Shown here: positions 1 through 32,000 of the stretch, piece by piece | Position numbering within the stretch: the first letter of the stretch is position 1 | Layout of the letters: each line of letters begins with the position of its first letter | DNA from: Kiritimatiella glycovorans | GTDB taxonomy: Bacteria > Verrucomicrobiota > Kiritimatiellia > Kiritimatiellales > Kiritimatiellaceae | Assembly (NCBI RefSeq): GCF_001017655.1 | Contig: NZ_CP010904.1 | Location: 1,830,001 to 1,862,000 of the forward strand | Reading direction: 5' to 3' | DNA: 32,000 nucleotides | Notes under the pieces: generated by a model | Told to the model about the DNA's origin: nothing | Database searches by the model: none | The model's input: the letters and a program-made list of their open reading frames with translations, nothing else | Translations under genes and position numbers: made by a program

Positions 1-117
1 CCGTCAGACTCGGACTCTGACACGCGCTCCGGCTTCCGTCGGTCTCGGTCTCCTGACCGTCCGCCGACCCGGACACGCCGCCGCCGGACAGAATCGCCGC
101 CGCCAGAAGCAGGTTTG
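1..117. repeat. Left arm of a perfect inverted repeat (at least 117 bp, truncated by the window edge)
   Basis: The reverse complement of 1-117 is identical base for base to 2267-2383 (checked by hand over all 117 nt). The arm lies inside the 3' coding part of the recombinase gene. Confidence 0.95.
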
Positions 118-1462
118 AACCGGTCTTTTTGTGCCAGTTCCGCAGATCCTCAAGGTCGTCCGTCTCGGCGTCGTACTTCGCTTGACGGGAAGCGGTTATG
201 AAGTCGGCCAGAGGTTTGAACCGATTGGCCCCGTGACCCTCAAGCCGGGCCACCGAATCGGCAAGCGTCGCCTTTTCCTGAACGAGTCTTTCCTTGTGAC
301 TCGTGAAGTCCTCCTTTGTGATGGTGCCGTCGATGAACACGTCAAGGAGGCGGTTCAAGCGGTCGGTCGCGCGGGAGAGGTCCGCCCTGTGCCGCGCCAG
401 CAATTCGGCTTGCCTCGCGGTGTCGGCGAGTTTCCACGCTTCAACCTCGGCAAGCATCGCATCGGCCCAGTCATCGCGAATCGAGGCAAGCCGGATGCTG
501 GCGCGTAGGTACTGCGTCAAGGCTTCTTCCCGGATCGTCTTCAACTCGCAAGGTCCGCGCCGCTTGCCGCATCGGTAGTAGGAGTGGCCCTTCTGCTCGT
601 CGGCGGTGATGGCGCATCCGCAATGGTGACACTGGATCAAGCCCCGGAACGGGTAGCGGGCGCGCCGCGTGTAGCGTCCGCGTCCCCGGTTCTTGCGAAC
701 CTTCTGCACGCGGTCAAACACCTCCCGCGAGACAAGCGGCGGGTGTTTGCCTTCGTACACCTCGCCGCTAAACCGGAAGACGCCGACATAGAACGGATTG
801 GCGAGAATCGCGTGTACGCGACTCATCGAGAGCGGCTTGCCCCTGACGCCCACAAGCCCCCAGTCCTGAATCATGGCGGCGATCTCCGTAACCGTGTACT
901 GCCCGGTTGCGTAGGTCTCAAACATCCGACGGAGAAGCGGCGCTCGCTCTTCGTCGAAAACGATCATGCGCGTTCGCCGGTCGTTCACGTAGCCGGGCGG
1001 CGGCATGTTCGGATAGATGCCTTCCCGGAGCTTCTTCCGTATGCCGCGCTTGATGTTCTCCGAAAGGTTGTCCACGTAGTATTTGCTCTGCCCGAATGCC
1101 ACTTGCAGGATAAACTTGCCTTGCGGGGTGTTCTCAAACCAGAACGTCGGGAACTTCAAGGCGGCCAGTTTACCGGTGTCCAAGTCGTAGATGATTCGTC
1201 CTCCGTCAATGGAATTCCGGGCCAGCCGGTCGGGGTGCCAAGCAAGGATTGCCTGGGCGTCGCCGTCTTCAATCGCCTGCATCATCTCGTTGAAGACCGG
1301 GCGTCCCGGTTTCTTGGCCGTCTGCGCTTCGAGGTACTCGTGCGCCACGTCGAGCCGATCCTTGCTTGCCAGCATGCGGAGTTCGTCGAGTTGTGCGTCA
1401 ATCGAAAGCACTTGCCGGCTGTCGTCCTCGGTGGACTTCCGGGCGTAGATGAAGAACTTCAC
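1..1462 (-). CDS. Large serine recombinase (resolvase catalytic domain, recombinase domain, Zn-ribbon, coiled-coil tail); the 3' end runs off the left edge
   Basis: This is my own minus-strand translation from the GTG at 1460-1462. It is absent from the ORF track because it has no in-window stop. It reads VKFFIYARKSTEDDSRQVLSIDAQ (catalytic Ser motif), then GLIQCHHCGCAITADEQKGHSYYRCGKRRGPCE (Zn ribbon), then a coiled-coil-like tail ending KKTGSNLLLAAAILSGGG. The 366-aa plus-strand ORF 584..1684 is its antisense shadow. The GTG overlaps the stop of the upstream AbrB gene (GTGA). Confidence 0.9.
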   Translation of the reverse strand, partial: MKFFIYARKSTEDDSRQVLSIDAQLDELRMLASKDRLDVAHEYLEAQTAKKPGRPVFNEMMQAIEDGDAQAILAWHPDRLARNSIDGGRIIYDLDTGKLAALKFPTFWFENTPQGKFILQVAFGQSKYYVDNLSENIKRGIRKKLREGIYPNMPPPGYVNDRRTRMIVFDEERAPLLRRMFETYATGQYTVTEIAAMIQDWGLVGVRGKPLSMSRVHAILANPFYVGVFRFSGEVYEGKHPPLVSREVFDRVQKVRKNRGRGRYTRRARYPFRGLIQCHHCGCAITADEQKGHSYYRCGKRRGPCELKTIREEALTQYLRASIRLASIRDDWADAMLAEVEAWKLADTARQAELLARHRADLSRATDRLNRLLDVFIDGTITKEDFTSHKERLVQEKATLADSVARLEGHGANRFKPLADFITASRQAKYDAETDDLEDLRNWHKKTGSNLLLAAAILSGGGVSGSADGQETETDGSRSACQSPSLT

Positions 1463-1692
1463 GGCTTCGCCTCCTTCCGTTTGGCCTTCGCCTCTTCCGC
1501 TACCTTCGTAGCCTCTTTGGCCATCTTCCGAAACGCCGATACGTCCGGGGTTGGAATCGGTTTGAGCAGGATGTGTTCGCCGTCGGTGAACAGCGCCAGT
1601 TTGCTGCCTGCCCGTAGGCCAAGCATCTTCCGCACGTTCTCCGGGATGACGAATTGCCCCTTCGATGAAAGCCTCGCTATCTGATAGTGCAT
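1459..1692 (-). CDS. AbrB/MazE/SpoVT-family DNA-binding protein (77 aa)
   Basis: This is the C-terminal part of track ORF 1459..2058: MHYQIARLSSKGQFVIPENVRKMLGLRAGSKLALFTDGEHILLKPI, followed by a Lys/Glu-rich tail. That is the typical SpoVT/AbrB swapped-hairpin motif. The ATG at 1690-1692 is preceded by GGGAGG. Its stop overlaps the recombinase GTG. Confidence 0.8.
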   Translation of the reverse strand: MHYQIARLSSKGQFVIPENVRKMLGLRAGSKLALFTDGEHILLKPIPTPDVSAFRKMAKEATKVAEEAKAKRKEAKP

Positions 1693-1706
1693 ATGCCTCC
1701 CGACGT

Positions 1707-1723
1707 CGTAAGCGTCTCTTACG
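1707..1723. promoter_or_regulatory. 17-bp palindrome CGTAAG-CGTCT-CTTACG just upstream of the AbrB gene ribosome-binding site; candidate operator
   Basis: Read directly from the sequence. It lies 15-30 nt upstream of the AbrB start. AbrB-family regulators commonly autoregulate. No experimental support. Confidence 0.25.
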
Positions 1724-1827
1724 CGATAGGGAGACAATAGACCGGCGGGCGAAGTGATGCAACAGGTTTCTGCGTTCTTTGCAGGGGGACCCTCCCGGCG
1801 TGATGCAGGCGGCAAACGGAGCGCCTC

Positions 1828-1894
1828 GCAGCGGGCGTGACACCGCGTCTGCGCGGTGGCGCGACCGATGCGCGCGGAGTGGGTGGCGGTGACG
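1828..1894 (+). repeat. Copy 1 of a ~65-bp direct repeat (GCAGCGGGCGTGACACCGCG...GCGCGGTGGCGCG...GCGCGCGGAGTGG...)
   Basis: Hand alignment to 2060-2127 gives roughly 85-90 percent identity with one or two 1-nt indels. It is non-coding and lies inside the segment bracketed by the inverted repeat. Confidence 0.8.
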
Positions 1895-2059
1895 GGGCGC
1901 GGCGGTTGGTTGCTGCTTTGCGAGTGTAACCAACAAGACCAGAGCAGCCGGCATCCTATGGGAGAAGCATAGCGTGAAGCGGATCGGAAATGCCGGGCTG
2001 TTGTCGCTGAAGTGGAGACACGGGGCGTTGACGAGGCGGAACAGGGAACGAAGCGCATT

Positions 2060-2127
2060 GCAGCGGGCGTGACACCGCGCCGCGCGGTGGCGCGCCCGGT
2101 GCGCGCGGAGTGGTGGCGGCGGTCGTC
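2060..2127 (+). repeat. Copy 2 of the ~65-bp direct repeat
   Basis: See copy 1. It contains the internal stem CCGCGCG...CGCGCGG. Confidence 0.8.
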
Positions 2128-2266
2128 GGGCCGGTATGGTGTTCGTGAAGATTAGTGAAGGGAGCGGCAGGCTCGCCCCGCAAGCGGGTGCGTGGCGACG
2201 CCAGGAGCCGCCAAGCCCGCGCCGTGGGGCGAGTTTGCCGCCGGGGTTCCTTGGCGCGGAGCGCCC

Positions 2267-2383
2267 CAAACCTGCTTCTGGCGGCGGCGATTCTGTCCGG
2301 CGGCGGCGTGTCCGGGTCGGCGGACGGTCAGGAGACCGAGACCGACGGAAGCCGGAGCGCGTGTCAGAGTCCGAGTCTGACGG
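2267..2383. repeat. Right arm of the perfect inverted repeat
   Basis: Identical to the reverse complement of 1-117. The outer limit cannot be determined because the partner arm leaves the window. Confidence 0.95.
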
Positions 2384-2814
2384 ATGCCCCGTCCCGGCTT
2401 GCCCGCCATAGCCTCGGCGACGGCGGGAATCCCATCGCAGGGCTTCGCGGCGGCTCTGCCGCACGCTCGCCGATTTCTCCCGACATTGGAAAGCGGGTGG
2501 AGAGTCCAAGAATCGAGGAAAACAAGGCGATTTCGCAGCCCTCGGCGGTCGGCGTCACGGTCGCGGCGGCGGCGTCTGGCGAATGGTCGGAGTTCATCCC
2601 GATCCTTCCGGCGGATGTGGCGTCCCTGTCAGGAGGCAGTCAGGCGGCGGGCGGTCAGTCCGTCACGCTCTTCCGGTCGCTCGGCTCGAAGACCGATCCC
2701 GTCTTGCATGTCCGGTTCCCGGCCCCGTGGTCCGTCGTCGCCGAAAATCGCCGGATTCCAAATTGGCGGAGACTCCTTCCGCTCGTGCGAACCTCCGTCC
2801 TGGGCGATGAGTAG
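2267..2814 (+). other. Open frame continuing out of the right inverted-repeat arm; possibly an inverted duplicate of the recombinase 3' end
   Basis: In track ORF 2155..2814 the recombinase reading frame stays open for about 143 codons past the repeat. Third-position G+C in this frame is high by hand count (about three quarters). The peptide ends ...SLGSKTDPVLHVRFPAPWSVVAENRRIPNWRR. It has no independent start or ribosome-binding site at a sensible place. Confidence 0.3.
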
Positions 2815-2851
2815 GCCATAACCGGGACCGCGTTTCAAGGTCGTTGTCCTG

Positions 2852-2889
2852 GTCGAGCGTGGGGACGTGTACACGGCCCCACGCTCGAC
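2852..2889. repeat. 38-bp near-perfect palindrome (18 of 19 bp arms, no loop)
   Basis: GTCGAGCGTGGGGACGTGT|ACACGGCCCCACGCTCGAC with one mismatched pair. It lies immediately downstream (minus sense) of the stop of the 2891..3550 frame, so it could be a terminator-like hairpin or a protein binding/recombination site. Confidence 0.7.
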
Positions 2890-2890
2890 G

Positions 2891-3550
2891 CTATCGCGGC
2901 TCGCGGTACGTGTCCCGGTCGTCGCGTCGCTGGTGTTGTCCTACCCCGCAGGAACCGTTCCCCGGTCCTGGCGTGGTCGGTGATGCCCTACCCGCACCCG
3001 CCGCGCCAACGTTCCCGTTGGTCACGTTGTCACGGCGGCTGCTACCCCGCTCCGCTCCACGCCGTCCGCGTCCGGCAGGGATCGTGCCGCCGGAGGCGTC
3101 ACGCTCCCTGCTTGGCCGCTCCCGTCGTTCCGCTCCGCTTCCCCCCTCGCTACGGGCTTGCTCATGCCGCGTGCTTGTCCTCGAAGACTCGGACGGCACG
3201 CGGCCTGCCAAGCCCTCCGCTCGTCCCGTCAGTCGCAGGCTCCGCCACTCTGCCGTTGCCGGGCCGTCGGTGTCCGCGATGGTCAAGCGCGTGTCCACCG
3301 GCAACGGCAGGCGGCTTCGCACTGCTCCTTCCTCCGCGCCCTCCTGAACGTCGGGCGCGGCAAGGTGCGGCGCTGGGCCGCGCCGCTTGTGCTTGCCCCG
3401 CTGGGGCGGGGCTGCGCTTTCCGCCTCCGGCTGGGCCGCCGTCGGCGGTCTGGCCGTCCTCTCGCTTGCCTCGCCAGAGGCTCGGCGAAGGCGGGTCCGG
3501 CCTCTGGCGTCACGCTCTTTGACCGGCGCTCTTTCTCTCGCTCCCATCAT
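2891..3550 (-). CDS. Hypothetical Arg/Glu/Gly-rich low-complexity protein (very uncertain)
   Basis: Part of track ORF 2891..3868, taken from the Met-Met at 3550. The hand-counted third-position G+C of this frame is high and the minus strand is purine-rich here. The 38-bp hairpin follows the stop. There is no recognisable domain, and all six frames are open in this region. Confidence 0.2.
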   Translation of the reverse strand: MMGARERAPVKERDARGRTRLRRASGEASERTARPPTAAQPEAESAAPPQRGKHKRRGPAPHLAAPDVQEGAEEGAVRSRLPLPVDTRLTIADTDGPATAEWRSLRLTGRAEGLAGRVPSESSRTSTRHEQARSEGGSGAERRERPSRERDASGGTIPAGRGRRGAERGSSRRDNVTNGNVGAAGAGRASPTTPGPGNGSCGVGQHQRRDDRDTYREPR

Positions 3551-4064
3551 CACGCCTTCCGCCAGCTTCCCGAACTGCCCGCCGTTGGCGGGCCTGTCGG
3601 TCGCCGCCTCCCGGCGGCTCCGGCCTGCGAAGCAGGCTCCGAATCCCAATCCCGGCGCGCGCTTCTTCTCTCCCCTCCTGTTCTGGATGTCTGACGCCAC
3701 GTAGCCGGTTGCGCCCCGGACACGCCGTAGCCGCGCGCCGAGCAACGGACGGCAAGACCGGTGCCCGGTCCTCCGGGCAGCCCGGTTCGCGCCCCTGCGC
3801 GTACTGGGCGACCGGTCTTGCCGGCTGGGGCGAGGGAACAAGCGCGCTCTGGCGTGGAGGGGGCGCAACCGGCGGAGCGGCGGGAAGTTACCAAGTGGCG
3901 TTCAGCCACTTGACCGCTTCGGATATACCCACGGCTACGGCGTACTTGAGCAGTCCGGCAGAGAGCGATCGGGTTCCGTCGTGCCATGTGACGGTCGGTG
4001 TGTCCCGCGCTGGCGGTGTGCTCGTCGACTCCTATACGTCTGCAGCACTGGTCGCTGGCCATGT

Positions 4065-4505
4065 TCAGAATGTGGCGCGCAAGGCCACGCCAGCGAAGGG
4101 GAAGTTCTCCAGTGCCTCGTCACCGGGATATGGCTCAGGATCGGCATCAATCGCCCACGAGTAGGCGAAGGTCGCAACCAGATCGAGTCCGTCCTTGAGG
4201 GGCGTGATGGCCTCCAGCGATAATGCGAAGTGATTTGCACCATCATGGCCGTCGGCAATATAGCCCGAGTTCCAACCCAGAACCGCGGATGGCGCGAGGG
4301 TGAGCCGGTCCATGACTTCGTACTCTCCGCCCATGGATGCTTCGAAAAATGCACCTTCCGCCTCGAAAGAGTAGTAGCCATCGATGCCGTCGGCCAGCCC
4401 GGCAGGAAGCCCTGAATACGAGAAACCGATGCCGAACCAAAACCTCGCACTCCATATTTCTCTTTGTGGCGTGCGTTTTCCCGCACACATGCTCTGATCT
4501 TGCAT
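4065..4505 (-). CDS. Outer-membrane beta-barrel-like protein, probably an N-terminally truncated remnant (TorF/Gcw_chp-like C-terminal half)
   Basis: It shows an alternating aromatic/small-residue pattern (GIGFSYSG, GYYSFEAEGAFFEASMGGEY, LVATFAYSWAI) and a C-terminal ...GVALRATF ending in Phe, as in OMP beta-signals. There is no signal peptide. Only about 20 nt separate it from the upstream TPR gene, so there is no room for a missing N-terminus. Confidence 0.4.
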   Translation of the reverse strand: MQDQSMCAGKRTPQREIWSARFWFGIGFSYSGLPAGLADGIDGYYSFEAEGAFFEASMGGEYEVMDRLTLAPSAVLGWNSGYIADGHDGANHFALSLEAITPLKDGLDLVATFAYSWAIDADPEPYPGDEALENFPFAGVALRATF

Positions 4506-4525
4506 TTCGTCACAACGTCAAGCAC

Positions 4526-5845
4526 TCACTTCACCATCCACCTGACTTGTTCGAGATAGCGGCCAACGTGCGGGCGATTCTCGAAAGTCTGTGCCGCTTC
4601 GAGCAGGGATGCCGCACGGGCATACCGTTCGCGCGCGACCTCAATCTGCGCGTGGCGGATAAGGGCGTCTGCTTCGTAACCCTTGACGCGGGCGGCCCGC
4701 TCACATGTCATGGCGGCATCCTCCAGCCGCCCACTGTCCTGCTGAAGCTCGGCGAGCACAAGCATCGTGCGTCCATCAAGCGGGTCGAGCTTCAGAACGT
4801 CGTCACACAGCGCCATCGCGTCGTCGAAGCGTGCTTCCTGCTGTGCGAGTTCCGCCTTGAGACGCAGTAGCTTTATCTGCTGCGCTTCGTCAACGCTTTC
4901 GGTATCCGGTTCGAGGTTGCTCTCGGCTCGGGCAATCATGCTGGACGCTCGCTGCCCGTCGCCCACCATCAGGAAACCCTCGATGGCGCGGAGCATTCGC
5001 GCAATCGAGGGTGTATCGCCGGTGAATGCTGCCTCGTACGCGCGAAGCGCGTCTTCAGGTTGATCCTGGTTCAACAGGAGATCGCCCAGCGTCGCCAGCA
5101 TTTCCGCGTCTGCGCACCCGAGGCGTCGTGCCTTTTCAATGGTCCGCGTGGCCTTGGTATGCTTGCCCATCGACAGGTAGGCGTTTGCCCGGAGCGACCA
5201 AAGCTCCCGATTCGCCGGGTCGCGCTGAAGAATCTCACCGACAAGCGCCAGCCCTTCCGCATAGCGCTCCTGTTGCATGAGGGCCTTTGCCATCCCGAGC
5301 ATCGCATCGGCGTGCTTGGGACGCAGCAACAGCGATTGCCGGTAGGCCGATTCGGCTGACACCGGCGCGTTCTCCATCAGGAGCGCATGCCCGAGCAACA
5401 GCAGTATATCCGCATCGGCCTGGCCGTCCGAGACGAGTTGCTGATAGAGTGTGATGGCGTCTTCGGTCCGCTCCTGCATCAGGTAGACACGCCCAAGGTT
5501 CATGATCGCGCTGCGGAACTTCGGCAGCTTCTTGATTGCCGCCTTGTAGGCTGCCGCGGCTTCGTCAAGTCGTTCGTTCTGGAAATGAAGATTGCCTATC
5601 GCAAAATCCAACGCTGGGCTGGCTTCGGGTAGCTCTTTGGTCTGCAGCATCCGAATCGCCTGAGTGACATTGGTCCCAGCAACACGCATTGCTGTATTGA
5701 GCAAGGTGCTTTCTTCTCGCGTGACCGTCGGCTCGAACGGATCGTTCCCGTGCTGATACCCGTGACCATCACGGGCGACTGCCATCGTGCAACCGCTCAT
5801 CAGTATCAGCATGACACCAAACACGTATCTCTTCCTGGCTTTCAC
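4526..5845 (-). CDS. TPR-repeat (lipo)protein, TtpD-like last member of the TonB2-type module
   Basis: Track ORF 4526..5863. There are many TPR-like repeats (AxxxYxxAL.. patterns). I prefer the GTG at 5845, preceded by GAGAGGGA, which gives KARKRYVFGVMLILMSGC, a signal peptide with a lipobox-like LMSGC. The track start at 5863 is a TTG inside the heptamer repeat. Confidence 0.8.
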   Translation of the reverse strand: MKARKRYVFGVMLILMSGCTMAVARDGHGYQHGNDPFEPTVTREESTLLNTAMRVAGTNVTQAIRMLQTKELPEASPALDFAIGNLHFQNERLDEAAAAYKAAIKKLPKFRSAIMNLGRVYLMQERTEDAITLYQQLVSDGQADADILLLLGHALLMENAPVSAESAYRQSLLLRPKHADAMLGMAKALMQQERYAEGLALVGEILQRDPANRELWSLRANAYLSMGKHTKATRTIEKARRLGCADAEMLATLGDLLLNQDQPEDALRAYEAAFTGDTPSIARMLRAIEGFLMVGDGQRASSMIARAESNLEPDTESVDEAQQIKLLRLKAELAQQEARFDDAMALCDDVLKLDPLDGRTMLVLAELQQDSGRLEDAAMTCERAARVKGYEADALIRHAQIEVARERYARAASLLEAAQTFENRPHVGRYLEQVRWMVK

Positions 5846-5860
5846 ATATCCCTCTCTTTT

Positions 5861-5911
5861 CAATGACCAATGACCAATGACTGCCGCGTAGCGGCCAAAT
5901 GACCAATGACC
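5861..5911. repeat. Heptamer-hairpin element: (CAATGAC)x3 - GCCGC GTA GCGGC - CAAATGACCAATGACC
   Basis: Read directly. It fills the tonB-TPR intergenic gap. Confidence 0.9.
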
Positions 5912-5914
5912 TCT

Positions 5915-6586
5915 TTAGTCCAGTTTGAATGCGACCTTCTGCCGCACGCGCGTGGCCACCGCATCCCCGTCTTTGGTTCCGGGAGTGAAGCGCCAGCGTT
6001 CTATTGCGCGGACAGCCGCCGTCGCAAAGATGTCGCCCGGTCGCGATGAAACCACAACGATGTCCCGCGCCGTACCTTCCGCATTCACAATGAACTCGAC
6101 GACGACCTCCCCCTCGATCCGGCGCATCCTGGCCTGAGGCGGGTAGATGGGCTTGAGACGTGCAAGCGGTCGTGGCGGTTCGTCCAGATCGCTGATCTCG
6201 AACACAAGCTGCCTGACTTGCTCGCCCAGTGAATCAGCGGATATCCCGAAATCCACGCTGAAGTCCCCGCCAACATCGCCGATGGCCATGCCGAGGTCCA
6301 TGGCCGCCTGCATTGGGGCAAGCCGACGGCGGAGTTGTTGCATCTCCGGCTTTGGCGTTTGCGGCTTCGCCTCGGCGGCTCTCTTCTCGATACGTGGCGG
6401 CGGAGGCGGTGGTGGCGGCAGCTTGGCCGTGGTTACCGACCGGACGGAGGCCGCTTTCTCGGGAGGCGCGGAGAGCGTTTCAAGATACGGCAGAAGGAGA
6501 TACACACCGAGTGATACCGTGCCGGCCAGCACTACAGAGCGCCACGTCCAGCGAGGTGCGAAAAAACTGGAGAGGTCATTGGTCAT
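5915..6586 (-). CDS. tonB: TonB-family energy transducer
   Basis: It has an N-terminal TM helix (SVVLAGTVSLGVYLLLPYL), a Pro-rich spacer (KLPPPPPPPPRIEK...PQTPKPE), and a C-terminal TonB domain (YPPQARMRRIEGEVVVEFIVNAEGTARDIVVVSS...ATAAVRAIERWRFTPG). The ATG lies inside the heptamer repeat (ATGACCAATGACC). Confidence 0.85.
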   Translation of the reverse strand: MTNDLSSFFAPRWTWRSVVLAGTVSLGVYLLLPYLETLSAPPEKAASVRSVTTAKLPPPPPPPPRIEKRAAEAKPQTPKPEMQQLRRRLAPMQAAMDLGMAIGDVGGDFSVDFGISADSLGEQVRQLVFEISDLDEPPRPLARLKPIYPPQARMRRIEGEVVVEFIVNAEGTARDIVVVSSRPGDIFATAAVRAIERWRFTPGTKDGDAVATRVRQKVAFKLD

Positions 6587-7067
6587 TGGTCATTTGCGCC
6601 TTCGTCGCGTCATTTGTATCCCATTCGGGGCCGGATTCCTTTACGCGGACTGTTGTCGGACCGATCGACTTGATGTAGGCGTTGAGTCTGCGGCCGAGCG
6701 TATCCAAAGCGCTACTCAGTTCCTGGAATGCCTCCTTCTCGATCAGGGATCGGTGGTGAGCTTTGTTGAGCCATGTTTTCGCTTCAAAGAGGGAACCTCT
6801 ACTGTAGTAGCCGTATTGCTTGTTCTCCTTGTGATGGAAACGTCCGAAGCCTTCGCTCAGATTCGCTGCCATCGAGTCTGCCGCCCGAACCCACTGCTTC
6901 CCCACTGTGTCCTTTGCGAAGAAATCCCACTTCGCGACAATACCCCACACCACTTCCCCAATCCGCATCGCCTCTTGATACACTTCCAGTTCTTCCAATC
7001 GCATTTCCATATCCTCCCTCCAATGACCAATGACGCGGGCGGAGCCCGCAAATGACCAATGACTAAT
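6574..7067 (-). mobile_element. Four-helix-bundle gene cassette bounded by ~45-bp imperfect inverted arms (IVS-like; no transposase)
   Basis: The left arm, 6574-6616, is GGTCATTGGTCATTGGTCATTTGCGCCTTCGTCGCGTCATTTG. The reverse complement of 7021-7067 is ATTAGTCATTGGTCATTTGCGGGCTCCGCCCGCGTCATTGGTCATTG. A deleted derivative with the same arms is at 31391-31517. Confidence 0.45.
6576..7010 (-). CDS. Four-helix-bundle protein (23S rRNA intervening-sequence protein / Avd-like family)
   Basis: MEMRLEELEVYQEAMRIGEVVWGIVAKWDFFAKDTVGKQWVRAADSMAANLSEGFGRFHHKENKQYGYYSRGSLFEAKTWLNKA is the characteristic motif set of this family. GGAGGGAGG lies upstream, and an alternative ATG is at 7004. The C-terminal tail and TGA stop lie inside the heptamer repeat. 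The track start at 7085 reads through the repeat and is rejected. Confidence 0.85.
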   Translation of the reverse strand: MEMRLEELEVYQEAMRIGEVVWGIVAKWDFFAKDTVGKQWVRAADSMAANLSEGFGRFHHKENKQYGYYSRGSLFEAKTWLNKAHHRSLIEKEAFQELSSALDTLGRRLNAYIKSIGPTTVRVKESGPEWDTNDATKAQMTNDQ

Positions 7068-7470
7068 CCCGCCGCGAAGCGGCAATACTAACCTGCTTGG
7101 CTCCGGCCAGCTTGCATTCGTCGATCACGTCCACCAGCGGCGAGGTACGAGCGTCGCCATCGGCCAGAATAATCACAGGCGATTCCTTCTCTCGGAGTTG
7201 ACGTGCCACAACGCCGCGTACGCCGTTGACGCCGATCTCGCGTCCCCCGAACACGACCCTTCCGTCAGCCGTCAGCGCAATCATGATGCTGTGTTTGTCC
7301 ATGTCCTGAGCGCTCGCCGCCTGGGGCTTCTGGATCTCGACGCCGGTCTCCTCAACGAAAACCGTCGTCACGATGAAGAAGATCAGCAGGAGGAACACGC
7401 AGTCGATAAGGGGCGACATGTTGACCTCGACCCCACGTTCCGCCTGTTCGCTCAACGTGACGCGTTTCAT
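7063..7470 (-). CDS. exbD: ExbD/TolR-family biopolymer transport protein
   Basis: NMSPLIDCVFLLLIFFIVT TM helix followed by a periplasmic domain, 135 aa. Its start has a 4-nt overlap with the end of the preceding exbB-like gene. The TAG stop lies inside the repeat (GAT TAG TCATTGG). Confidence 0.9.
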   Translation of the reverse strand: MKRVTLSEQAERGVEVNMSPLIDCVFLLLIFFIVTTVFVEETGVEIQKPQAASAQDMDKHSIMIALTADGRVVFGGREIGVNGVRGVVARQLREKESPVIILADGDARTSPLVDVIDECKLAGAKQVSIAASRRD

Positions 7471-8105
7471 CGTTCCGTACCTTCTGTCTCATATTCCAGA
7501 GTCTGTAACGCATGGCTTCGACATTCCGCGATGACCACATGGGCGTTCCGCAGCATGCGCTGCAAGCGGGCCAGTCCGAATACGCCGGGCAAGGCGACCA
7601 CAAGCCCGAACTGGGTCGTGATCAAGGCCTGGCTGATACCGGCAGCCACGCGTGTCCCCGTGTTGCCGCCGATAGCCGCAACCGCATCGAAGGTTTGAAT
7701 CATGCCCATGACCGTTCCCAGCAGTCCCAGCAATGGCGCGATGGCAGTCAAAGCCGCCAGCACAAGAACATCCCGCCGCATAAGCTCCATGCATTCGTTC
7801 TCGCGTGCCGCGAATGCTTCTCGGGGCGCTGCCCCGCCAAGCACGTCGGTCACCGCCGCCGAAACCATGGTCGCGATTCCGCCGGGGATTGCGCGCAACC
7901 CCTCGACAAGAGGGCGCGCGGGCCCGCCCAACGCGCCACTGTGTAGCGCGTTCCTCACGACCTTGCCATCACGAATCGTTCGGGCCAGCAACTCGCGCGA
8001 ACGCAGGAACAGCCCCCAGATTCCGAGGCACACGATCCCGATAGGCAGCAGCAACGGCCCGCCCGCTCCCCAGTACGCCACCGTCTGTTCGAGCCATTCG
8101 TTCAT
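7467..8105 (-). CDS. exbB: MotA/TolQ/ExbB proton-channel protein
   Basis: LTAIAPLLGLLGTVMGMIQTF...ISQALITTQFGLVVALP signature; 212 aa. It has ATGA-type overlaps with both neighbours. Confidence 0.9.
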   Translation of the reverse strand: MNEWLEQTVAYWGAGGPLLLPIGIVCLGIWGLFLRSRELLARTIRDGKVVRNALHSGALGGPARPLVEGLRAIPGGIATMVSAAVTDVLGGAAPREAFAARENECMELMRRDVLVLAALTAIAPLLGLLGTVMGMIQTFDAVAAIGGNTGTRVAAGISQALITTQFGLVVALPGVFGLARLQRMLRNAHVVIAECRSHALQTLEYETEGTER

Positions 8106-9502
8106 CCGTCGATGCCTCGCACCTTGATATCGTTCACGATGCCCACGGCTGCGCGTTCAAGCGCACCGATAATGCCGCGAGCCCGCCGTGCCAGGAAGGC
8201 ATGCACAAGCAAGACCGGGATCGCAATGGCAAGGCCCGTCTCGGTCGTGACAAGCGCTTCAGAGATGCCGCCGGAGAGAAGCTTCGCGTCACCCGATCCA
8301 AAGATCGTGACAAGCTGGAACGTATGAATCATGCCCGTCACGGTTCCGAGCAGGCCCAGCAAAGGCGCAATGCCGCCGAGTACGGCCAGTGTGCCCAGAT
8401 TCCGTTCGAGCCGGGGCAGCGATGTGAGGACATGTTCATGCATGATCTCTTCGAGATGATCGCGCGGCGAGTCGCGGTGCTCGATGGCTTCCTCGACGAG
8501 CGACCGTAACGGCGGCTTGATTCCCGACGCCGCCTCGCGGGCCGCAGCCGTATCGCCCCGTCTTGCGGCTTCAATAGCGACAGCAACATCTTTGCCGGGT
8601 TGCACTCGGATGCCGCCAAGCTCCACGGCTTTCCAGATTGCCAGGGCGACAGCGATCACTGCCACGACCAGCAACGGAATCATCACGAAGCCGCCCTTCC
8701 TGACATGCTCCAGAAATGTCGGTTTTGCATCGGCGACCTTGATTGCATCACCAGCGGTGACATCTATCGGCACGCGTGCAGCGTCACCGGCCACCAGGGC
8801 CCGGATAGCGGCCGTCTGTGTGTCCGGGATGCGATCGTAGATCGCGGGTTGCGTCGCGCCGAACTGGGTCACCGCCAGACCCGTGGGGCCGTCGCCATCT
8901 GCGTCGAACCAGGCCACCGGGCCAAGCGTCGCGAAGCGTCCCTGTCGTTCGATCCCGTTGCCATCCAGGGCGACCCCGTCAAACAGGCATCCCCCGAACC
9001 GCTCGGCATTCCAATCCTCCGACAGCGCGAGCAGATCGCCGATGGCCTTAGCGAAACCGTCCGTCGTCTCTTCTGTTGCCAACGTCGTCTGTACAGGACG
9101 CAGTCGTTCGACAAGCCGCGCGCCTTCGGCTGCTCCGACCCGCGTTTCCATAGCACGGGCATATTCGACGAAGAGAGCGATCAGGAAATGGCATTCCTCT
9201 TCCACCGCAGTCGCTTCCGCTTCCAGCGCGGCCTGCTCCTTCTCCCCCTGGGTCCTGAGCCGCCGGATTCGTTGCACGTCGGCGCGGCGTTGTTTGACGG
9301 TGGCTTGCAGGGCCTCCAGTCGCTCCGCCAACGGCCGCCGCTGCTCCGCGATTCGCGCGCGAAGCTCGTTCAGTTCCTGGGTATCCCTCTCAATGTCGGC
9401 CTTCGCTTGAAGAACGGCGGACGACACCGTGTCGGGTTCCGATGAAACCGCTCCATCCGCCAAAACCGGGTGAAGAAGCGCGAGAAAAGCAAACCCACAC
9501 AT
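8102..9502 (-). CDS. Large MotA/TolQ/ExbB-family protein with a long coiled-coil periplasmic N-domain (TtpC-like)
   Basis: The C-terminal part reads GGIAPLLGLLGTVTGMIHTF...ISEALVTTETGLAIAIPVLL. The N-terminal ~300 aa are coiled-coil. I prefer the start MCGFAFLALLHPVLA at 9502. The track start at 9580 adds 26 residues encoded entirely by the repeat element (see findings). Confidence 0.8.
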   Translation of the reverse strand: MCGFAFLALLHPVLADGAVSSEPDTVSSAVLQAKADIERDTQELNELRARIAEQRRPLAERLEALQATVKQRRADVQRIRRLRTQGEKEQAALEAEATAVEEECHFLIALFVEYARAMETRVGAAEGARLVERLRPVQTTLATEETTDGFAKAIGDLLALSEDWNAERFGGCLFDGVALDGNGIERQGRFATLGPVAWFDADGDGPTGLAVTQFGATQPAIYDRIPDTQTAAIRALVAGDAARVPIDVTAGDAIKVADAKPTFLEHVRKGGFVMIPLLVVAVIAVALAIWKAVELGGIRVQPGKDVAVAIEAARRGDTAAAREAASGIKPPLRSLVEEAIEHRDSPRDHLEEIMHEHVLTSLPRLERNLGTLAVLGGIAPLLGLLGTVTGMIHTFQLVTIFGSGDAKLLSGGISEALVTTETGLAIAIPVLLVHAFLARRARGIIGALERAAVGIVNDIKVRGIDG

Positions 9503-9572
9503 GGCCAATGACCTGCCTTCGCCAAGGCTGCGGCGGAGCCGCCAAATGACCAATGCCCAATGCCCAATGACT
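9503..9572. repeat. Heptamer-hairpin element with two hairpins (GCCTT CGCC AAGGC and GCGGC GGA GCCGC) plus AAATGACCAATGCCCAATGCCCAATGAC
   Basis: Read directly. It lies between the DUF3450-like gene and the TtpC-like gene. Confidence 0.9.
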
Positions 9573-9576
9573 CCTC

Positions 9577-10356
9577 TCATGGCTCCACCTCCTCGGCGAC
9601 CTGCATGGGAAGCACTACGAGCTGCGCGGTCTCCTGCCGGTTCAGAGTGTCAATCGCACGTCGAACGGACTGCCCGTCTCCAGTGGATGGCGTCCATGTC
9701 CAGCCCGCATCGGCGGGTACTCCCACCGCAGCCCAATCGTTCCCCGGGGAAACCGCGAACGCTCGTGCCAGCCCGACATAGAGCACGTCCACCCGTCGAC
9801 GTTCGCCCTCGACATCCAGTGTCTCGCGTGTCGCATGGAATTGGTTCTGGAGTGTCTCGATCTGCGTGTAGAGCGCCGCCACGGTCTGAGCTCGCTTCGT
9901 CAGCGGCAGTCTCTCCGCTTCCGTCTGCGTCGAAGGCAGTGCGTCGAACCCGGTGACCGACGCCATCAATCCCGACGGTATCCGTGTGCGCCATCGGCGC
10001 AAATCGGCCTCGGCGCGATCCAATACAGCGCGAAGCTTCAGAAGCTCGGCGTCCATGTGCTCTTTGCGCGCCAACGCTGCCGCACGCTTCCTCTCGACCG
10101 TTGAGGCGAACGTTTCGCCGTCGTCGATCTCCTCCTTGAGCGTCTTGGATTCCTGTTCGAGGAGTGCGATCTCTTCTTCCCACTGCTCCCGCCGTGCATC
10201 CCAATCGCGTTTCTCTTCTGCAATGGTTGTGCGTAGTGCCATCCAGCGGCCGACCAGCGCATCGAGCTGGTTCAGCGAGCCATCTCCTCCATCTGCCCGC
10301 GCCAGCCACGGAAGCAATATCATCCCCGCCAGCATTACTCGCCTTGCTCGTGTCAT
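9577..10356 (-). CDS. DUF3450-like periplasmic coiled-coil protein (TtpB-like first gene of the TonB2-type module)
   Basis: Signal peptide MTRARRVMLAGMILLPWLARA, then a long coiled coil, then a C-terminal ...VDVLYVGLARAFAVSPGNDWAAVGVP...WTW region typical of the family. It sits directly upstream of the TtpC-like gene. An alternative start is Met8 at 10335. The first ATG belongs to the repeat. Confidence 0.7.
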   Translation of the reverse strand: MTRARRVMLAGMILLPWLARADGGDGSLNQLDALVGRWMALRTTIAEEKRDWDARREQWEEEIALLEQESKTLKEEIDDGETFASTVERKRAAALARKEHMDAELLKLRAVLDRAEADLRRWRTRIPSGLMASVTGFDALPSTQTEAERLPLTKRAQTVAALYTQIETLQNQFHATRETLDVEGERRRVDVLYVGLARAFAVSPGNDWAAVGVPADAGWTWTPSTGDGQSVRRAIDTLNRQETAQLVVLPMQVAEEVEP

Positions 10357-10497
10357 TGGTCATGTCCTCGCTTTGCTCGTCATTGGTCATTTGCGGGCTT
10401 TGCCCGCGTCATTTGCTCACTTTGTTCGCGTCATCGGTCATCAGTCATTAGTCATCGGTTGTCTCCTCCATTGACCAATGACCAATGACTAATGACC
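10352..10497. repeat. Composite heptamer-hairpin array (GGTCATT-orientation units, then GGAGGAGAC, then AATGACC-orientation units)
   Basis: It contains GCGGGC TTT GCCCGC and the degenerate spacers CTCGCTTTGCTCG and CTCACTTTGTTCG. It is homologous in unit order to the array at 15213-15343. Confidence 0.9.
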
Positions 10498-10983
10498 ACT
10501 TCTGTAGTCGCGCACGCCGCGCCTCCGTGCCGTGTCGTCCCCGACCTCCTCCTGCCAGCCTGAGCGGACGTTTTCTCGAAGATCGTAGCGGGCAATGAAG
10601 GGTTTGATATCCAGCAGAGGGGTGCCGTCCAGAACGTCCAGATCCTCCACGTGCAGCGTGGTGCCTTCTATCGACAGCAACCGCACGACGCTGAAACCGA
10701 TATGGTTGGGACGGAACGGGGCGCGCGTGGCAAACACGCCCCGTTCCTCATCCTGAAGGTACGGGCGTACTCGGAGCTTCACCTGTTCTGCGCGGTGGAA
10801 GCGATACAGCAAGTAGACATGGGAGAACCCATCAAGGTCGAGCAGACCATCCGCGTACGCATCGTCCACCGTGACCGTGCCGCGAATCCCGCTGGCAAAC
10901 ACGGGCTGGATAGGCGTCTCTTTCGGGTTCTTGTGAGGTGAATGGATTTGTCCGATAGGCTCGATGGCAAACATGTCGTTCAT
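10489..10983 (-). CDS. trmO: tRNA (m6t6A37) methyltransferase TrmO/TsaA (YaeB family)
   Basis: IEPIGQIHSP...DLDGFSHVYLLYRFH...RAPFRPNHIGFSVVRLLSIEGTTLHVEDLDVLDGTPLLDIKP is the classic TsaA-like beta-barrel motif set. It has an ATGA overlap with the upstream SPFH gene. The last codons and the TAG come from the repeat (AGT GGT CAT TAG). Confidence 0.9.
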   Translation of the reverse strand: MNDMFAIEPIGQIHSPHKNPKETPIQPVFASGIRGTVTVDDAYADGLLDLDGFSHVYLLYRFHRAEQVKLRVRPYLQDEERGVFATRAPFRPNHIGFSVVRLLSIEGTTLHVEDLDVLDGTPLLDIKPFIARYDLRENVRSGWQEEVGDDTARRRGVRDYRSGH

Positions 10984-12155
10984 CGTCGTCTCCCCATCTC
11001 GAGATACAGCGTGTCGTCGTCGCCATGCGGCAAGAAGAAGGTCTCGACGCGTCCGGCGAAGATCCTTTGCAGCGCGTCCTGGATCTGGCGGTCGCGATAG
11101 AAGGCGGGGTTGCGTTCATACAACTCGAGCATCACCAGAAACCGCTCCGATGCGCCCCGGACAAACTCGACTCCACGGGTCTTCGTAGCAAGAGCGGCTT
11201 GGATGATGGCTGCCGCCTGCCCGCTCATCTCGGAACTGAGCAGTACGCCTTCGACGCGCTCTTCGGCGGCCCGGATTGCAGCGGCGTCGCCATCCGCCTT
11301 GGCCTGCTCGTATGCGGCAATAGCCTCCAACATGGCAGGGGCGCCCATGCCCGCGACTTCGTTCAGCAGCGCAGTGCGCTGTTGTTCCGCCTTCTCGATC
11401 CGCTGTGCCTTCTTGCTCTGCGCCAGGTTGACGGCTTGGAAGGCTGCCGACACGGAAGGCGGAACCGCGCGGGCGTTCACCGAAACGTTGGCTATCACAA
11501 GCCCCGTATCCATGGCCTCAAGCGCGGCCTGCGCCGTGGCGCGAATCTGTTCGCCGGAAAGATCGCCTTTGTAGAAAGCCTCGATCGGGGTCCGGGCGAG
11601 CGCATGAACAGTGCCTTGTTCGAGTGCGTTGCGAACGACAGTCCGAGCGCGGTCCATGGACCCCGCCGTCTTCACGAAGCGCAGCGCGGGGGACCCGCCC
11701 ACGGTTTCGCTCGGCGACGCGAGGCGATAGGCAGCGGACAACCGAAGGTGCACCAGGTTCTTGTCGCCCGTGACCAGCGATGCGTCCCATGCCGAAGACG
11801 CCGTGCGATACGGATAGGCGTACTCGCTCTGCTCGGCCCAGAAGCACGTATCGAGTTCGATTTGCTGCAGCGTCGTGGGGATGAAGAACACCTCATCCAG
11901 CGGGCGGGGCAACGAGAAATAGGGGCCGCCGGGCGTGAAGACGCGCGATGGACCGCTGTCGGCAATCCGTCCGAATCGCGTCCGGATGGCGACCTTGCCT
12001 TCAGGCACGAAGAAGACACCGCTCAAGGCAAACGCAGCGAGCAACAGGACGACGAACCACTTCAGCAGGGCGAATACGCGCAGCAGAGACGCCTCGACCG
12101 CCTGCAGTGTGGCGGATTTCTGTGCCGCGTCCGTATGGCGGGGCGTACTACTCAT
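10980..12155 (-). CDS. SPFH/band-7 domain membrane protein (HflK/HflC-like paralogue 3)
   Basis: N-terminal TM helix (FALLKWFVVLLLAAFALSGVFFV), then an SPFH-like beta-rich part and a long Ala/Glu/Gln-rich helical region (AAFQAVNLAQSKKAQRIEKAEQQR). It has an 8-nt overlap with the upstream hflC-like gene. Confidence 0.75.
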   Translation of the reverse strand: MSSTPRHTDAAQKSATLQAVEASLLRVFALLKWFVVLLLAAFALSGVFFVPEGKVAIRTRFGRIADSGPSRVFTPGGPYFSLPRPLDEVFFIPTTLQQIELDTCFWAEQSEYAYPYRTASSAWDASLVTGDKNLVHLRLSAAYRLASPSETVGGSPALRFVKTAGSMDRARTVVRNALEQGTVHALARTPIEAFYKGDLSGEQIRATAQAALEAMDTGLVIANVSVNARAVPPSVSAAFQAVNLAQSKKAQRIEKAEQQRTALLNEVAGMGAPAMLEAIAAYEQAKADGDAAAIRAAEERVEGVLLSSEMSGQAAAIIQAALATKTRGVEFVRGASERFLVMLELYERNPAFYRDRQIQDALQRIFAGRVETFFLPHGDDDTLYLEMGRRR

Positions 12156-13098
12156 GCGTCGCCCCTTCCTGATGACCCGCGGGAGCGTTCGTCTGCGCGG
12201 GAATGAGCGTCTGGAGTAGATCGAACGGCTGGGTTTGGGGATCGATCAGAAACGTGGAGTTGTTGGAGAGCATGGTTTCGAGCGCTTCGAGTTTCCGCAC
12301 GAACACGGCAAACTCCTCGTTGCGGGCAAACACCTCGTAGTAGCGGGCCGCGGCGGCGTCGCCCTCCGCCCGAAGGGCCTGTGCCTTGCGGTTCGCGAAG
12401 GCCAGGATGCGGTCGCGGTCGCTTCTCGCCTTGGCCTCGATCCCGGCCGCGATCGCTTGTCCCTCGGATTGCGCGTTCTGAGCCAATCGGCGGCGCGTCT
12501 GGCGCATGCGCTCGTACACCGAGTTCGCAATCTGATCGGGGAACTGCAGGCGCTTGATGCCCACCCGGGCGATGCTGATGCCATAATCCTTGCCGGCCAG
12601 ATCCTGGCGCAGCCGCACCAGAATGCGCTCTTCGAGTTCTTGGAGCTTGAGCCGGGAGGGATCCGTGTTTGCCAACTCGTCCAAGGTGTAGTTGCCTACC
12701 TCCGACCGCGTGGTACGTAGGCGGTCTACGAGAAAGCGCGTGGCGTTCTCGTCGTCCTGCATGGAGCGCATGAAGGCAAGACCATCGCTTACGCGCCACA
12801 CGAGGTAGGTTTTCAGAATCACGATCTGCTTGTCCTTGGTTTCCTGCTGTTCCAGACGATCTTCGATCAAGCGCAGCCTTGTGTCGAAGAACCGCACTTG
12901 CTGGATAGGCCAGGGCCACTTGAAGTAGAATCCGGCCGATTGGCCGTCGCGATTGCGAACATCCGCCTCGTCGGCACGACCGAAAGTGGTGACGACGGCC
13001 GTTTGGTCGAATCGCACAACGAAGCTCGTTGCGTAGAGCACCAGTCCGGCAACCACACAAAGGGCCAGCAACCATCGAAGAACACGGTTCGTTTTCAT
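12148..13098 (-). CDS. hflC: HflC-like SPFH protein (protease modulator family)
   Basis: MKTNRVLRWLLALCVVAGLVLYATSFVVRFDQTAVVTTFGR...GISIARVGIKRLQFPDQIANSVYERMRQTRRRLAQNAQSEGQA...ARYYEVFARNEEFAVFVRKLEALE closely follows the HflC pattern. It has an ATGA overlap with the upstream gene. Confidence 0.85.
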   Translation of the reverse strand: MKTNRVLRWLLALCVVAGLVLYATSFVVRFDQTAVVTTFGRADEADVRNRDGQSAGFYFKWPWPIQQVRFFDTRLRLIEDRLEQQETKDKQIVILKTYLVWRVSDGLAFMRSMQDDENATRFLVDRLRTTRSEVGNYTLDELANTDPSRLKLQELEERILVRLRQDLAGKDYGISIARVGIKRLQFPDQIANSVYERMRQTRRRLAQNAQSEGQAIAAGIEAKARSDRDRILAFANRKAQALRAEGDAAAARYYEVFARNEEFAVFVRKLEALETMLSNNSTFLIDPQTQPFDLLQTLIPAQTNAPAGHQEGATHE

Positions 13099-15212
13099 CT
13101 GTCGTACATCTCCTCATCTAAATCGGTTTCGGGACTCGACGATCGCCCAGGCCCGCCACGTTGGATGTCAAACTCAGCAGCCTCGTCCAGCCATCCGACC
13201 CCGTCTTCGAATCCGGCGAAGTTGAACCGCAGCACGCTGCGATCGCGCTGAGAGAGTAGAACGTACTTCCGGCTGTTGCGCATGCCGTTCTCCATCGTGG
13301 TCATGGTGCGCCACACCGGATACATCGTGGGGCCGATACGAAGAAGGGCGATTTCACGGCGAAAGCGTTCCGCCTTGCCCGCCTCCTCAAGCTCGCGGCC
13401 CCAGCGATAGGCGAGAGCGTCGGCAAAGATGCCGGCGACCCGTCCGCCGCCCTGCTCCAATAGAGCCTCCTGACTGCCGGCGCTCGGCAACGCGTTGCCG
13501 GATTGCTCGGGAACGTCCGCCCGGGATTGCGTTTCCGAATTCACCATCGAAGCAAGCAGGTCCTTCGCCCTTTGCTCGTCGCCGAAGGCCTCGACCAGCA
13601 GGTGCGTTGCGTGGCTCTCTGCGTTCTGAATGGACGTTTCCCTGCGCTGGCGGGCGATCACGGTATCGTGGAAAGCCGATGCCGTCTGTTGCGGCGGATG
13701 GATCCCCGACATGCCGACATGGAGCACCTCGATCCCCAGCTGCAGATCGTCGACCTCATCCTGTATGGACGCAGCCATGCGCTCCGCCGCTTCATTGCGG
13801 CCTGCTCCCAGCAGGCTGTCGATTTCGTGGCGAAAGAGCTCGCGGGATGCAGCCGTCTCCGCCACCGCCCGAAACGTGGCCTCCGGATCCCGAAAGCTGC
13901 GAACATACAGCCCCAGATCGCGAATCCGGTACTCGACACAGACATCGCCGCCAATCAGCGAAACGGTTGGCGGACGCTTTCTGTCGGTCGGCGACCCGGT
14001 CGAATCGGGGGGGGCGCTACCGCCCGCGATGTCAGCCGGCGGTGCCACGATCATGAGGCTCTCTTCGCTCAATCCGTGCAGATTGGCCCACAGGATGGGA
14101 ACGTCGGGCCGGTACACATCCTGGCCGGCTTCAGCAGAATGCGAGCCCACATGGGTCCGCCTGATACGGCCGGTGTTCTCGACAACAGCGACATCAACCG
14201 GCCAGGGCGCTTTCAGGTGCAGCCCGGGGCCAAGCAGGCCAGGGCGGTATCTCCCAAACCGCAGGATCACTGCATGCTCTGAGGGCTCCACGATGACAAT
14301 GCAGGATAGCAGCACGAGAACAGAACCGAGGCCGATGAACAGAGGGCCGGCGGCGCGGCCAGCCAAACGCGGCAACGTGGTTTGGGAGACCGCAAAGCCG
14401 AACTGATAGTCCAGTGCGTCCACGATGCCCGCACGCAATCCTTCTGCACCTGTCACGGCCACTAACAGCCGCGAGGAGAAGGCGGGGGGCGGTTCGACGC
14501 TCTTCGATCGGGGACGAATGCAACCCAGTACAGCACCCGCCAGCAGTTCTATCCCGATGAGGGCAGCGGCGACGTTCGCTACAGTTGCCGCGAGGCGATG
14601 CGGCAGGTGCCATCCCACGAGCTGCCCGGCGAAGCCTGCGCACAACAACACGCCAGCCCAGACATGTACATGCCACCAGCCTAGCCCGTCACGTATCCGC
14701 GGGCCTTCTCCACTGCGTGCCACATGTGACATAAAGACCAGCACGGCAAAGCAGAGCAACGCAAGAACGGCACTGACGACGAGGCCCGCCACAGTTTGAG
14801 AGTGGGCAATCGGGAAGCCAGACGAACTCATGTCACCGATCAACGAACGCGAGGTGTACAGCAACGTTCCACCCGCGAGTGCGCTGAGCACGGGCTGCCC
14901 AATGCGCTGCATGAGCTCCGCCCACTCGCGCGCTCCCTTGATGAGCAGCGCCGGATCCGTCGTGTTGTCCGAATCGCCCCATCTGTTCGCGGTCACATCG
15001 GGCTTGCGCGCGAGATCGGCCTCCAGGCCCGTCACCTTCCGCCGCCAATGCAGCATGAGGGCTACATGCCCCCATAGAGCCCCGCCCGCAATCGCCAGAA
15101 CGGCGCCCGGGAAACAGCCGGCCGCGCCCGTCTTTCGGCCGACGGACAACCATGCCACGGCCAGCGCAAACTGAAGCGCGGCGCCGATCGTCACGAAACG
15201 CGTGGCGCACAT
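13095..15212 (-). CDS. Polytopic membrane protein fused to an SPFH/HflK-like domain (about 705 aa)
   Basis: The N-terminal ~300 aa carry several hydrophobic helices. An SPFH core follows (EHAVILRFGRYRPGLLGPGLHLKAPWPVDVAVV ... LQLGIEVLHVGMSGIHPPQQTASAFHDTVIARQRRETSIQNAE). I prefer the start MCATRF at 15212. The track start at 15239 (MTNDTSKAS) lies in the repeat. Confidence 0.75.
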   Translation of the reverse strand: MCATRFVTIGAALQFALAVAWLSVGRKTGAAGCFPGAVLAIAGGALWGHVALMLHWRRKVTGLEADLARKPDVTANRWGDSDNTTDPALLIKGAREWAELMQRIGQPVLSALAGGTLLYTSRSLIGDMSSSGFPIAHSQTVAGLVVSAVLALLCFAVLVFMSHVARSGEGPRIRDGLGWWHVHVWAGVLLCAGFAGQLVGWHLPHRLAATVANVAAALIGIELLAGAVLGCIRPRSKSVEPPPAFSSRLLVAVTGAEGLRAGIVDALDYQFGFAVSQTTLPRLAGRAAGPLFIGLGSVLVLLSCIVIVEPSEHAVILRFGRYRPGLLGPGLHLKAPWPVDVAVVENTGRIRRTHVGSHSAEAGQDVYRPDVPILWANLHGLSEESLMIVAPPADIAGGSAPPDSTGSPTDRKRPPTVSLIGGDVCVEYRIRDLGLYVRSFRDPEATFRAVAETAASRELFRHEIDSLLGAGRNEAAERMAASIQDEVDDLQLGIEVLHVGMSGIHPPQQTASAFHDTVIARQRRETSIQNAESHATHLLVEAFGDEQRAKDLLASMVNSETQSRADVPEQSGNALPSAGSQEALLEQGGGRVAGIFADALAYRWGRELEEAGKAERFRREIALLRIGPTMYPVWRTMTTMENGMRNSRKYVLLSQRDRSVLRFNFAGFEDGVGWLDEAAEFDIQRGGPGRSSSPETDLDEEMYDR

Positions 15213-15343
15213 ACTCGCTTTGCTCGTGTCATTGGTCATTGGTCATGTACTCGCTTTGCTCGTGTCATTTACTCACTTCGTTCGGGTCATTGGTCATTGG
15301 TTGCATCACGCGCCGCAGGCGCCAATGACTAATGACCACTGAC
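15213..15343. repeat. Composite heptamer-hairpin array
   Basis: ACTCGCTTTGCTCGTGTCATTGGTCATTGGTCAT occurs twice, followed by TCATTTACTCACTTCGTTCGGGTCATTGGTCATTGG, the hairpin GCGCC GCA GGCGC, and CAATGACTAATGACCACTGAC. It overlaps the ATPase stop. Confidence 0.9.
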
Positions 15344-17251
15344 CTCCAAATCCTCCAGATCCTCGCCTTCCCGAACGAGGCGAGCGGAGTTGACGATCAC
15401 GATGAACGTGCTTGCCGTGTGCAGCAGGACCGCGACGACGGGATGGATGATACCTGTTGCGCTCAAGGCGAGCATGCCGACCACGTACACGCTCGAGAAC
15501 ACTAGGTTCTGCCGCACCACGGAGGTCAGGCGGCGTGCCAGGTGGAAAAGGAAGGGAATACGATTCAGTTCGTTGTTCAGCAGAGCCATACGTGCCGCAT
15601 GGATCGCGGCTTCGCTACCAGCCGCACCCATGGCAATCGAAAGATCGGCTTCGGCGAGCGCCGGCGCATCGTTGATCCCGTCTCCGACGGCGGCAACAAG
15701 CCCCTCGTCGGCACGAAGACGCTTCACCGCATCCATCTTCTGTCCTGGGAGCAGTTCGGCGACCACATCCGTGAACGTCAGATGCCTGGCGACCGCCTCC
15801 GCCACAGGCCGGCGGTCTCCCGTCAACATGACACAATGCGACACGCCTTCATCCCTCAACTGGCCGACGACCTCGGAGGCACCGGGCCGCAACTCGTCTT
15901 CCAGGACTACCCGTCCGAGCAGGTTCCCGTTTTTTGCGATGAGAACCACGCTGCCCTGACGGTCGTCCTCGTCGGATTCAGATGCCATCTTGACGCCTGC
16001 ATCGATCAAGAACTCGCGGCGACCAGCCAACACCGTGTTACCACTCAAGACGCCACGGACGCCCCTGCCGGGCTCTTCCTCACAGTTCCGGATGTCGGCT
16101 GGGTGTATCTCTCGCTCTCGCGCGGCGCGCACAATGGCCTGTGCAGCGGGGTGGTTCGAATGCGCTTCGATGCCTGCCGCGAAACGCAGTAGCTCGTCCT
16201 CGGTAACTCCGTCGGCAGGTTGCAGGCCCACGACATGCAGACGCCCGCGAGTAATGGTGCCCGTCTTATCGAACACCACAGCCTTGATCCTCCCGGCGAT
16301 TTCGAGATCGGCAATGTTCTTGATCAGAATGCCCAGGCGCGCGGCGGCGCTGAGCGCCGCAACGGCCGCGGTCGGGCCGGAGAGGAGGATCGCGCAGGGG
16401 CAGGCCACAACCAGCATGGCAACCGTCCGATCCATGTCGCGTGTGAAGAAGAGCACGATGGAAGCCAGAATGAGCACCAGCGGCGTGTACCAGCCGGCGT
16501 AGCGGTCGACCAGACGCATGACAGGAGTGCGGGTGGCTTCGGCCTCCAGGATCAGCGAGCGCACTTGCTCGAGGGTTGTGTCCTGCCCCGCCCGTCCGAT
16601 CTCAACGTCCAAGACGCCCGTTACGTTCACCGTGCCCGCAAAGATGGAATCGCCTTCTCCCTTCTCAACGGGAAGGGACTCGCCGGTGATCGTCGCTTCG
16701 TTGAGCGTGCTTCGTCCTGCCACGATGATTCCGTCTCCCGGCACCAATTCCCCAGGCCGAACGCGGATACGCTCTCCGACGCTGAGCGCAGCCGCTTCCA
16801 CCGCTTCCTCTCCCGATGGCGTGATGCGGCGCGCCGATGCGGGGCGGAGGCGAATGAGCGCCTCAATGCTCCTTCGCGCGCCGGATGCCGAGCGGTCTTC
16901 GATCATGTTCGAGATCTGCACGAAGAACGCCACAGCGGCGGCAGTGAGATGCTCCCCGGCAGCAAACGCCGCACCGATTCCCAGCGCCGCCATGACGTTC
17001 AGATTGGGTCGGCTCAGAGCCAGGTCGCGCATGGCCGTTGCCACTAAGGGAAGACCCAGTACGACGGCGGCCGCTATTGCCACGATGTCCGCGTGGAACG
17101 GGTGCGCGAAGAGCCGCGACGCAATCAGAGCCGCCAGCAGCAGCATGCCGCCAAAGAGAAGAACGACGGTCCGCAGCGTAGCTGCAGGCCGATGAGCATC
17201 GCTGCTACCATTGGGGCTGGCAGATGGATTCTCTGAGTAGTCAGTTGTCAT
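15329..17251 (-). CDS. Heavy-metal-translocating P1B-type ATPase (CPC motif; no N-terminal HMA/CxxC domain)
   Basis: Motifs seen: TGESLPV (A-domain), VVACPCAILLSGP (TM CPC), DKTGTIT (phosphorylation site), HSNHPAAQAI (HP), MLTGD, GDGINDAPAL. Four predicted TM helices precede the A-domain. There is no GMxCxxC metal-binding domain. Confidence 0.95.
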   Translation of the reverse strand: MTTDYSENPSASPNGSSDAHRPAATLRTVVLLFGGMLLLAALIASRLFAHPFHADIVAIAAAVVLGLPLVATAMRDLALSRPNLNVMAALGIGAAFAAGEHLTAAAVAFFVQISNMIEDRSASGARRSIEALIRLRPASARRITPSGEEAVEAAALSVGERIRVRPGELVPGDGIIVAGRSTLNEATITGESLPVEKGEGDSIFAGTVNVTGVLDVEIGRAGQDTTLEQVRSLILEAEATRTPVMRLVDRYAGWYTPLVLILASIVLFFTRDMDRTVAMLVVACPCAILLSGPTAAVAALSAAARLGILIKNIADLEIAGRIKAVVFDKTGTITRGRLHVVGLQPADGVTEDELLRFAAGIEAHSNHPAAQAIVRAAREREIHPADIRNCEEEPGRGVRGVLSGNTVLAGRREFLIDAGVKMASESDEDDRQGSVVLIAKNGNLLGRVVLEDELRPGASEVVGQLRDEGVSHCVMLTGDRRPVAEAVARHLTFTDVVAELLPGQKMDAVKRLRADEGLVAAVGDGINDAPALAEADLSIAMGAAGSEAAIHAARMALLNNELNRIPFLFHLARRLTSVVRQNLVFSSVYVVGMLALSATGIIHPVVAVLLHTASTFIVIVNSARLVREGEDLEDLEVSGH

Positions 17252-17284
17252 TGGTCATGCACTCGCTCCGCTCTCGTCACTTGA
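17241..17284. repeat. Degenerate heptamer element (TCAGTTGTCATTGGTCATGCACTCGCTCCGCTCTCGTCACTTG)
   Basis: It resembles the CTCGCTTTGCTCG-type units at 10352-10385 and 15213-15275. It contains the ATPase ATG. Confidence 0.7.
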
Positions 17285-17592
17285 CGATGGCACGCCAGAG
17301 ACCACAGCCGCGTGAGCCACAGCCACGAGTGCCGACAATACGGCAGCCAGCCATGCGGCAGCCCACCGAAGCAGGGGCAGCCGCTCGCGCGGAAACGCCC
17401 CACAAGGCAGAACCACGTGTTTCCGCCGCGAGGTGCGGCCCTCCCGTTCTTGCGGCGGCGCAACGCTCACGAGTAGGCGATAGTGATCGTAGCGAGAATG
17501 GTCACAGCCAATTGGCCGCAACAGCTCCGCCGTGCCTGACTCGACGAGATCTTCGAGGAGGCACGTGGCAGCGGCAACAGAAATACGCAAGT

Positions 17593-17613
17593 GCGCCGCA
17601 GCATCCGCGGCGC
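17593..17613 (-). terminator. Candidate hairpin GCGCCGC-GGATGCT-GCGGCGC about 90 nt downstream of the receptor gene
   Basis: A 7-bp GC stem read directly from the sequence. It is followed (minus sense) by ACTTGCGTATTTCTGTT, which is only loosely T-rich, so it is weak as an intrinsic terminator. Confidence 0.2.
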
Positions 17614-17701
17614 GTAATGCATGCTTCCCAGCGGCGAATTGAAGTAGCTCTTGTTTCTTGTCCTGTTACCTGTCGCCGGTTGTTATCCGTCACCCCTCCT
17701 T

Positions 17702-19735
17702 TCAGAATCTCGCTTTGACCATTACCTTCACGTTGCGGCCGGGCTGATCGTTGAGGCCGAATCCCTGCCAAACCGAAGATAGATGATCCTGGTACAGCTC
17801 GTCGGTGAAGTTCTCGACCGCCGCGACGAAGCTCCACGTCTCGCCGAGATCGACGCCCATGCGCACATCGCCACGCGTGTACCCGTCGGTCTCGCGCTCG
17901 TTGGGGCCGGTCTTGTCCTGATCCGATGCGGTCAGCCCCGCCAGCTCGACCCATAGCCCGTTTTCCGCGCCCAGTGTCGCGTCGTAGCGCACACCGTAGC
18001 GGCCTTTCAGCGGCGGGATGCCCGGAAGGTCTTCTCCTGTATCGTCGTTCTCGCCACGCACATACGACACCGAGGCGAAGGTCGAGAATCCGCCGCCCAC
18101 GTCGTAGTCCACGCCGGCTTCCGCGCCGTACAGAGAGACCTCCGCATAGTTCATGTAGAGGTAGTTGCCATCGCCCTGGTTCTCCTTGACGATGTAGTCG
18201 TCGACCATGTTGTAGAAGGCGCTGACCATCGTTTGCAGCCGGTCGGTCCGGGTCTTCAGTCCGATGTCGAAGTTCCAGCTCGTCTCCGAATCGAGGTCGG
18301 GGTCTCCCAAATCGCTGCCGACGTCGTGCGGCCCGTCGAAGTACAACTCCAACAGGGTTGGTGCGCGGAATGCCCGGCCCACGTTGCCGTACAGATTGAT
18401 TTCGTTGCTCAACTTGTACAGCAGGCCCAGGTTGCCGCTCACCGCGCTGCTTTCGGAGGTCTCCTCGCCGGCGAGTTGGTGACGCGGGTGCCCGTCCGTC
18501 TGCGCCTCTATCCAGTCGGCGCGGAGCCCCGGTGTGACGACCCAGCGGTCGCCCAGAGCGATCTCGTCCTGCACAAATGCCCCAACGCCCATGCGTGTAG
18601 AGTTCGGGATGACCGGCACGCCGTCGAACTTTGGATGCGCCCACGAGGATGCGCTGTCTTGGATCGTGCGGTCAGACGTTGCGTCCTCATAGAACGTGTC
18701 CAGACCGAACGTCACGCGGTGCGTATCGTTGGGAACGAGCACGACCTGCGGCTTGAGCGTATAGGTGTCGATATCGAGCCAGATGTTGACATCCAGGTCA
18801 CCTCCACTGGCCTGAATCGGCGGCGGAAGCCCATCGACCTTGCGGCGGTAGCGATGCCGGTTATGCCGCTGCCAGCCGAAGTCGATGCTGAAACGCTCTG
18901 TTGCACCGGTGAAGTCGTCGGCCTCGAAGCCGAGCGCAAGGCGATGGTGTTTCTCGCCCTTGAAGTAGTCCTCGGCAAAAGCAGCGGGAGCGGGGATCCC
19001 GATATCCGCCTCCATGAAGGAGTAGTCGGCATAGGTCTTCCATCCGTCGCCGATATAGTTGCCGCCACCCCAGAGGGTGTAGCCCTCGTAGAAGCTGTTC
19101 GCCAGTTCGCCTTCGGGAGTCTCGATATTGCCTGCATCCTTGTAGGTTCCACCGACATAGCCGTTGAACCGGCCTTGCCCGAACCGTAGGTGCGCCGACT
19201 CCTTCCAGCCATCAGTGGCGCTTTCGTACTGCACATCGGCCTCGCCGCCGAACCGTGCTTCGGGCCCGGTCTCCTCGTCGGCTCCCTTCGTGATGAAGTT
19301 GATCACCCCGCCGATCGCGTCCGAGCCGTACAGCACCGACGCCGGGCCGCGGACAACCTCCACTCGCTGGATCTGGGCCGGATCGAGCGAGAACACATGG
19401 TTTCCGCCGGGGCGCTGTTCGGATAGACGCACACCGTTGACGAGCACCAGTACGCGCTCACCGCTCAAGCCGCGGATGATCGGATGCACGCTGCCCGGTC
19501 CGGCGGTTACGACATCCACGCCGGGTTCTTTCAAAAAGATCTCGGCAACCGTCACCGCGATCTTCTCGTCAAGATCACGAGACTCCAGTAGGTTCACGGG
19601 CAGTGACGTGTCGAACGACTCCTTCTCGCTTCCGGTCGGTGTCACGACCACATCGGTGAGCGTGACGGTCTCTTGGGCAAAAACAAACGACGCGCAGCAC
19701 AACGCGGCTGCGACAAATATGGACATACTCTTCAT
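17702..19735 (-). CDS. TonB-dependent outer-membrane receptor
   Basis: Signal peptide MKSMSIFVAAALCCASFVFAQE. TonB-box-like LTDVVVTP. Plug motifs IRGLSGERVLVLVNGVRL and VEVVRGPASVLYGSDAIGGVINFITK. A long beta-barrel ends in ...NVKVMVKARF. GGGGAG lies 9 nt upstream of the ATG at 19735. The track start at 19768 lies in the repeat. Confidence 0.95.
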   Translation of the reverse strand: MKSMSIFVAAALCCASFVFAQETVTLTDVVVTPTGSEKESFDTSLPVNLLESRDLDEKIAVTVAEIFLKEPGVDVVTAGPGSVHPIIRGLSGERVLVLVNGVRLSEQRPGGNHVFSLDPAQIQRVEVVRGPASVLYGSDAIGGVINFITKGADEETGPEARFGGEADVQYESATDGWKESAHLRFGQGRFNGYVGGTYKDAGNIETPEGELANSFYEGYTLWGGGNYIGDGWKTYADYSFMEADIGIPAPAAFAEDYFKGEKHHRLALGFEADDFTGATERFSIDFGWQRHNRHRYRRKVDGLPPPIQASGGDLDVNIWLDIDTYTLKPQVVLVPNDTHRVTFGLDTFYEDATSDRTIQDSASSWAHPKFDGVPVIPNSTRMGVGAFVQDEIALGDRWVVTPGLRADWIEAQTDGHPRHQLAGEETSESSAVSGNLGLLYKLSNEINLYGNVGRAFRAPTLLELYFDGPHDVGSDLGDPDLDSETSWNFDIGLKTRTDRLQTMVSAFYNMVDDYIVKENQGDGNYLYMNYAEVSLYGAEAGVDYDVGGGFSTFASVSYVRGENDDTGEDLPGIPPLKGRYGVRYDATLGAENGLWVELAGLTASDQDKTGPNERETDGYTRGDVRMGVDLGETWSFVAAVENFTDELYQDHLSSVWQGFGLNDQPGRNVKVMVKARF

Positions 19736-19759
19736 CTTGAAATTCTCCCCTGTTGGTAG

Positions 19760-19994
19760 ATTGGTCATTGGTCATTTGGCCGCTGCGCGGCCGTCATTGG
19801 TGATTGGTCATCGGTCATTGGCCATTGGTCATTTGCGCCTACGGCGCGTCAATAGTCATTGGTCAATAGTCATTGGTCATTTGCGCCTGCGGCGCGTCAT
19901 TGGTCATTGGTTCTGGGTCATTGCCGCGAATGACTGATGACTGCGGGCGAAGCCCGCAAAATGACCAATGACTAATGACGCGGCCGAAGGCCGC
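19760..19994. repeat. 235-bp array of five heptamer-hairpin units (three in one orientation, then two inverted)
   Basis: Hairpins are GGCCGC TGC GCGGCC, GCGCC TAC GGCGC, GCGCC TGC GGCGC, GCGGGC GAA GCCCGC and GCGGCC GAA GGCCGC. They are separated by runs of GTCATTG / AATGAC heptamers. The array fills the whole gap between the small Cys/His protein gene and the receptor gene. Confidence 0.9.
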
Positions 19995-19995
19995 C

Positions 19996-20391
19996 TCAGG
20001 CGGGAGGTCCGCAGGAGAAGGGCAGGAGGCGCGGGGTCTTGAAATCCGGCTGACTTGGTACAGCCGGCAGGGCGATCTCGACAGGTGCGAACTGCGGCAA
20101 GGCGATTGCCACAACCGCCGTATCGACAGGAGTCTTCGCGAGCTGACAGATCGAGCAGGTTGACGGGTCGTGCGGCTTCCTTTGCGGGTGAGAGTCGCGC
20201 GAACGCTCGGGCGTCTCGTGGCCGTTCGCGTGCTCCCGCGAGTGGTCGTGCGAGCAACAAGAATGACGGACACCTTTCGCAATGTCGTCGTCGGCACAGG
20301 CCAGCTCCAGCCTGTGCATGGCGGGAACAAGCAGTGTCCCCACCACGAACAGGAGCAAGCCACCGATTGCCAGTTGTCTTCTCTCTGTCAT
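19996..20391 (-). CDS. Small Cys/His-rich exported or membrane-anchored protein (131 aa; possibly DUF2946-like)
   Basis: N-terminal hydrophobic helix (LAIGGLLLFVVGTLLVPA). Motifs HSCCSHDHSREHANGHE and STCSICQLAK. Codon third positions are strongly G/C. It is the first gene of the receptor/ATPase train and a paralogue of 23008..23400. Confidence 0.55.
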   Translation of the reverse strand: MTERRQLAIGGLLLFVVGTLLVPAMHRLELACADDDIAKGVRHSCCSHDHSREHANGHETPERSRDSHPQRKPHDPSTCSICQLAKTPVDTAVVAIALPQFAPVEIALPAVPSQPDFKTPRLLPFSCGPPA

Positions 20392-20497
20392 ACACAAAAC
20401 AAACGCGCTCTATCTCAACCAAGTTTGGGGCGCCTAACATACAACCAGCTACGGCAGGGGTCAATCCCAAATGGCGTGTGGCAAGCGGCATGAGAAG

Positions 20498-21691
20498 TGT
20501 AATGTGAAATGCCGCAGGTATAGGAGAGAGCGTTCCATGCCGTGGTTCGCTATCCTTTGTGGTCTTACAACAGGACAACAGAGGAAGGAGACGGCATGGA
20601 ACAGAATCAGAATAGCAGGAAGGGCAAGCACTTGACGAGGGTGGAGCGCATGGTGATTGAGCGGATGTCCCGTGGGGGGATCCCCCCACGGGACATCGCG
20701 GCCGCCTTGGAGCGTCACCCGCGTACGATCCAGCGTGAGCTCAAGCGCGGGACGGTGACCCACCGGGACTCGGAGTGGCGGGAATACCGGACCTACAGCA
20801 GCGATCGCGGCCAGGACCTCCATGATTACCACGCCACCGCAAGGGGGCCCGGTCTGAGGCTGGGCCGCAACTATGCGCTGGCCGAATTCATCCGTTGCCG
20901 CATTGTGGAACATAAGGAATCGCCCGATGTAGTCGCCTTTCGGATGCGTCAGGCCGGTCTGGAGGAGGTGGTGTGCACCAAGACGATCTATAACTACATC
21001 GATAAAGGCGTCATTTTCGGGCTCAGCAACGAGTCACTGTGGGAGAAGCGTAAGCGAGCCAAGCGGCGCAAACGCGGCGCTCGGCGGTTGGCGAAGCGGA
21101 TTTCCAAAGGCAAAAGCATCGACCAGCGTCCCGAAGGAGCCGAGACGCGCGAGGAGTTCGGACACTGGGAGATGGACCTGGTGACCGGCCCCACGCGCGG
21201 GTCCAATGCCGCCCTATTGACCCTGGTGGAACGCAGACATCGGATCACGATCATTCGCAAGCTGCCTGATAAGAGCCAAGCCAGCGTGCTCAAAGTTCTC
21301 AGAGGGCTCGAGCGTGAACATGGCTCCCGCTGCTTCCGTCAGATCTTCAAGACCATCACGGTCGACAACGGCAGCGAGTTCCTGGACTTCGAAGCCTTAG
21401 AAGCCTCTTCCTTCTCGAAGCAACAGCGAACCCAGATCTTCTACGCCCACCCATACTCATCCTGGGAACGCGGATCGAACGAGAACGGCAACAGGATGAT
21501 CAGACGGTTCGTGGCCAAGGGCCGGGATATCGCGCGCTTTACCAAGCAGAAAATCCGCGACATCGAGCTATGGATCAATAACTACCCGCGCCGGATCCTC
21601 GACTTCATGACCCCTCACGAACTCTTCACGAACGAACTCAAAACGATCTCATAAATGAAACAAGACCACTACATGCGGCATTTGGTTTACA
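20498..21691 (+). mobile_element. IS30-family insertion sequence
   Basis: A single DDE transposase ORF. Imperfect terminal inverted repeats are TGTAATGTGAAATGCCGCAGGTA (20498-20520) and the reverse complement of 21669-21691, TGTAAACCAAATGCCGCATGTAG. The boundaries are approximate. Confidence 0.75.
20596..21654 (+). CDS. IS30-family transposase
   Basis: An N-terminal HTH region (LTRVERMVIERMSRGG, RTIQRELKR). DDE-domain motifs GHWEMDLV, TVDNGSEF and PYSSWERGSNENGNRMIRRF. GGAAGGAG lies 5 nt upstream of the ATG at 20596. Confidence 0.95.
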   Translation: MEQNQNSRKGKHLTRVERMVIERMSRGGIPPRDIAAALERHPRTIQRELKRGTVTHRDSEWREYRTYSSDRGQDLHDYHATARGPGLRLGRNYALAEFIRCRIVEHKESPDVVAFRMRQAGLEEVVCTKTIYNYIDKGVIFGLSNESLWEKRKRAKRRKRGARRLAKRISKGKSIDQRPEGAETREEFGHWEMDLVTGPTRGSNAALLTLVERRHRITIIRKLPDKSQASVLKVLRGLEREHGSRCFRQIFKTITVDNGSEFLDFEALEASSFSKQQRTQIFYAHPYSSWERGSNENGNRMIRRFVAKGRDIARFTKQKIRDIELWINNYPRRILDFMTPHELFTNELKTIS

Positions 21692-21728
21692 ACCTACCGT
21701 GTGGCAAGCGGCAGAGGAAGGAACTGTC

Positions 21729-21772
21729 ACCAATGACCAATGACGCGGCGAAGCCGCACATGGCTCATGACC
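21729..21772. repeat. Heptamer-hairpin element (CACCAATGACCAATGAC GCGGC GAA GCCGC ACATGGCTCATGACC)
   Basis: Read directly. Confidence 0.85.
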
Positions 21773-21786
21773 GAGCGATTTGGGTA

Positions 21787-21814
21787 TTGACAAGGTCATA
21801 TATATCTGTATTCT
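21787..21814 (+). promoter_or_regulatory. Sigma-70-like promoter candidate TTGACA-16 nt-TATTCT, 7 nt before the ATG of the DUF4143 ATPase (near-leaderless)
   Basis: A consensus -35 hexamer within a locally AT-rich patch of a GC-rich genome. There is no Shine-Dalgarno sequence between it and the ATG at 21822. Confidence 0.3.
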
Positions 21815-21821
21815 GACCATT

Positions 21822-22970
21822 ATGTACACCAGATTACTGAAGCAACCATGGGCCACTGGACAGAGTTTCTTCCTGTTTGGCCCGCGAGGTACAGGAAAGA
21901 CGACCTGGCTGCATCGGGGTCTCGATGCCGAAGGCAGTCTCTACCTCGACCTGCTGAACGACGACCTGTATACCGAGCTGCTGGCTCGGCCGCACCGGCT
22001 GGACACGTTGGTTGGCGATCGGCGCTGGGACTGGGTCGTGCTGGACGAAATCCAGCGCGTTCCCGCGCTGCTGAATGAAGTGCACCGGCTCATCGAGAGC
22101 CGGGGACTCCGTTTCGCCATGACGGGTTCCAGCGCCCGAAGCCTGAGACGCAGGGGCACGAATCTACTGGCCGGGCGCGCTCTTACGTTTCACATGCACC
22201 CGCTGGCCGCGGCGGAACAGGGCGAGGACTTCGACCTCGCCCGCGCCATTCGGTTCGGACAGCTTCCGGGCGCACTGAAGAGTGCGGCGCCGGATGCACA
22301 TCTTGCGTCCTATTTCCGCACCTACCTCCGCGAAGAAGTCCAGGAGGAAGGTCTGACGCGTCGACTGGGGAACTTTGCCCGTTTTCTTGAAACGGCGAGT
22401 TTCTCTCAGGGCTCCCCGCTCAACGTCTCCGCCGTGGCCCGGGAAGCGGCCCTTGACAGGAAGGTTGTGAACAACTACTTCGGCATCCTGGAAGACTTGC
22501 TCATCGGTCATCGGCTGCCGGCATTCACGAAGCGCGCGCGACGCAGGCTGACGTCGCATCCCAAGTTCTACTTCTTCGATGCGGGCGTGTATCGCTCGAT
22601 ACGCCCCATGGGGCCTCTGGACAGTCCCGAAGAAGCGGAAGGCGCCTGCCTGGAGACGCTGTGCTATCAGGAGCTGCGAGGCGTCAACGACGCGCTCGGC
22701 TTGGGATATGACCTGTACTATTGGCGCACAAGCGACGGCACGGAGGTCGACTTCGTGTTGTACGGCAAGGCCGGCATTCTTGCCTTCGAAGTCAAACGAG
22801 CCGCCCGCTACACCGCGAAGGACTTGAGCGGCTTGCGCAGTTTCAAACGCGACTACCCCTCCGCGCGCTGCTTCCTGCTGTACGGCGGGCATGACCGCCG
22901 CCAGGAGGGGGATATCCAGGTCTGTCCTCTCGATCAGACATTGCCCGCGCTTCCCGCCATACTTGCTTGA
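21822..22970 (+). CDS. AAA+ ATPase with a DUF4143 C-terminal domain (AAA_14 family)
   Basis: FLFGPRGTGKTT (Walker A) and WVVLDEIQRVP (Walker B). Later motifs FARFLETASFSQGSPLNVSAVARE and YYWRTSDGTEVDFVL are typical of DUF4143 proteins. The start is chosen at MYTRLL. Confidence 0.9.
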   Translation: MYTRLLKQPWATGQSFFLFGPRGTGKTTWLHRGLDAEGSLYLDLLNDDLYTELLARPHRLDTLVGDRRWDWVVLDEIQRVPALLNEVHRLIESRGLRFAMTGSSARSLRRRGTNLLAGRALTFHMHPLAAAEQGEDFDLARAIRFGQLPGALKSAAPDAHLASYFRTYLREEVQEEGLTRRLGNFARFLETASFSQGSPLNVSAVAREAALDRKVVNNYFGILEDLLIGHRLPAFTKRARRRLTSHPKFYFFDAGVYRSIRPMGPLDSPEEAEGACLETLCYQELRGVNDALGLGYDLYYWRTSDGTEVDFVLYGKAGILAFEVKRAARYTAKDLSGLRSFKRDYPSARCFLLYGGHDRRQEGDIQVCPLDQTLPALPAILA

Positions 22971-22994
22971 CAAGACTATCGGCGTGGATATACT
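22967..22994 (+). promoter_or_regulatory. Sigma-70-like promoter candidate TTGACA-16 nt-TATACT for the efflux operon
   Basis: Read directly. The -35 overlaps the stop of the ATPase gene. The -10 ends 13 nt before the ATG at 23008, which argues for 23008 rather than 22996 as the start of the small Cys-rich gene. Confidence 0.4.
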
Positions 22995-23007
22995 TATGCC
23001 GCGTGAC

Positions 23008-23400
23008 ATGAAGATCGTTTGTTCAGCGTTGATCGTGCTTGCCCTGTTTGGGCAGATGCCGTGTATGTGCGGGCCGGAGTGTTTCAGTATGCGGAGCGCA
23101 TCCGCGGTCGAAGCACCGACGACGGAAGCCCCTTGCTCATGCTGCGCCAGCCACGGGGAATCCGCGCCTGAACAGGAAACCGAACCCGATGCTTGCGATT
23201 GTGTCGTCTGCAAGACGGCAAGCTCCGCGCCCGCCGTCACGGCGAACCATGACACGGTCAGGCTTTCCACCGTTGTTGGCGCGGCCCCCGTTCGGGATGG
23301 TACGATCCGGCCCCGCGAATCCCATTCCAGCGTCCACACGCCAATCGTGCGACCGTCCGGTCCGCCGATCTATCTTGCCCTCAAAGTCCTGCTGATCTGA
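23008..23400 (+). CDS. Small Cys-rich secreted protein (130 aa), paralogue of 19996..20391
   Basis: MKIVCSALIVLALFGQ is signal-like. It has a CMCGPEC cluster, PCSCCASHGES, an acidic linker, DACDCVVCKTA, and a Pro-rich tail ending in the hydrophobic YLALKVLLI. Codon third positions are G/C-rich. It lies directly upstream of the adaptor gene. Confidence 0.55.
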   Translation: MKIVCSALIVLALFGQMPCMCGPECFSMRSASAVEAPTTEAPCSCCASHGESAPEQETEPDACDCVVCKTASSAPAVTANHDTVRLSTVVGAAPVRDGTIRPRESHSSVHTPIVRPSGPPIYLALKVLLI

Positions 23401-23482
23401 TTTGCCGTTCTACCTGCGGCGGATCCCCCATTGTGACAGTCCCCCAGGGACTGCTGTCTCAACATGCAGGATATCGAAGGAT

Positions 23483-24712
23483 ATGGAACCCGGAACGGAC
23501 AAGAGACAATCAAGAAGGTATGGCGGGGCTCGATGGAAACCCGTTGTGTTGGCCGTGCTGCTTCTCGGCGGGCTGATCGCCGTCCTGGTCTTCATCTTCC
23601 GAGATCAGCTCACGCCCGCCAAGCCGGTCGGGACCGGCCGAGTCATTCTGCTGGCCGGCGATACGGATAGCGCGTCGTCACCGGTTGCGGGCGACGAGCT
23701 GCTCTTCCAGGCCTCGGGCTGGATTGAGCCCGATCCGTGGCACGTGGATGCCTTCACCCTCGTGGACGGCTTTGTCCTGGATGTCTACGTCAAGGAAGGC
23801 CAAGCGGTCACGAACGGTCAGATAGTTGCGCGTCTCGACCCGGGGGACGCGGAACTCGGCCTGCGGGTCGCCGCGGCGGCCGTCAGGGCGGCCCGCGCGC
23901 GTGTCGAGACGGCGCGGGATACATGGTCGCGGATCGAGCCGCTGCCCGCGCGCGACACCACCCCCGCGGAACGCGTGGCGGCCGAGAATGCCGTGGTGGA
24001 ACTGGATGCGGAGCTGGCCGTGGCGGAAGCCAAACGGGACATGGCTCAACTCGCCCTTGACCGGACGGTCGTGCGCGCCCCGATAGACGGGATCGTGCAG
24101 CGGCTGTATGCGCATCCGGGCTTGAAACGGCGGGCGGGGAGCGACGATCCGGAAAGTACGACCATCGTGTCGCTATTCGATCCCGCCAGGCTCCAGGTGC
24201 GGGTGGACGTGCCTCTCGCGGAGGCCGGTCGGCTGTTCGTGGGACAGCCGACGCGCATCTCCACGGCGATGCTGCCGGGCGCGGTCTTCACCGGGCGGGT
24301 GACGCGCATCGTGGGCGAAGCCGACCTGCAACGCAACACGCTGCAGGCCAAGGTCGAGGTCCATGATCCGGATCCGAGAATGCGGCCGGAAGTCTTGTGT
24401 CGAGTCGAGTTCCGGGGGAGCAGCGGCAGCCAGGGGAATGCGCAAACGTCGGCCAACACAGGCCGACAGACCCTGTGGATTCCGGAGGAAGCCTTGGGCG
24501 ATCCTTCACGCTCCGAACAGGACGTCTGGGTCATCGATCCCATCTCGGACCGGGCCGAGCGGCGCGCGGTACGCCTGGGGCCTTCGCGTCGTGACGGCTA
24601 CCGGCGCGTCCTCGACGGGCTGCGTCCGAACGAAACGGTCGTCACGTCGGGAGCGGCTCAACTCGAAGCCGGCGACCGTGTCATCGCGCGCAACAAGGAG
24701 GATTCACCATGA
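23483..24712 (+). CDS. HlyD/RND-type periplasmic adaptor (membrane fusion protein)
   Basis: N-terminal TM helix (WKPVVLAVLLLGGLIAVLVFIF). Lipoyl/hairpin motifs GFVLDVYVKEGQAVTNGQIVARLD and VVRAPIDGIVQRL, then beta-barrel and MPD regions. GAAGGA precedes the ATG at 23483. Confidence 0.9.
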   Translation: MEPGTDKRQSRRYGGARWKPVVLAVLLLGGLIAVLVFIFRDQLTPAKPVGTGRVILLAGDTDSASSPVAGDELLFQASGWIEPDPWHVDAFTLVDGFVLDVYVKEGQAVTNGQIVARLDPGDAELGLRVAAAAVRAARARVETARDTWSRIEPLPARDTTPAERVAAENAVVELDAELAVAEAKRDMAQLALDRTVVRAPIDGIVQRLYAHPGLKRRAGSDDPESTTIVSLFDPARLQVRVDVPLAEAGRLFVGQPTRISTAMLPGAVFTGRVTRIVGEADLQRNTLQAKVEVHDPDPRMRPEVLCRVEFRGSSGSQGNAQTSANTGRQTLWIPEEALGDPSRSEQDVWVIDPISDRAERRAVRLGPSRRDGYRRVLDGLRPNETVVTSGAAQLEAGDRVIARNKEDSP

Positions 24713-25398
24713 GCGACGTCCTGATTCACTGCCACAAGCTGACCAAGCATTACAGGAAGGGGCCCCGCACCGTGACCCCGCTCGAAGCGCTGGACCTCGA
24801 CATAGAACGGGGGGACTTCGTCTCGCTTATGGGGCCTTCCGGCTCCGGCAAGACCACGCTGCTGAACCTGATCGCCGGGATCGATACGCCCAGCGAGGGC
24901 GTGCTGGAAGTCTGCGGCGAGGATATTACCCGGTTATCGCGCGGCCGACTGGCGCGGTGGCGCGCCCACCACGTGGGCTACATCTTCCAGCTCTACCACC
25001 TTGTGCCAGTGTTGACGGCATTCGAGAATGTCGAACTGCCGTTGCTGCTCGACGACATCTCGCGACGCGAGCGGCGCGAACGCGTGGAGCAGACCTTGGC
25101 GATGGTCGGGTTGGGCGACCGCATGCACCACTACCCGCGCGAGCTATCCGGCGGTCAGGAACAGCGTGTTGCCATCGCGCGGGCGCTGGTCGCGTCGCCC
25201 GAGCTGCTGGTGGCCGACGAACCGACCGGCGACCTCGACCGCGAGGCGGGCGATGCCGTTCTCGCGTTGCTGCAGAACCTGCGCGCCGAGCACAATAAGA
25301 CCATCGTGATGGTGACGCACGATCCGCACGCCGCGGACGCATCGGCCCGGGTTCTGCACCTGGAAAAAGGACAACTCCTGGAGGCGCAGCATGCTTAG
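24709..25398 (+). CDS. ABC transporter ATP-binding protein (LolD/MacB-ATPase-like)
   Basis: GPSGSGKTTLLN (Walker A), LSGGQEQRVAIARAL (signature), LLVADEPTGDLD (Walker B), VTHD (H-loop). It has an ATGA overlap with the adaptor gene. Confidence 0.95.
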   Translation: MSDVLIHCHKLTKHYRKGPRTVTPLEALDLDIERGDFVSLMGPSGSGKTTLLNLIAGIDTPSEGVLEVCGEDITRLSRGRLARWRAHHVGYIFQLYHLVPVLTAFENVELPLLLDDISRRERRERVEQTLAMVGLGDRMHHYPRELSGGQEQRVAIARALVASPELLVADEPTGDLDREAGDAVLALLQNLRAEHNKTIVMVTHDPHAADASARVLHLEKGQLLEAQHA

Positions 25399-26542
25399 CA
25401 AAGCGGGACGGCTTGCCCTTTTGGCAACGAAGCAGCTCTGGCGCCATCCGGTCCGAACGTCGCTGACACTGCTGGGCGTGGCGTCCGGGATGTTCCTGTT
25501 CACGACCGTGCAGACGATGCAGACGACCCTTGACCGCGCCACGCGCGTGCAGGCCGCGGACACGACGCTGGTGGTCTACCGCGAGAACCGGTTCTGTCCG
25601 CAGACCAGCCGGCTTCCGGAGTACTACGAGAACGAGATCCGGGCCATTCCCGGCGTCCGGGAAGTCATCCCCATCAAGGTCACCGTCAACAACTGCGGGG
25701 CCAGCCTGGACGTCATTACCTTCCGCGGCGTTCCGCCGGGCCAGTTGGCGCGATATGCTCCGGAGATCGCCGTGATCCGGGGGTCGTACGACGACTGGAA
25801 GAATCGTGACGACGGCGCCCTCGTGGGGAAGCAGTTGGCCGACAAACGCGGACTGCAGCCGGGCGACGCCTTCGAGGCGGTTGGTGTCCGGGTGATCGTG
25901 AGTGGCATCATCGATTCGCCCCTGCCGCAGGACAACGCCGTGGCCTACGTCCACCTTCCGTTTCTGCAGCAGGCCTCGCGACACGGCTTGGGAGTCGTGA
26001 CGCAGTTCAACGTACGCGTGCAGCCCGGCGAGGATATCGAGCGCGTGGCCACGGCGATCGACAAGCGCTTCAAGAGCGAGACCGAACCGACCGTGACGCA
26101 GCCGGAGAAGGCGTTTTTCGCCCAGACGGCGCGCGAGCTGATTGACCTGATCGGGTTCACGCGCTGGATCGGCTATGGCGCCGTGCTTGCCGTCGTGGGG
26201 CTCATTGCCAACGCCGTTCTGCTCGTGGTTCGGGGGCGCGTCCGCGAGAACGCCATCCTCCAGACGGTGGGCTTCCCCGAAAGCGCAGTGGGCTTTGTCG
26301 TGGTCTCCGAGGGGGCGGTGCTGGGGTTTGTAGGGAGCTGCATAGGGATCGTACTGGCGTCCGGTTTTCTGGCGTGGCGCGGTCTGACCTTCGGCAACGA
26401 GGGGCAGACGCTGGCGCTTGTTCCTGACGCGTCGGTTATGGCGACCGGACTGGGGCTGGCGCTCGTTCTCGGGATGACGGCCGCGCTCGGGCCGGCCTGG
26501 ATCGCCATGCGCAGACCGATTGTCGAAAGCTTGAGGAGCTGA
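25391..26542 (+). CDS. FtsX/MacB-type ABC permease 1
   Basis: 383 aa. It has TM1, a large periplasmic domain, and three C-terminal TM helices (FTRWIGYGAVLAVVGLIANAVLLVVRGRVRENAILQTVGF). It has an 8-nt overlap with the ATPase gene. Confidence 0.9.
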   Translation: MLSKAGRLALLATKQLWRHPVRTSLTLLGVASGMFLFTTVQTMQTTLDRATRVQAADTTLVVYRENRFCPQTSRLPEYYENEIRAIPGVREVIPIKVTVNNCGASLDVITFRGVPPGQLARYAPEIAVIRGSYDDWKNRDDGALVGKQLADKRGLQPGDAFEAVGVRVIVSGIIDSPLPQDNAVAYVHLPFLQQASRHGLGVVTQFNVRVQPGEDIERVATAIDKRFKSETEPTVTQPEKAFFAQTARELIDLIGFTRWIGYGAVLAVVGLIANAVLLVVRGRVRENAILQTVGFPESAVGFVVVSEGAVLGFVGSCIGIVLASGFLAWRGLTFGNEGQTLALVPDASVMATGLGLALVLGMTAALGPAWIAMRRPIVESLRS

Positions 26543-26545
26543 GCT

Positions 26546-27697
26546 ATGTTGCCGTTTGGCTATGCCGTCAGGAACCTGTTTCGCGATCCGAAGAGCCTCT
26601 TCCAGGCCGTGCTCGGGAGCGCGCTGGTTGTCCTCATGGTGATGGTCGCCGCCGCGCTGAACGACGGCATGGCCGGTGTGCTATCGGCATCCGGTTCGCC
26701 GCGGAACGCGATCCTGCTGGGCGCCGGCAGCGAGGACAGCGTGCTTCGTAGCGAGATCTCCGAACGCGCGGCCGGCATTGCCGAGTCGAGCCTGAACGGA
26801 CTGGCGGAGATCGCGGGTGTCCGCGCGGTCTCGCCGGAGATCCATCAAATGACCCTGGTCTCGGCCGCCGGGTCGGATCAGCGGCAGGCCCTTGTTCGCG
26901 GCGTGACGGAACGCGCGCCACTGGTGTACACAAAGATGACCGTCACCGAGGGGACTTTCGCGCGGCCCGGCGGCGTCATGGTCGGCCGCCTTGCGTGGCG
27001 GAGGCTCGGCCTGCCGAAGGACGCCCTTGGACCCGGCCGGGAGATCGTCGTCGAGGATGTGACCATGACGGTAGCGGGCGTCTTCGCCGCGCCCGGCACG
27101 GTCATGGAGTCCGAGATCTGGATGGATTTGAACGACCTCCGATCGCTGTCGCTGCGGAAGAACCTGAGCTGTGTCGTCCTGCGCCTGGATGGCGGGGCGT
27201 TTCCCGATGTGGACCTGTTCGCGAAACAGCGTCTCGACCTTGAGCTCGCGGCGCTACGGGAGAGCGACTACTTCGCGAGGCTGTCCGCTTTCTATGCACC
27301 CATTCGCGGCATGACCTGGATGACGGCGATCCTGATTGCGACCGGCGCGTTGCTCGGTGGACTGAACACGCTCTACGCCGCGTTCTCGCCGCGCATCCGC
27401 GAGATCGCGACGCTGCAGGCCATCGGGTATGGACGCGGGGCGATTCTGTTCTCGCTCATCCAGGAAGCGACCCTTGCCGCCCTGTGCGGCGCCGTGGTCG
27501 CGGCGACGGCGGCCGTGTTGTTCCTGGAAGGGGTTGCGGTCTCGTTCTCGATCGGAAGTTTCGTCCTGCGCGTCACGCCGGTCGTGGCGGCGGTTGGGTT
27601 CGGTACAGGGTTGGGTCTTGGCCTGGTCGGAGCGATCCCGCCCGGACTGCGCTGTTTGCTCCCGCCGGTGCATGAGGCGTTGCGGTCGGCGGGGTAG
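26546..27697 (+). CDS. FtsX/MacB-type ABC permease 2
   Basis: 383 aa with the same architecture (MTWMTAILIATGALLGGLNTLYAAFSPRIREIATLQAIGY). GAGGAG precedes the ATG. Confidence 0.9.
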   Translation: MLPFGYAVRNLFRDPKSLFQAVLGSALVVLMVMVAAALNDGMAGVLSASGSPRNAILLGAGSEDSVLRSEISERAAGIAESSLNGLAEIAGVRAVSPEIHQMTLVSAAGSDQRQALVRGVTERAPLVYTKMTVTEGTFARPGGVMVGRLAWRRLGLPKDALGPGREIVVEDVTMTVAGVFAAPGTVMESEIWMDLNDLRSLSLRKNLSCVVLRLDGGAFPDVDLFAKQRLDLELAALRESDYFARLSAFYAPIRGMTWMTAILIATGALLGGLNTLYAAFSPRIREIATLQAIGYGRGAILFSLIQEATLAALCGAVVAATAAVLFLEGVAVSFSIGSFVLRVTPVVAAVGFGTGLGLGLVGAIPPGLRCLLPPVHEALRSAG

Positions 27698-27711
27698 GAA
27701 GGGGCATGGGT

Positions 27712-27733
27712 CCATGGTCATTGGTGATTGGTG
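27712..27733. repeat. Short heptamer run (CCATGGTCATTGGTGATTGGTG)
   Basis: Read directly. Confidence 0.7.
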
Positions 27734-27769
27734 CGGCAAAGAGAAGACAGGAACATGGAGGATAGGCGG

Positions 27770-28357
27770 ATGAAGAAGAGATGGCTTGGATTGATGGTAG
27801 TGGCTGCGATGGTCGTCGGCGTGGGGTGCGGGAAGAAGGCGGAGCAGGGCTCGGTCGAGCCGGTAGCCGTGCCCAAGGCGTTTGTCAGTGAAGAGCCGGC
27901 CGGAGAGCCGACACCGATCCCTGAAGCACGCAAGCTGCCACCGGGGACGGATGTGCTTCTCAAAGGGCTCGTCATGGGTGTGCGCAGTCCGTTTGTCGAG
28001 GGCCGCGCCCTGTTCATTCTCGGCGACGAAGCCACGATCACGCCGTGCAACGCCAAAGACGATGACCATTGCTCCATGCCCTGGGACGCCTGCTGCGATC
28101 CGCTCGAGGTGCGTGCCGCCGGCACGGCGGCGATACAGGTGCTGGACGATACGGGCGAGGTTTTGGAGCAGGGCCTCAAGGGCGTGAACGGCCTCAAGGA
28201 ACTGAGTCGCGTGACCGTCGCCGGCGCCGTGGCGCCACACTCGACGACGAACGCATTCGTCGTCAACGCCGCGTCGTTGTACGTGGAGCCCGAAGCAAGC
28301 AACCAACCAGAAGCCAAAGACGCCCACGCAACCTGCCCGAGCTGCCCCGCAAAGTGA
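27770..28357 (+). CDS. Cys-rich putative lipoprotein embedded in the efflux operon (195 aa)
   Basis: MKKRWLGLMVVAAMVVGVGCG is a signal peptide with a lipobox-like Cys. GGAGGA precedes the ATG. There is a Cys/His/Asp cluster (TPCNAKDDDHCSMPWDACCDP) and a C-terminal HATCPSCP. I recognise no family. Confidence 0.65.
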   Translation: MKKRWLGLMVVAAMVVGVGCGKKAEQGSVEPVAVPKAFVSEEPAGEPTPIPEARKLPPGTDVLLKGLVMGVRSPFVEGRALFILGDEATITPCNAKDDDHCSMPWDACCDPLEVRAAGTAAIQVLDDTGEVLEQGLKGVNGLKELSRVTVAGAVAPHSTTNAFVVNAASLYVEPEASNQPEAKDAHATCPSCPAK

Positions 28358-28367
28358 TGCAGGCCAC

Positions 28368-28431
28368 AAATGACCAATGACCAATGACTAATGACCAGTG
28401 ACCGCCGCGCAGCGGCCAAATGACCAATGAC
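28368..28431. repeat. Heptamer-hairpin element (AAATGACCAATGACCAATGACTAATGACCAGTGAC CGCCGC GCA GCGGC CAAATGACCAATGAC)
   Basis: Read directly. Its last ATG is the start codon of the TolC-like gene. Confidence 0.9.
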
Positions 28432-29773
28432 AAAAACCCGCACATTCGTGGCCATCGCGCTCCTGACCGTATGCTTATCGCCAGCCGAGGGAAGCAGCAC
28501 AAACCGTGTCCCGTCCCTTCCAACCTGGGGCGAGGCGGTCGGTAGGGCCGAGCTGGACGCGTGGATCGCGGCCGCCATGGTGGCTGCGCCTTCACTGGAC
28601 GCCGCGGAGCGAGCGGTACGCGTGGAGGCCGCGGGCGGCAGGGCGGCGCGTTCCGGGCGTTGGCCCGATCTCACGCTGGAAGGCGACCTGCGCGCCGGCC
28701 GGCGGAATACCGCGATGACCGGCGGAGAGACGCTTGACGTCGAATCCGTGGCCGCCCGCGCGTCGGCCGCATGGGACCTCGATGTCTTCGGGCGAGTGCG
28801 CGCCGAAGTCGGCGCCGCGCGCTTCGCGGAGCTGGCCGCCGACCACAGGCGGCGTGACCGCCGGATCGCCTTCGCAGCCGACATGGCGGAAGCGTACGTG
28901 CTGGGGCGTCTCTGGAACGACCGCCTTCGGATCCGTGACGAGGCCGTGGCGGCGCACGATGCCCTGGTCAGGTACGCGGACGGCCGAATGAAGGTAGGCC
29001 TGGCCCTGCCGGCCGAGCGCGACCGTCTCGAGGCCGAGCGACAGGCCGCCAGGCAGCAACGGGTACATGCGCAGGAAGAGATATCCGATCTCGACGCACG
29101 GTGGCGCTACCTCGTGCCGGAATACGAGGCGCCGGATCTGCACTCGCTTGGCGGCCTCTCGTCCGCCGAGCCTGTTTCCGCTCCGCCGGAGACGGCGATC
29201 CATGCGTATGCGGTGAATCGCCCGGATGTCCTGGCCGCGCACGCCCTCTGGCAGGCGGCGGGGGAAGGGGCGCGCGGCGCCGCGCGCAACCGGTTGCCGA
29301 CGGTGTCCGCCATCGTAACGGCCGAGGGCGAGGGCCCGTCCCCCGTTGACGAACCCGAAGCCTGGACTGCCTGGGCGGGCGTGCGCCTGTCCCTTCCCGT
29401 CCTGGCGCCGGGTCGTTCAGCCCAGGTAAACATCCGGCGGGAAGAAGCACACATCCAGGAGGCTCTGTTCGAAGAGACCGTGGCCCTGGCGATTCGGGAC
29501 ATCCGTCAGGCCTACGCGCGCCGACTCCACGCTGAACAGGCATGGCGTGCAGCGCAGGTCTCCGCCGACCGCCTGCGGGAGTCGTTCGAATCTTTCAAGC
29601 GCCAGTTCGAGCAAGGACGTGTGCCGGTTCCCACCGTCGAGCGCGCGAAGCTGGACTGGCTCGCCTCCGAAGAAGCGATGCGCGTCCGTTATGCGGAAGT
29701 CCTCCTGCGCCAGGTCGATCTCGTCCGTGCATGCGGCGGCCCAACAGACACGGCACTCCACTCCGGCAACTGA
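28427..29773 (+). CDS. TolC-family outer-membrane efflux protein
   Basis: Signal peptide MTKTRTFVAIALLTVCLSPA. The two-repeat helical/beta pattern is typical of the OMF family (LDAAERAVRVEAAGG...WPDLTLEGDL...; later PDVLAAHALWQAAGEGARGAARNRLPTVS). It is the last gene of the efflux operon. Confidence 0.85.
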   Translation: MTKTRTFVAIALLTVCLSPAEGSSTNRVPSLPTWGEAVGRAELDAWIAAAMVAAPSLDAAERAVRVEAAGGRAARSGRWPDLTLEGDLRAGRRNTAMTGGETLDVESVAARASAAWDLDVFGRVRAEVGAARFAELAADHRRRDRRIAFAADMAEAYVLGRLWNDRLRIRDEAVAAHDALVRYADGRMKVGLALPAERDRLEAERQAARQQRVHAQEEISDLDARWRYLVPEYEAPDLHSLGGLSSAEPVSAPPETAIHAYAVNRPDVLAAHALWQAAGEGARGAARNRLPTVSAIVTAEGEGPSPVDEPEAWTAWAGVRLSLPVLAPGRSAQVNIRREEAHIQEALFEETVALAIRDIRQAYARRLHAEQAWRAAQVSADRLRESFESFKRQFEQGRVPVPTVERAKLDWLASEEAMRVRYAEVLLRQVDLVRACGGPTDTALHSGN

Positions 29774-29806
29774 GCCAGGCGGAAGCACCGCGCGCGAACG
29801 CGCCCG

Positions 29807-29908
29807 GTGGTCGTCTTGACGGGTGCCCGACAGACAGGCAAGACTTCCTTGGTCCAACGGCTGTTTCCTGCTTATAGCTATGTGAGCCTGGATCTGCCGG
29901 ACCATGCT
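29807..29908 (+). pseudogene. N-terminal fragment (about 34 codons) of a DUF4143/AAA_14 ATPase gene
   Basis: VVVLTGARQTGKTSLVQRLFPAYSYVSLDLPDHA matches the Walker A region of this family. After it the frame degenerates (TSSLRSCSVTWLICREK). Confidence 0.5.
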
Positions 29909-30041
29909 ACATCTTCCCTCCGGTCGTGTTCTGTCACCTGGCTGATTTGCCGGGAAAAAACATGTCGGCCCGGGTACACCGCCGAGACGACGCCAGACAA
30001 CACCGTCAAGGCTGCCTGCCTTCTCAAACGGACACGCGCAT

Positions 30042-31337
30042 TCATGATCTCTGCGCCTCTTCACAACCTGACAGCAGGTAACGCCAGGCGGGAATGGAGT
30101 TGGGTTCGGCCTCGGACAAACCCGGCGCATACTCGTGGTAAACCAGGTGTCCCCGTGCCTCGGGCCAAAGGGTCCTTCCGAACTCCATGACGTTCTTCTC
30201 GCGCTCGAATGCGGCATCGTCGGCCAGGCTCCAGCACGTGTTCGCAAACCAGGCGCCCTCGCCGTCGCACAGGTCGACTTCATGAGCATTCGAGTAGTAG
30301 TAGAGGTCCCGACGGCGTCGGCGAGCCTCCAGAAAGACGGCCGTCTCCAGCTTGTGGCCGACGTCGCGCTGGGGGTATGCCTTGAAAGCCGCGACGAGAC
30401 CGGGGTCGATCACATGCAACTTCTTGGGATTGTGCTCCTGCTTGCGCAACGACTCGTCGCGTTTCGGCACCATGAAGACCAGAGACGCATCCTTCAGGCA
30501 GCCGAGGTACTCGTGCAGCGTGTTCTTCGACACCGCCAACCCCAGCGATTTGAAGTCACGGTGTAGCTTGCTGACGTTGATCAGCGATGCCGTGTTCCGA
30601 AAGCAGTACCTTAACAGGGTTCGCATGACCTTCTCGTTCCGTACTCCATAACGCTCGACCACGTCCCTGAACAACATGAGCGAGGCGTACTCCTCCAGGA
30701 TCAAGGGGCGCAGCGGCGCCTCGGCGAGCACGATCTCGGGGAAGCCGCCCCATGTCAGATACTCGACAAGCTCCGCGCGCGCGCGGCTCTCGTCGCGAGC
30801 GCTGAACGAGGATATCTCCACCTCTCGAAACGAGAGAAACTCCCTGAAGCTCAGGGGAAACACCTCCAACGTGATGCTGCGTCCCCGCATTGCGGCAGAC
30901 AGGTCGCGGGCCAGAAGCCGGGAGGACGAACCGGTAACAAAGATCGATATATCCTCGGTATCTTTAAGCCGCCTGACCCAACGCTCCCAGCCGGGTACGT
31001 CCTGCACCTCGTCCAGAAAGAGGTAGGTCTTGCCGGAGGCCGTATCGGGGTACAACTCGTTCAGGCTGCGAAGCACAAGATCCAGTTCTTCGGCGCGCAC
31101 GGGGTGCAGGCGATCATCCTCGAAGTTCAAGTACACGAGCTGTCGCCGGTCCACGCCTTGCCGGACGAGCCGGTGCATGGCGTCGAACAGCAGGAACGTC
31201 TTTCCGGAGCGGCGCGGCCCCGAAAGCCCCACCACTTTGCCGGTGTCCGCCGGGAGAGATCTATCGCGAGGACGACAAACCGGCAATTCGCCTTCGATGA
31301 ACTGGCGCAACACATACTTCAGATTGTAACTGTTCAT
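30042..31337 (-). CDS. AAA+ ATPase with a DUF4143 domain (AAA_14 family), second intact copy
   Basis: VVGLSGPRRSGKTF (Walker A), YLFLDEVQDVPGW (Walker B), a DUF4143-like middle region, and a C-terminal YYYSNAHEVDL restriction-endonuclease-like motif. Confidence 0.9.
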   Translation of the reverse strand: MNSYNLKYVLRQFIEGELPVCRPRDRSLPADTGKVVGLSGPRRSGKTFLLFDAMHRLVRQGVDRRQLVYLNFEDDRLHPVRAEELDLVLRSLNELYPDTASGKTYLFLDEVQDVPGWERWVRRLKDTEDISIFVTGSSSRLLARDLSAAMRGRSITLEVFPLSFREFLSFREVEISSFSARDESRARAELVEYLTWGGFPEIVLAEAPLRPLILEEYASLMLFRDVVERYGVRNEKVMRTLLRYCFRNTASLINVSKLHRDFKSLGLAVSKNTLHEYLGCLKDASLVFMVPKRDESLRKQEHNPKKLHVIDPGLVAAFKAYPQRDVGHKLETAVFLEARRRRRDLYYYSNAHEVDLCDGEGAWFANTCWSLADDAAFEREKNVMEFGRTLWPEARGHLVYHEYAPGLSEAEPNSIPAWRYLLSGCEEAQRS

Positions 31338-31390
31338 AGCGACAATATAGATACTCCCGTCCCTTTATGCAAGGACAATCTCGCATCTCG

Positions 31391-31517
31391 TTGGCCATTT
31401 GCGGCTTCGCCGCGTCATCGGTCATGGGTATCCCATTCCGGGCCGTTTCCTTTGTGGGCCTCTCACTCATTCAATCGCACTCCCATATCCTCCCACCATT
31501 GGCCAATGACCAATGAC
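31391..31517 (-). mobile_element. Gene-less ghost of the four-helix-bundle cassette (both arms retained, interior of about 370 nt deleted)
   Basis: In minus sense, GTCATTGGTCATTGGCCAATGGTGGGAGGATATGGGAGTGCGATTGAATGAG aligns to the cassette 5' end, GTCATTGGTCATTGGAGGGAGGATATGGAAATGCGATTGGAAGAA. AAAGGAAACGGCCCGGAATGGGATACCCATGACCGATGACGCGGCGAAGCCGCAAATGG aligns to the cassette 3' end, AAAGGAATCCGGCCCCGAATGGGATACAAATGACGCGACGAAGGCGCAAATGA. Confidence 0.7.
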
Positions 31518-31612
31518 GGCCGCGCAGCCTGCCCGCATTGCCCGCCCGCAACGCTGGCGCGTAGCGACTGCGGGCAGGCTCCGCAAAGCGATGTAGGCGG
31601 GCGGCCAAATGA

Positions 31613-32000
31613 CTACTGATTACACTCCCGGCAAACACCCAGCACGGTGATCCGGTGCGCTCGCTGCTTGAAACCCGCCTTGCGGCAGGCGATGGCGATG
31701 CGCTGGTGGATCTTGGGGTCGAGGAACTCGATGAACTTCCCGCACTGCTCACAGATCAGGTGCTCATGGTCTTCGAATCCCAGGGTCCGGTCGTAGTGCA
31801 CCTCGCGACCGGCTTCGCGGATCTCGCGCAAGAGACCGGCACGAACCATCAGGCCCAAGGTCTGGTACACGGTGCCACGGCTCACACGGGCCGGGCCGGC
31901 ATTGCTCAGATCCATGGCAAGCTCCTCGGCCGTGAAATGGCCGTCGCCTCTGAACACGCGATCGCAAACAATCCGGCGTGGCTGAGTGACCCGCAGACCC
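31613..32000 (-). CDS. Fur-family metalloregulator (Fur/Zur/PerR-type); the 5' end runs off the right edge
   Basis: Winged-helix part FTAEELAMDLS...VSRGTVYQTLGLMVRAGLL, the metal-site motif DHEHLICEQCGKFIEF, and a second CxxC (CRECN). The frame stays open to position 32000 (GLRVTQPRRIVCDRVF upstream of the track Met). The TAG stop is followed by TCATTTGGCCGC from a repeat. Confidence 0.85.
   Translation of the reverse strand, partial: GLRVTQPRRIVCDRVFRGDGHFTAEELAMDLSNAGPARVSRGTVYQTLGLMVRAGLLREIREAGREVHYDRTLGFEDHEHLICEQCGKFIEFLDPKIHQRIAIACRKAGFKQRAHRITVLGVCRECNQ

Follow-up and report, generated by a model that had tools for sequence, protein, structure and literature searches.

Heptamer-and-hairpin arrays at operon junctions of Kiritimatiella glycovorans and their possible origin as arms of a small PF05635 cassette

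The 32,000-nt stretch of Kiritimatiella glycovorans DNA analyzed here (the window) has a coding share of 91% in a gene map built with Pfam. The heptamer AATGACC occurs in it 34 times on both strands, compared with 2.78 ± 1.57 copies (maximum 8) in dinucleotide shuffles. Tandem Repeats Finder identified period-7 arrays at every site listed in an earlier note on this DNA, as well as higher-order periods of 22, 27, and 48 nt, and there are two small arrays beyond that list, at 17247 and 27716. Of the 64 AATGAC/GTCATT hexamers, six are located deeper than 15 nt within a gene and the other 58 are outside gene interiors, and arrays occupy about 12 of the 16 true intergenic gaps from 5.8 kb to 32 kb; the first 5.8 kb, containing a serine recombinase and a high-GC stretch, is without arrays. 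The description in the earlier note of a dense intergenic family of heptamers and hairpins, found in both orientations relative to transcription, is therefore sound for the window. The motif is neither equally frequent inside coding regions nor confined to the window, related arrays being present in other genomes, metagenomic loci and viral contigs; either outcome would, according to that note, have spoken against such a family. The features are as follows.

5850–5914, minus strand: solo arm filling the whole TonB/TPR gap, on the mRNA strand (GGUCAUU)2-U-GCCGC/UAC/GCGGC-(GUCAUUG)3 and then a Shine-Dalgarno (SD) site.
6574–6615, minus strand: downstream arm of the IVP cassette, a GCGAC-GAA-GGCGC hairpin and (AATGACC)3, with the IVP stop (6579–6577) and the TonB start (6586–6584) within it.
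6579–7010, minus strand: IVP gene, the cargo of the cassette, encoding a four-helix-bundle protein (PF05635 23S_rRNA_IVP, TIGR02436).
7011–7065, minus strand: upstream arm of the IVP cassette, (GTCATTG)2-T-GCGGGC/TCC/GCCCGC-(GTCATTG)2-GAGGGAGGAT-ATG, overlapping the ExbD stop TAG at 7065–7063.
9503–9576, minus strand: solo arm in the DUF3450/ExbB-long gap, with a GCGGC-GGA-GCCGC hairpin.
10352–10497, minus strand: ORF-less paired arms, consisting of a GTCATT arm, an SD site, ATG ACT AAT GAC TGA, and an AATGAC arm.
15222–15345, minus strand: ORF-less paired arms between P-type ATPase and Band7-long, the ATPase stop TAG lying in a GTCATTA variant unit.
17247–17275, minus strand: short array at the start of the P-type ATPase gene, GTCATTGGTCATG and one CTCGCTCCGCTCTCG unit.
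19755–19995, minus strand: largest site, paired arms between DUF2946 and the TonB-dependent receptor, with six hairpins and a 48-nt higher-order repeat.
21729–21757, plus strand: solo AATGAC arm with a GCGGC-GAA-GCCGC hairpin, between an IS30-like gene and an AAA_14-DUF4143 gene.
27714–27735, plus strand: short GGTCATTGGTGATTGG arm upstream of a lipoprotein gene (27728–28357).
28369–28432, plus strand: solo AATGAC arm of five units, a GCCGC-GCA-GCGGC hairpin and two units, the last unit providing the candidate OEP ATG (28427).
31380–31620, minus strand: internally deleted IVP cassette (deleted copy 31380–31520), from alignment to 6560–7075, tblastn, and fold.

The cassette at 6574–7065 is an intact IVP gene between inverted arrays, with (GGTCATT)n and a hairpin upstream and a hairpin and (AATGACC)n downstream. 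Like an IVS of the rRNA type it is a PF05635 ORF enclosed by inverted repeats that can form a stem, and it lies between exbD and tonB, not in 23S rRNA. Neither the PF05635 gene at 6579–7010 nor the deleted copy at 31380–31520 appears in the earlier note. The two arms pair with each other in both the minimum-free-energy and the centroid fold, and their duplex energy is −53.5 against −34.4 ± 4.2 kcal/mol. On the sense strand, the full cassette reads (GGTCATT)n with C-UNC-G hairpins, an SD site, a PF05635 gene of about 130 codons, and C-GNA-G hairpins with (AATGACC)n; its two arms repeat, in opposite orientation, a single polar DNA unit in which AATGAC is joined to a G/C stem capped by a G-N-A triloop.

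The arrays also contribute to the ends of genes. The stop codon of the cassette gene is supplied by the array, and array ATGs are the best candidate start codons for the TonB and OEP (outer-membrane efflux protein) genes, the products of which would begin, respectively, with MTND followed by the conserved LSxFFAPRWTWRSV and with MTKTRTFVAIALL, a signal peptide. The common variant GTCATTA creates the TAG that is the actual stop codon of both ExbD and the P-type ATPase. AATGACC includes ATG and TGA, and the argument made previously that a period of 7 places the overlapping ATGA in all three frames, with no stop triplet on the GGTCATT strand, is arithmetically right. It gains support from the candidate TonB and OEP starts and from the repeat periods of related loci, for which the dominant short period was 7, 8, 10, or 11 in 59 loci and never 9 or 12.

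Hairpins with a G/C-only 5-bp stem and a 3-nt loop number 37 in the window (10.6 ± 3.2 in shuffles), and 15 of them fall within the 1.4 kb around arrays, an approximately 15-fold concentration. Their 5-bp cores are at 5883, 7036, 9530, 10394, 15310, 19779–19991 (six), 21745, 28404, and 31401; the positions reported earlier were accurate to within 1–2 nt, although only five hairpins had been counted in the array that has six. Stem sequences differ freely between hairpins (e.g., GCCGC, GCGGGC, GCGCC), but the class of loop and its placement in the heptamer are constant. Each hairpin has AATGAC to its 5′ and (C)AAATGAC to its 3′, and on the ATGAC strand the triloop is R-N-A in all 19 orientable units of the window (14 G-N-A, 5 A-A-A) and in 119 of 133 from metagenomic loci, where it is nearly always G-N-A. 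Units CTCGCTTTGCTCG and CTCACTTCGTTCG, previously described as decayed, represent instead a conserved structural variant. Read on the ATGAC strand they are CGAGCAAAGCGAG and CGAACGAAGTGAG, hairpins with a tandem G.A mismatch that also carry a compensatory G-C to A-T change, and the same unit recurs in two unrelated metagenome loci (L031 and L063). No array hairpin was reported as an intrinsic terminator (G/C hairpin plus T run), terminator-like sites in total equaled the shuffle expectation, and the scan gave no promoter-like enrichment at arrays.

Three sites in the window are ORF-less paired arms, and two of these fold far better than shuffles. The RNA fold of 19755–19995 has an energy of −101 against −71.3 ± 4.8 kcal/mol (z = −6.2), and that of 10352–10497, whose AATGAC arm has one G/C hairpin and three tandem-G.A hairpin units, contains a 25-bp stem (z = −7.2); the fold of 15222–15345 is weak (z = −1.9). 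Solo arms had no structure past the small hairpin relative to shuffles (z ~0). The deleted cassette at 31380–31620 keeps both arms and both ends of the gene (~55 nt of the 3′ end and ~45 nt of the 5′ end), and a long GC-rich palindrome (31520–31606) takes the place of the triloop hairpin.

Homologues of the cassette gene with 49–67% identity were compared in a sample of 80 metagenomic loci, which are not phylogenetically independent. The density of GTCAT upstream of the gene was 21.9/kb and that of ATGAC downstream 25.4/kb, a 12- to 15-fold enrichment over the 1.4–1.8/kb in the remainder of each locus. At least two GTCAT were present upstream in 58 of 78 loci and at least two ATGAC downstream in 67 of 78, counts to be read with the same dependence between loci in mind. 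Array-encoded C-terminal tails (..TNDQ, ..MTND) or read-through of the hairpin (NDAPQAPMT) were found in 42 of 120 homologues and in none of 120 ExbD controls, and the arm-to-arm duplex had z < −2 in 44 of 76 loci. The cassette is co-oriented with the upstream host gene (58/64 loci), and its neighbors are housekeeping genes from 142 different Pfam families, including gyrB, DprA, and NADH dehydrogenase in other organisms. Related arrays are also found in Verrucomicrobiota and Planctomycetota MAGs. The cassette has a defined anatomy, has deletion derivatives and recurs across phyla; a distant homologue on a cyanobacterial plasmid (39% identity) is without arrays.

Orthologous operons in relatives bear on the age of these insertions. 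In L108 and L109 the IVP gene is kept at the same ExbD/TonB gap with arrays of up to ~20 units, and identity between the K. glycovorans gene and its L108 orthologue is 0.89/0.93/0.74 by codon position, the gene being under purifying selection. The cassette at this junction is old and vertically inherited. The same gap in L023 has an internally deleted IVP remnant, and L023 also has a second truncated copy. The gaps orthologous to TonB/TPR in L023, L025, and L108 have arrays of 3 to 9 units with different hairpins or none, and the L025 gap orthologous to DUF3450/ExbB-long has five units and no hairpin. Array copy number changes rapidly, from 2 to ~20 units at the same gaps in close relatives, and arrays persist across near-saturated synonymous divergence, as third-codon identity is only 0.41–0.63. 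The more distant relatives L110 and L111/112 have a compact operon without arrays (the ExbD/TonB gap of L111 is 4 nt), and the insertions were made into an operon that was ancestrally compact.

The explanation that we favor, and to which we give about an even chance of being right, is that the modules form the arms of small IVS-type cassettes belonging to a widespread family, and that most of the window's sites are derivatives of these with no ORF or a single arm. An origin of this kind could account for a class of heptamer repeats in bacteria that has long been puzzling. Such a cassette would be transcribed by read-through from the host operon and its arms would pair into a long RNA stem; by analogy with the 23S rRNA IVSs that encode the same protein family, RNase III could process this stem, so that the insert would be tolerated. 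Since three does not divide the repeat period, TGA and ATG occur in every frame of the AATGAC arm and the flanking genes should therefore remain correctly terminated and re-initiated. Arrays would lengthen and shorten by slippage or unequal recombination, and may spread by recombination between arrays or via a trans-acting factor, a role for which the four-helix-bundle protein would be the natural candidate, much as RAYT partners REP. The ~13 array sites in the window far outnumber the one intact and one deleted gene. This excess fits a ratio of autonomous to non-autonomous elements and fits equally well independent arrays that were colonized by a subfamily of the gene, and because of it an independent, STRR-like origin stays a serious rival.

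In that alternative, which we consider possible if on balance unlikely, the arrays are autonomous tandem repeats of the STRR type that originate and expand by slippage in intergenic DNA and are retained for a benefit to the host, perhaps as frame-independent stop/start adaptors, as spacers for translational coupling or as multivalent sites for RNA- or ssDNA-binding proteins, and the four-helix-bundle gene is only one of several passengers that settle there or enter by recombination. It is favored by arrays that lack the gene, as at all 22 genome loci carrying the hairpin+AAATGACCAATGAC module and all 29 viral-contig loci carrying (AATGACC)3, by the occupation of the same gaps in diverged species, by the candidate start codons and by the avoidance of periods that are multiples of three. 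It is also favored by the ExbD/TonB gap of L025, where a GIY-YIG ORF that has inverted repeats of its own adjoins an AATGAC array, and by the heptamer arrays upstream of start codons in Beggiatoaceae, which have been proposed as sites for post-transcriptional regulators (PMC4679880). However, the strict polarity of GTCAT upstream and ATGAC downstream, seen in ~75–85% of the 78 non-independent loci and in many contexts, is hard to square with random landing of a gene in pre-existing arrays. The 4-nt or overlapping junctions of the same operon in more distant relatives make no host need evident, and the occurrence of both orientations in mRNAs argues against one single RNA-level binding function.

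It is improbable, in our estimation, that the modules are REP/BIME- or REPIN-like elements mobilized by a RAYT (IS200/IS605-type HUH Y1) or a different ssDNA-hairpin enzyme whose gene lies at another place in the genome, with the four-helix-bundle gene irrelevant to their spread. They are extragenic and densely dispersed, occur in either orientation and carry small G/C hairpins beside a conserved short motif, and the loop is strand-polar, G-N-A being on the ATGAC strand. As d(C-GNA-G) is an exceptionally stable DNA mini-hairpin, this polarity suggests a single-stranded DNA intermediate. Nevertheless, tandem heptamers are not a REP feature, and the Pfam gene map agrees with the earlier observation that no RAYT-like transposase is visible in the window; nor are Y1 or other transposase, RT, or HUH families among the 25 commonest Pfam families of 112 neighbor genes of related cassettes. 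Bracketing by inverted copies is the diagnostic signature that linked RAYTs to REPs, and the gene so bracketed here is PF05635.

We think it very improbable that the arrays are contingency loci whose copy number switches or tunes the expression of genes for the cell surface and transport (TonB system, TonB-dependent receptor, efflux pump), or operator arrays of a Fur-like metalloregulator: copy number does vary strongly between close relatives (5 vs. 9 at TonB/TPR, up to ~20 at ExbD/IVP), a period of 7 alters the reading frame, L023 and L025 have their arrays clustered in the TonB operon, a Fur gene lies at the window edge, and AATGA...TCATT bears a loose resemblance to Fur-box half sites, but the arrays are intercistronic and not in promoters, they also flank housekeeping genes (SPFH/Band7, TrmO, and P-type ATPase in the window), and they lie outside ORFs save for the first few codons, so that frame-shifting of coding sequence does not apply.

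There is also a broader reading, which we hold to be doubtful. PF05635 four-helix-bundle proteins would be dedicated trans-acting partners of an unrecognized REP-like class of repeats (AATGAC, with a TGAC core, plus C-GNA-G mini-hairpins), the two together forming a new mobile cassette from which the cyanobacterial STRR heptamers would also derive. If so, junctions between genes would be its points of insertion in Kiritimatiellota, Verrucomicrobiota, Planctomycetota, Bacteroidota, and others, and its frame-independent ATGA arrays would preserve host translation.

As regards the hallmarks of MITEs, inverted arms and internal-deletion derivatives are seen here, and target-site duplication, a mobilizing enzyme, and recent insertion polymorphism of a whole cassette were not found in the loci compared. 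Dispersed REP repeats flank a RAYT gene as inverted copies, much as the arms flank the PF05635 gene here. REPINs are short extragenic palindromic units arranged as inverted doublets (PMC3116915). The repeats of the window are likewise extragenic and dispersed, with a short imperfect palindrome beside a conserved motif, and occur in both orientations as singlets and inverted doublets. They differ in that the bracketed gene encodes a small four-helix bundle without known catalytic motif, not a HUH transposase, in that tandem heptamers dominate, and in that a GTAG-like 5′ tetranucleotide was absent beside the hairpins of the units compared.

The earlier view that the architecture recalls REP/BIME elements is supported, but the sequence logic is not unprecedented. 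Mazel et al. in 1990 reportedly gave the cyanobacterial STRR2 repeat as TTGGTCA, a circular permutation of GGTCATT (the reverse complement of AATGACC) and hence the same heptamer. STRRs are also tandem heptanucleotide arrays of variable copy number in non-coding DNA at many loci; we know of no function assigned to them since 1990, and Vioque in 1997 is said to have noted that they can extend helices of structured RNAs. The present host is not a cyanobacterium but a member of the Kiritimatiellota with 62% GC, and its arrays alternate in a regular manner with G/C triloop hairpins and have a polar association with a PF05635 gene. Elhai et al. in 2008 reportedly described Nostoc SDRs as very small hairpin-forming units embedded in tandem heptamer repeats; these are 21–27 nt with defined family sequences, in contrast to the free stems and fixed loop class of the window hairpins. 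In Beggiatoaceae, some Cyanobacteria, and Bacteroidetes there are intergenic direct repeats of the heptamer TAACTGA, in 2 to 43 copies; most lie directly before a start codon, where they replace the SD site, and they have a patchy cross-phylum distribution with no mobilizing mechanism known (PMC4679880). Theirs is another heptamer, and neither hairpin units nor an associated gene have been reported for them.

To our knowledge, no function has so far been assigned to the S23p/Avd-like family outside diversity-generating retroelements. PF05635, a relative of the DGR accessory protein Avd (PMC10053308), is encoded in 23S rRNA IVSs, where inverted repeats border the IVS and the stem is cut by RNase III; an IVS with an S23p ORF is regarded as selfish and is sporadically distributed (PMC4990558). 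Neither the window nor the first 20 related loci gave an Rfam match, and no rRNA was found beside those loci. The IVSs of Leptospira and Coxiella and the cassette both have an ORF of the same family and inverted repeats that can form a long terminal stem, and the cassette, like the IVSs, would be transcribed as part of a host RNA. That RNA would be an mRNA at operon junctions for the cassette, as opposed to helix 9, 25, or 45 of 23S rRNA, and in place of the unique 28-bp stem of the IVS the cassette has arms of tandem AATGAC arrays with G-N-A mini-hairpins, which are dispersed without an ORF in large numbers.

The heptamer family described in the earlier note from the sequence alone is real. 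Counting both strands, the window contains 34 copies of AATGACC, where dinucleotide-preserving shuffles give 2.78 ± 1.57 and never more than 8, and Tandem Repeats Finder recovered period-7 arrays at every site named there, along with higher-order periods of 22, 27 and 48 nt. The hairpins said to accompany the heptamers, with G/C-only 5-bp stems and 3-nt loops, are likewise in excess (37 versus 10.6 ± 3.2 in shuffled sequence), 15 of them lying in the 1.4 kb of sequence around the arrays, and the coordinates given were right to 1-2 nt. A gene map constructed from ORFs, codon-position GC content and Pfam matches assigns 91% of the window to coding sequence and bears out the proposed intergenic placement, as just 6 of 64 AATGAC/GTCATT hexamers lie more than 15 nt inside a gene. 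Approximately 12 of the 16 true intergenic gaps past 5.8 kb are occupied.

Genes, arms and paired-arm sites of the window
Minus strand: genes for TPR, TonB, 23S_rRNA_IVP protein, ExbD, ExbB, long ExbB, DUF3450 and TrmO
Minus strand, continued: genes for three SPFH/Band7 proteins, P-type ATPase, TonB-dependent receptor and DUF2946
Plus strand: IS30-like gene and genes for AAA_14/DUF4143, HlyD, ABC ATPase, two MacB, a lipoprotein and the outer-membrane efflux protein (OEP)
Minus strand, beyond the OEP gene: second AAA_14/DUF4143 gene and Fur
Upstream arm of the 23S_rRNA_IVP gene, sense strand: GTCATTgGTCATTt-GCGGGC/TCC/GCCCGC-GTCATTgGTCATTg-GAGGGAGGAT-ATG, leading into the ORF
Downstream arm of the same gene, sense strand: GCGAC/GAA/GGCGC-aAATGACcAATGACcAATGACc
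10352-10497: GTCATT arm followed directly by AATGAC arm
15222-15345: GTCATT arm followed directly by AATGAC arm
19755-19995: GTCATT arm followed directly by AATGAC arm

Heptamer arrays are absent from the first 5.8 kb of the window (serine recombinase, high GC). The left boundary of the array-rich region is positions 1-4500, where a large serine recombinase ORF (2-2554, minus strand; Resolvase, Recombinase and Zn_ribbon_recom) is followed by a stretch of 69-72% GC with neither Pfam matches nor heptamer arrays; this segment is probably an integrated foreign element. The IS30-like gene (HTH_38 and rve, 20542-21654) has direct copies of GTGTGGCAAGCGGCA at 20465-20485 and 21698-21716, probably part of the IS ends. 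The two AAA_14/DUF4143 ATPase genes (21780-22970, plus strand; 30042-31337, minus strand) are directly preceded by an array (21729-21757) and by a deleted cassette (31380-31620), respectively, an adjacency that may be coincidence, most gaps being occupied. A 48-nt higher-order repeat of four to five heptamers and one hairpin is present in 2.5 copies at 19803-19923, and such a super-unit occurs in at least four tandem copies upstream of exbD in the orthologous metagenomic locus L108 (1-220); as these units are tandemly duplicated, arrays therefore grow by super-units as well as by single heptamers.

The earlier note had overlooked a PF05635 gene between exbD and tonB (6579-7010, minus strand; hereafter IVP). 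Its 144-aa product matches PF05635 "23S rRNA-intervening sequence protein" and TIGR02436 "four helix bundle protein", with a weak sequence match to PDB 2GSC. From their sequences, the flanks of the gene are inverted copies of the heptamer-and-hairpin module. These arms pair with each other in the predicted RNA folds, minimum-free-energy and centroid alike, and have a duplex energy of -53.5 kcal/mol versus -34.4 ± 4.2 for shuffled partners. A second copy of IVP, at 31380-31520, still has both arms and the two ends of the gene (~55 nt at 3', ~45 nt at 5'), the interior having been lost, and in the paired arms at 10352-10497 the "ORF" has shrunk to a Shine-Dalgarno site (SD) and ATG ACT AAT GAC TGA. 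Two of the three paired-arm sites fold far better than shuffles (z = -7.2 and -6.2); in the same comparison solo arms had no fold beyond the small hairpin. The anatomy of a cassette, an ORF between inverted arms, and the existence of its deletion derivatives are shown.

A long GC-rich palindrome, GCAGCCTGCCCGCA...TGCGGGCAGGCTCC, flanked by AATGACG and CCAAATGAC, occupies 31520-31606, exactly where other modules have the triloop hairpin. An extra GCCGC-GAA-GCGGC triloop hairpin (7071-7083) is in the final exbD codons (..ASRRD*), just outside the upstream arm of IVP. A 209-aa ORF at 27728-28357, also bracketed by arms, was considered as other cargo and rejected, as it resembles an ordinary efflux-operon lipoprotein, without a family match.

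The association of gene and arrays extends well beyond the window. Among the best 120 homologues of IVP (up to 94% identity, all PF05635), 42 have C-terminal tails that are translated AATGACC arrays (..TNDQ, ..MTND, ..SNDQ), and several are translated through the hairpin as well, NDAPQAPMT being AAT GAC GCG CCG CAG GCG CCA ATG ACC; none of 120 ExbD homologues, used as a control, has an array-type tail. Searching with an alignment of 37 homologues, we fetched 80 metagenomic loci with relatives at 49-67% identity. GTCAT reaches 21.9/kb over the 150 nt that precede the gene, and ATGAC reaches 25.4/kb over the 150 nt that follow it; the opposite orientations there have 4.4 and 2.4/kb, and the remainder of the loci 1.4-1.8/kb. 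At least two GTCAT were found upstream in 58 of 78 loci and at least two ATGAC downstream in 67 of 78. The conserved core of the unit in related loci is AATGAC (90% of units have A at position -1), and spacing and filler differ by lineage. Interleaved with the units are hairpins (GCGAAGC, GGCGAAGCC, GCCCGCAGGGC and others) whose triloops on the ATGAC strand are chiefly GAA (58), GCA (29), GTA (12) and AAA (11). Of 133 triloops 119 are R-N-A, with the complementary T-N-Y class nearly absent from that strand; all 19 orientable units of the window are also R-N-A (14 G-N-A and 5 A-A-A). Both arms and loops are thus polar. The arm-to-arm duplex is better than shuffles (z < -2) in 44 of 76 loci.

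The cassette is co-oriented with its upstream gene: in 58 of 64 loci the closest ORF on that side runs in the same direction as the PF05635 gene, and on the downstream side this holds for 31 of 48. The 112 neighbour genes match 142 Pfam families, which belong to everyday metabolism and information processing. By this count no transposase adjoins the cassette, as transposase, reverse transcriptase, integrase and HUH are all absent from the 25 commonest of these families. In full-text literature searches we found no paper tying PF05635 genes to heptamer arrays.

Orthologous TonB operons allow the history of the insertions to be read. The next ExbD matches after the Kiritimatiella glycovorans protein, which is 100% identical over its full length, are metagenomic (90-99% identity), and we compared contigs with ExbD at 97%, 94%, 92%, 86% and 84% identity. 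In L108 and L109 (94%) an intact IVP gene occupies the same ExbD|TonB gap between far longer arrays, with ~20 GTCATT units upstream and more than 12 AATGAC units downstream of IVP, and nine at TonB|TPR. In L023 (97%) the copy at that gap has lost its interior and survives as a remnant in which MMLEELDVYQ... is joined to the 3' arm, and a second, truncated IVP copy lies between exbB and exbD. L025-L027 (92%) have arrays at DUF3450|ExbB-long, at TonB|TPR and upstream of TonB, and at ExbD|TonB the place of IVP is taken by a GIY-YIG ORF that has its own inverted repeats of 38 nt. The operons of the 86% and 84% relatives have no arrays, and in L111 (84%) the ExbD|TonB gap is 4 nt and DUF3450 and ExbB-long overlap; as these distant relatives are array-free and compact, the compact state is therefore ancestral and the arrays are insertions into it.

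Once inserted, arrays persist and change length rapidly. They stay at the same gaps although third-codon identity falls to 0.41-0.63, and their copy number and hairpin sequence vary freely, the TonB|TPR hairpin being GCCGC/GCGGC in the window versus CACGC/GCGTG in L025. Codon-position identities between the window and L108 are 0.89/0.93/0.74 for IVP, which is under purifying selection, and 0.96/0.96/0.68 for ExbD.

Other small elements were seen in these contigs. The GIY-YIG ORF of L025 (163 aa) is bracketed by the ~38-nt inverted repeat GGTCATCCCGAGCGGAGCGAAGCGGAGTCGAGGGATCTC at 10440-10500 and 10900-10950, with outer ends that are again GTCAT...ATGAC, and the ExbB-long|ExbB gap (9240-9330) is filled by two copies of the repeat with no ORF between them. 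These appear to represent a second family of cassettes built around a small ORF, again with miniature derivatives. L023 has, at 150-630 and 1300-1350, a second and unrelated-looking four-helix-bundle remnant, MDTSYRDVEDLDVYQRL..., flanked by another heptamer (CTGAACA/TGTTCAG) and not by AATGACC, which hints that separate PF05635 subfamilies are paired with separate repeat units. Inverted 8-mer arrays in other intergenic regions of L111, the array-free 84% relative (1400-1600 and 7560-7760; ACCCAAAT/ACCCAAGG versus CTTGGGTA/TTTGGGTG, with a few AATGAC units) are possibly another arm type.

The observation in the earlier note that a period of 7 places ATGA in all three frames agrees with the dominant short periods in the 59 related loci where a short period is clear, loci that are not fully independent: 7 in 16 loci, 8 in 5, 10 in 24 and 11 in 14, and never 9 or 12. 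This striking avoidance of periods divisible by three would fit selection for having stops and starts in every frame. Host genes do use array codons. TonB most likely starts MTND (ATG ACC AAT GAC), followed immediately by the conserved LSxFFAPRWTWRSV, and its counterpart in array-free L111 starts LTTQALSPFAPRWTWRSV; the likely OEP start, MTKTRTF... with a signal peptide, uses the ATG of the last array unit. The IVP stop is the TGA in the third unit, 4 nt beyond the TonB ATG, and on inspection of the sequence ExbD and the P-type ATPase each end in a TAG made by the GTCATTA variant. For the TonB-dependent receptor and the long Band7 protein, an internal ATG with its own SD is the likelier start. 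The link between gene and arrays illustrates how a selfish insert could be tolerated inside an essential operon, by supplying stops and starts in every frame. It also matters for annotation, as gene callers may take for non-coding the repeats in which a start like that of TonB is located.

Other genomes carry the motif too: a single scan of the genome collection for the hairpin plus AAATGACCAATGAC returned 22 loci, mostly from Verrucomicrobiota, Planctomycetota and Kiritimatiellia MAGs, the source genome not being among them. No IVP gene was found within 8 kb of any of the 22. Arrays far outnumber the gene: seen from the gene, arms are near-obligatory, and seen from the arrays, the gene is rare. 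Such a pattern is that of an autonomous element with miniature derivatives, and that of RAYT relative to REP. It would fit equally well with an IVP subfamily that has specialised in colonising pre-existing arrays. A viral vector was rejected, as (AATGACC)3 is in just 29 of ~2.9 million viral contigs and the gene is near none, and so was a plasmid or cyanobacterial link, the sole plasmid homologue (Pseudanabaena, 39% identity) lacking arrays. Terminators and promoters fail because no T tail follows the array hairpins and such sites are as frequent as in shuffles, CRISPR because periods are 7 to 22 nt and unique spacers are absent, and a resemblance to Fur boxes was set aside because the arrays are intercistronic and beside unrelated genes.

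How the cassette might be tolerated is suggested by the intervening sequences (IVSs) of 23S rRNA, which carry the same protein family and are bounded by inverted repeats that pair into a stem, the substrate of RNase III (PMC4990558). By analogy, the cassette would be read through from the host operon, its arms would pair in the transcript and the stem would be processed as in IVSs, and the element would thus be tolerated. The period rule and the TonB and OEP starts suggest a role for the AATGAC arm as a stop/restart adaptor that works in any frame, and loop polarity suggests that the unit is a polar DNA module, of which the upstream arm would be the inverted copy. The sequence d(C-GNA-G) forms an exceptionally stable DNA mini-hairpin, which hints at a single-stranded DNA stage. 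New copies might arise when arrays recombine or undergo gene conversion with one another, through an ssDNA enzyme encoded at an unlinked site, or through the four-helix-bundle protein as a nucleic-acid-binding adaptor, as its relative Avd serves the DGR reverse transcriptase (PMC10053308).

We consider the finding computationally solid, and there is a realistic chance that AATGAC arrays and IVP are the first known case of a distinct kind of system, a repeat with a partner protein. To our knowledge, the origin and function of bacterial heptamer arrays (STRR, TAACTGA and relatives) are unexplained after 35 years of cataloguing, and few unexplained small genes are as common in Bacteroidota, PVC bacteria (Planctomycetota, Verrucomicrobiota and relatives) and cyanobacteria as the PF05635 "four helix bundle" genes. 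The polar, cross-phylum link between arrays and PF05635 provides a testable handle on both puzzles.

Among known systems, STRR has the same heptamer, the window unit being that of cyanobacterial STRR2 in a different register, but the host here is not cyanobacterial. The likeness to REP/BIME elements proposed earlier is partly supported and can now be stated more sharply: it stands for the dense intergenic distribution and the hairpins, and fails in that the GTAG motif is absent and no RAYT was seen in the window or among the 25 commonest neighbour families. The IVSs share the layout of an ORF in a stem, but the present cassettes lie outside rRNA: Rfam at gathering thresholds gave no match in the window and 20 related loci, and the modules are therefore no curated RNA family and not in rRNA. 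There are no tRNA or tmRNA genes, and no target-site duplication was identified for the AATGAC-array element. The TAACTGA arrays of Beggiatoaceae likewise abut start codons, with no associated gene described (PMC4679880).

Follow-up and report, generated by a model that had tools for sequence, protein, structure and literature searches.

We consider it likely that the gene located between exbD and tonB in Kiritimatiella glycovorans is a copy of a widespread, promoterless cassette, which consists of a single gene of the PF05635 family bounded by inverted arrays of a short core sequence. The window analyzed here is a stretch of 32,000 nucleotides (contig NZ_CP010904.1, positions 1,830,001–1,862,000), and all coordinates given below refer to this stretch. 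The four-helix-bundle gene (PF05635/TIGR02436) occupies positions 6576–7010 on the minus strand, between exbD (7063–7470, minus) and tonB (5915–6586, minus), in a host operon of the order DUF3450 (ttpB)-ttpC-exbB-exbD-tonB-TPR (ttpD). This is the order of a TonB2-type system, and it was also observed at the related loci L003, L096, L100, and L102. The cassette is oriented in the direction of its operon, and a scan of positions 5800–7600 for promoters and terminators revealed no such site.

The arms of the cassette are arrays of a 6-nt core (GTCATT or AATGAC), here arranged in 7-nt units of the repeat GGTCATT. The 5′ (left) arm (7021–7067, minus; reverse complement ATTAGTCATTGGTCATTTGCGGGCTCCGCCCGCGTCATTGGTCATTG) reads on the mRNA strand as two GTCATT heptamers, the hairpin GCGGGC-TCC-GCCCGC and two further heptamers, and contains the exbD stop codon TAG at 7063–7065. 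The 3′ (right) arm (6574–6616, minus; GGTCATTGGTCATTGGTCATTTGCGCCTTCGTCGCGTCATTTG) is composed of one AATGAC core, a degenerate hairpin and three AATGACC units, and contains both the cassette TGA (6576–6578) and the tonB ATG (6584–6586), resulting in an 11-nt overlap of the two genes. A first-pass annotation, made from the nucleotide sequence alone, had described these coordinates, the inverted heptamers with their GC hairpin and the placement of the three host and cassette codons, and every one of its statements on the sequence was confirmed. Its proposal of inverted arms of ~45 bp needs to be qualified: the inverted pair is real (21 nt at 95% complementarity, 32 nt at 72%), but it is made up of arrays of the 6-nt core and is not a 45-bp terminal repeat. 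Within the window, the double heptamer occurs 45 times with at most two mismatches, as opposed to an expected 0.17 times. Both neighboring proteins carry residues from the arms. ExbD terminates in ...AASRRD followed by a stop codon donated by the arm, while the ExbD proteins of relatives end in ...AANRK or ...AAERK; the MTND at the N-terminus of TonB derives from the arm, and homology to insertion-free relatives picks up at D-L-x-x-F-F-A-P-R-W-T-W. Since the arms supply the stop of exbD and the start of tonB, the operon remains translatable.

The open reading frame at 6576–7010 comprises 144 codons plus a stop, and its proposed family membership was borne out by profile searches, with scores above the curated cutoffs for both PF05635 (E 1.1e-23; 84 bits, cutoff 33.8) and TIGR02436 (8e-23; 80.7 bits, cutoff 24). 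PF05635 was the sole Pfam match, in keeping with the earlier remark that the cassette carries no transposase. Translation likely starts at the second ATG, at position 7004 (MRLEELEVY...), as in most homologues; a Shine-Dalgarno sequence, GGAGGGAGG (7013–7021, minus), lies 8 nt before this ATG and merges with the final left-arm heptamer, a junction that has counterparts at loci L016 and L007. At the other end of the gene, translated heptamers make up the last five codons (MTNDQ) together with the stop. The dipeptide ND was found within the final 12 residues of 57 out of 120 close homologues, 15 of which end in ...TNDQ, and this is compatible with a translated AATGAC array.

The AF2 monomer model of the protein displays helices at residues 5–25, 30–56, 65–86, and 92–115. 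A Foldseek search matched it to 2GSC (E 5e-5, TM 0.86) as well as to 2RLD, and the best structural matches were the pentameric 2GSC, the pentameric 2RLD and the RNA-bound Avd of 8UB7. The suggestion that the protein shares its fold with Avd of diversity-generating retroelements (DGR) is thereby upheld, the common fold being the Xcc0516/BT_0352/Avd four-helix bundle, and by analogy with 2GSC, 2RLD, and 4DWL the cassette protein is probably a homopentameric ring. The titles of PDB entries 8UB7 and 4DWL indicate that Avd binds structured RNA in the DGR ribonucleoprotein. The two proteins share the fold and pentameric relatives; however, their sequence identity is ~10%, and neither a reverse transcriptase nor a TR/VR pair was found among the annotated and scanned ORFs of the window. 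An R-x3-S-x3-N-x2-E motif is conserved in the PF05635 family (PMC3936711) and corresponds to R42, S46, N50, and E53 of the cassette protein, of which S46, N50, and E53 were invariant in an alignment of 39 sequences. The dN/dS values of 0.06–0.15 demonstrate, at the level of codon substitutions, that the protein is kept by purifying selection. An origin from a phage, a plasmid or a defence system was rejected: a search of 2.9 million viral contigs yielded only one weak relative, the single plasmid relative was a distant match lacking arms, and neither PADLOC nor PHROG models matched the cassette. Rfam searches of the operon region and of 20 related loci were negative.

Comparison with orthologous operons identified the cassette as an insertion into the exbD/tonB junction of the TonB2-type operon. 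Empty sites, which the first-pass annotation had proposed to look for, were found, and the closest operon relatives are without the gene; its view of an inserted single-gene cassette of the family known from rRNA intervening sequences (IVSs) is supported by them. At L096, whose ExbD is 93% identical, exbD and tonB are separated by 11 nt and 9 kb of sequence is free of arms. At L097 (TtpC 97%, ExbD 92%, and TonB 85% identical), the exbD/tonB junction contains no cassette gene but has five AATGACC units, and a gene-less arm pair is located at the exbB/exbD junction, at which the window shows nothing but a 4-nt overlap. L003 possesses a 79%-identical copy at ttpC/exbB, and its exbD and tonB overlap by 4 nt. 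An 89%-identical copy was detected in a dtxR/feoA operon with an equal 11-nt overlap, and another close copy adjoins exbD in an iron-related setting. The different positions of these copies establish by comparison that the cassette family changes place between relatives. When filled and empty sites are compared, the stop and start regions are seen to be replaced and no target-site duplication is visible. The closest copies at different sites differ by a dS of ~0.7, and no pair of near-identical sequences captured an insertion event. The occurrence of several close copies in iron-related operons (the TonB2 operons here and in L003, dtxR/feoA, and the site beside exbD) would be expected of a resident accessory gene of TonB2 or iron uptake that merely lies amid ordinary intergenic repeats. 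We regard this explanation as highly improbable, given that the nearest orthologous operons (L096 and L097) lack the gene, that L003 has it at another junction, that many unrelated operons contain it, and that no connection with the TonB machinery emerged from Pfam.

The gene is indeed bracketed by arms, as had been claimed, but within the window arms are not limited to this gene: approximately 10 further arrays, solo or paired, were located at gene junctions. Two of them are in the host operon, a solo left-type array of two heptamers, a GC hairpin and three heptamers between tonB and the TPR gene (5862–5910, minus) and another solo left-type array, this one with two GC hairpins, at the junction of the DUF3450 gene with ttpC (9507–9571, minus); the earlier description of the operon as otherwise tightly overlapped is hence incorrect. 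The remaining arrays of this kind are (i) a short right-type array containing the start codon (17251) of an ATPase gene (17246–17259, minus), (ii) the largest array, with ~4 left-type followed by ~11 right-type cores and five GC hairpins (19764–19979, minus), which ends in the ATG (19768) of a TonB-dependent receptor gene, (iii) a right-type array with a hairpin directly before a DUF4143 ATPase gene at 21780 (21729–21771, plus), (iv) a left-type array after the stop of a MacB-like permease gene (27709–27729, plus), and (v) a right-type array with a hairpin that contains the ATG (28427) of an outer-membrane efflux protein gene (28369–28431, plus). Solo arrays could spread by themselves or via an unlinked enzyme. 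Gene-less pairs were observed between trmO and the DUF3450 gene (10352–10496, minus), where a left arm containing the trmO stop, an SD-like GGAGGAG and a right arm whose last core holds the DUF3450 ATG (10356) follow one another, and between a P-type ATPase and a Band7 gene (15228–15336, minus), where the host stop and start codons are again inside the arms. A second copy of the cassette (31388–31517, minus) has undergone an internal deletion; both arms remain, together with the first ~15 nt and the last ~26 nt of the ORF, and ~353 nt of the interior are gone. From these remnants, the cassette family is seen to leave behind pairs of arms without a gene, as well as solo arrays. A further intact gene of the family in the window was considered at 19866–20387 and rejected, the phmmer match being weak (E 0.011) and devoid of Pfam support.

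The abundance of such arrays raises the alternative that they form an independent family of REP/MITE-like repeats, mobilized in trans by a transposase encoded elsewhere in the way that RAYTs move REPINs; the gene would then be no more than a common passenger or a regulator. Copies with the gene are the minority both in the window and in Xanthomonas (186 arrays, 70 inverted pairs), where solo arrays and gene-less pairs prevail, and the gene-less pair of L097 is at a new junction. We nevertheless think this explanation unlikely. Most of the other genomes have arrays solely in the flanks of this gene, the core varies with the protein subfamily, and the deletion derivative at 31388–31517 shows that gene-less pairs can come from full copies. 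No candidate enzyme was found; an IS30-like element in the window was rejected as the mobilizer, its terminal repeats (20507–20520 and 21670–21683) being unrelated to the arms.

The association of arms and gene was evaluated in a census of 80 genome loci from more than 12 phyla, with GC contents of 29–63%, and the expectation that inverted arms accompany the gene at further loci and in other phyla held. At least two GTCATT cores were present upstream of the gene at 57 of 76 loci (reversed in orientation at nine) and at least two AATGAC cores downstream at 63 of 73 (reversed at five), with both features at 49 of 70. Core density was 20 per kb in the gene flanks and 1.2 per kb elsewhere. One arm was missing or the arms were reversed at ~15–25% of the loci of the subfamily, and two relatives at ~40% identity had no arrays. 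The upstream neighbor was co-directional at 70 of 74 loci and both neighbors at 52 of 64, and the host operons were unrelated to each other yet coherent (gvp, citEF, ABC transporter, batA, rnfCD, and others). Spacer hairpins were enriched: distinct stems of 5 bp or more numbered 25, where 1.4 were expected. Their sequences vary, and 58 of the 79 triloops read G-N-A on the strand that carries AATGAC. G-U and A-C mismatches in these hairpins, which were compared as well, amounted to few cases. More distant subfamilies have an equal layout with different cores: GGAATT/AATTCC (L187), GGTATT/AATACC (L188), GGTTGATT/AATCAACC (L189), and GTGACTG/CAGTCAC (L190). In Xanthomonas, a GGGAATC array extends across the start codon of XCC0516, the PF05635 gene whose product is PDB 2GSC. 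The earlier conjecture that the protein may act on its own arms is supported indirectly by this change of the core from one protein subfamily to the next.

The first-pass annotation had predicted a long stem in the polycistronic mRNA. In silico, pairing of the arms is indeed seen in the minimum-energy fold of 6555–7085 (minus), which is closed by a left-arm/right-arm stem of ~17–21 bp, and the gene-less pair at about 10350–10498 folds into a 25-bp hairpin with a z-score of -7.2. With rRNA IVSs carrying the same ORF family being excised by RNase III at their terminal stem, and with the polarity of the cassette always following host transcription, these folds could denote an IVS-like RNA element, in which RNase III cuts the paired arms, the cassette RNA is excised, and the exbD-tonB transcript is segmented or regulated. 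On the other hand, the z-score of the whole region (6555–7085, minus) is just -1.6, and a strand-asymmetry test of arm pairing at 57 loci was negative, the sense strand pairing better at 28 and the antisense strand at 29, with 143 and 144 G-U pairs, respectively. Sense pairing is no better than antisense pairing, and hence there is no sign of selection on an mRNA stem. Duplexes of a gene's own arms were modestly better in energy than those with foreign arms, a comparison confounded by shared composition; many arms are unequally spaced, which breaks continuous duplexes; and a cut at the stem would here take away the start region of tonB. A role of the arms as an RNA-processing stem is in our opinion possible but doubtful.

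The spacing of the cores brings in a further explanation, namely a frame-independent translational relay, in which AAUGAC arrays stop any incoming frame and allow restart at AUGA overlaps, such that the insertion is non-polar and the arms are tolerance devices instead of protein-binding sites. Cores spaced by 9 or 12 nt hardly occur (2 and 10 cases), whereas spacings of 7, 8, 10, and 11 nt are common (132, 31, 136, and 76 cases). Of 57 right arrays, 49 contain stops in all three frames and 40 an ATG in every frame, six host genes in the window start in a final core, and the empty junctions of relatives are ATGA overlaps. However, start/stop donation as a general rule was rejected, as elsewhere a core provides the start of no more than 10 of the 62 downstream genes. 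Left arms share the avoidance of 9- and 12-nt spacings, yet just 12 of 47 have stops in all frames, and a relay leaves the hairpins, the subfamily-specific cores and the constant cargo gene unexplained. We hold such a relay to be conceivable, though rather unlikely.

To return to the single-gene cassette, we envisage an element in which, on the coding strand, GTCATT cores precede the gene and AATGAC cores follow it, with small GC hairpins interspersed. The protein, probably a ring-shaped pentamer like its solved relatives, would bind the repeats of its own arms; the target would probably be single-stranded RNA or DNA from which the hairpins are looped out, a form favored by the enriched spacer hairpins with their varying stems and G-N-A loops, and binding would serve the expression control or the spread of the element.

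Among known systems, the closest parallel is the IVS of 23S and 16S rRNA, which carries an S23p/23S_rRNA_IVP ORF in Leptospira, Coxiella, and CPR bacteria. Both elements have the same protein family, an ORF within inverted, pairable termini, no recombinase, and ORF-less derivatives, and the Coxiella IVS has tandem heptamers (GACAGAT three times) before its ORF. In contrast, the rRNA IVS sits in an rRNA helix and has a simple 28-bp stem, whereas the cassette sits between exbD and tonB, shows no rRNA match, and has arms that are 6-nt-core arrays with hairpins and donate stop and start codons. The Coxiella ORF has been reported as decaying, unlike the cassette protein with its strong purifying selection. 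REP/REPIN-RAYT systems resemble the cassette in having a single gene between inverted modules of short repeat plus hairpin and many gene-less inverted hairpin doublets dispersed intergenically. They differ in that the cassette protein is a four-helix bundle without HUH/Y1 motifs and not an IS200/IS605-like transposase, in that its module is a tandem array and not a single palindrome, and in that the cassette is embedded in operons with fixed polarity. IS elements and MITE transposons are characterized by an encoded or cognate transposase, defined terminal inverted repeats and target-site duplications; the cassette encodes no transposase and shows no such duplication. The Correia elements of Neisseria and ERIC are operon-embedded MITEs that are cut in mRNA; like the cassette, they are small inverted-repeat elements co-transcribed in operons, with RNase III-type stems possible, but they come with defined terminal repeats and with target duplications, and a dedicated cargo gene is lacking.

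Tandem heptamers have a longer history. The STRR1 and STRR2 heptamers of cyanobacteria were reportedly described by Mazel and coworkers in 1990; we take the STRR2 unit TTGGTCA to be a rotation of GGTCATT and the STRR1 unit CCCCAGT to be a rotation of the L190 core. The GGGAATC arrays of Xanthomonas are dispersed heptamer arrays of unexplained function, which were treated as simple-sequence repeats or G-quadruplex formers with no link to a gene (Rehm et al., 2015; PMC4692102). The heptamer of the window, GGTCATT, is unable to form a G-quadruplex. The arrays of both groups have in common with those of the window tandem 7-nt units with a mode of four, an intergenic position between co-oriented ORFs and near an ORF end, frequent convergent inverted pairs, transcription, and a length that varies among relatives, and one GGGAATC array overlaps a gene start, that of XCC0516. 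They differ in that the papers on them draw no connection to a gene, whereas the arrays of the window are arms of a gene cassette. Within the collection of papers searched, neither the heptamer array strings nor a link between PF05635 and flanking repeats came up. The unexplained Xanthomonas GGGAATC and cyanobacterial STRR arrays look like cassette arms. We therefore offer, as a tentative proposal that we would place somewhat short of even chances, that PF05635 proteins are rings that recognize short tandem repeats in a sequence-specific manner and, together with their arms, may form a new selfish class without a conventional recombinase, colonizing operon junctions and rRNA genes and decaying into heptamer arrays of the STRR and GGGAATC kind.

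The cassette ties the role and spread of the rRNA-IVS ORF, a question since 1993, to an element of operons, and connects the PF05635 family with the origin of the heptamer arrays described for cyanobacteria in 1990 and for Xanthomonas in 2015. PF05635 genes inside cas and other operons have been reported as a possible functional association; cassette insertion bears on why they occur there, and guilt-by-association screens will catch the gene as a hitch-hiker. Host start and stop codons within arrays are easily mis-annotated. These questions become testable through the binding of the protein to its cognate core array and through a swap of specificity with the subfamily.

The cassette lies in a TonB2-type operon on the window's minus strand, made up of genes for a DUF3450 protein (9577-10356), a ttpC-like MotA/ExbB protein (8102 to ~9505), ExbB (7467-8105), ExbD (7063-7470), the PF05635 protein (6576-7010), TonB (5915-6586) and a TPR protein (4526-5863). 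The sequences of the two arms quoted in the first-pass annotation proved exact, and the arms are inverted repeats over 21 nt at 95% complementarity. As that annotation had stated, the upstream arm (GTCATT-type units, 7021-7067) holds the exbD TAG, while the downstream arm (AATGAC-type units, 6574-6616) holds both the cassette TGA and the tonB ATG in an 11-nt overlap. Its family assignment was borne out by profile matches to PF05635 (E 1e-23) and TIGR02436 (8e-23). In the AlphaFold model the product folds as a four-helix bundle, and the structures matching it best were Xcc0516 (2GSC), BT_0352 (2RLD) and Avd, in keeping with the suggested fold kinship to DGR Avd. A Shine-Dalgarno sequence, GGAGGGAGG (7013-7021), is joined onto the last heptamer of the arm; it favors the ATG at 7004 as the start of the gene, and the matching ATG is the start used by most homologues.

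The cassette was inserted at exbD|tonB, and the location of family members shifts between relatives. When the nearest orthologous operons, all from metagenomes, were compared, the relatives differed at exactly the arm-bearing junctions, and two loci, L096 and L097, were without the gene. In L096 (ExbD 93% identical), exbD and tonB are 11 nt apart and no arms occur within 9 kb. In L097 (TtpC 97%, ExbB 90%, ExbD 92% and TonB 85% identical), five AATGACC units occupy exbD|tonB, the TonB N-terminus reads MTNDLSSFF as in the window, and a gene-less arm pair is present at exbB|exbD, a junction that in the window is a simple ATGA overlap. In a third locus, L003, the operon carries a 79%-identical cassette copy at ttpC|exbB, and a 4-nt overlap joins exbD to tonB. 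At both filled junctions (window and L003), the upstream gene takes its stop from the left arm (TAG in ..TTAGTCATT), and the downstream gene its ATG from the last AATGAC. An 89%-identical copy was found in dtxR|feoA, again with an 11-nt overlap; further close copies follow aspS or lie between large TPR genes. The cassette encodes no recombinase, no target duplication was found, and no insertion between near-identical sequences was caught in the loci compared.

Further variation was seen among related loci. L003 has a class I methyltransferase gene (7110-7688) between exbB and exbD that the window lacks; this gene, too, may have been inserted at an operon junction. L010 and L013, which represent one site in different samples, have 4 vs 6 exact cores in the downstream arm and 16 vs 54 nt between the cassette and the next gene start; therefore, array copy number varies within a population. 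Several of the closest copies are in iron-related operons (TonB2, dtxR-feoA, beside exbD; window, L003, L177-L182); either a preference for such targets or an effect of sampling a single lineage could account for this.

A profile built from 39 subfamily members and searched against species-representative genomes returned >579 relatives, of which the best 80 (53-92% identity, locus GC 29-63%) were scored. These came from Verrucomicrobiota, Lentisphaerae, Kiritimatiellia, Fibrobacterota, Bacteroidota, Ignavibacteria, Scalindua, KSB1, Desulfobacterota, Nitrospinia, Cloacimonadota, Calditrichota, Aminicenantes and others; the named organisms whose proteins come closest to the cassette protein are PVC-group bacteria. 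At least two GTCATT cores were present within 150 nt upstream of the gene in 57/76 loci (reversed orientation in 9) and at least two AATGAC cores within 200 nt downstream in 63/73 (reversed in 5). Both arms were in standard orientation in 49/70 loci, and core density was 20 per kb in the flanks vs 1.2 per kb elsewhere; across phyla, the arms go with the gene. The conserved unit is the hexamer, spaced at 7, 8, 10 or 11 nt or by a small GC hairpin. The upstream neighbor is co-directional in 70/74 loci and both neighbors in 52/64; the host operons are coherent and mutually unrelated (gas-vesicle, citrate lyase, ABC transporter, batA, polysaccharide synthesis, rnfC|rnfD and others). Judged from a dN/dS of 0.06-0.15, the cassette protein is under purifying selection. 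Among 120 close homologues, 57 have 'ND' among the last 12 residues and 15 of the 57 end in TNDQ, which is compatible with a translated AATGAC array. A minority of loci (L019, L025, L026, L027, L033, L041, L049) have AATGAC-type units upstream and GTCATT-type downstream, or arm pairs on both sides, which suggests tandem or nested elements.

Within the window, arms are not restricted to the cassette gene. With <=2 mismatches allowed, 45 occurrences of the double heptamer were counted window-wide, grouped in about 12 sites, where 0.17 were expected by chance. Solo arrays occupy the tonB|TPR (5862-5910) and DUF3450|ttpC (9507-9571) junctions, gene-less left and right pairs lie at trmO|DUF3450 (10352-10496) and ATPase|Band7 (15228-15336), a TonB-dependent receptor gene is preceded by a very large array (19764-19979), and further arrays are located at 17246, 21729, 27709 and 28369. 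Inspection of the clusters against the ORF map showed that array polarity follows host transcription at every window site, with GTCATT-type units following a stop codon and those of AATGAC type directly ahead of a start codon; the final core holds the host ATG in six genes (6586, 10356, 15239, 17251, 19768 and 28427). A second, internally deleted cassette copy at 31388-31517 aligns to 6583-6642 (right arm and last 26 nt of the ORF) and to 6996-7034 (first 15 nt of the ORF, Shine-Dalgarno and inner left arm), with ~353 nt of the interior missing; therefore, gene-less pairs can derive from full copies by deletion.

A lipoprotein gene of the window (27770-28357, +) without a Pfam match, within an HlyD-ABC-MacB-MacB-OEP efflux operon, looks like a cassette with different cargo, native or imported, because left-type (27709-27729, solo) and right-type (28369-28431) arrays bracket it. 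An IS30-like element (20507-21683), with an HTH_38 + rve transposase (20542-21654) and 14-nt terminal inverted repeats of its own, is flanked by the largest heptamer array on one side and a further arm array on the other, which gives the impression of a landing in a region rich in arms. Paralogous AAA_14/DUF4143 ATPase genes (21780-22970, +; 30042-31337, -) each lie directly 3' of an arm array, and a Fur-like regulator gene (31545-32000, -), recognized by eye from its translation, is cut by the window end.

The first-pass annotation had predicted, by analogy with the RNase III-cleaved stems of rRNA IVSs, that the arms pair into a long mRNA stem that could segment or regulate the transcript. 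The minimum-energy fold does pair the two arms, and a gene-less pair folds into a 25-bp hairpin (z -7.2); across 57 loci, however, sense-strand pairing was not better than antisense, and we therefore found no sign of selection on an mRNA stem. Spacer hairpins are strongly enriched (25 different stems >=5 bp long vs 1.4 expected) and differ in stem sequence, with G-N-A triloops on the AATGAC strand in 58/79 and T-N-C in one; these features point to a single-stranded form of the arms. Both arms nearly lack core spacings of 9 and 12 nt, and right arrays contain stops in all three frames in 49/57 cases and ATG in all frames in 40/57, which point to reading-frame constraints. A core donates the start of 10/62 downstream genes, and such donation is lineage-specific. 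Across L016-L095, cores in both arms are commonly spaced at 7, 8, 10, 11 and 14 nt and hardly ever at 9, 12 or 13; the reading-frame explanation covers the missing 9 and 12, not 13.

Distant subfamilies share the layout with other cores. L187 (39% identity) has GGAATT-type heptamers upstream and AATTCC heptamers downstream, L188 has GGTATT and AATACC, L189 GGTTGATT and AATCAACC, and L190 G(T/G)GA(C/T)TG and CAGTCAC-type units; the Coxiella rRNA IVS has GACAGAT x3 ahead of its ORF. Arrays were absent at two relatives of ~40% identity. Because the core changes from one protein subfamily to another, which is the best available argument, we infer that the protein recognizes its own arms. Cyanobacterial STRR1 (CCCCAGT) is presumably a rotation of the L190 core, and STRR2 (TTGGTCA) we take to be one of GGTCATT. 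In L188, a histidine kinase and a sigma-54 response regulator enclose a four-helix-bundle ORF (1201-1599), probably a decaying copy, whose similarity to the family stops after ~residue 85 and which continues into a 21-nt-period array of its own.

We propose a selfish, promoterless cassette that would ride host operons, with arms that would keep host genes translatable and offer arrays to which the cassette's own ring-shaped protein would bind, by analogy with TRAP, which wraps GAG repeats. No published description of this architecture was found in a literature search conducted mostly without subscription journals. Xanthomonas campestris has 186 GGGAATC-type heptamer arrays, ~90% intergenic and chiefly between co-oriented ORFs, including 70 convergent inverted pairs; they are mostly transcribed, with no function assigned, and Anabaena has GGGGA(C/T)T arrays (Rehm et al., 2015; PMC4692102). 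The Xanthomonas arrays' modal size of four units equals that of the cassette arms, which peak at four cores in the present loci. Array #15 lies 6 nt from bccP (XCC0517), over the XCC0516 start codon (supplementary table of Rehm et al., 2015; PMC4692102). XCC0516 is the PF05635 protein of PDB 2GSC, a connection that was not drawn by those authors. PF05635 genes have also been reported within cas loci, and the domain listed as 'associated' with CRISPR arrays and cas operons (PMC10910872; PMC3936711). These genes fit an operon hitch-hiker, and operon-riding together with regularly spaced repeats could yield CRISPR/cas associations without a functional link.

Follow-up and report, generated by a model that had tools for sequence, protein, structure and literature searches.

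The 32-kb stretch of DNA that was analysed (the window) carries a heptamer repeat, AATGACC/GGTCATT, which probably (about 60%) is an intergenic repeat family of the STRR-like type from a PVC-group bacterium; its arrays would overrun gene ends and spell terminal codons as a by-product. The start and stop codons held by the repeat would thus reflect the position and the sequence of the arrays, and not precise targeting. The repeat is far more frequent in the window than expected by chance, with 34 occurrences of AATGACC (2.78 expected) and 64 of AATGAC (11.3 expected). The longer string TAGTCATT was found eight times (0.25 expected), and four of these are gene stops. CAATGACA was found four times (0.59 expected), three times at the proposed starts of the DUF3450, ATPase and TolC genes, while the fourth copy lies one unit downstream of the Band7 ATG and out of frame with it. 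The element consists of tandem heptamers that flank GC hairpins with stems of 5-7 bp and 3-nt loops, which have the sequence GNA when read on the AATGAC strand; at least six distinct perfectly paired stems were found. All 14 clusters are situated at gene boundaries or at the extreme 5'-end of a gene (Table 1), and in all four spacers with both orientations GGTCATT precedes AATGACC. The basis of this census is small, i.e., 32 kb of a genome of roughly 2.95 Mb and a handful of related contigs. The gene identities in the window were confirmed with Pfam. Intergenic heptamer repeats of unexplained function are already known, and the closest systems are the TAACTGA, GGGAATC and STRR repeats. For the TAACTGA and GGGAATC heptamers comparable behaviour has been described (PMC4679880; PMC4692102); the AATGACC/GGTCATT form is a new variant of such repeats.

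Table 1. Clusters and units of the heptamer repeat, with the neighbouring start and stop codons (positions in the window).
Feature	Position	Strand	Composition and context
tonB-to-TPR spacer	5861..5911	-	TAA (5917-5915), AGA, (GGTCATT)2, T, hairpin GCCGC-tac-GCGGC, (GGTCATT)3
TPR start	GTG at 5845	-	purine-rich SD between the tonB-to-TPR array and GTG
tonB/IVP array, decayed hairpin	6574..6614	-	AATGACC sense; IVP stop TGA 6578-6576, tonB ATG 6586-6584
exbD-to-IVP spacer	7020..7065	-	TAG (7065-7063), TCATTGGTCATTT, hairpin GCGGGC-tcc-GCCCGC, GTCATTGGTCATTGG, SD GGAGGGAGG, IVP ATG 7010
Large ExbB array and hairpin	9503..9571	-	69 nt, in frame, inserted after codon 3
DUF3450 upstream arrays	10351..10449	-	AATGAC sense, GCGGGC hairpin, non-palindromic CGAGCAAAGCGAG modules; candidate ATG 10356-10354
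TrmO 3' array	10470..10497	-	GGTCATT sense; AGT GGT CAT TAG (10491-10489), then TCATTGGTCATTGGTCAATGG
Band7 (714 aa) upstream arrays and modules	15227..15298	-	AATGACC sense; in-frame ATGs 15239 (in array), 15212
ATPase 3' units and hairpin	15324..15344	-	GGTCATT sense; GTC AGT GGT CAT TAG (15331-15329), then TCATTGGCGCCTGCGGCGC
orf111/ATPase two-unit array ATGACCAATGACA	17247..17258	-	orf111 TGA (17257-17255), CCA, ATPase ATG (17251-17249)
Largest cluster	19760..19995	both orientations	~19 units, 5 hairpin modules, upstream of TonB-dependent receptor
IS30-like transposase/AAA_14 spacer	21729..21760	+	(AATGACC)2, hairpin GCGGC-gaa-GCCGC; away from start/stop codons
FtsX/lipoprotein spacer, GGTCATTGGTGATTGG units	27715..27733	+	start 18 nt past FtsX TAG; upstream of lipoprotein SD
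TolC leader	28369..28432	+	(AATGACY)5, hairpin GCCGC-gca-GCGGC, AAATGACCAATGACA; ATG 28427-28429 in last unit
Fur 3' region	31380..31615	-	TAG (31615-31613), TCATTT, long GC palindrome
IVP cassette, internally deleted	31391-31445 and 31472-31510	-	with own flanking units and hairpin, inside the Fur 3' region

The heptamer itself carries start and stop codons, and therefore much of the start/stop pattern follows from its sequence. (GGTCATT)n has no stop codon in any of the three frames (translation GHWSLVI), and a reading frame running into such an array can therefore terminate only at a variant unit. In contrast, (AATGACC)n contains ATG and TGA in each of the three frames (translation MTNDQ*P). 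Units with a TAG are a generic feature of the arrays, as 13 of the 20 TAG-variant units in the window and the related loci are not gene stops. In all seven cases that are gene stops, the TAG lies within the first one to three units, and in four of the seven arrays that follow a stop, the repeat begins at the stop codon or overlaps it. A purely passive model would not obviously lead to so tight a spacing. The distances from stop codon to array vary (0, 3, 5, 18 nt). The IVP and orf111 genes also end with a TGA within arrays; together with a possible Band7 start and the in-frame array in the large ExbB gene, they add to the cases listed in the preliminary description.

The eight gene junctions on which that description was based, four stops and four starts, were all present in the window as it had quoted them. 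Comparison with orthologues revealed that they are not equivalent. The exbD stop is followed by TCATTGGTCATTTGCGGGC, and the description had attributed this stop to the repeat. Seven repeat-free orthologues terminate at the very same codon, which is a TAG in five; the attribution was rejected, as the exbD TAG is ancestral and the repeat only adjoins it. The Fur gene ends with CAG TAG TCATTTGGCCGC, and it has a shorter tail than any of the more distant homologues with which it was compared. In both genes the repeat begins at the G of the TAG. TrmO homologues share a core that ends with RGxRxY and is followed by 0-12 variable residues. The protein ends with RSGH-TAG in the window, with MGNGQ-TAG in a 98%-identical orthologue and with GIGH-TAG in an 86%-identical one; all three tails lie within the array, in three different registers, and a repeat-free orthologue ends with HPRA-TGA. 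The ATPase homologues have ...NSARLVREGE(D/N)LE in common, followed by 0-40 variable residues, and the protein of the window terminates early at a repeat-encoded SGH-TAG. The orthologue alignments thus bore out that TrmO and the ATPase share a repeat-encoded C-terminus, (S)GH-TAG, in place of their native variable tails.

The starts of tonB, TolC, the ATPase and DUF3450 are each preceded by TGA-CCA-ATG, and none of the four genes has an alternative start upstream of conserved or required residues. As the in-frame TGA is located two codons upstream, the repeat ATG would be the only possible start of tonB, TolC and the ATPase. In tonB it is the sole start between the TGA and the conserved motif FAPRWTW, and a close relative (L026) has the identical start MTNDLSSFF with a different unit number; another relative (L015) has MTNDQLPMTRATRANDLSPFF in the tonB start region. 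The first ~25 residues of the ATPase are unrelated to the conserved N-terminus of its orthologues, MAHDF.K.M..EE. DUF3450 probably also starts at the repeat ATG (MTRARRV...), with an alternative ATG seven codons downstream. ATG 15239 is a possible further repeat start for Band7, and the N-terminus of its orthologue aligns from residue 3-4. Judged from the sequences, repeat-encoded terminal codons would therefore be present in four genes (TrmO, ATPase, tonB, TolC) and probably in two more (DUF3450 and Band7). Several of the starts had been described as lacking a Shine-Dalgarno sequence; this holds for TolC and the ATPase, and the SD of tonB is weak, whereas most other genes of the window have SDs of the GGAG type. 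The AATGACC-sense leaders show no more folding than shuffled controls (z = +0.2 to +1.2), and the TolC leader is less structured than such controls (z = +0.85). Inverted arrays, in contrast, fold strongly (z = -5.5), and the TrmO 3' array pairs with a downstream inverted array to form a ~25-bp stem (-48.2 kcal/mol, z = -5.47).

Related loci indicated that the arrays are variable. Repeat-free relatives have ATGA overlaps at exbB/exbD, exbD/tonB, DUF3450/large ExbB and ATPase/next gene, the latter with the ATPase stop overlapping the start in L035. L026 has a repeat insertion of ~135 nt at exbB/exbD, by which the YETEGTER* tail of exbB has become DGERALVIGQ-TAG, with the stop now within a repeat TAG. 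These overlaps, the insertion and the TrmO and ATPase tails support the earlier proposal that native termini have been replaced. The exbD-to-IVP spacer contains four hairpin modules in L026 and one in the window. The tonB-to-TPR spacer of L015 shows the unit-hairpin-unit order of the window, with a stem that differs in a compensatory manner; the flanking genes exhibit 72-76% protein identity. That this architecture is retained at protein identities as low as about 70% suggests that some function is under selection, which could be the coupling role that had been proposed. The nearest relative among the available genomes is a Victivallales MAG.

It is conceivable how an STRR-like family would generate the observed gene ends. 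The arrays would fill intra-operon spacers, change rapidly by gain and loss of units and modules, and spread into closely packed gene junctions, which ancestrally were typically ATGA overlaps. A GGTCATT-sense array over a 3'-end would be read through until a G-to-A variant unit (AGTCATT, yielding TAG) is first met in frame. An AATGACC-sense array over a 5'-end would offer an ATG in its last or second-last unit, and the in-frame TGA ahead of it would also close any upstream ORF. Only dispensable ends would be overwritten, namely variable C-terminal tails, the N-terminal cytoplasmic stub of TonB and the n-regions of signal peptides. The arrays might persist because of a role at the mRNA level: their AAUGACC arm, if single-stranded, may serve as an unstructured leader that permits initiation without an SD, and the hairpins and inverted arrays may form 3' stem structures.

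Alternatively, though this is rather unlikely, selection acts on the AAUGACC arrays as cassettes for translational coupling, i.e., a portable stop/restart module. Each unit contains AUGA, and successive MTNDQ* mini-ORFs overlap, the UGA of one with the next-but-one AUG; terminating ribosomes would be passed to an SD-less AUG downstream, and TAG-bearing GGUCAUU-sense arrays would close the upstream gene. The linkage of orf111 and the ATPase by TGA-CCA-ATG fits this, as does the IVP TGA 8 nt downstream of the tonB ATG, and an independent gene-calling pipeline joined an unrelated gene pair in L002 by the same ATGACCAATGA overlap. The missing or weak SDs, the unstructured leaders and the architecture conserved in L015 point in the same direction, and coupling has been proposed for cyanobacterial STRRs (PMC2670836). 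However, the stop/start geometry is an automatic consequence of the heptamer, and out-of-frame AUGs 7 nt apart would compete (only one of the three AUGs in the tonB leader is in frame). About half of the arrays have the GGTCATT sense, and the genes downstream of these (IVP, TPR, lipoprotein gene) retain an SD and a start of their own. In addition, ~70 nt separate the lipoprotein stop from the TolC start, many ATGA junctions of the window are repeat-free, and orf111 is a doubtful gene.

Even less probable is a mobile element of the REP/RAYT or MITE type with TAG and ATG ends of its own, inserting precisely at stop codons, TA(G) sites or ATGA junctions. The beginning of the repeat at the G of TAG in exbD and Fur would agree with this, as would the recent insertion in L026 at a gene junction and the 19-mer A(G/C)TGGTCATTAGTCATTG, which has three copies, two of which form gene ends; the stable GNA-triloop hairpins presumably resemble single-strand transposase substrates. 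Yet the L026 insertion replaced 17 nt instead of cleanly interrupting the junction, and it revealed no target-site duplication, terminal inverted repeats, fixed length or defined element ends, so that targeting with single-nucleotide precision, one option of the preliminary description, found no support. No GTAG/CGTC tags were found beside the hairpin stems, the window encodes an IS30-like transposase but no RAYT or IS200-like protein, and the stop-to-array distance is not constant. Close relatives differ in unit and module number, which is typical of slippage or recombination and not of transposition. Chance or annotation artefacts, with longest-ORF calling running into the repeats and the true starts and stops elsewhere, are very improbable. 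Longest-ORF starts do fall inside an upstream (AATGACC)n in two of three frames when no stop intervenes; accordingly, the TonB-dependent receptor likely starts at the SD-preceded ATG 19735 and not at the array ATG 19768, and the source annotation starts the ATPase at M36 (P0121). But M36 would cut into the first transmembrane helix of the ATPase, and a later start would deprive the TolC signal peptide of its charged n-region. In tonB, the stretch between the in-frame TGA and FAPRWTW offers no other start, the stop codons are unambiguous, and the enrichment excludes chance.

Two further sites have counterparts in relatives. The spacer upstream of DUF3450 is near-identical in L003. The DUF3450 stop and the large ExbB gene are joined by a conserved ATGA overlap (9580-9577), and the insertion in the ExbB gene encodes VIGHWALVIWRLRRSLGEGRSLA before the signal peptide MCGFAFLALLHPVLA; an in-frame array is likewise present at this site in L015.

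The heptamer AATGACC (GGTCATT on the opposite strand) was far more frequent in the window, which has a GC content of 62-63%, than expected: 34 copies were found versus 2.8 expected, and for the core AATGAC the numbers were 64 versus 11.3. Tandem Repeats Finder detected arrays with a period of 7 nt and 2-6 copies at over 12 sites in the window, i.e., the units are arranged head to tail. Clustering of the heptamer matches yielded 14 arrays, all of which were localized at gene boundaries. In our own reading of the junctions, seven of seven arrays directly after a stop codon were in GGTCATT sense, and eight arrays before a start codon were in AATGACC sense; the exceptions were short spacers in which one array serves both the stop and the start side. 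All four spacers with both orientations had the GGTCATT-sense array first. Replication-strand bias was considered as a cause of the orientation and was not supported, because arrays in either orientation were present to one side of the GC-skew switch.

The element is composite, with heptamer runs on either side of small GC hairpins. Read in the GTCATT sense, each module consists of GTCATT(T), a stem of 5-7 bp, a 3-nt loop, the return stem, and GTCATT. When spacers were gathered with the flanking hexamers as sole criterion, about 19 of the 32 turned out to be perfect hairpins. Six or more distinct stems, compensatory throughout, were represented among them (GCGGGC, GGCCGC, GCGCC, GCCGC, GCGGC, CACGC/GCACGC), and the loop was invariably TNC, i.e., GNA on the AATGAC strand. 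A further block, ATGACCAATGACACGAGCAA(A/G)GCGAGTA(A)TG, was present ahead of both the DUF3450 gene and the gene for a 714-aa Band7 protein, in different frames.

The two strands of the heptamer have very different coding consequences. Translation of (GGTCATT)n yields GHWSLVI and is free of stops in all three frames, and thus an ORF running into such an array has no stop available except in a variant unit; AGTCATT, the common G-to-A variant, yields TAG. Translation of (AATGACC)n yields MTNDQ*P, and each of the frames holds both ATG and TGA; therefore an ORF running into such an array is closed within about five codons. Because every unit contains an ATG, a downstream gene obtains an in-frame array ATG in two of three frames, always in the context TGA-CCA-ATG. 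Units of the TAG variant occur in the arrays generally, and 13 of 20 in the window and related loci were not gene stops. In the window, TAGTCATT was present in eight copies (0.25 expected), half of which are the stops of exbD, TrmO, the P1B ATPase, and the Fur-family gene. The four copies of CAATGACA (0.59 expected) included the proposed starts of DUF3450, the ATPase, and the TolC-like gene; the fourth was found in the array before the 714-aa Band7 gene, one unit 3' of a candidate ATG and in another frame.

Relatives with and without the repeat were retrieved by several searches. A TrmO search with contig look-ups led to L003 (98% identical orthologue) and L001 (86%), both with arrays, as well as to L004, a syntenic operon without the repeat. 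A genome scan with the large ExbB protein identified nine MAGs of the PVC group. The closest of these, the Victivallales MAG L015 (68% identity), carried the same repeat family at the orthologous junctions; the other eight had no repeat at those junctions. A metagenome scan for the hairpin and unit pattern yielded 19 contigs, and the family was present in only four of them (L026, L019, L030, L020). L026 stems from a close relative (about 85-88% nucleotide identity in coding regions) and spans exbB-exbD-IVP-tonB, IVP being a 23S-rRNA-intervening-sequence-protein gene. An ATPase search led to the repeat-free relative L035 with the gene order exbB-exbD-tonB-TPR-ATPase. Arrays of other heptamers lie beside the GGTCATT arrays in L019 and L030 (see table), so that several heptamer families coexist in some genomes.

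The preliminary description had claimed that the repeat ends supply the stop codons of exbD, trmO, the ATPase, and the Fur-family gene, and the start codons of tonB, the ATPase, the TolC-like gene, and the DUF3450 gene. It was verified that all junctions quoted there occur exactly as written in the window, and that Pfam agrees with the gene names (TonB_C, ExbD, two MotA_ExbB genes, DUF3450, TrmO_N, E1-E2 ATPase, OEP/TolC, FUR, and neighbours). With respect to the stops, the tails of the orthologues upheld the claim for TrmO and the ATPase and contradicted it for exbD. Seven repeat-free ExbD orthologues (six and L035) stop at the same codon after VSIAAxR(E/Q), with TAG in five and TGA in two cases, and L015 has TAG at that codon with no repeat behind it. 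The window protein ends VSIAASRRD-TAG. Judged from the alignment, the exbD TAG is ancestral, and the array merely starts at its last base. A GCCGC-ttcg-GCGGC hairpin within the last exbD codons was rejected as repeat-derived, because the A-A-x-R codons are conserved in the repeat-free orthologues.

The conserved core of TrmO ends with RGxRxY and is followed by 0-12 variable residues. The ends RSGH-TAG (window), MGNGQ-TAG (L003), and GIGH-TAG (L001) all lie within the array, in different registers, and the repeat-free L004 protein ends HPRA-TGA; by this comparison, the last two to three codons and the stop of TrmO are supplied by the repeat. The same conclusion is drawn from the homologues for the stop of the ATPase: they share ...NSARLVREGE(D/N)LE, followed by 0-40 variable residues, and the window protein ends REGEDLEDLEVSGH-TAG. 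The Ser-Gly-His end common to both proteins is indeed element-encoded, as had been proposed; in both cases it is encoded by one 19-mer variant of the array, A(G/C)TGGTCATTAGTCATTG, which is also present upstream of TolC and ends no gene there. The Fur-family stop is only a candidate for supply by the repeat. The Fur ORF runs off the window end, so that only its C-terminus could be assessed; its tail after the last CxxC comprises two residues, the shortest in an alignment in which the best homologues are at most 54% identical.

For the starts of tonB, TolC, and the ATPase the sequence supported the claim, and an in-frame TGA was present two codons 5' of the array ATG at all four proposed starts. 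In tonB, the array ATG is the sole start codon before the conserved FAPRWTW motif, ahead of which the orthologues have variable N-termini. The L026 tonB has the identical start MTNDLSSFF with a different unit number, and that of L015 starts MTNDQLPMTRATRANDLSPFF, likewise inside repeat sequence. The next ATG of the ATPase is M36, which is the start in the source's own gene call (P0121) and which falls inside the first transmembrane helix according to an alignment with 38 homologues. Over its first roughly 25 residues, the window ATPase bears no relation to the MAHDF.K.M..EE conserved among orthologues, indicating that the 5' end was remodelled. The sole alternative for TolC is a GTG at codon 8, which would lose the charged n-region MTKTR. 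The array ATG is also the probable start of DUF3450, giving MTRARRV with a charged n-region as in the orthologues, though another ATG exists seven codons further on. Most other genes of the window have GGAG-type Shine-Dalgarno (SD) motifs. An SD, reported as lacking for several of these starts, is absent for TolC and the ATPase, weak and distant for tonB (AAGG at 12 nt), and modest for DUF3450 (AGGA at 8 nt).

The junctions of the relatives revealed what the arrays replaced. DUF3450 and the large ExbB gene overlap by ATGA in eight of ten orthologues. In the repeat-free L035 the exbD/tonB junction is an ATGA overlap as well, and its ATPase stop overlaps the ATG of the next gene, which aligns with the window Band7 gene from residue 3-4. 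The window exbB/exbD junction has retained the ancestral ATGA overlap, and the alignment with L026 showed about 135 nt of repeat at this place in L026, with 17 nt replaced. As a result of this insertion the exbB tail changed from YETEGTER* to DGERALVIGQ-TAG (the TAG lying within GGTCAATAGTCATTGG), and exbD was provided with a new leader; neither a target-site duplication nor fixed element ends were visible at this insertion. The alignment catches a terminus replacement under way. The replacement of native termini that the preliminary description had considered was therefore borne out by orthologue comparison for the TrmO tails, the ATPase ends, and the L026 exbB tail, with the exbD stop as the part that failed.

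Unit numbers also varied between close relatives, i.e., between the window and L026 as well as between the window and L003 and L001 at the TrmO end. One hairpin module follows exbD in the window and four in L026, and three units precede tonB in the window and four or more in L026. The IVP gene ends at a TAA variant unit in L026 and by read-through of a hairpin to an array TGA in the window. The in-frame insertion in the large ExbB gene adds 23 residues (VIGHWALVIWRLRRSLGEGRSLA) before the signal peptide, and the ATGA-coupled ATG was retained; an array is likewise inserted in frame at this position in L015.

Table. Positions of repeat-associated and neighbouring features in the window and in other contigs or MAGs
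Feature	Location	Strand	Description
MazE-like antitoxin domain	window, about 1459-1680	(-)	
GC-rich region	window 2000-4000		70% GC, long overlapping ORFs on both strands, no Pfam match
IVP family gene	window 6576-7010	(-)	four-helix-bundle, between exbD and tonB, arrays on either side
Insertion in large MotA/ExbB-family gene	window 9503-9571	(-)	69 nt in-frame array and hairpin after codon 3
In-frame array in large ExbB	L015 9990-10030		TAG unit out of frame
Second, non-palindromic module	window 10366-10430, 15215-15285; L003; L015 13190-13212		CTCGCTTTGCTCG or T(A/G)CTCACTT(C/T)GTTCG, between units in place of hairpins
Inverted arrays, 3' end of trmO	window 10446-10497		long stem enclosing stop codon
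Inverted arrays, 3' end of ATPase	window 15285-15344		long stem enclosing stop codon
orf111	window 17255-17700	(-)	between TonB-dependent receptor and ATPase; HTH-like stretch and hydrophobic helix
GC-skew switch	window, about 18000-20600		sign change and diverging gene orientation at the same place
Candidate starts of TonB-dependent receptor	window 19735, 19768		SD-preceded ATG and array ATG, respectively
Largest repeat cluster	window 19760-19995		near skew switch
IS30-like transposase gene	window, about 20596-21654		near skew switch
Second IVP cassette	window 31391-31445 and 31472-31510		internally deleted, between Fur and AAA_14 gene
TM1266-like junction	L002 390-405		unrelated gene pair, TM1266-like gene joined to next gene by two-unit array, ATGACCAATGA start/stop overlap (JGI pipeline call)
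TM1266-like junction	L001 715-730		second unit mutated (AACGACC), upstream stop moved
Mixed heptamer arrays	L019 150-260; L030 1680-1728		GGTCATT arrays adjoin tandem AGTCGCA, AGTCTCA, GGTTATT, GGTGTAT heptamers

Several features point to the RNA level. The layout of the tonB-to-TPR spacer is the same in the window and L015 (stop, about two units, hairpin with 3-nt loop, two or three units, purine-rich SD, start), with different stems (GCCGC versus CACGC) and with flanking proteins that are only 72-76% identical. Folding of the inverted arrays at the trmO stop gives a stem of about 25 bp (-48.2 kcal/mol, z = -5.47), and no U-run follows this stem or the one at the ATPase. The AATGACC-sense leaders folded no better than shuffled sequences (z = +0.85, +1.17, +0.21), leaving the AUG single-stranded. 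The spacer conservation, the order of orientations, and this folding of stems and leaders suggest an RNA-level role. Rfam had no family match at or above the gathering score anywhere in the window, i.e., no known structured RNA was found, and a promoter/terminator scan detected nothing within the spacers, intrinsic-terminator-like sites included. Pairing of GGUCAUU with an extended 16S anti-SD was dropped as too weak (one central mismatch).

The best explanation, to which a probability of about 0.6 is assigned, is an STRR-like heptamer and hairpin family that has invaded operon junctions and taken over terminal codons as a by-product. The family would fill and invade the junctions, and because of the coding asymmetry of its two strands it would capture dispensable terminal codons. 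Two stops (TrmO, ATPase) and three starts (tonB, TolC, ATPase) are truly provided by the repeat, with the DUF3450 start as a probable fourth; in this explanation, all of them are by-products of its position and sequence. The observed part of the explanation comprises the array positions, the comparisons with orthologues, and the insertion in L026. We infer slippage or recombination as the driver of array change, SD-independent initiation on the unstructured arm, and a stabilising or processing role for the hairpins. The array could instead be a module selected for coupling a stop to a restart. Upstream stops indeed lie near or overlap downstream starts: the IVP TGA is 8 nt downstream of the tonB ATG, TGA-CCA-ATG stands between orf111 and the ATPase, and L002 has the ATGACCAATGA overlap. 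The arrays add competing AUGs and often place 40-150 nt between cistrons. Selected coupling is regarded as unlikely. The status of orf111 bears on any such reading of the ATPase start; this ORF had no Pfam match, no ATG or GTG was found upstream of its HTH-like part, its third-position GC is below that of the neighbouring genes, and it may be a decaying gene.

A more elaborate version of selection would turn the AAUGACC arms into 'ribosome relay' tracks within a portable intercistronic cassette. Overlapping five-codon mini-ORFs (MTNDQ*), each with its UGA overlapping the AUG two units on (AUGA), would be combined with a GNA-triloop hairpin between the arms; the cassette would close the cistron before it, stabilise or process the transcript, and hand terminating ribosomes to its own SD-less AUG. 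If true, this would explain the persistence of the heptamer at orthologous operon junctions across PVC lineages and, by extension, hint at the role of STRR-type repeats in other phyla, but taken whole it is quite unlikely. Insertion as a site-specific mobile element is very unlikely: the arrays are heterogeneous in length and composition, and the fixed length and terminal inverted repeats of a MITE were not found, nor was a target-site duplication at the L026 insertion. A longest-ORF artefact was seen at the TonB-dependent receptor, where the array ATG competes with an SD-preceded ATG that yields a normal signal peptide; as an account of the arrays, artefact or chance is extremely improbable.

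Heptameric intergenic repeats (STRRs, TAACTGA, GGGAATC) have been on record since 1990 and, to our knowledge, have no established function. Among the STRR heptamers that Mazel and colleagues are said to have described in that year, one Calothrix unit reportedly was TTGGTCA, a rotation of GGTCATT. We know of no description of start-codon supply for the STRRs or the Xanthomonas/Nostoc heptamers. A literature search for this tandem in any rotation and for heptamer repeats in the PVC group found no relevant report. The TAACTGA direct repeats of Beggiatoaceae, Cyanobacteria, and Bacteroidetes occupy many intergenic sites as tandem 7-nt units and have a strong orientation to a downstream start codon within a few nt, usually in the absence of an SD; in the forward direction every frame contains stops, and 13 copies overlap the stop codon of the gene before them, their reverse strand is translatable and confined to extreme protein ends, and close strains differ by 7-nt indels (MacGregor, 2015; PMC4679880). 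The tandem intergenic units, orientation, SD scarcity, coding asymmetry, and unit indels are shared with the family described here. In contrast, the present heptamer contains the ATG, i.e., the initiation codon itself and not a sequence upstream of one, GC hairpin modules lie between the units, both orientations occur in polar order, and the host is a GC-rich member of the PVC group. The GGGAATC and GGGGA(T/C)T heptamers of Xanthomonas and Nostoc are found between aligned ORFs, some overlap stop codons, and they differ between close relatives (Rehm et al., 2015; PMC4692102). A part in transcript stability or in translational coupling has been proposed for the STRRs of cyanobacteria (PMC2670836). 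Common to these and the present family are abundant tandems between co-oriented ORFs less than 50 bp from starts or stops, a strand bias, and extensive length variation among close relatives; the Xanthomonas/Nostoc repeats form G-quadruplexes, whereas AATGACC/GGTCATT is not G-rich.

REP/BIME elements are GTAG- or CGTC-tagged palindromes mobilised by RAYT transposases. Like them, the present hairpins are small, GC-rich, and extragenic, lie just 3' of stops, and have alternating clusters and compensatory stem variation, but the stems are shorter (5-7 bp) and embedded in heptamer arrays. Neither tag was present, the stems lying between GTCATTT and GTCATT, and no RAYT (IS200/IS605-like Y1 transposase) gene was found in the 32-kb window, which belongs to a genome of roughly 2.95 Mb. 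In-frame insertion into genes is known from Rickettsia palindromic elements (RPE) and other MITEs, and as with RPE the in-frame repeat becomes protein here (the large ExbB N-terminus and the tails of TrmO, the ATPase, and the L026 exbB). Unlike RPE and MITEs, the family consists of tandem units without fixed length or terminal inverted repeats, inserted only at extreme gene ends. An ATGA is present in each unit, as at ATGA overlap junctions, and array junctions give stop/start overlaps or 3-nt gaps in place of the ancestral ATGA overlaps of relatives. New features are an ATG-bearing unit supplying initiation codons, the regular interleaving with GNA-triloop hairpins, and the PVC-group host.

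The present variant is unusually informative. Since ATG and TGA are both contained in the unit, the effect on gene ends is directly legible in the sequence and can be compared with repeat-free relatives; this comparison indicates that repeats remodel the N- and C-termini of housekeeping proteins and separate ATGA-coupled junctions. Gene callers will mis-place starts in such genomes, as in the source's ATPase call. If the arrays promote SD-less initiation or coupling, they would represent a compact natural intercistronic cassette that can be tested.

Small genes were also found at the array junctions. The deleted IVP cassette retains its 3' end with a hairpin and its 5' end with an SD and units. 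In L015 a small GIY-YIG gene occupies the exbD/tonB junction, which in the repeat-free relatives is an ATGA overlap. Sites at which small selfish genes land may be marked by the arrays. The skew-switch region may represent an origin or terminus of replication, or a point of rearrangement.

Follow-up and report, generated by a model that had tools for sequence, protein, structure and literature searches.

Among the systems closest to the locus described here is CruR (Bp2923) of Bordetella pertussis, a DUF2946/PF11162 leader with a TonB-dependent transporter downstream, for which Rho-dependent termination has been reported (Roy et al., mBio 2022, PMC9426467). In experiments on DUF2946 members, control of the downstream gene was copper-responsive and dependent on CxxC and on RAPP/PPP motifs (PMC9426467; bioRxiv 10.1101/2025.02.05.636593). 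In the cutFOG locus of Rhodobacter capsulatus, the exported DUF2946 leader CutF senses periplasmic copper through a Cys motif and has a C-terminal proline-rich stall site, with a stem in the mRNA hiding the ribosome-binding site of the next gene (PMC9973294; bioRxiv 10.1101/2025.02.05.636593). Upstream ORFs of the RAPP/RGPP type are widespread ahead of TonB receptors and their Arg is essential for arrest; the main text of that study makes no mention of efflux, adaptor or ABC genes downstream (PMC12992588). In Caulobacter crescentus, the DUF2946 gene CC2720 precedes czrCBA, which encodes an RND Zn/Cd/Co pump (PMC4176598).

The DNA analyzed here (the window, 32,000 nt) comes from Kiritimatiella glycovorans (GCF_001017655.1, contig NZ_CP010904.1, forward strand positions 1,830,001–1,862,000). 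It contains two small Cys-rich genes, P1 and ORF2, one ahead of each of two transport operons, and homolog searches identified both as conserved genes. With moderate confidence, we consider these to be separate, non-paralogous leader ORFs of one design, each probably controlling the operon behind it. The features concerned are the following:

17702–19735, minus strand: TonB-dependent receptor (plug and beta-barrel domains; start set by homology), the gene that P1 would control on the CruR model
19736–19995, minus strand: long intergenic stretch from P1 to the receptor, occupied throughout by heptamer repeats (ATGACCA) and GC hairpins (alignment with relatives)
19996–20391, minus strand: P1, a DUF2946 (CruR/CutF-type) leader gene of 131 aa (translation and PF11162)
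20436–20464, minus strand: promoter-like site of P1, TTGACC-17-TATGTT (consensus scan, 9 of 12 matches; a weak indication)
20475–21713, plus strand: IS30-family insertion (HTH_38 and rve domains; repeats)
21822–22970, plus strand: DUF4143 AAA ATPase gene (AAA_14 and DUF4143 domains)
22967–22994, plus strand: promoter-like site of the ORF2 operon, TTGACA-16-TATACT (consensus scan, 11 of 12 matches)
23008–23400, plus strand: ORF2, a leader ORF of 130 aa from a family without an existing profile (translation, homologs)
23381–23391, plus strand: 5' arm of an RNA helix, TCAAAGTCCTG, in the ORF2 tail codons L-K-V-L (RNAalifold)
23467–23477, plus strand: 3' arm of the helix, CAGGATATCGA (RNAalifold; duplex test)
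23483–29773, plus strand: efflux operon headed by ORF2 (Pfam and NCBIfam)
23483–24712, plus strand: membrane-fusion adaptor, HlyD/CzcB-like (Pfam/NCBIfam; start by alignment)
24709–25398, plus strand: ABC ATPase (Pfam/NCBIfam)
25391–26542 and 26546–27697, plus strand: two MacB/FtsX-type permeases (Pfam/NCBIfam)
about 27728–28357, plus strand: small ORF in the efflux operon
28427–29773, plus strand: OEP/TolC-like channel (Pfam/NCBIfam)

Translation of both genes agreed with the initial annotation, the quoted motifs being present in P1 (HSCCSHDHS, residues 43–51; TCSICQLAK, 78–86) and in ORF2 (PCSCCASHGES, 42–52; CDCVVCKTA, 63–71), each following a hydrophobic N-terminal segment. The layout common to the two is real and is kept inside each family. 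While the ORFs, motifs and operons stood as described, a direct similarity between the two proteins did not; likewise DUF2946 membership, first-gene position and layout were borne out, but paralogy, a common control region, novelty and a chaperone role were not.

P1 belongs to a class of metal-sensing upstream ORFs already described in the literature, that of CruR and CutF, and so is not new. The earlier guess of DUF2946 was right, as P1 scores 26.9 bits against PF11162 (Pfam), above the gathering cut-off of 23.7 bits. Its N-terminal helix or anchor is followed by CC at residues 45–46, a His-rich linker, CxxC at residues 79–82 (nt 20146–20157) and a C-terminal CGPPA (...PFSCGPPA; GPP codons at nt 20002–20010); in the AlphaFold model only that N-terminal helix and a second, short one at the CxxC appear. 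Across about 16–17 homologous sequences HD..CxICQLA and PF.CGPP are invariant, and the spacing from CxxC to the C-terminal GPP is fixed at 44 residues. Like CruR, P1 is a PF11162 member with an export signal and a CxxC set ~45 residues ahead of a proline motif at the C-terminus, and it is the first gene of its operon, with a long spacer and then a TonB-dependent transporter. It differs in having CGPP for RAPP, an additional CC/His-rich stretch, a receptor that is not OprC-like and an uncertain metal.

P1 had been placed at the head of a train of receptor and P1B ATPase genes. The receptor is indeed the conserved partner, being the next gene after the P1 homolog in all five contigs that are long enough (leader–receptor spacer 107–260 nt; a sixth contig, L095, ends 207 nt past the leader and is outside this count), but the P1B ATPase does not belong to the conserved gene train. 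The pairing of such genes with transport routes had also been thought undescribed; however, the order of DUF2946 gene, then TonB-dependent transporter, has been published as the CruR system (PMC9426467), and a DUF2946 gene ahead of the efflux operon czrCBA is already listed for Caulobacter (PMC4176598). The latter, CC2720, is like ORF2 a small gene heading an efflux operon that encodes an adaptor and an outer-membrane component, and provides an earlier example of such a leader in front of a pump, although it is a true PF11162 member and putative regulator of an RND pump, whereas ORF2 is not in PF11162 and precedes an ABC (MacB-type) pump.

In the mechanism proposed for P1, the exported nascent chain would sense metal through its CxxC, together with the CC/His-rich region, and translation would pause at the C-terminal proline motif, with CGPP replacing the family's RAPP at the characteristic distance of 44–45 residues. 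Expression of the receptor gene behind P1 would depend on this pause, and Rho may be involved. A periplasmic thiol chaperone, as first suggested, is disfavored for P1 by experiments on DUF2946, which favor a cis-acting nascent-chain sensor. The metal sensed may be other than copper, since the receptor is more like heme/siderophore receptors than the copper receptor OprC (the NCBIfam models closest to it are of heme/transferrin and siderophore type, all under cut-off) and relatives adjoin Feo, DtxR and ZnuA genes. The receptor is part of a complete uptake cluster with DUF3450, ExbB, ExbB, ExbD, TonB and TPR genes.

ORF2 is most likely a new regulatory leader resembling CruR and CutF. It has a signal-like N-terminus with C19, C21 and C25, CC at residues 45–46 (nt 23140–23145) and CxxC at 65–68 (nt 23200–23211), followed by a spacer of 49 residues, SGPP (GPP codons at nt 23359–23367) and the 10-residue tail IYLALKVLLI, so that the protein ends in ...RPSGPPIYLALKVLLI. 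It matched no Pfam or NCBIfam model and was not itself found in the two protein databases searched. Among 1.84 billion representative proteins, however, there were four full-length homologs (32–46% identity) with invariant cysteines, all four followed by an adaptor gene, with the ABC and MacB genes also visible on two long contigs. An ORF of this type lies directly 5' of the adaptor/ABC/MacB/MacB(/OEP) operon in ~70 of 80 genomes of the PVC superphylum, in agreement with the proposal that ORF2 is the first gene of the efflux operon, and the gene order of the operon is identical in L011 and in the JGI contig of P0021. This conservation shows ORF2 to be a real gene, in whose frame GC3 is highest (codon-position GC 0.60/0.57/0.69). 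It belongs to an unannotated family, separate from DUF2946 and so far confined to the PVC superphylum, whose members always stand first in an adaptor/ABC/MacB/MacB(/OEP) efflux operon. No gene of the efflux operon points to a metal substrate by NCBIfam annotation.

Within this family C19, C25, C45, C46 and C65 are almost invariant against a mean column identity of 23%. The spacer is variable in sequence but near-fixed in length (median 52 residues; 48–57 residues in 22 of 25 sequences with mutual identity <40%), in contrast to the N-terminal part, which spans 49 to 91. A proline motif was recognized in 60 of 72 members, with SGPP in the window and RGPP, RAPP, RGSPP or RGPxxP in relatives; canonical R[AG]PP is found in only four of the 72 (literal RGPP or RAPP in L020, L025, L063 and L084). 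The motif region is followed by a tail of 10–15 residues, kept at the amino-acid level across clades. AlphaFold gave no fold for ORF2 (pLDDT 43.7). ORF2 thus matches CruR in architecture and operon-head position and differs in its lack of detectable homology, its spacer (~50–52 residues vs. 45), its post-motif codons (10–15 vs. 3) and the efflux pump genes downstream.

SecM, ApdA, ApdP and secreted RAPP/RGPP proteins (Fujiwara et al., EMBO J 2025, PMC12992588) are, like ORF2 and P1, small and exported, and the RAPP/RGPP-type arrest peptides share with them an R-(A/G)-P-P-like motif near the C-terminus and a regulated gene directly downstream. In contrast to those peptides, neither the CGPP of P1, which has no literal RAPP, nor the SGPP of ORF2 has the critical adjacent Arg (PMC12992588), and this would count against an arrest reading for both. 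Unlike P1 and ORF2, the Sec/YidC monitors are without Cys clusters and a fixed Cys-to-Pro distance.

The tail codons of the ORF2 family co-evolve with the translation start region of the adaptor gene. RNAalifold of 10 loci gave a consensus helix between the two, the 3' arm of which lies 6–16 nt 5' of the adaptor ATG and includes an AGGA Shine-Dalgarno-like box. Over 58 loci, cognate duplexes of tail and start region had a mean of -15.8 kcal/mol vs. -11.8 for permuted pairs (z = -8.65, reached in 0 of 5000 permutations), with no effect in two control regions, and in 17 of 63 loci no other stretch of the leader ORF paired as well as the tail, against ~1.1 such loci expected by chance. Synonymous sites are frozen only in helix codons (GAA 0.91, GTC 0.78, CTG 1.00; elsewhere 0.11–0.43), which shows that constraint on the tail codons acts at the RNA level. 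The helix of the window itself is weaker than those of its relatives, with 9 of the 11 pairs forming and a tail duplex of z = -1.6 (p = 0.06, rank 12 of 56).

On the leader reading, ORF2 would combine an export signal and Cys clusters with a ruler-like spacer of ~50 residues and a proline motif, while its last few codons would base-pair with the ribosome-binding region of the adaptor gene, so that a ribosome stopping at the proline motif or running to the stop codon would decide whether the start site of the pump is hidden or exposed. Arrest could turn expression on or off, and the ligand could be a metal or a thiol/redox signal. Among the known systems, CutF comes nearest to the mechanism proposed for ORF2 with its helix, the controlled gene having a detoxification function in both, but CutF has CxxxC and PPP ahead of a multicopper oxidase, whereas ORF2 has CxxC or CC and xGPP ahead of a MacB-type tripartite pump, is not in PF11162 and belongs to a family in which one arm of the stem lies within the leader's own last codons. 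The evidence for ORF2 points to masking of a translation start site, in contrast to the Rho-dependent termination of CruR.

An alternative, which we regard as less likely, is that ORF2, and possibly P1, works as a mature exported protein, either assisting the pump from the periplasm as a small Cys-rich binder of metal or thiols, in the manner of the chaperone CusF, or leaving through the MacB-type pump as a secreted peptide. The helix would then only enforce ordinary translational coupling, so that small protein and pump are made together. Its core usually begins ~22 nt past the last motif codon, mostly outside the footprint of a stalled ribosome, and any ribosome reaching the stop codon would open it; given this position, arrest could have either polarity, and simple coupling would also account for the helix. 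The export signal, the conserved cysteines, the conservation of the tail as amino acids and the 12 members without a proline motif also fit a mature protein, and MacAB-TolC of E. coli exports a Cys-rich periplasmic peptide, the enterotoxin STII. Against this, conservation is limited to the cysteines, the spacing and the C-terminus, a spacer that keeps its length but not its sequence would be unusual in a folded binding protein, and AlphaFold gave no confident fold. In addition, domain annotation found no modifying or immunity genes in the operon, the frozen synonymous sites put the tail codons under RNA constraint, and the nearest analogs, CutF and CruR, act in cis. For ORF2 as well, the conservation pattern and RNA evidence favor a cis-acting sensor over the suggested thiol chaperone, although the mature protein may also have a role.

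We consider it improbable that P1 and ORF2 are true paralogs, as the initial annotation had it, of one thiol-based periplasmic metal-handling family and one regulon, whose formerly common divergent promoter region was later split by the IS30 element and the DUF4143 gene. The order of elements is alike (signal, CC, acidic/His linker, CxxC, spacer of ~45–50 residues, GPP), and this layout is rare: among 1,253 six-frame ORFs of 80–220 aa, only true members of the two families matched a pattern of hydrophobic N-terminus, CC...CxxC, 42–52 residues and GPP ≤12 residues from the C-terminus. Narrow family profiles aligned the CxxC-to-GPP segment in hhalign (P = 0.0018, probability 15%), and the top non-self matches of a DUF2946-clade HMM on locus ORFs were mostly ORF2-type leaders, at a non-significant E of 0.2–1. 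However, pairwise BLASTP gave E = 5.7, which is chance level, without aligning the motifs; a broader ORF2-family profile aligned with the P1 family over the signal peptides only; and no ORF2-family member matched PF11162 even at E ≤ 5–10. Judged from sequence, the two proteins are not demonstrably paralogous.

The genes are separated, as described, by an IS30-type transposase (HTH_38 and rve; ORF 20542–21654) and the DUF4143 AAA ATPase. The IS30 element bears the signs of recent insertion, with terminal inverted repeats at 20507–20520 and 21670–21683 and a flanking 16-nt direct repeat, CGTGTGGCAAGCGGCA, at 20475–20490 and 21698–21713. No marks of mobility were found at the DUF4143 gene, which belongs to neither system, has a promoter-like site (21787–21814) directly 5' of its own ATG and divides the two operons, so that it would still intervene after removal of IS30. 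A single divergent control region is further contradicted by the neighborhoods: relatives of P1 have unrelated upstream neighbors (T2SS/pilus genes, a methyltransferase, another receptor), those of ORF2 have other, non-conserved ones, and P1 and ORF2 are adjacent in no relative of either gene. Each gene also has its own promoter-like site, that of P1 lying between P1 and the IS30 insertion. The site of ORF2 ends 13 nt 5' of its ATG, which would leave only a very short 5' UTR, and such a site directly precedes the leader in four loci (the window, L011, L008 and L012).

Very improbable, and already contradicted by conservation, is the reading of ORF2 as a chance ORF in a GC-rich spacer, the only real feature being a long 5' UTR of the efflux operon, for although ORF2 is in neither protein database, was skipped by the gene caller and has a modest codon-position GC signal, it has full-length homologs with invariant cysteines, an equivalent ORF at equal position in ~70 genomes despite nucleotide divergence, and the promoter-like site immediately 5' of the ATG in four loci.

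Between P1 and the receptor start, a scan found no intrinsic terminator, and the C/G ratio of this spacer is 1.0–1.4, so that a rut site there is neither shown nor excluded. The receptor start was set by homology at ATG 19735 (MKSMSIF...), the longest ORF beginning within a repeat at 19768. The spacer is taken up by genome-wide repeats, a further difference from CruR; it is ~220 nt long with repeats in close relatives and 107–116 nt long without them in distant ones.

Two small cysteine-rich genes, each the first of a transport operon, were analyzed:

19996-20391, minus strand: P1, 131 aa, MTERRQLAIGGLLLFVVGTLLVPAM...HSCCSHDHSREHANGHE...TCSICQLAK...PFSCGPPA
23008-23400, plus strand: ORF2, 130 aa, MKIVCSALIVLALFGQ...PCSCCASHGES...CDCVVCKTA...RPSGPPIYLALKVLLI

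Both ORFs lie where the initial annotation had placed them and their translations agree with the motifs it had claimed. The surroundings are also as it described: P1 is followed by genes for a TonB-dependent receptor and for a P1B ATPase, ORF2 is followed by genes for an HlyD/CzcB-like adaptor (membrane-fusion protein), an ABC ATPase, a pair of MacB/FtsX permeases and an OEP, and an IS30-type transposase and a DUF4143 ATPase are encoded between the two.

The suspected likeness of P1 to DUF2946 proteins was borne out by the Pfam profile PF11162, which it matched with 26.9 bits (gathering cut-off 23.7; E = 8.9e-6), residues 15-125 aligning with profile positions 7-110 of 117. Members of this family, among them the metal-sensing leaders CruR of Bordetella pertussis and CutF of Rhodobacter capsulatus, have an export signal, a CxxC motif and a C-terminal RAPP or PPP, with 45 ± 2 residues between the two motifs (PMC9426467; bioRxiv 10.1101/2025.02.05.636593). 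The nascent CruR or CutF protein works in cis, in that copper sensed via the Cys motif alters ribosome stalling at the proline motif; the altered stalling shifts expression of the next gene, through Rho-dependent termination for CruR and through opening of a stem over the ribosome-binding site for CutF (PMC9426467; bioRxiv 10.1101/2025.02.05.636593).

In P1, a hydrophobic stretch (residues 7-25) preceded by RR is a candidate export signal or Nin-Cout anchor, the CxxC is C79-S-I-C82, and 44 residues (83-126) separate CSIC from CGPP, close to the spacing of about 45 (±2) residues reported for the family (PMC9426467). The AlphaFold model consists of an N-terminal helix (residues 2-43) and a short helix at the CxxC, and nothing else. 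H-D-x-x-x-C-x-I-C-Q-L-A is invariant in 16 P1 homologues (33-87% identity), and C79, I81 and C82 are invariant across 17. The same 16 homologues keep P-F-x-C-G-P-P one residue ahead of the stop codon; G128-P129-P130 is invariant in the P1 clade and the preceding C127 nearly so. A literal RAPP (CruR) or PPP (CutF) is absent near the C-terminus of P1, where CGPP is found instead, and stalling by CGPP is putative. P1 differs from the CruR type member in its stall motif (CGPP versus RAPP) and also in its partner, the best NCBIfam matches of the P1 receptor being heme/transferrin and siderophore receptors and not the copper receptor; in a third departure from the type member, relatives of P1 adjoin Feo/DtxR or ZnuA genes. 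Given these three differences, the metal sensed by P1 is not fixed as copper. On sequence grounds P1 is classed as a DUF2946 leader of the CruR/CutF type whose stall motif is a variant. It is already known in kind, and this half of the finding adds one more expected case to a published system.

Of the receptor/P1B-ATPase gene train that P1 had been proposed to head, the receptor linkage stood and the ATPase did not. A TonB-dependent receptor of 674-677 aa follows the P1 homologue wherever a related contig reaches far enough, with a spacer of 107-260 nt between leader and receptor (the window and related contigs L001/L003/L004, L007, L094 and L096), and the remaining neighbors vary contig by contig. 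In L094 the receptor is followed contiguously by genes for DUF3450, ExbB, ExbB, ExbD, TonB and TPR proteins. In the window these genes lie further along the minus strand (4526-10356), and between them and the receptor are found:

17255-17590, minus strand: 111-aa ORF with a C-terminal hydrophobic helix, preceding the P1B ATPase, its stop overlapping an ATPase ATG
15329-17590, minus strand: P1B ATPase with a CPC motif, without an N-terminal metal-binding domain
10980-15239: three SPFH/Band-7 genes, inserted together with the P1B ATPase block into the receptor/DUF3450/ExbB/ExbB/ExbD/TonB/TPR cluster

As the ATPase is interposed in the window and the neighbors differ among relatives, it is not a conserved part of the P1 gene train. 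Neither the YN nor the MxxSS signature of Cu(I) pumps is present in it, and its NCBIfam scores place it nearer to Cd/Zn-type than to Cu-type pumps. A C/G composition scan of the P1-receptor spacer for a rut site gave no clear signal either way.

P1 and ORF2 had been proposed to be paralogs, which the comparisons did not support. Pairwise BLASTP gave no significant similarity (E = 5.7) and did not bring the motifs into register. With narrow-family profiles (P1 clade versus ORF2), hhalign aligned the CxxC-to-GPP segment (P = 0.0018, probability 15%), and with a 34-sequence ORF2-family profile the alignment to the P1-clade profile was limited to the signal peptides. PF11162 had zero matches at E <= 1-10 among ORF2, its four homologues and 10 wider family members; on these results membership of ORF2 in DUF2946 was rejected. 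The layout as such is unusual: when 1,253 background ORFs were scanned for CC, CxxC, 42-52 residues and GPP near the C-terminus together with a hydrophobic N-terminus, only true members of both families matched.

The single divergent control region suggested for the two operons was likewise not upheld. Each gene has its own promoter-like site, and no adjacent P1-type and ORF2-type operons were found among relatives of either gene. The relevant features are:

20464-20436, minus strand: P1 promoter-like site, weaker than that of ORF2, between P1 and the IS
20475-20490 and 21698-21713: 16-nt direct repeat CGTGTGGCAAGCGGCA flanking the IS30 element
20507-20520 and 21670-21683: terminal inverted repeats of the IS30 element
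ending 13 nt before the ORF2 ATG, plus strand: ORF2 promoter-like site, TTGACA-16-TATACT

The position of the ORF2 site implies a very short 5' UTR, and promoter-like sites hold the same pre-leader position in three related loci (L008, L011, L012). The inverted repeats and flanking direct repeat identify the IS30 element as a discrete insertion, the direct repeat being unusually long (16 nt; 23 nt at 87%). Deleting the element from the window would leave the DUF4143 gene between P1 and ORF2. The insertion lies 11 nt ahead of the -35-like hexamer in the P1 promoter-like site, and a perfect 17+17-nt palindrome occurs within the transposase gene (20664-20697). Two convergent DUF4143/AAA_14 ATPase genes, at 21822-22970 (plus strand) and 30042-31337 (minus strand), bracket the ORF2 efflux operon; a TTGACA-16-TATTCT site ends only 7 nt before the ATG of the former, which would give it an mRNA with practically no leader.

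ORF2 matches neither a Pfam nor an NCBIfam model. It is also absent from both of the very large protein collections searched, so the gene caller passed over it when the source genome was annotated. Word-indexed protein searches with ORF2 alone or with a 5-sequence ORF2 profile returned nothing new. An exhaustive HMMER search of 1.84 billion representatives yielded four full-length homologues (32-46% identity), which have invariant C21, C25, C46, C63, C65 and C68 and the C-terminus RPPGPPxYLxLEVLLI in common. The adaptor gene is directly 3' of each of the four, and the full order of adaptor, ABC ATPase, MacB and MacB is visible in two long homologue contigs. Homologues of both genes are linked with transport genes, those of P1 with the receptor and those of ORF2 with the adaptor. 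Only L011 goes on past the second MacB, to a 170-aa ORF and then an OEP. The window likewise has a small ORF without a family match (27728-28357, plus strand), placed after the gene for the second MacB permease and before that for the OEP; the L011 ORF fills the same slot, and the window ORF may be a conserved extra pump component.

The adaptor protein was then used as query against 185,579 species genomes, giving 258 loci, every one in the PVC superphylum. The nearest are Kiritimatiellia/Victivallales MAGs (52-62% identity), followed by Verrucomicrobiales, Akkermansiaceae and Opitutales. Upstream regions were examined for the best 80 of the 258 loci, and in about 70 of these 80 a same-strand ORF of 115-180 aa ends 75-290 nt before the adaptor gene. 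Wherever present, the leader ORF is immediately 5' of the adaptor gene. The family design comprises a hydrophobic N-terminus, C-x-C or C-x3-C, an almost invariant CC, a further Cys pair (CC, CxxC or CxDC) and C-termini such as PIRGPxxPAAYRAVLGIWRL, RGSPPPxxxPLYLRxxVLRL and GPPLYLxFEVLRT, at a mean column identity of 23%. Ten representatives, including the Akkermansia version, had no Pfam family match, the Akkermansia version had no NCBIfam match, and a PDB sequence search with the family profile returned nothing. Protein search found five members, whereas inspection of the region before the adaptor gene found about 70. As ORF2 is uncalled and missing from the collections, the leader family is under-annotated and protein searches underestimate its size; its genes are unannotated and at times not even called. 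No description of the family was found in the searchable literature, which is incomplete. From these comparisons ORF2 is assigned, as a predicted leader, to a family of leader ORFs that is undescribed, occurs PVC-wide and belongs to MacB-type tripartite pumps.

The family obeys a spacing rule. In ORF2 the CxxC (65-68) is followed by a 49-residue spacer, SGPP and a 10-residue tail. Across the family a median of 52 residues (IQR 50-53) separates the last Cys pair from the C-terminal proline motif. The separation is 48-57 residues in 22 of 25 sequences filtered to < 40% pairwise identity, the three outliers being motif mis-assignments, against 49-91 residues for the N-terminal part. DUF2946 is likewise reported to have a spacer that is constant in length but free in sequence (45 ± 2 residues), although both spacer and tail are longer in ORF2. 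With its export signal-like N-terminus, Cys motif, fixed spacer, proline motif and operon-first position, ORF2 has the DUF2946 architecture, and its apparent design parallels that of DUF2946 without detectable homology. As an extended chain, about 50 residues would roughly span the distance from the peptidyl-transferase center through the ribosomal tunnel and SecYEG.

In small secreted proteins, RGPP and RAPP close to the C-terminus are well-established cores of ribosome arrest whose Arg is important, and the downstream gene classes in the main text of that study include no mention of efflux, adaptor or ABC genes (PMC12992588). The R-(A/G)-P-P (or RAGP/RAPG) core is absent in both P1 (CGPP) and ORF2 (SGPP), the nearest Arg of ORF2 being three residues further upstream (RPSGPP). 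Motif classes across the family were as follows.

C-terminal proline motifs in 72 ORF2-family members
Canonical R[AG]PP: 4
R-x-(S/P)-P-P: 13
Counted as (R/H/A)GP-x-x-P: 19
xGPP or DPP without adjacent Arg, including the SGPP of the window: 14
Other PPP/xPP: 10
No proline motif: 12

An mRNA structure tying leader translation to the downstream start site is present in the ORF2 family, as seen in a consensus helix, synonymous constraint, co-evolution of the arms and a rank test. In the minimum-free-energy folds of 5/5 loci the (F/L)-(E/K)-V-L codons pair with sequence just upstream of the adaptor ATG, and RNAalifold on ten loci returned a consensus helix of 11 bp, 9 of which form in the window itself:

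23381-23391: 5' arm, consensus TTCGAAGTCCTG
23467-23477: 3' arm, CAGGAyTTCGA, containing an AGGA box, 6-16 nt before the ATG

Synonymous-site freezing, measured as the fraction of pairs with the same residue that use an identical codon, is limited to the helix codons: 0.91 for GAA, 0.78 for GTC and 1.00 for CTG, against 0.11 for the conserved Leu at position -8 and 0.29-0.43 for codons of Pro, Gly and Tyr. Both arms differ in sequence in the Akkermansiaceae/Luteolibacter clade with pairing kept, the tail arm GGGAATCTGGAGAC (G-I-W-R-L) pairing with GTCCTCCTGATTCCC immediately before the ATG; matched changes are seen there, such as ATC/GAT, ATT/AAT and GTT/AAA. In 17/63 loci (about 1.1 expected) no other window of the leader ORF pairs as well as the tail (the 10-15 residues after the proline motif), and 22/63 loci reach p <= 0.05 against shuffles.

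RNAduplex of the tail against the whole spacer, unrestricted, gave no signal (median z = -0.19); a signal was obtained once the target was narrowed to -30..+6 of the adaptor start. In a permutation test of 58 loci, each tail was paired with its own start region (mean -15.8 kcal/mol) and with those of other loci (mean -11.8 kcal/mol; z = -8.65), and the cognate value was reached in 0/5000 permutations. Controls pairing mid-ORF with the start region and the tail with the beginning of the spacer gave z = -0.67 and z = +0.34, respectively. For the window itself the duplex is no more than marginal (z = -1.6, p = 0.06, rank 12 of 56). In most cases the helix core starts some 22 nt 3' of the last motif codon, which places it level with or past the front edge of a ribosome paused at the motif.

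For 13 Akkermansiaceae-type loci RNAalifold did not return the long-range helix, and indels in the 3' arm spoil the alignment; in these loci the evidence for the helix comes from per-locus duplexes and from the permutation test. Two local spacer hairpins were returned instead (L021, L038, L048, L052, L054, L056, L061, L066, L068, L069, L077, L079 and L091). They lie just past the leader stop codon, show compensatory changes in 5/14 pairs and are followed by a conserved CCG..CGG element. An Rfam search found nothing at gathering score or E <= 1.

AlphaFold with a narrow alignment found no fold for ORF2 (mean pLDDT 43.7). For ORF2 the data establish the gene, its linkage to the operon, the spacing rule and the co-evolving RNA helix, while ribosome arrest, its polarity and the ligand are inferred. 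The main rival explanation is that ORF2 is a mature exported accessory or substrate protein and that the helix reflects ordinary translational coupling only. Such coupling would account for the helix by itself. We consider it possible, and propose tentatively, that ORF2 is the founding example of a PVC-spanning class of exported, Cys-bearing nascent-chain sensors, either independent of DUF2946 or diverged from it beyond recognition. The genome of the window would in that case apply one sensing principle with opposite outputs, switching the uptake receptor off and the efflux pump on. With its ruler-like spacer of about 50 residues, the leader would present its Cys cluster on the periplasmic side of the translocon once the ribosome reaches the proline motif. 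Pause or release, depending on a presumed ligand, would then decide whether the last codons of the leader hold the ribosome-binding site of the pump locked in the helix. The polarity of the putative arrest could take two forms: a paused ribosome might partly melt the helix, as in SecM or CutF, or only ribosomes released to the stop codon might melt it, in which case arrest would mean off.

Transmembrane sensing by a stalled nascent chain so far rests on two DUF2946 proteins, both from Proteobacteria. If the ORF2 family does sense in this manner, the principle would also hold for a second family unrelated in sequence, for ABC-type (MacB) tripartite pumps and for a whole superphylum including Akkermansia. 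The leader would also offer a handle for finding the signals to which these widespread PVC pumps respond.

A genome-wide intergenic repeat was also observed, consisting of tandem ATGACCA heptamers in either orientation around short GC hairpins (e.g., GCGCCGNAGGCGC). Matches to ATGACCAATGAC with up to 1 mismatch numbered 43, versus 0.05 expected, and the element looks REP- or MITE-like. Its sites in the window are 5863-5910, 6575-6593, 7023-7063, 9501-9571, 10352-10496, 15228-15343, 17247-17258, 19764-19979, 21733-21744, 27717-27728, 28370-28431 and 31414-31517. It fills the P1-receptor spacer in the window and the closest relatives and is absent from that of distant relatives. ATGs within the repeat make false long-ORF starts, such as the receptor start at 19768.

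Follow-up and report, generated by a model that had tools for sequence, protein, structure and literature searches.

A probable internally deleted relic of an intervening-sequence-like PF05635 gene cassette between the fur and DUF4143 genes of Kiritimatiella glycovorans

Introduction

The closest known system to the cassette described here is that of the S23p-carrying intervening sequences (IVSs) of 23S rRNA, found in Leptospira and Coxiella burnetii and among the rRNA insertions of CPR bacteria, with which it has the PF05635 protein family in common. The IVS of Coxiella is 428 nt long, carries an S23p ORF and ends in a 28-bp terminal stem that is cut by RNase III; the function of the IVS ORFs and the mobility of the elements have been debated since the early 1990s (PMC4990558). 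In CPR rRNA genes, PF05635 ORFs are scattered over the insertion sites, and ORF-containing and ORF-less insertions share sites, the ORFs being mostly of the LAGLIDADG type (bioRxiv 2024.02.27.582315). Avd, a protein of diversity-generating retroelements, has a homologous fold and belongs to the same family (PMC10053308). PF05635 genes were also reported inside cas operons in 2013, for example between cmr3 and cmr2 in Pleurocapsa, a position that was read as functional association in a report describing no arms, reciprocal empty sites or gene-less derivatives (PMC3936711).

Gene cassettes of integrons would be expected to come with attC and the IntI/attI system. The Correia elements of Neisseria are transcript-resident MITEs of about 100-150 bp with terminal inverted repeats, which are intergenic, co-transcribed and able to form a long hairpin. 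The STRR arrays of cyanobacteria are tandem 7-bp repeats, located in intergenic positions within operons and forming hairpins, for which roles in transcript stability and in coupling have been proposed (PMC2670836).

The present analysis concerns a stretch of 32,000 nucleotides (the window) with a GC content of 63%, whose DUF4143 ATPase, ExbD and four-helix-bundle (4HB) protein are 100% identical to AKJ64816.1, AKJ64798.1 and AKJ64797.1 of Kiritimatiella glycovorans (Kiritimatiellota). It holds an intact cassette of about 490 nt with a 4HB gene, and a short gene-less element between a fur gene and a DUF4143 gene. The cassette, not far from the S23p-carrying IVSs in size (428-444 nt), also has in common with them an ORF enclosed by terminal inverted repeats, predicted here to form a long stem, and a sporadic distribution that suggests horizontal spread. 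Unlike the IVSs, which reside in a 23S rRNA helix, it lies at a protein-gene junction of an mRNA operon (ExbD/TonB, and Fur/DUF4143 for the short element), and its arms are tandem heptamers and GNA-loop hairpins holding the start and often the upstream stop of the neighbouring genes, whereas the IVSs are without such arms. Of known repeats, STRR arrays come closest to the arms, the arrays in the window being likewise tandem heptanucleotides, intergenic and hairpin-capable; however, STRR are cyanobacterial, while here, in Kiritimatiellota, the arrays form a left and a right arm, inverted with respect to each other, on either side of an ORF or of what remains of it.

The other comparisons are looser. 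The short element resembles Correia-type MITEs in size and inverted repeats but, unlike them, lacks a parent with a transposase gene, a recognisable target-site duplication and a demonstrated multi-copy family of common structure. Avd differs in its context, since no reverse transcriptase, template repeat or variable repeat was found near the cassette. No integrase is among the annotated genes of the window, and the cassettes are single and scattered in operons rather than arrayed. The Pleurocapsa gene belongs to the same family and likewise stands between neighbouring genes of an operon unrelated to it. In the literature searched we found no description of the arm architecture, of reciprocal operon junctions or of gene-less derivatives, and the genome paper of K. 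glycovorans makes no mention of cassette arms, junctions or gene-less derivatives (PMC5148204).

The intact cassette

The intact cassette is found on the minus strand, flanked by ExbD and TonB, within an ExbB-ExbB-ExbD-TonB-TPR operon. Its parts and neighbours are, in transcript order:

7063-7470, minus strand: ExbD gene, ending at the left arm.
7020-7065, minus strand: left arm, with the ExbD stop TAG (7063-7065), heptamers, the hairpin CGGGC-TCC-GCCCG and further heptamers.
6576-7010, minus strand: 4HB gene (PF05635 / TIGR02436; AKJ64797.1; 144 aa), assigned by HMM matches; its Shine-Dalgarno (SD) and start region is 6990-7019.
6574-6615, minus strand: right arm, with AAATGAC, the hairpin GCGACGAAGGCGC and then (CCAATGA)n.
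5915-6586, minus strand: TonB gene, starting in the right arm.

Along the transcript the cassette reads GGGAGGA, ATG and then an ORF ending in ..GPEWDTND. The stop codon of the 4HB gene (..TNDQ*, 6576-6578) is held by the last heptamers of the right arm, and the start codon of TonB (6584-6586) lies in the same arm, 7 nt upstream of that stop and in another frame.

The assignment of the gene is firm: the PF05635 HMM matches it over its full length with 84.6 bits (cut-off 33.8; E 6.6e-24) and TIGR02436 with 80.7 bits (cut-off 24; E 8e-23). A family profile matched PDB 2GSC, and a PDB search with the single sequence gave no match. Its dN/dS values against three homologues, 0.07-0.16, indicate that the intact ORF is under purifying selection. 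HMM scans of this sole ORF of the cassette gave no transposase or recombinase domain, PADLOC had no match for the protein, and viral contigs yielded no matches in either a protein-based search or a search with the 3′-end pattern. Site scans of the cassette and of the short element found no promoter-like or terminator-like sites, and an Rfam scan of the window returned no rRNA or other family at the gathering threshold, the sole hit being a chance snoRNA match (E 0.1). The homologues considered are the 120 best of 828 in all, with identities of 55% or more, and a second K. glycovorans paralogue is not among these 120. The genome of K. glycovorans thus seems to contain one close intact copy of the cassette, at least one relic and many gene-less arrays.

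The heptamer/hairpin arms

Arms of the heptamer/hairpin type occur at about 12 intergenic sites of the window. Near-matches to a double heptamer number 46, against an expectation of 0.13, and exact heptamers occur 36 times where about 2 occurrences would be expected. The STRR2 unit of cyanobacteria, TTGGTCA, is a rotation of TCATTGG, the heptamer of the left arm. In most cases seen, the upstream host gene is ended by a TCATTAG/TAGTCAT variant of the heptamer. Heptamers are few in the metagenomic relative L008 outside its own cassette.

The left and right arms of the intact cassette are inverted copies of each other, and their duplex was calculated at −59.6 kcal/mol, against −36.7 ± 4.9 for shuffled sequences. 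Four of six cassettes have arm duplexes of −59.6 to −70.6 kcal/mol (z −4.6 to −9.2); the duplexes of L037 (z −2.7) and of L008, whose arms are degenerate (z −1.5), are weaker. When the whole cassette is folded, the minimum free energy structure brings its termini together in a pairing that encloses the ORF; the z-score is a modest −2.3. The same pairing signal would be expected of inverted repeats acting solely at the DNA level.

The arms have also left their mark on the proteins. Among the best 120 of the 828 homologues, 42 have a C-terminus of the form ..ND(x), compared with one of 133 control proteins, and in eight the reading frame continues through hairpin modules (..NDAPQAQMTND..). The ND tails are encoded by heptamers in the six cassettes examined as DNA, which argues that the arms travel with the gene across lineages.

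Filled and empty junctions in relatives

The first-pass annotation, made from the letters of the window, had taken the cassette for a discrete unit and not an ordinary resident gene, and comparison with relatives bears this out. L008, a JGI metagenome sequence, carries an orthologous receptor-DUF3450-ExbB-ExbB-ExbD-TonB-TPR operon with 66-84% nucleotide identity, and in it a cassette 78.7% identical to window positions 6582-7064 is located at another junction, between the long and the short ExbB genes. The sites are reciprocal: the ExbD/TonB junction, filled in the window, is an intact ATGA overlap in L008, and the ExbB/ExbB junction, filled in L008, is an ATGA overlap in the window. Two insertions would account for this arrangement more readily than two precise excisions each restoring an ATGA overlap, which are less likely. 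At the filled sites the TAG of the upstream gene lies inside the left arm or directly adjoins it, and the downstream gene starts at an ATG of the right arm. The start of TonB accordingly reads MTNDLSSFFAPRW in the window, where it comes from the last heptamers, and MKRAMPVQDLPRFFAPRW in L008. Filled and empty junctions are too diverged for a target-site duplication to be read, and the ends of the cassette merge with the ATGA junctions.

Arms of the same architecture also surround homologues of the gene in unrelated operons of other organisms and other phyla, in cassettes that are all co-oriented with the upstream gene:

L001-L003: between a DtxR-like repressor gene and FeoA.
L037: upstream of CheR.
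L034: after AspRS.
L038 (a Magnetococcus MAG): between an M20 peptidase gene and RecD2.

Taken together, the junctions indicate that the cassette is a discrete insertable unit at gene junctions in K. glycovorans and other bacteria.

The short element between fur and the DUF4143 gene

Segment 31391-31517 had been proposed to be a miniature, internally deleted derivative of the cassette. The strings quoted in support were confirmed on the minus strand of both 31391-31517 and 6574-7067. The element is longer than first thought, as its left arm takes in a further GC-rich segment of 88 nt and ends with an outer heptamer at 31606-31615. In transcript order the locus comprises:

31613 to beyond 32000, minus strand: Fur gene, one flank of the element.
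31606-31615, minus strand: outer end of the left arm, reading TAGTCATTTG; the Fur stop TAG (31613-31615) directly adjoins the outer heptamer.
31518-31605, minus strand: GC-rich segment of 88 nt with interleaved inverted repeats, in place of the 13-nt hairpin of the intact copy.
31496-31517, minus strand: inner left arm, GTCATTGG TCATTGG CCAATGG.
31463-31495, minus strand: 5′ gene remnant, with the SD GGGAGGA, ATG and six codons (MGVRLNE in all), then an in-frame TGA.
31454-31462, minus strand: filler of 9 nt at the deletion junction (GAGGCCCAC), with no confident alignment.
31428-31453, minus strand: 3′ gene remnant AAAGGAAACGGCCCGGAATGGGATAC, which codes for ..KGNGPEWDT; compared with the intact copy it has lost 1 nt.
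31390-31427, minus strand: right arm, with the degenerate heptamers CCATGAC CGATGAC, the hairpin GCGGC-GAA-GCCGC (31401-31413) and then AAATGGCCAAC.
30042-31337, minus strand: DUF4143 ATPase gene, the other flank.

Fur ends in ..CRECNQ* beside the element. The core of the element is about 130 bp, non-coding and bounded by inverted repeats, of which 16 nt (31413-31428 with 31503-31518) are 88% complementary. The 88-nt segment looks like a nested insertion. It is present once in the window, apart from short chance matches and matches to arms, and the idea that it is a dispersed repeat was rejected on that account. That the two DUF4143 genes are recent duplicates that carried the right arm along was likewise rejected, the genes being only about 23% identical. 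The predicted fold of the element has −104.6 kcal/mol (z −2.4).

The homology of the element to the gene was examined after heptamers and hairpins had been stripped from it; the two leftover segments were searched against the whole window with the element itself masked. The best match of the 5′ segment GGTGGGAGGATATGGGAGTGCGATTGAATGA, which contains the SD, the ATG and the first codons, is 6991-7021, with 26 of 31 positions identical and a score of 21 (shuffled segments: mean 12.5, maximum 19). The 3′ segment AAAGGAAACGGCCCGGAATGGGATA (..KGNGPEWDT) matches best at 6617-6642, where 23 of 26 columns are identical with one gap, at a score of 19 (shuffled segments: mean 12.8, maximum 17). In neither case did any of 200 shuffles reach the observed score. 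Both matches are colinear, on the same strand and at opposite ends of one 4HB gene. The local alignment of element and cassette that the first-pass annotation had proposed was run with gaps, a long gap being cheap, and ties both cassette ends to the element across one long gap; by tblastn, KGNGPEWDTHDR matches ..KESGPEWDTNDA.., that is, residues 124-144 of the 4HB protein. The similarity thus extends beyond the generic arms into both gene ends, and the description of the element as an internally deleted derivative holds.

Some of the dimensions first given have to be revised. The missing gene body is about 348 nt (6643-6990) instead of about 370 nt. Of the last 15 or so codons said to be retained, a gene-specific 3′ remnant of about nine stands, and the remainder of the quoted stretch is arm sequence. 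With about eight N-terminal and about nine C-terminal codons, the gene-derived segments being GGGAGGATATGG..TGCGATTG and GGCCCSGAATGGGATAC, the element no longer encodes a PF05635 protein. The TGA in frame at codon 8 of the 5′ remnant and the 1-nt indel make it a pseudogene, and it differs from the intact copy by about 15%. The endpoints of the deletion are blurred by the 9-nt filler, and no flanking direct repeat that could explain the deletion was found at the element.

A 22-nt 5′ signature, GGAGGATATGGNNNTGCGATTG, is common to the element and the intact copy. Searched in genome and metagenome collections, it gave only chance matches in unrelated coding sequence and no other 4HB cassette; because it was found at no other such cassette, the two copies are taken as one lineage-specific subtype. 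A possible 3′ remnant at 19869-19946 (tblastn E 0.004) was not counted, as it is mostly heptamer-encoded.

Gene-less units and the element in other strains

A unit with left and right arms and no gene is also found elsewhere in the window:

10376-10497, minus strand: gene-less left-arm/right-arm unit, with the TrmO stop TAG inside TCATTAG, heptamers, the SD GGAGGAG, ATGACTAATGACTGA (MTND*) and a right arm supplying the DUF3450 start.

Its left arm and leader are identical to those of the L001 cassette at 35 of 39 positions, of which only about 10 nt lie beyond the heptamers, so the resemblance is suggestive only, and the unit may derive from a cassette of this kind by still more extreme reduction. 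A similar gene-less unit is present in an unrelated genome (L034, 12255-12400). The centres of these other gene-less units differ from that of the element at 31390-31615. A series from intact cassette through a relic with gene ends to empty arms is plausible, its last step resting on little beyond SD sequence.

The short element is identical in two environmental sequences of the species. One, L028, is 98.6% identical and has the linkage to Fur. The other, L039, is 99.8% identical over 28901-31544; its similarity is gone left of about 31544, inside the GC-rich segment, so that the core of the element stands beside a different left flank and without the fur linkage. The breakpoint reflects a recent rearrangement at the arm or else a chimeric assembly, the latter being disfavoured because the joint shares only 11 nt. 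The relic unit or its neighbourhood could have moved in L039. The loci of Fur orthologues with 75-80% protein identity (L029, L030) have no element and no DUF4143 gene downstream, and their Fur ends differ; no orthologous site with a full copy of the cassette was found among them. The deletion junction 31454-31462 occurs at one locus only in the window and the loci compared, this being the same locus in L028 and L039, and there is one relic with gene-derived ends and these breakpoints in 32 kb.

Origin of the short element

We consider that 31390-31615 is probably what is left, as a pseudogene with an internal deletion, of a promoter-less, IVS-like gene cassette of which an intact copy is at 6574-7065, and that it most probably decayed in place. 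The resemblance would be trivial if it were generic to any two heptamer/hairpin arrays and involved no gene-derived sequence. Such arms stand at about 12 intergenic sites of the window, so similarity from arm to arm is expected; however, the arm-free segments match best, within the window, at the two termini of the 4HB gene, in the right order and frame and with scores above all 200 shuffles, and tblastn recovers GPEWDT, which leaves a generic origin very improbable. More can be said for the possibility that the relic is now kept as an RNA element, either as a 3′ stem-loop stabilising or processing the fur transcript or as an MGVRLNE* leader upstream of DUF4143, its cassette origin being only history. 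A strong SD and ATG are kept, the fold is stable, effects on transcript stability or translational coupling have been suggested for the heptamer arrays (STRR) of cyanobacteria (PMC2670836), and the element is identical in the two further environmental sequences. But those sequences are 98.6-99.8% identical overall, so that the identity of the element is uninformative on constraint; there is no Rfam match and no terminator-like T-run, and L039 lacks the fur linkage. We regard such a function as improbable, less so than a generic resemblance.

The rival with the greatest weight is that the element is a true MITE, non-autonomous and retaining the terminal inverted repeats of the cassette, which is or was copied to new sites by a trans-acting enzyme that is encoded elsewhere or depends on the 4HB protein. 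Its form would suit one: a non-coding core of about 130 bp with 16-nt arms of 88% complementarity, whose terminal and subterminal sequence is common to a longer element. Gene-less units at 10376-10497 and in L034 (12255-12400), the over-representation of heptamer/hairpin arrays noted above, the presence of the core beside two different left flanks in near-identical strains, and the 75 transposase genes counted in the genome paper (PMC5148204) point the same way. Yet the long partner encodes neither a transposase nor a recombinase domain, the junctions, too diverged to be read for one, show no target-site duplication, the deletion junction has no second copy in the window or the compared loci, the other gene-less units have different centres, and about 15% divergence together with a nested insertion means that any amplification was not recent. 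The classic autonomous/MITE relationship claimed in the first-pass annotation is thus unsupported, given a partner without transposase, a single relic with these breakpoints and the marks of decay, and we hold a MITE origin to be unlikely, if clearly better than the two preceding alternatives. The in-frame stop, the 1-nt indel, the nested 88-nt insertion and the divergence of about 15% are explained by decay at least as well as by mobilisation in trans, and decay of a once intact cassette is the reading that we prefer.

A model for insertion and decay

For the cassette and its preferred history as a decaying unit we propose the following model. The cassette would be transcribed by read-through from the host operon. 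In its CCAATGA repeats, ATG and TGA occur in all three frames, and the TCATTAG variant provides a TAG, so that the flanking genes would keep a stop and a start through arms that replace the native ATGA overlap, with translational coupling presumably preserved. Because the repeats supply ATG and TGA in every frame and the arms stand in for the overlap, the cassette can sit inside an operon without obvious polarity. By analogy with the S23p-carrying IVSs of 23S rRNA, the inverted arms may pair in the transcript as a long stem that encloses the ORF and would be processed. The unit could be copied by gene conversion, in which arm homology would direct it into arrays already present or into ATGA junctions, by a trans-acting single-strand transposase recognising the hairpins, or by an RNA-mediated route, all three being candidates. 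At the fur locus, about 348 nt of the ORF would have been lost, followed later by the stop, the indel and the nested insertion of 88 nt, most probably where a full cassette once sat.

A wider generalisation can be offered only tentatively, and we think it possible but doubtful. PF05635 genes might be promoter-less inverted-repeat cassettes of several phyla that colonise stop/start junctions of operons, remain non-polar by means of ATG and TGA in every frame and of a stem of the RNase III type, and decay to gene-less arrays. The element beside fur would then be an intermediate caught in the process, STRR-like arrays would be footprints of such cassettes, and the IVSs of rRNA would be a special case.

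Significance

In the operons compared here, PF05635 appears as a bounded unit at protein-gene junctions, with reciprocal filled and empty sites in orthologous operons, and at least one derivative of the cassette has lost its gene and kept both ends. With defined ends, a cultured host and a complete genome, the cassette makes the question of the mobility and function of IVS ORFs testable. On this view the arm stem should be a site of processing, the 4HB protein should bind the GNA-loop hairpins, and strains should be polymorphic for the insertion. The findings are also a reason for caution where a PF05635 gene in a cas, che, feo or tonB operon is taken to act together with the genes around it.

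Heptamer/hairpin arrays in the window

Many intergenic sites of the window are occupied by arrays of TCATTGG or CCAATGA heptamers and a hairpin, the elements that form the left arm (TCATTGG heptamers with a hairpin) and the right arm (hairpin with CCAATGA heptamers) of the four-helix-bundle (4HB) cassette. TonB, DUF3450, an SPFH gene, the P-type ATPase and the OEP gene all take their annotated ATG from right-arm heptamers. For TrmO and the P-type ATPase, the TAG stop lies within a variant heptamer, TCATTAG, and ExbD and Fur end at a TAG adjoining the first heptamer. The long ExbB ORF (8102-9580, minus strand) opens at an ATGA overlap and continues across a left-arm array that is stop-free in that orientation; its product as read has 492 aa, versus 472 aa in L008, a relative's metagenome contig with a syntenic TonB operon. 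Translation probably begins instead at the ATG that follows this array, at about 9504.

Array features of the window
5860-5909, 9505-9570, 10376-10497, 15229-15342, 17241-17254: heptamer/hairpin arrays
19758-20005, 21730-21764, 27711-27731, 28367-28430: heptamer/hairpin arrays, continued
5883-5895, 7036-7048, 10394-10406, 19779-19791: arm hairpins, examples
19883-19895, 19944-19956, 21745-21757, 31401-31413: arm hairpins, further examples

Four different 5-bp stems (GCCGC, CGGGC, GCGCC and GCGGC), each perfectly complementary, occur among the eight arm hairpins that are strictly flanked, and seven of the eight loops, read on the CCAATGA strand, are GNA triloops closed by C-G. Since C-G-closed GNA triloops form unusually stable DNA mini-hairpins, a structural role of the arm hairpins, possibly in single-stranded DNA, is hinted at.

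Genes and elements associated with arrays

A small lipoprotein-like gene (about 27771-28357, plus strand) lies between the MacB and OEP genes; a Pfam search of the ORFs overlapping it gave no match. Left-arm-type and right-arm-type arrays flank this gene, and the whole unit (27711-28430, plus strand) is like a cassette with different cargo. In L008 a methyltransferase gene, absent from the window, is inserted between ExbB-short and ExbD (11060-11120 region). In front of it are a degenerate left arm and a leader, CCATTGGAGAGGGAGCATGGATGCGGATTG, similar to that of the 4HB cassette, TCATTGGAGGGAGGATATGGAAATGCGATTG. A gene-less unit is found in L034, an unrelated genome of 57% GC.

Gene-less unit
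L034 12255-12400: left arm with two hairpins; AAGAGGG; ATGTGTGAAATTTCCCAATGA (MCEISQ*); right arm with two GNA-loop hairpins

Scans of genome and metagenome contigs for the 22-nt pattern did not return the window's own two matches; the K. glycovorans genome is apparently not among the contigs open to such a search, although the protein collection includes its proteins.

DUF4143 and IS30-like genes of the window
30042-31337, minus strand: DUF4143 AAA ATPase gene
21780-22970, plus strand: DUF4143 AAA ATPase gene
20542-21654, plus strand: IS30-like transposase gene (HTH_38 and rve), element 20507-21683

PDC-S01, a candidate defence family of PADLOC, is matched by each of the two DUF4143 ATPases (E 1.6e-91 and 7.5e-56). 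Despite a mutual identity of only about 23%, each gene has a right-arm hairpin (..ATGACGCGGCGAAGCCGCA.ATGGC..) some 20-55 nt upstream of its start. The environmental K. glycovorans contig L039 carries the core of the gene-deleted cassette relic, DUF4143 and OEP at 99.8% identity, with a left flank (L039 1-156) unrelated to Fur; the breakpoint against the window (31545 onward) falls inside the GC-rich left-arm segment of the relic.

The IS30-like element has 14-nt inverted ends (20507-20520 and 21670-21683), with a TGTGGCAAGCGGCA repeat just outside both (20477-20490 and about 21701-21714), and is flanked by the window's largest array and another right-arm array.

Age of the arrays

The TonB-dependent receptor gene and DUF3450 are adjacent in L008 (7549-7565) and are separated in the window by a block (10489-17700) of a TrmO-like gene, three SPFH genes and the P-type ATPase, with arrays at its borders. 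The native DUF3450 start region seems to have left a remnant at about 17660-17700 (AAGGAGGGGTGACGGATAACAACCGG versus AAGGAGGGATGACGGATGGCAACCGG in L008). Two array sites, one at the TonB/TPR junction and one upstream of the receptor gene, are orthologous between the window and L008.

Shared array sites
Window 5860-5909 and 19758-20005; L008 12766-12800 and 5400-5500

At these shared sites the consensus heptamers are kept in K. glycovorans, whereas those of L008 are degenerate, which argues that the arrays are old and have been kept 'fresh' in one lineage.
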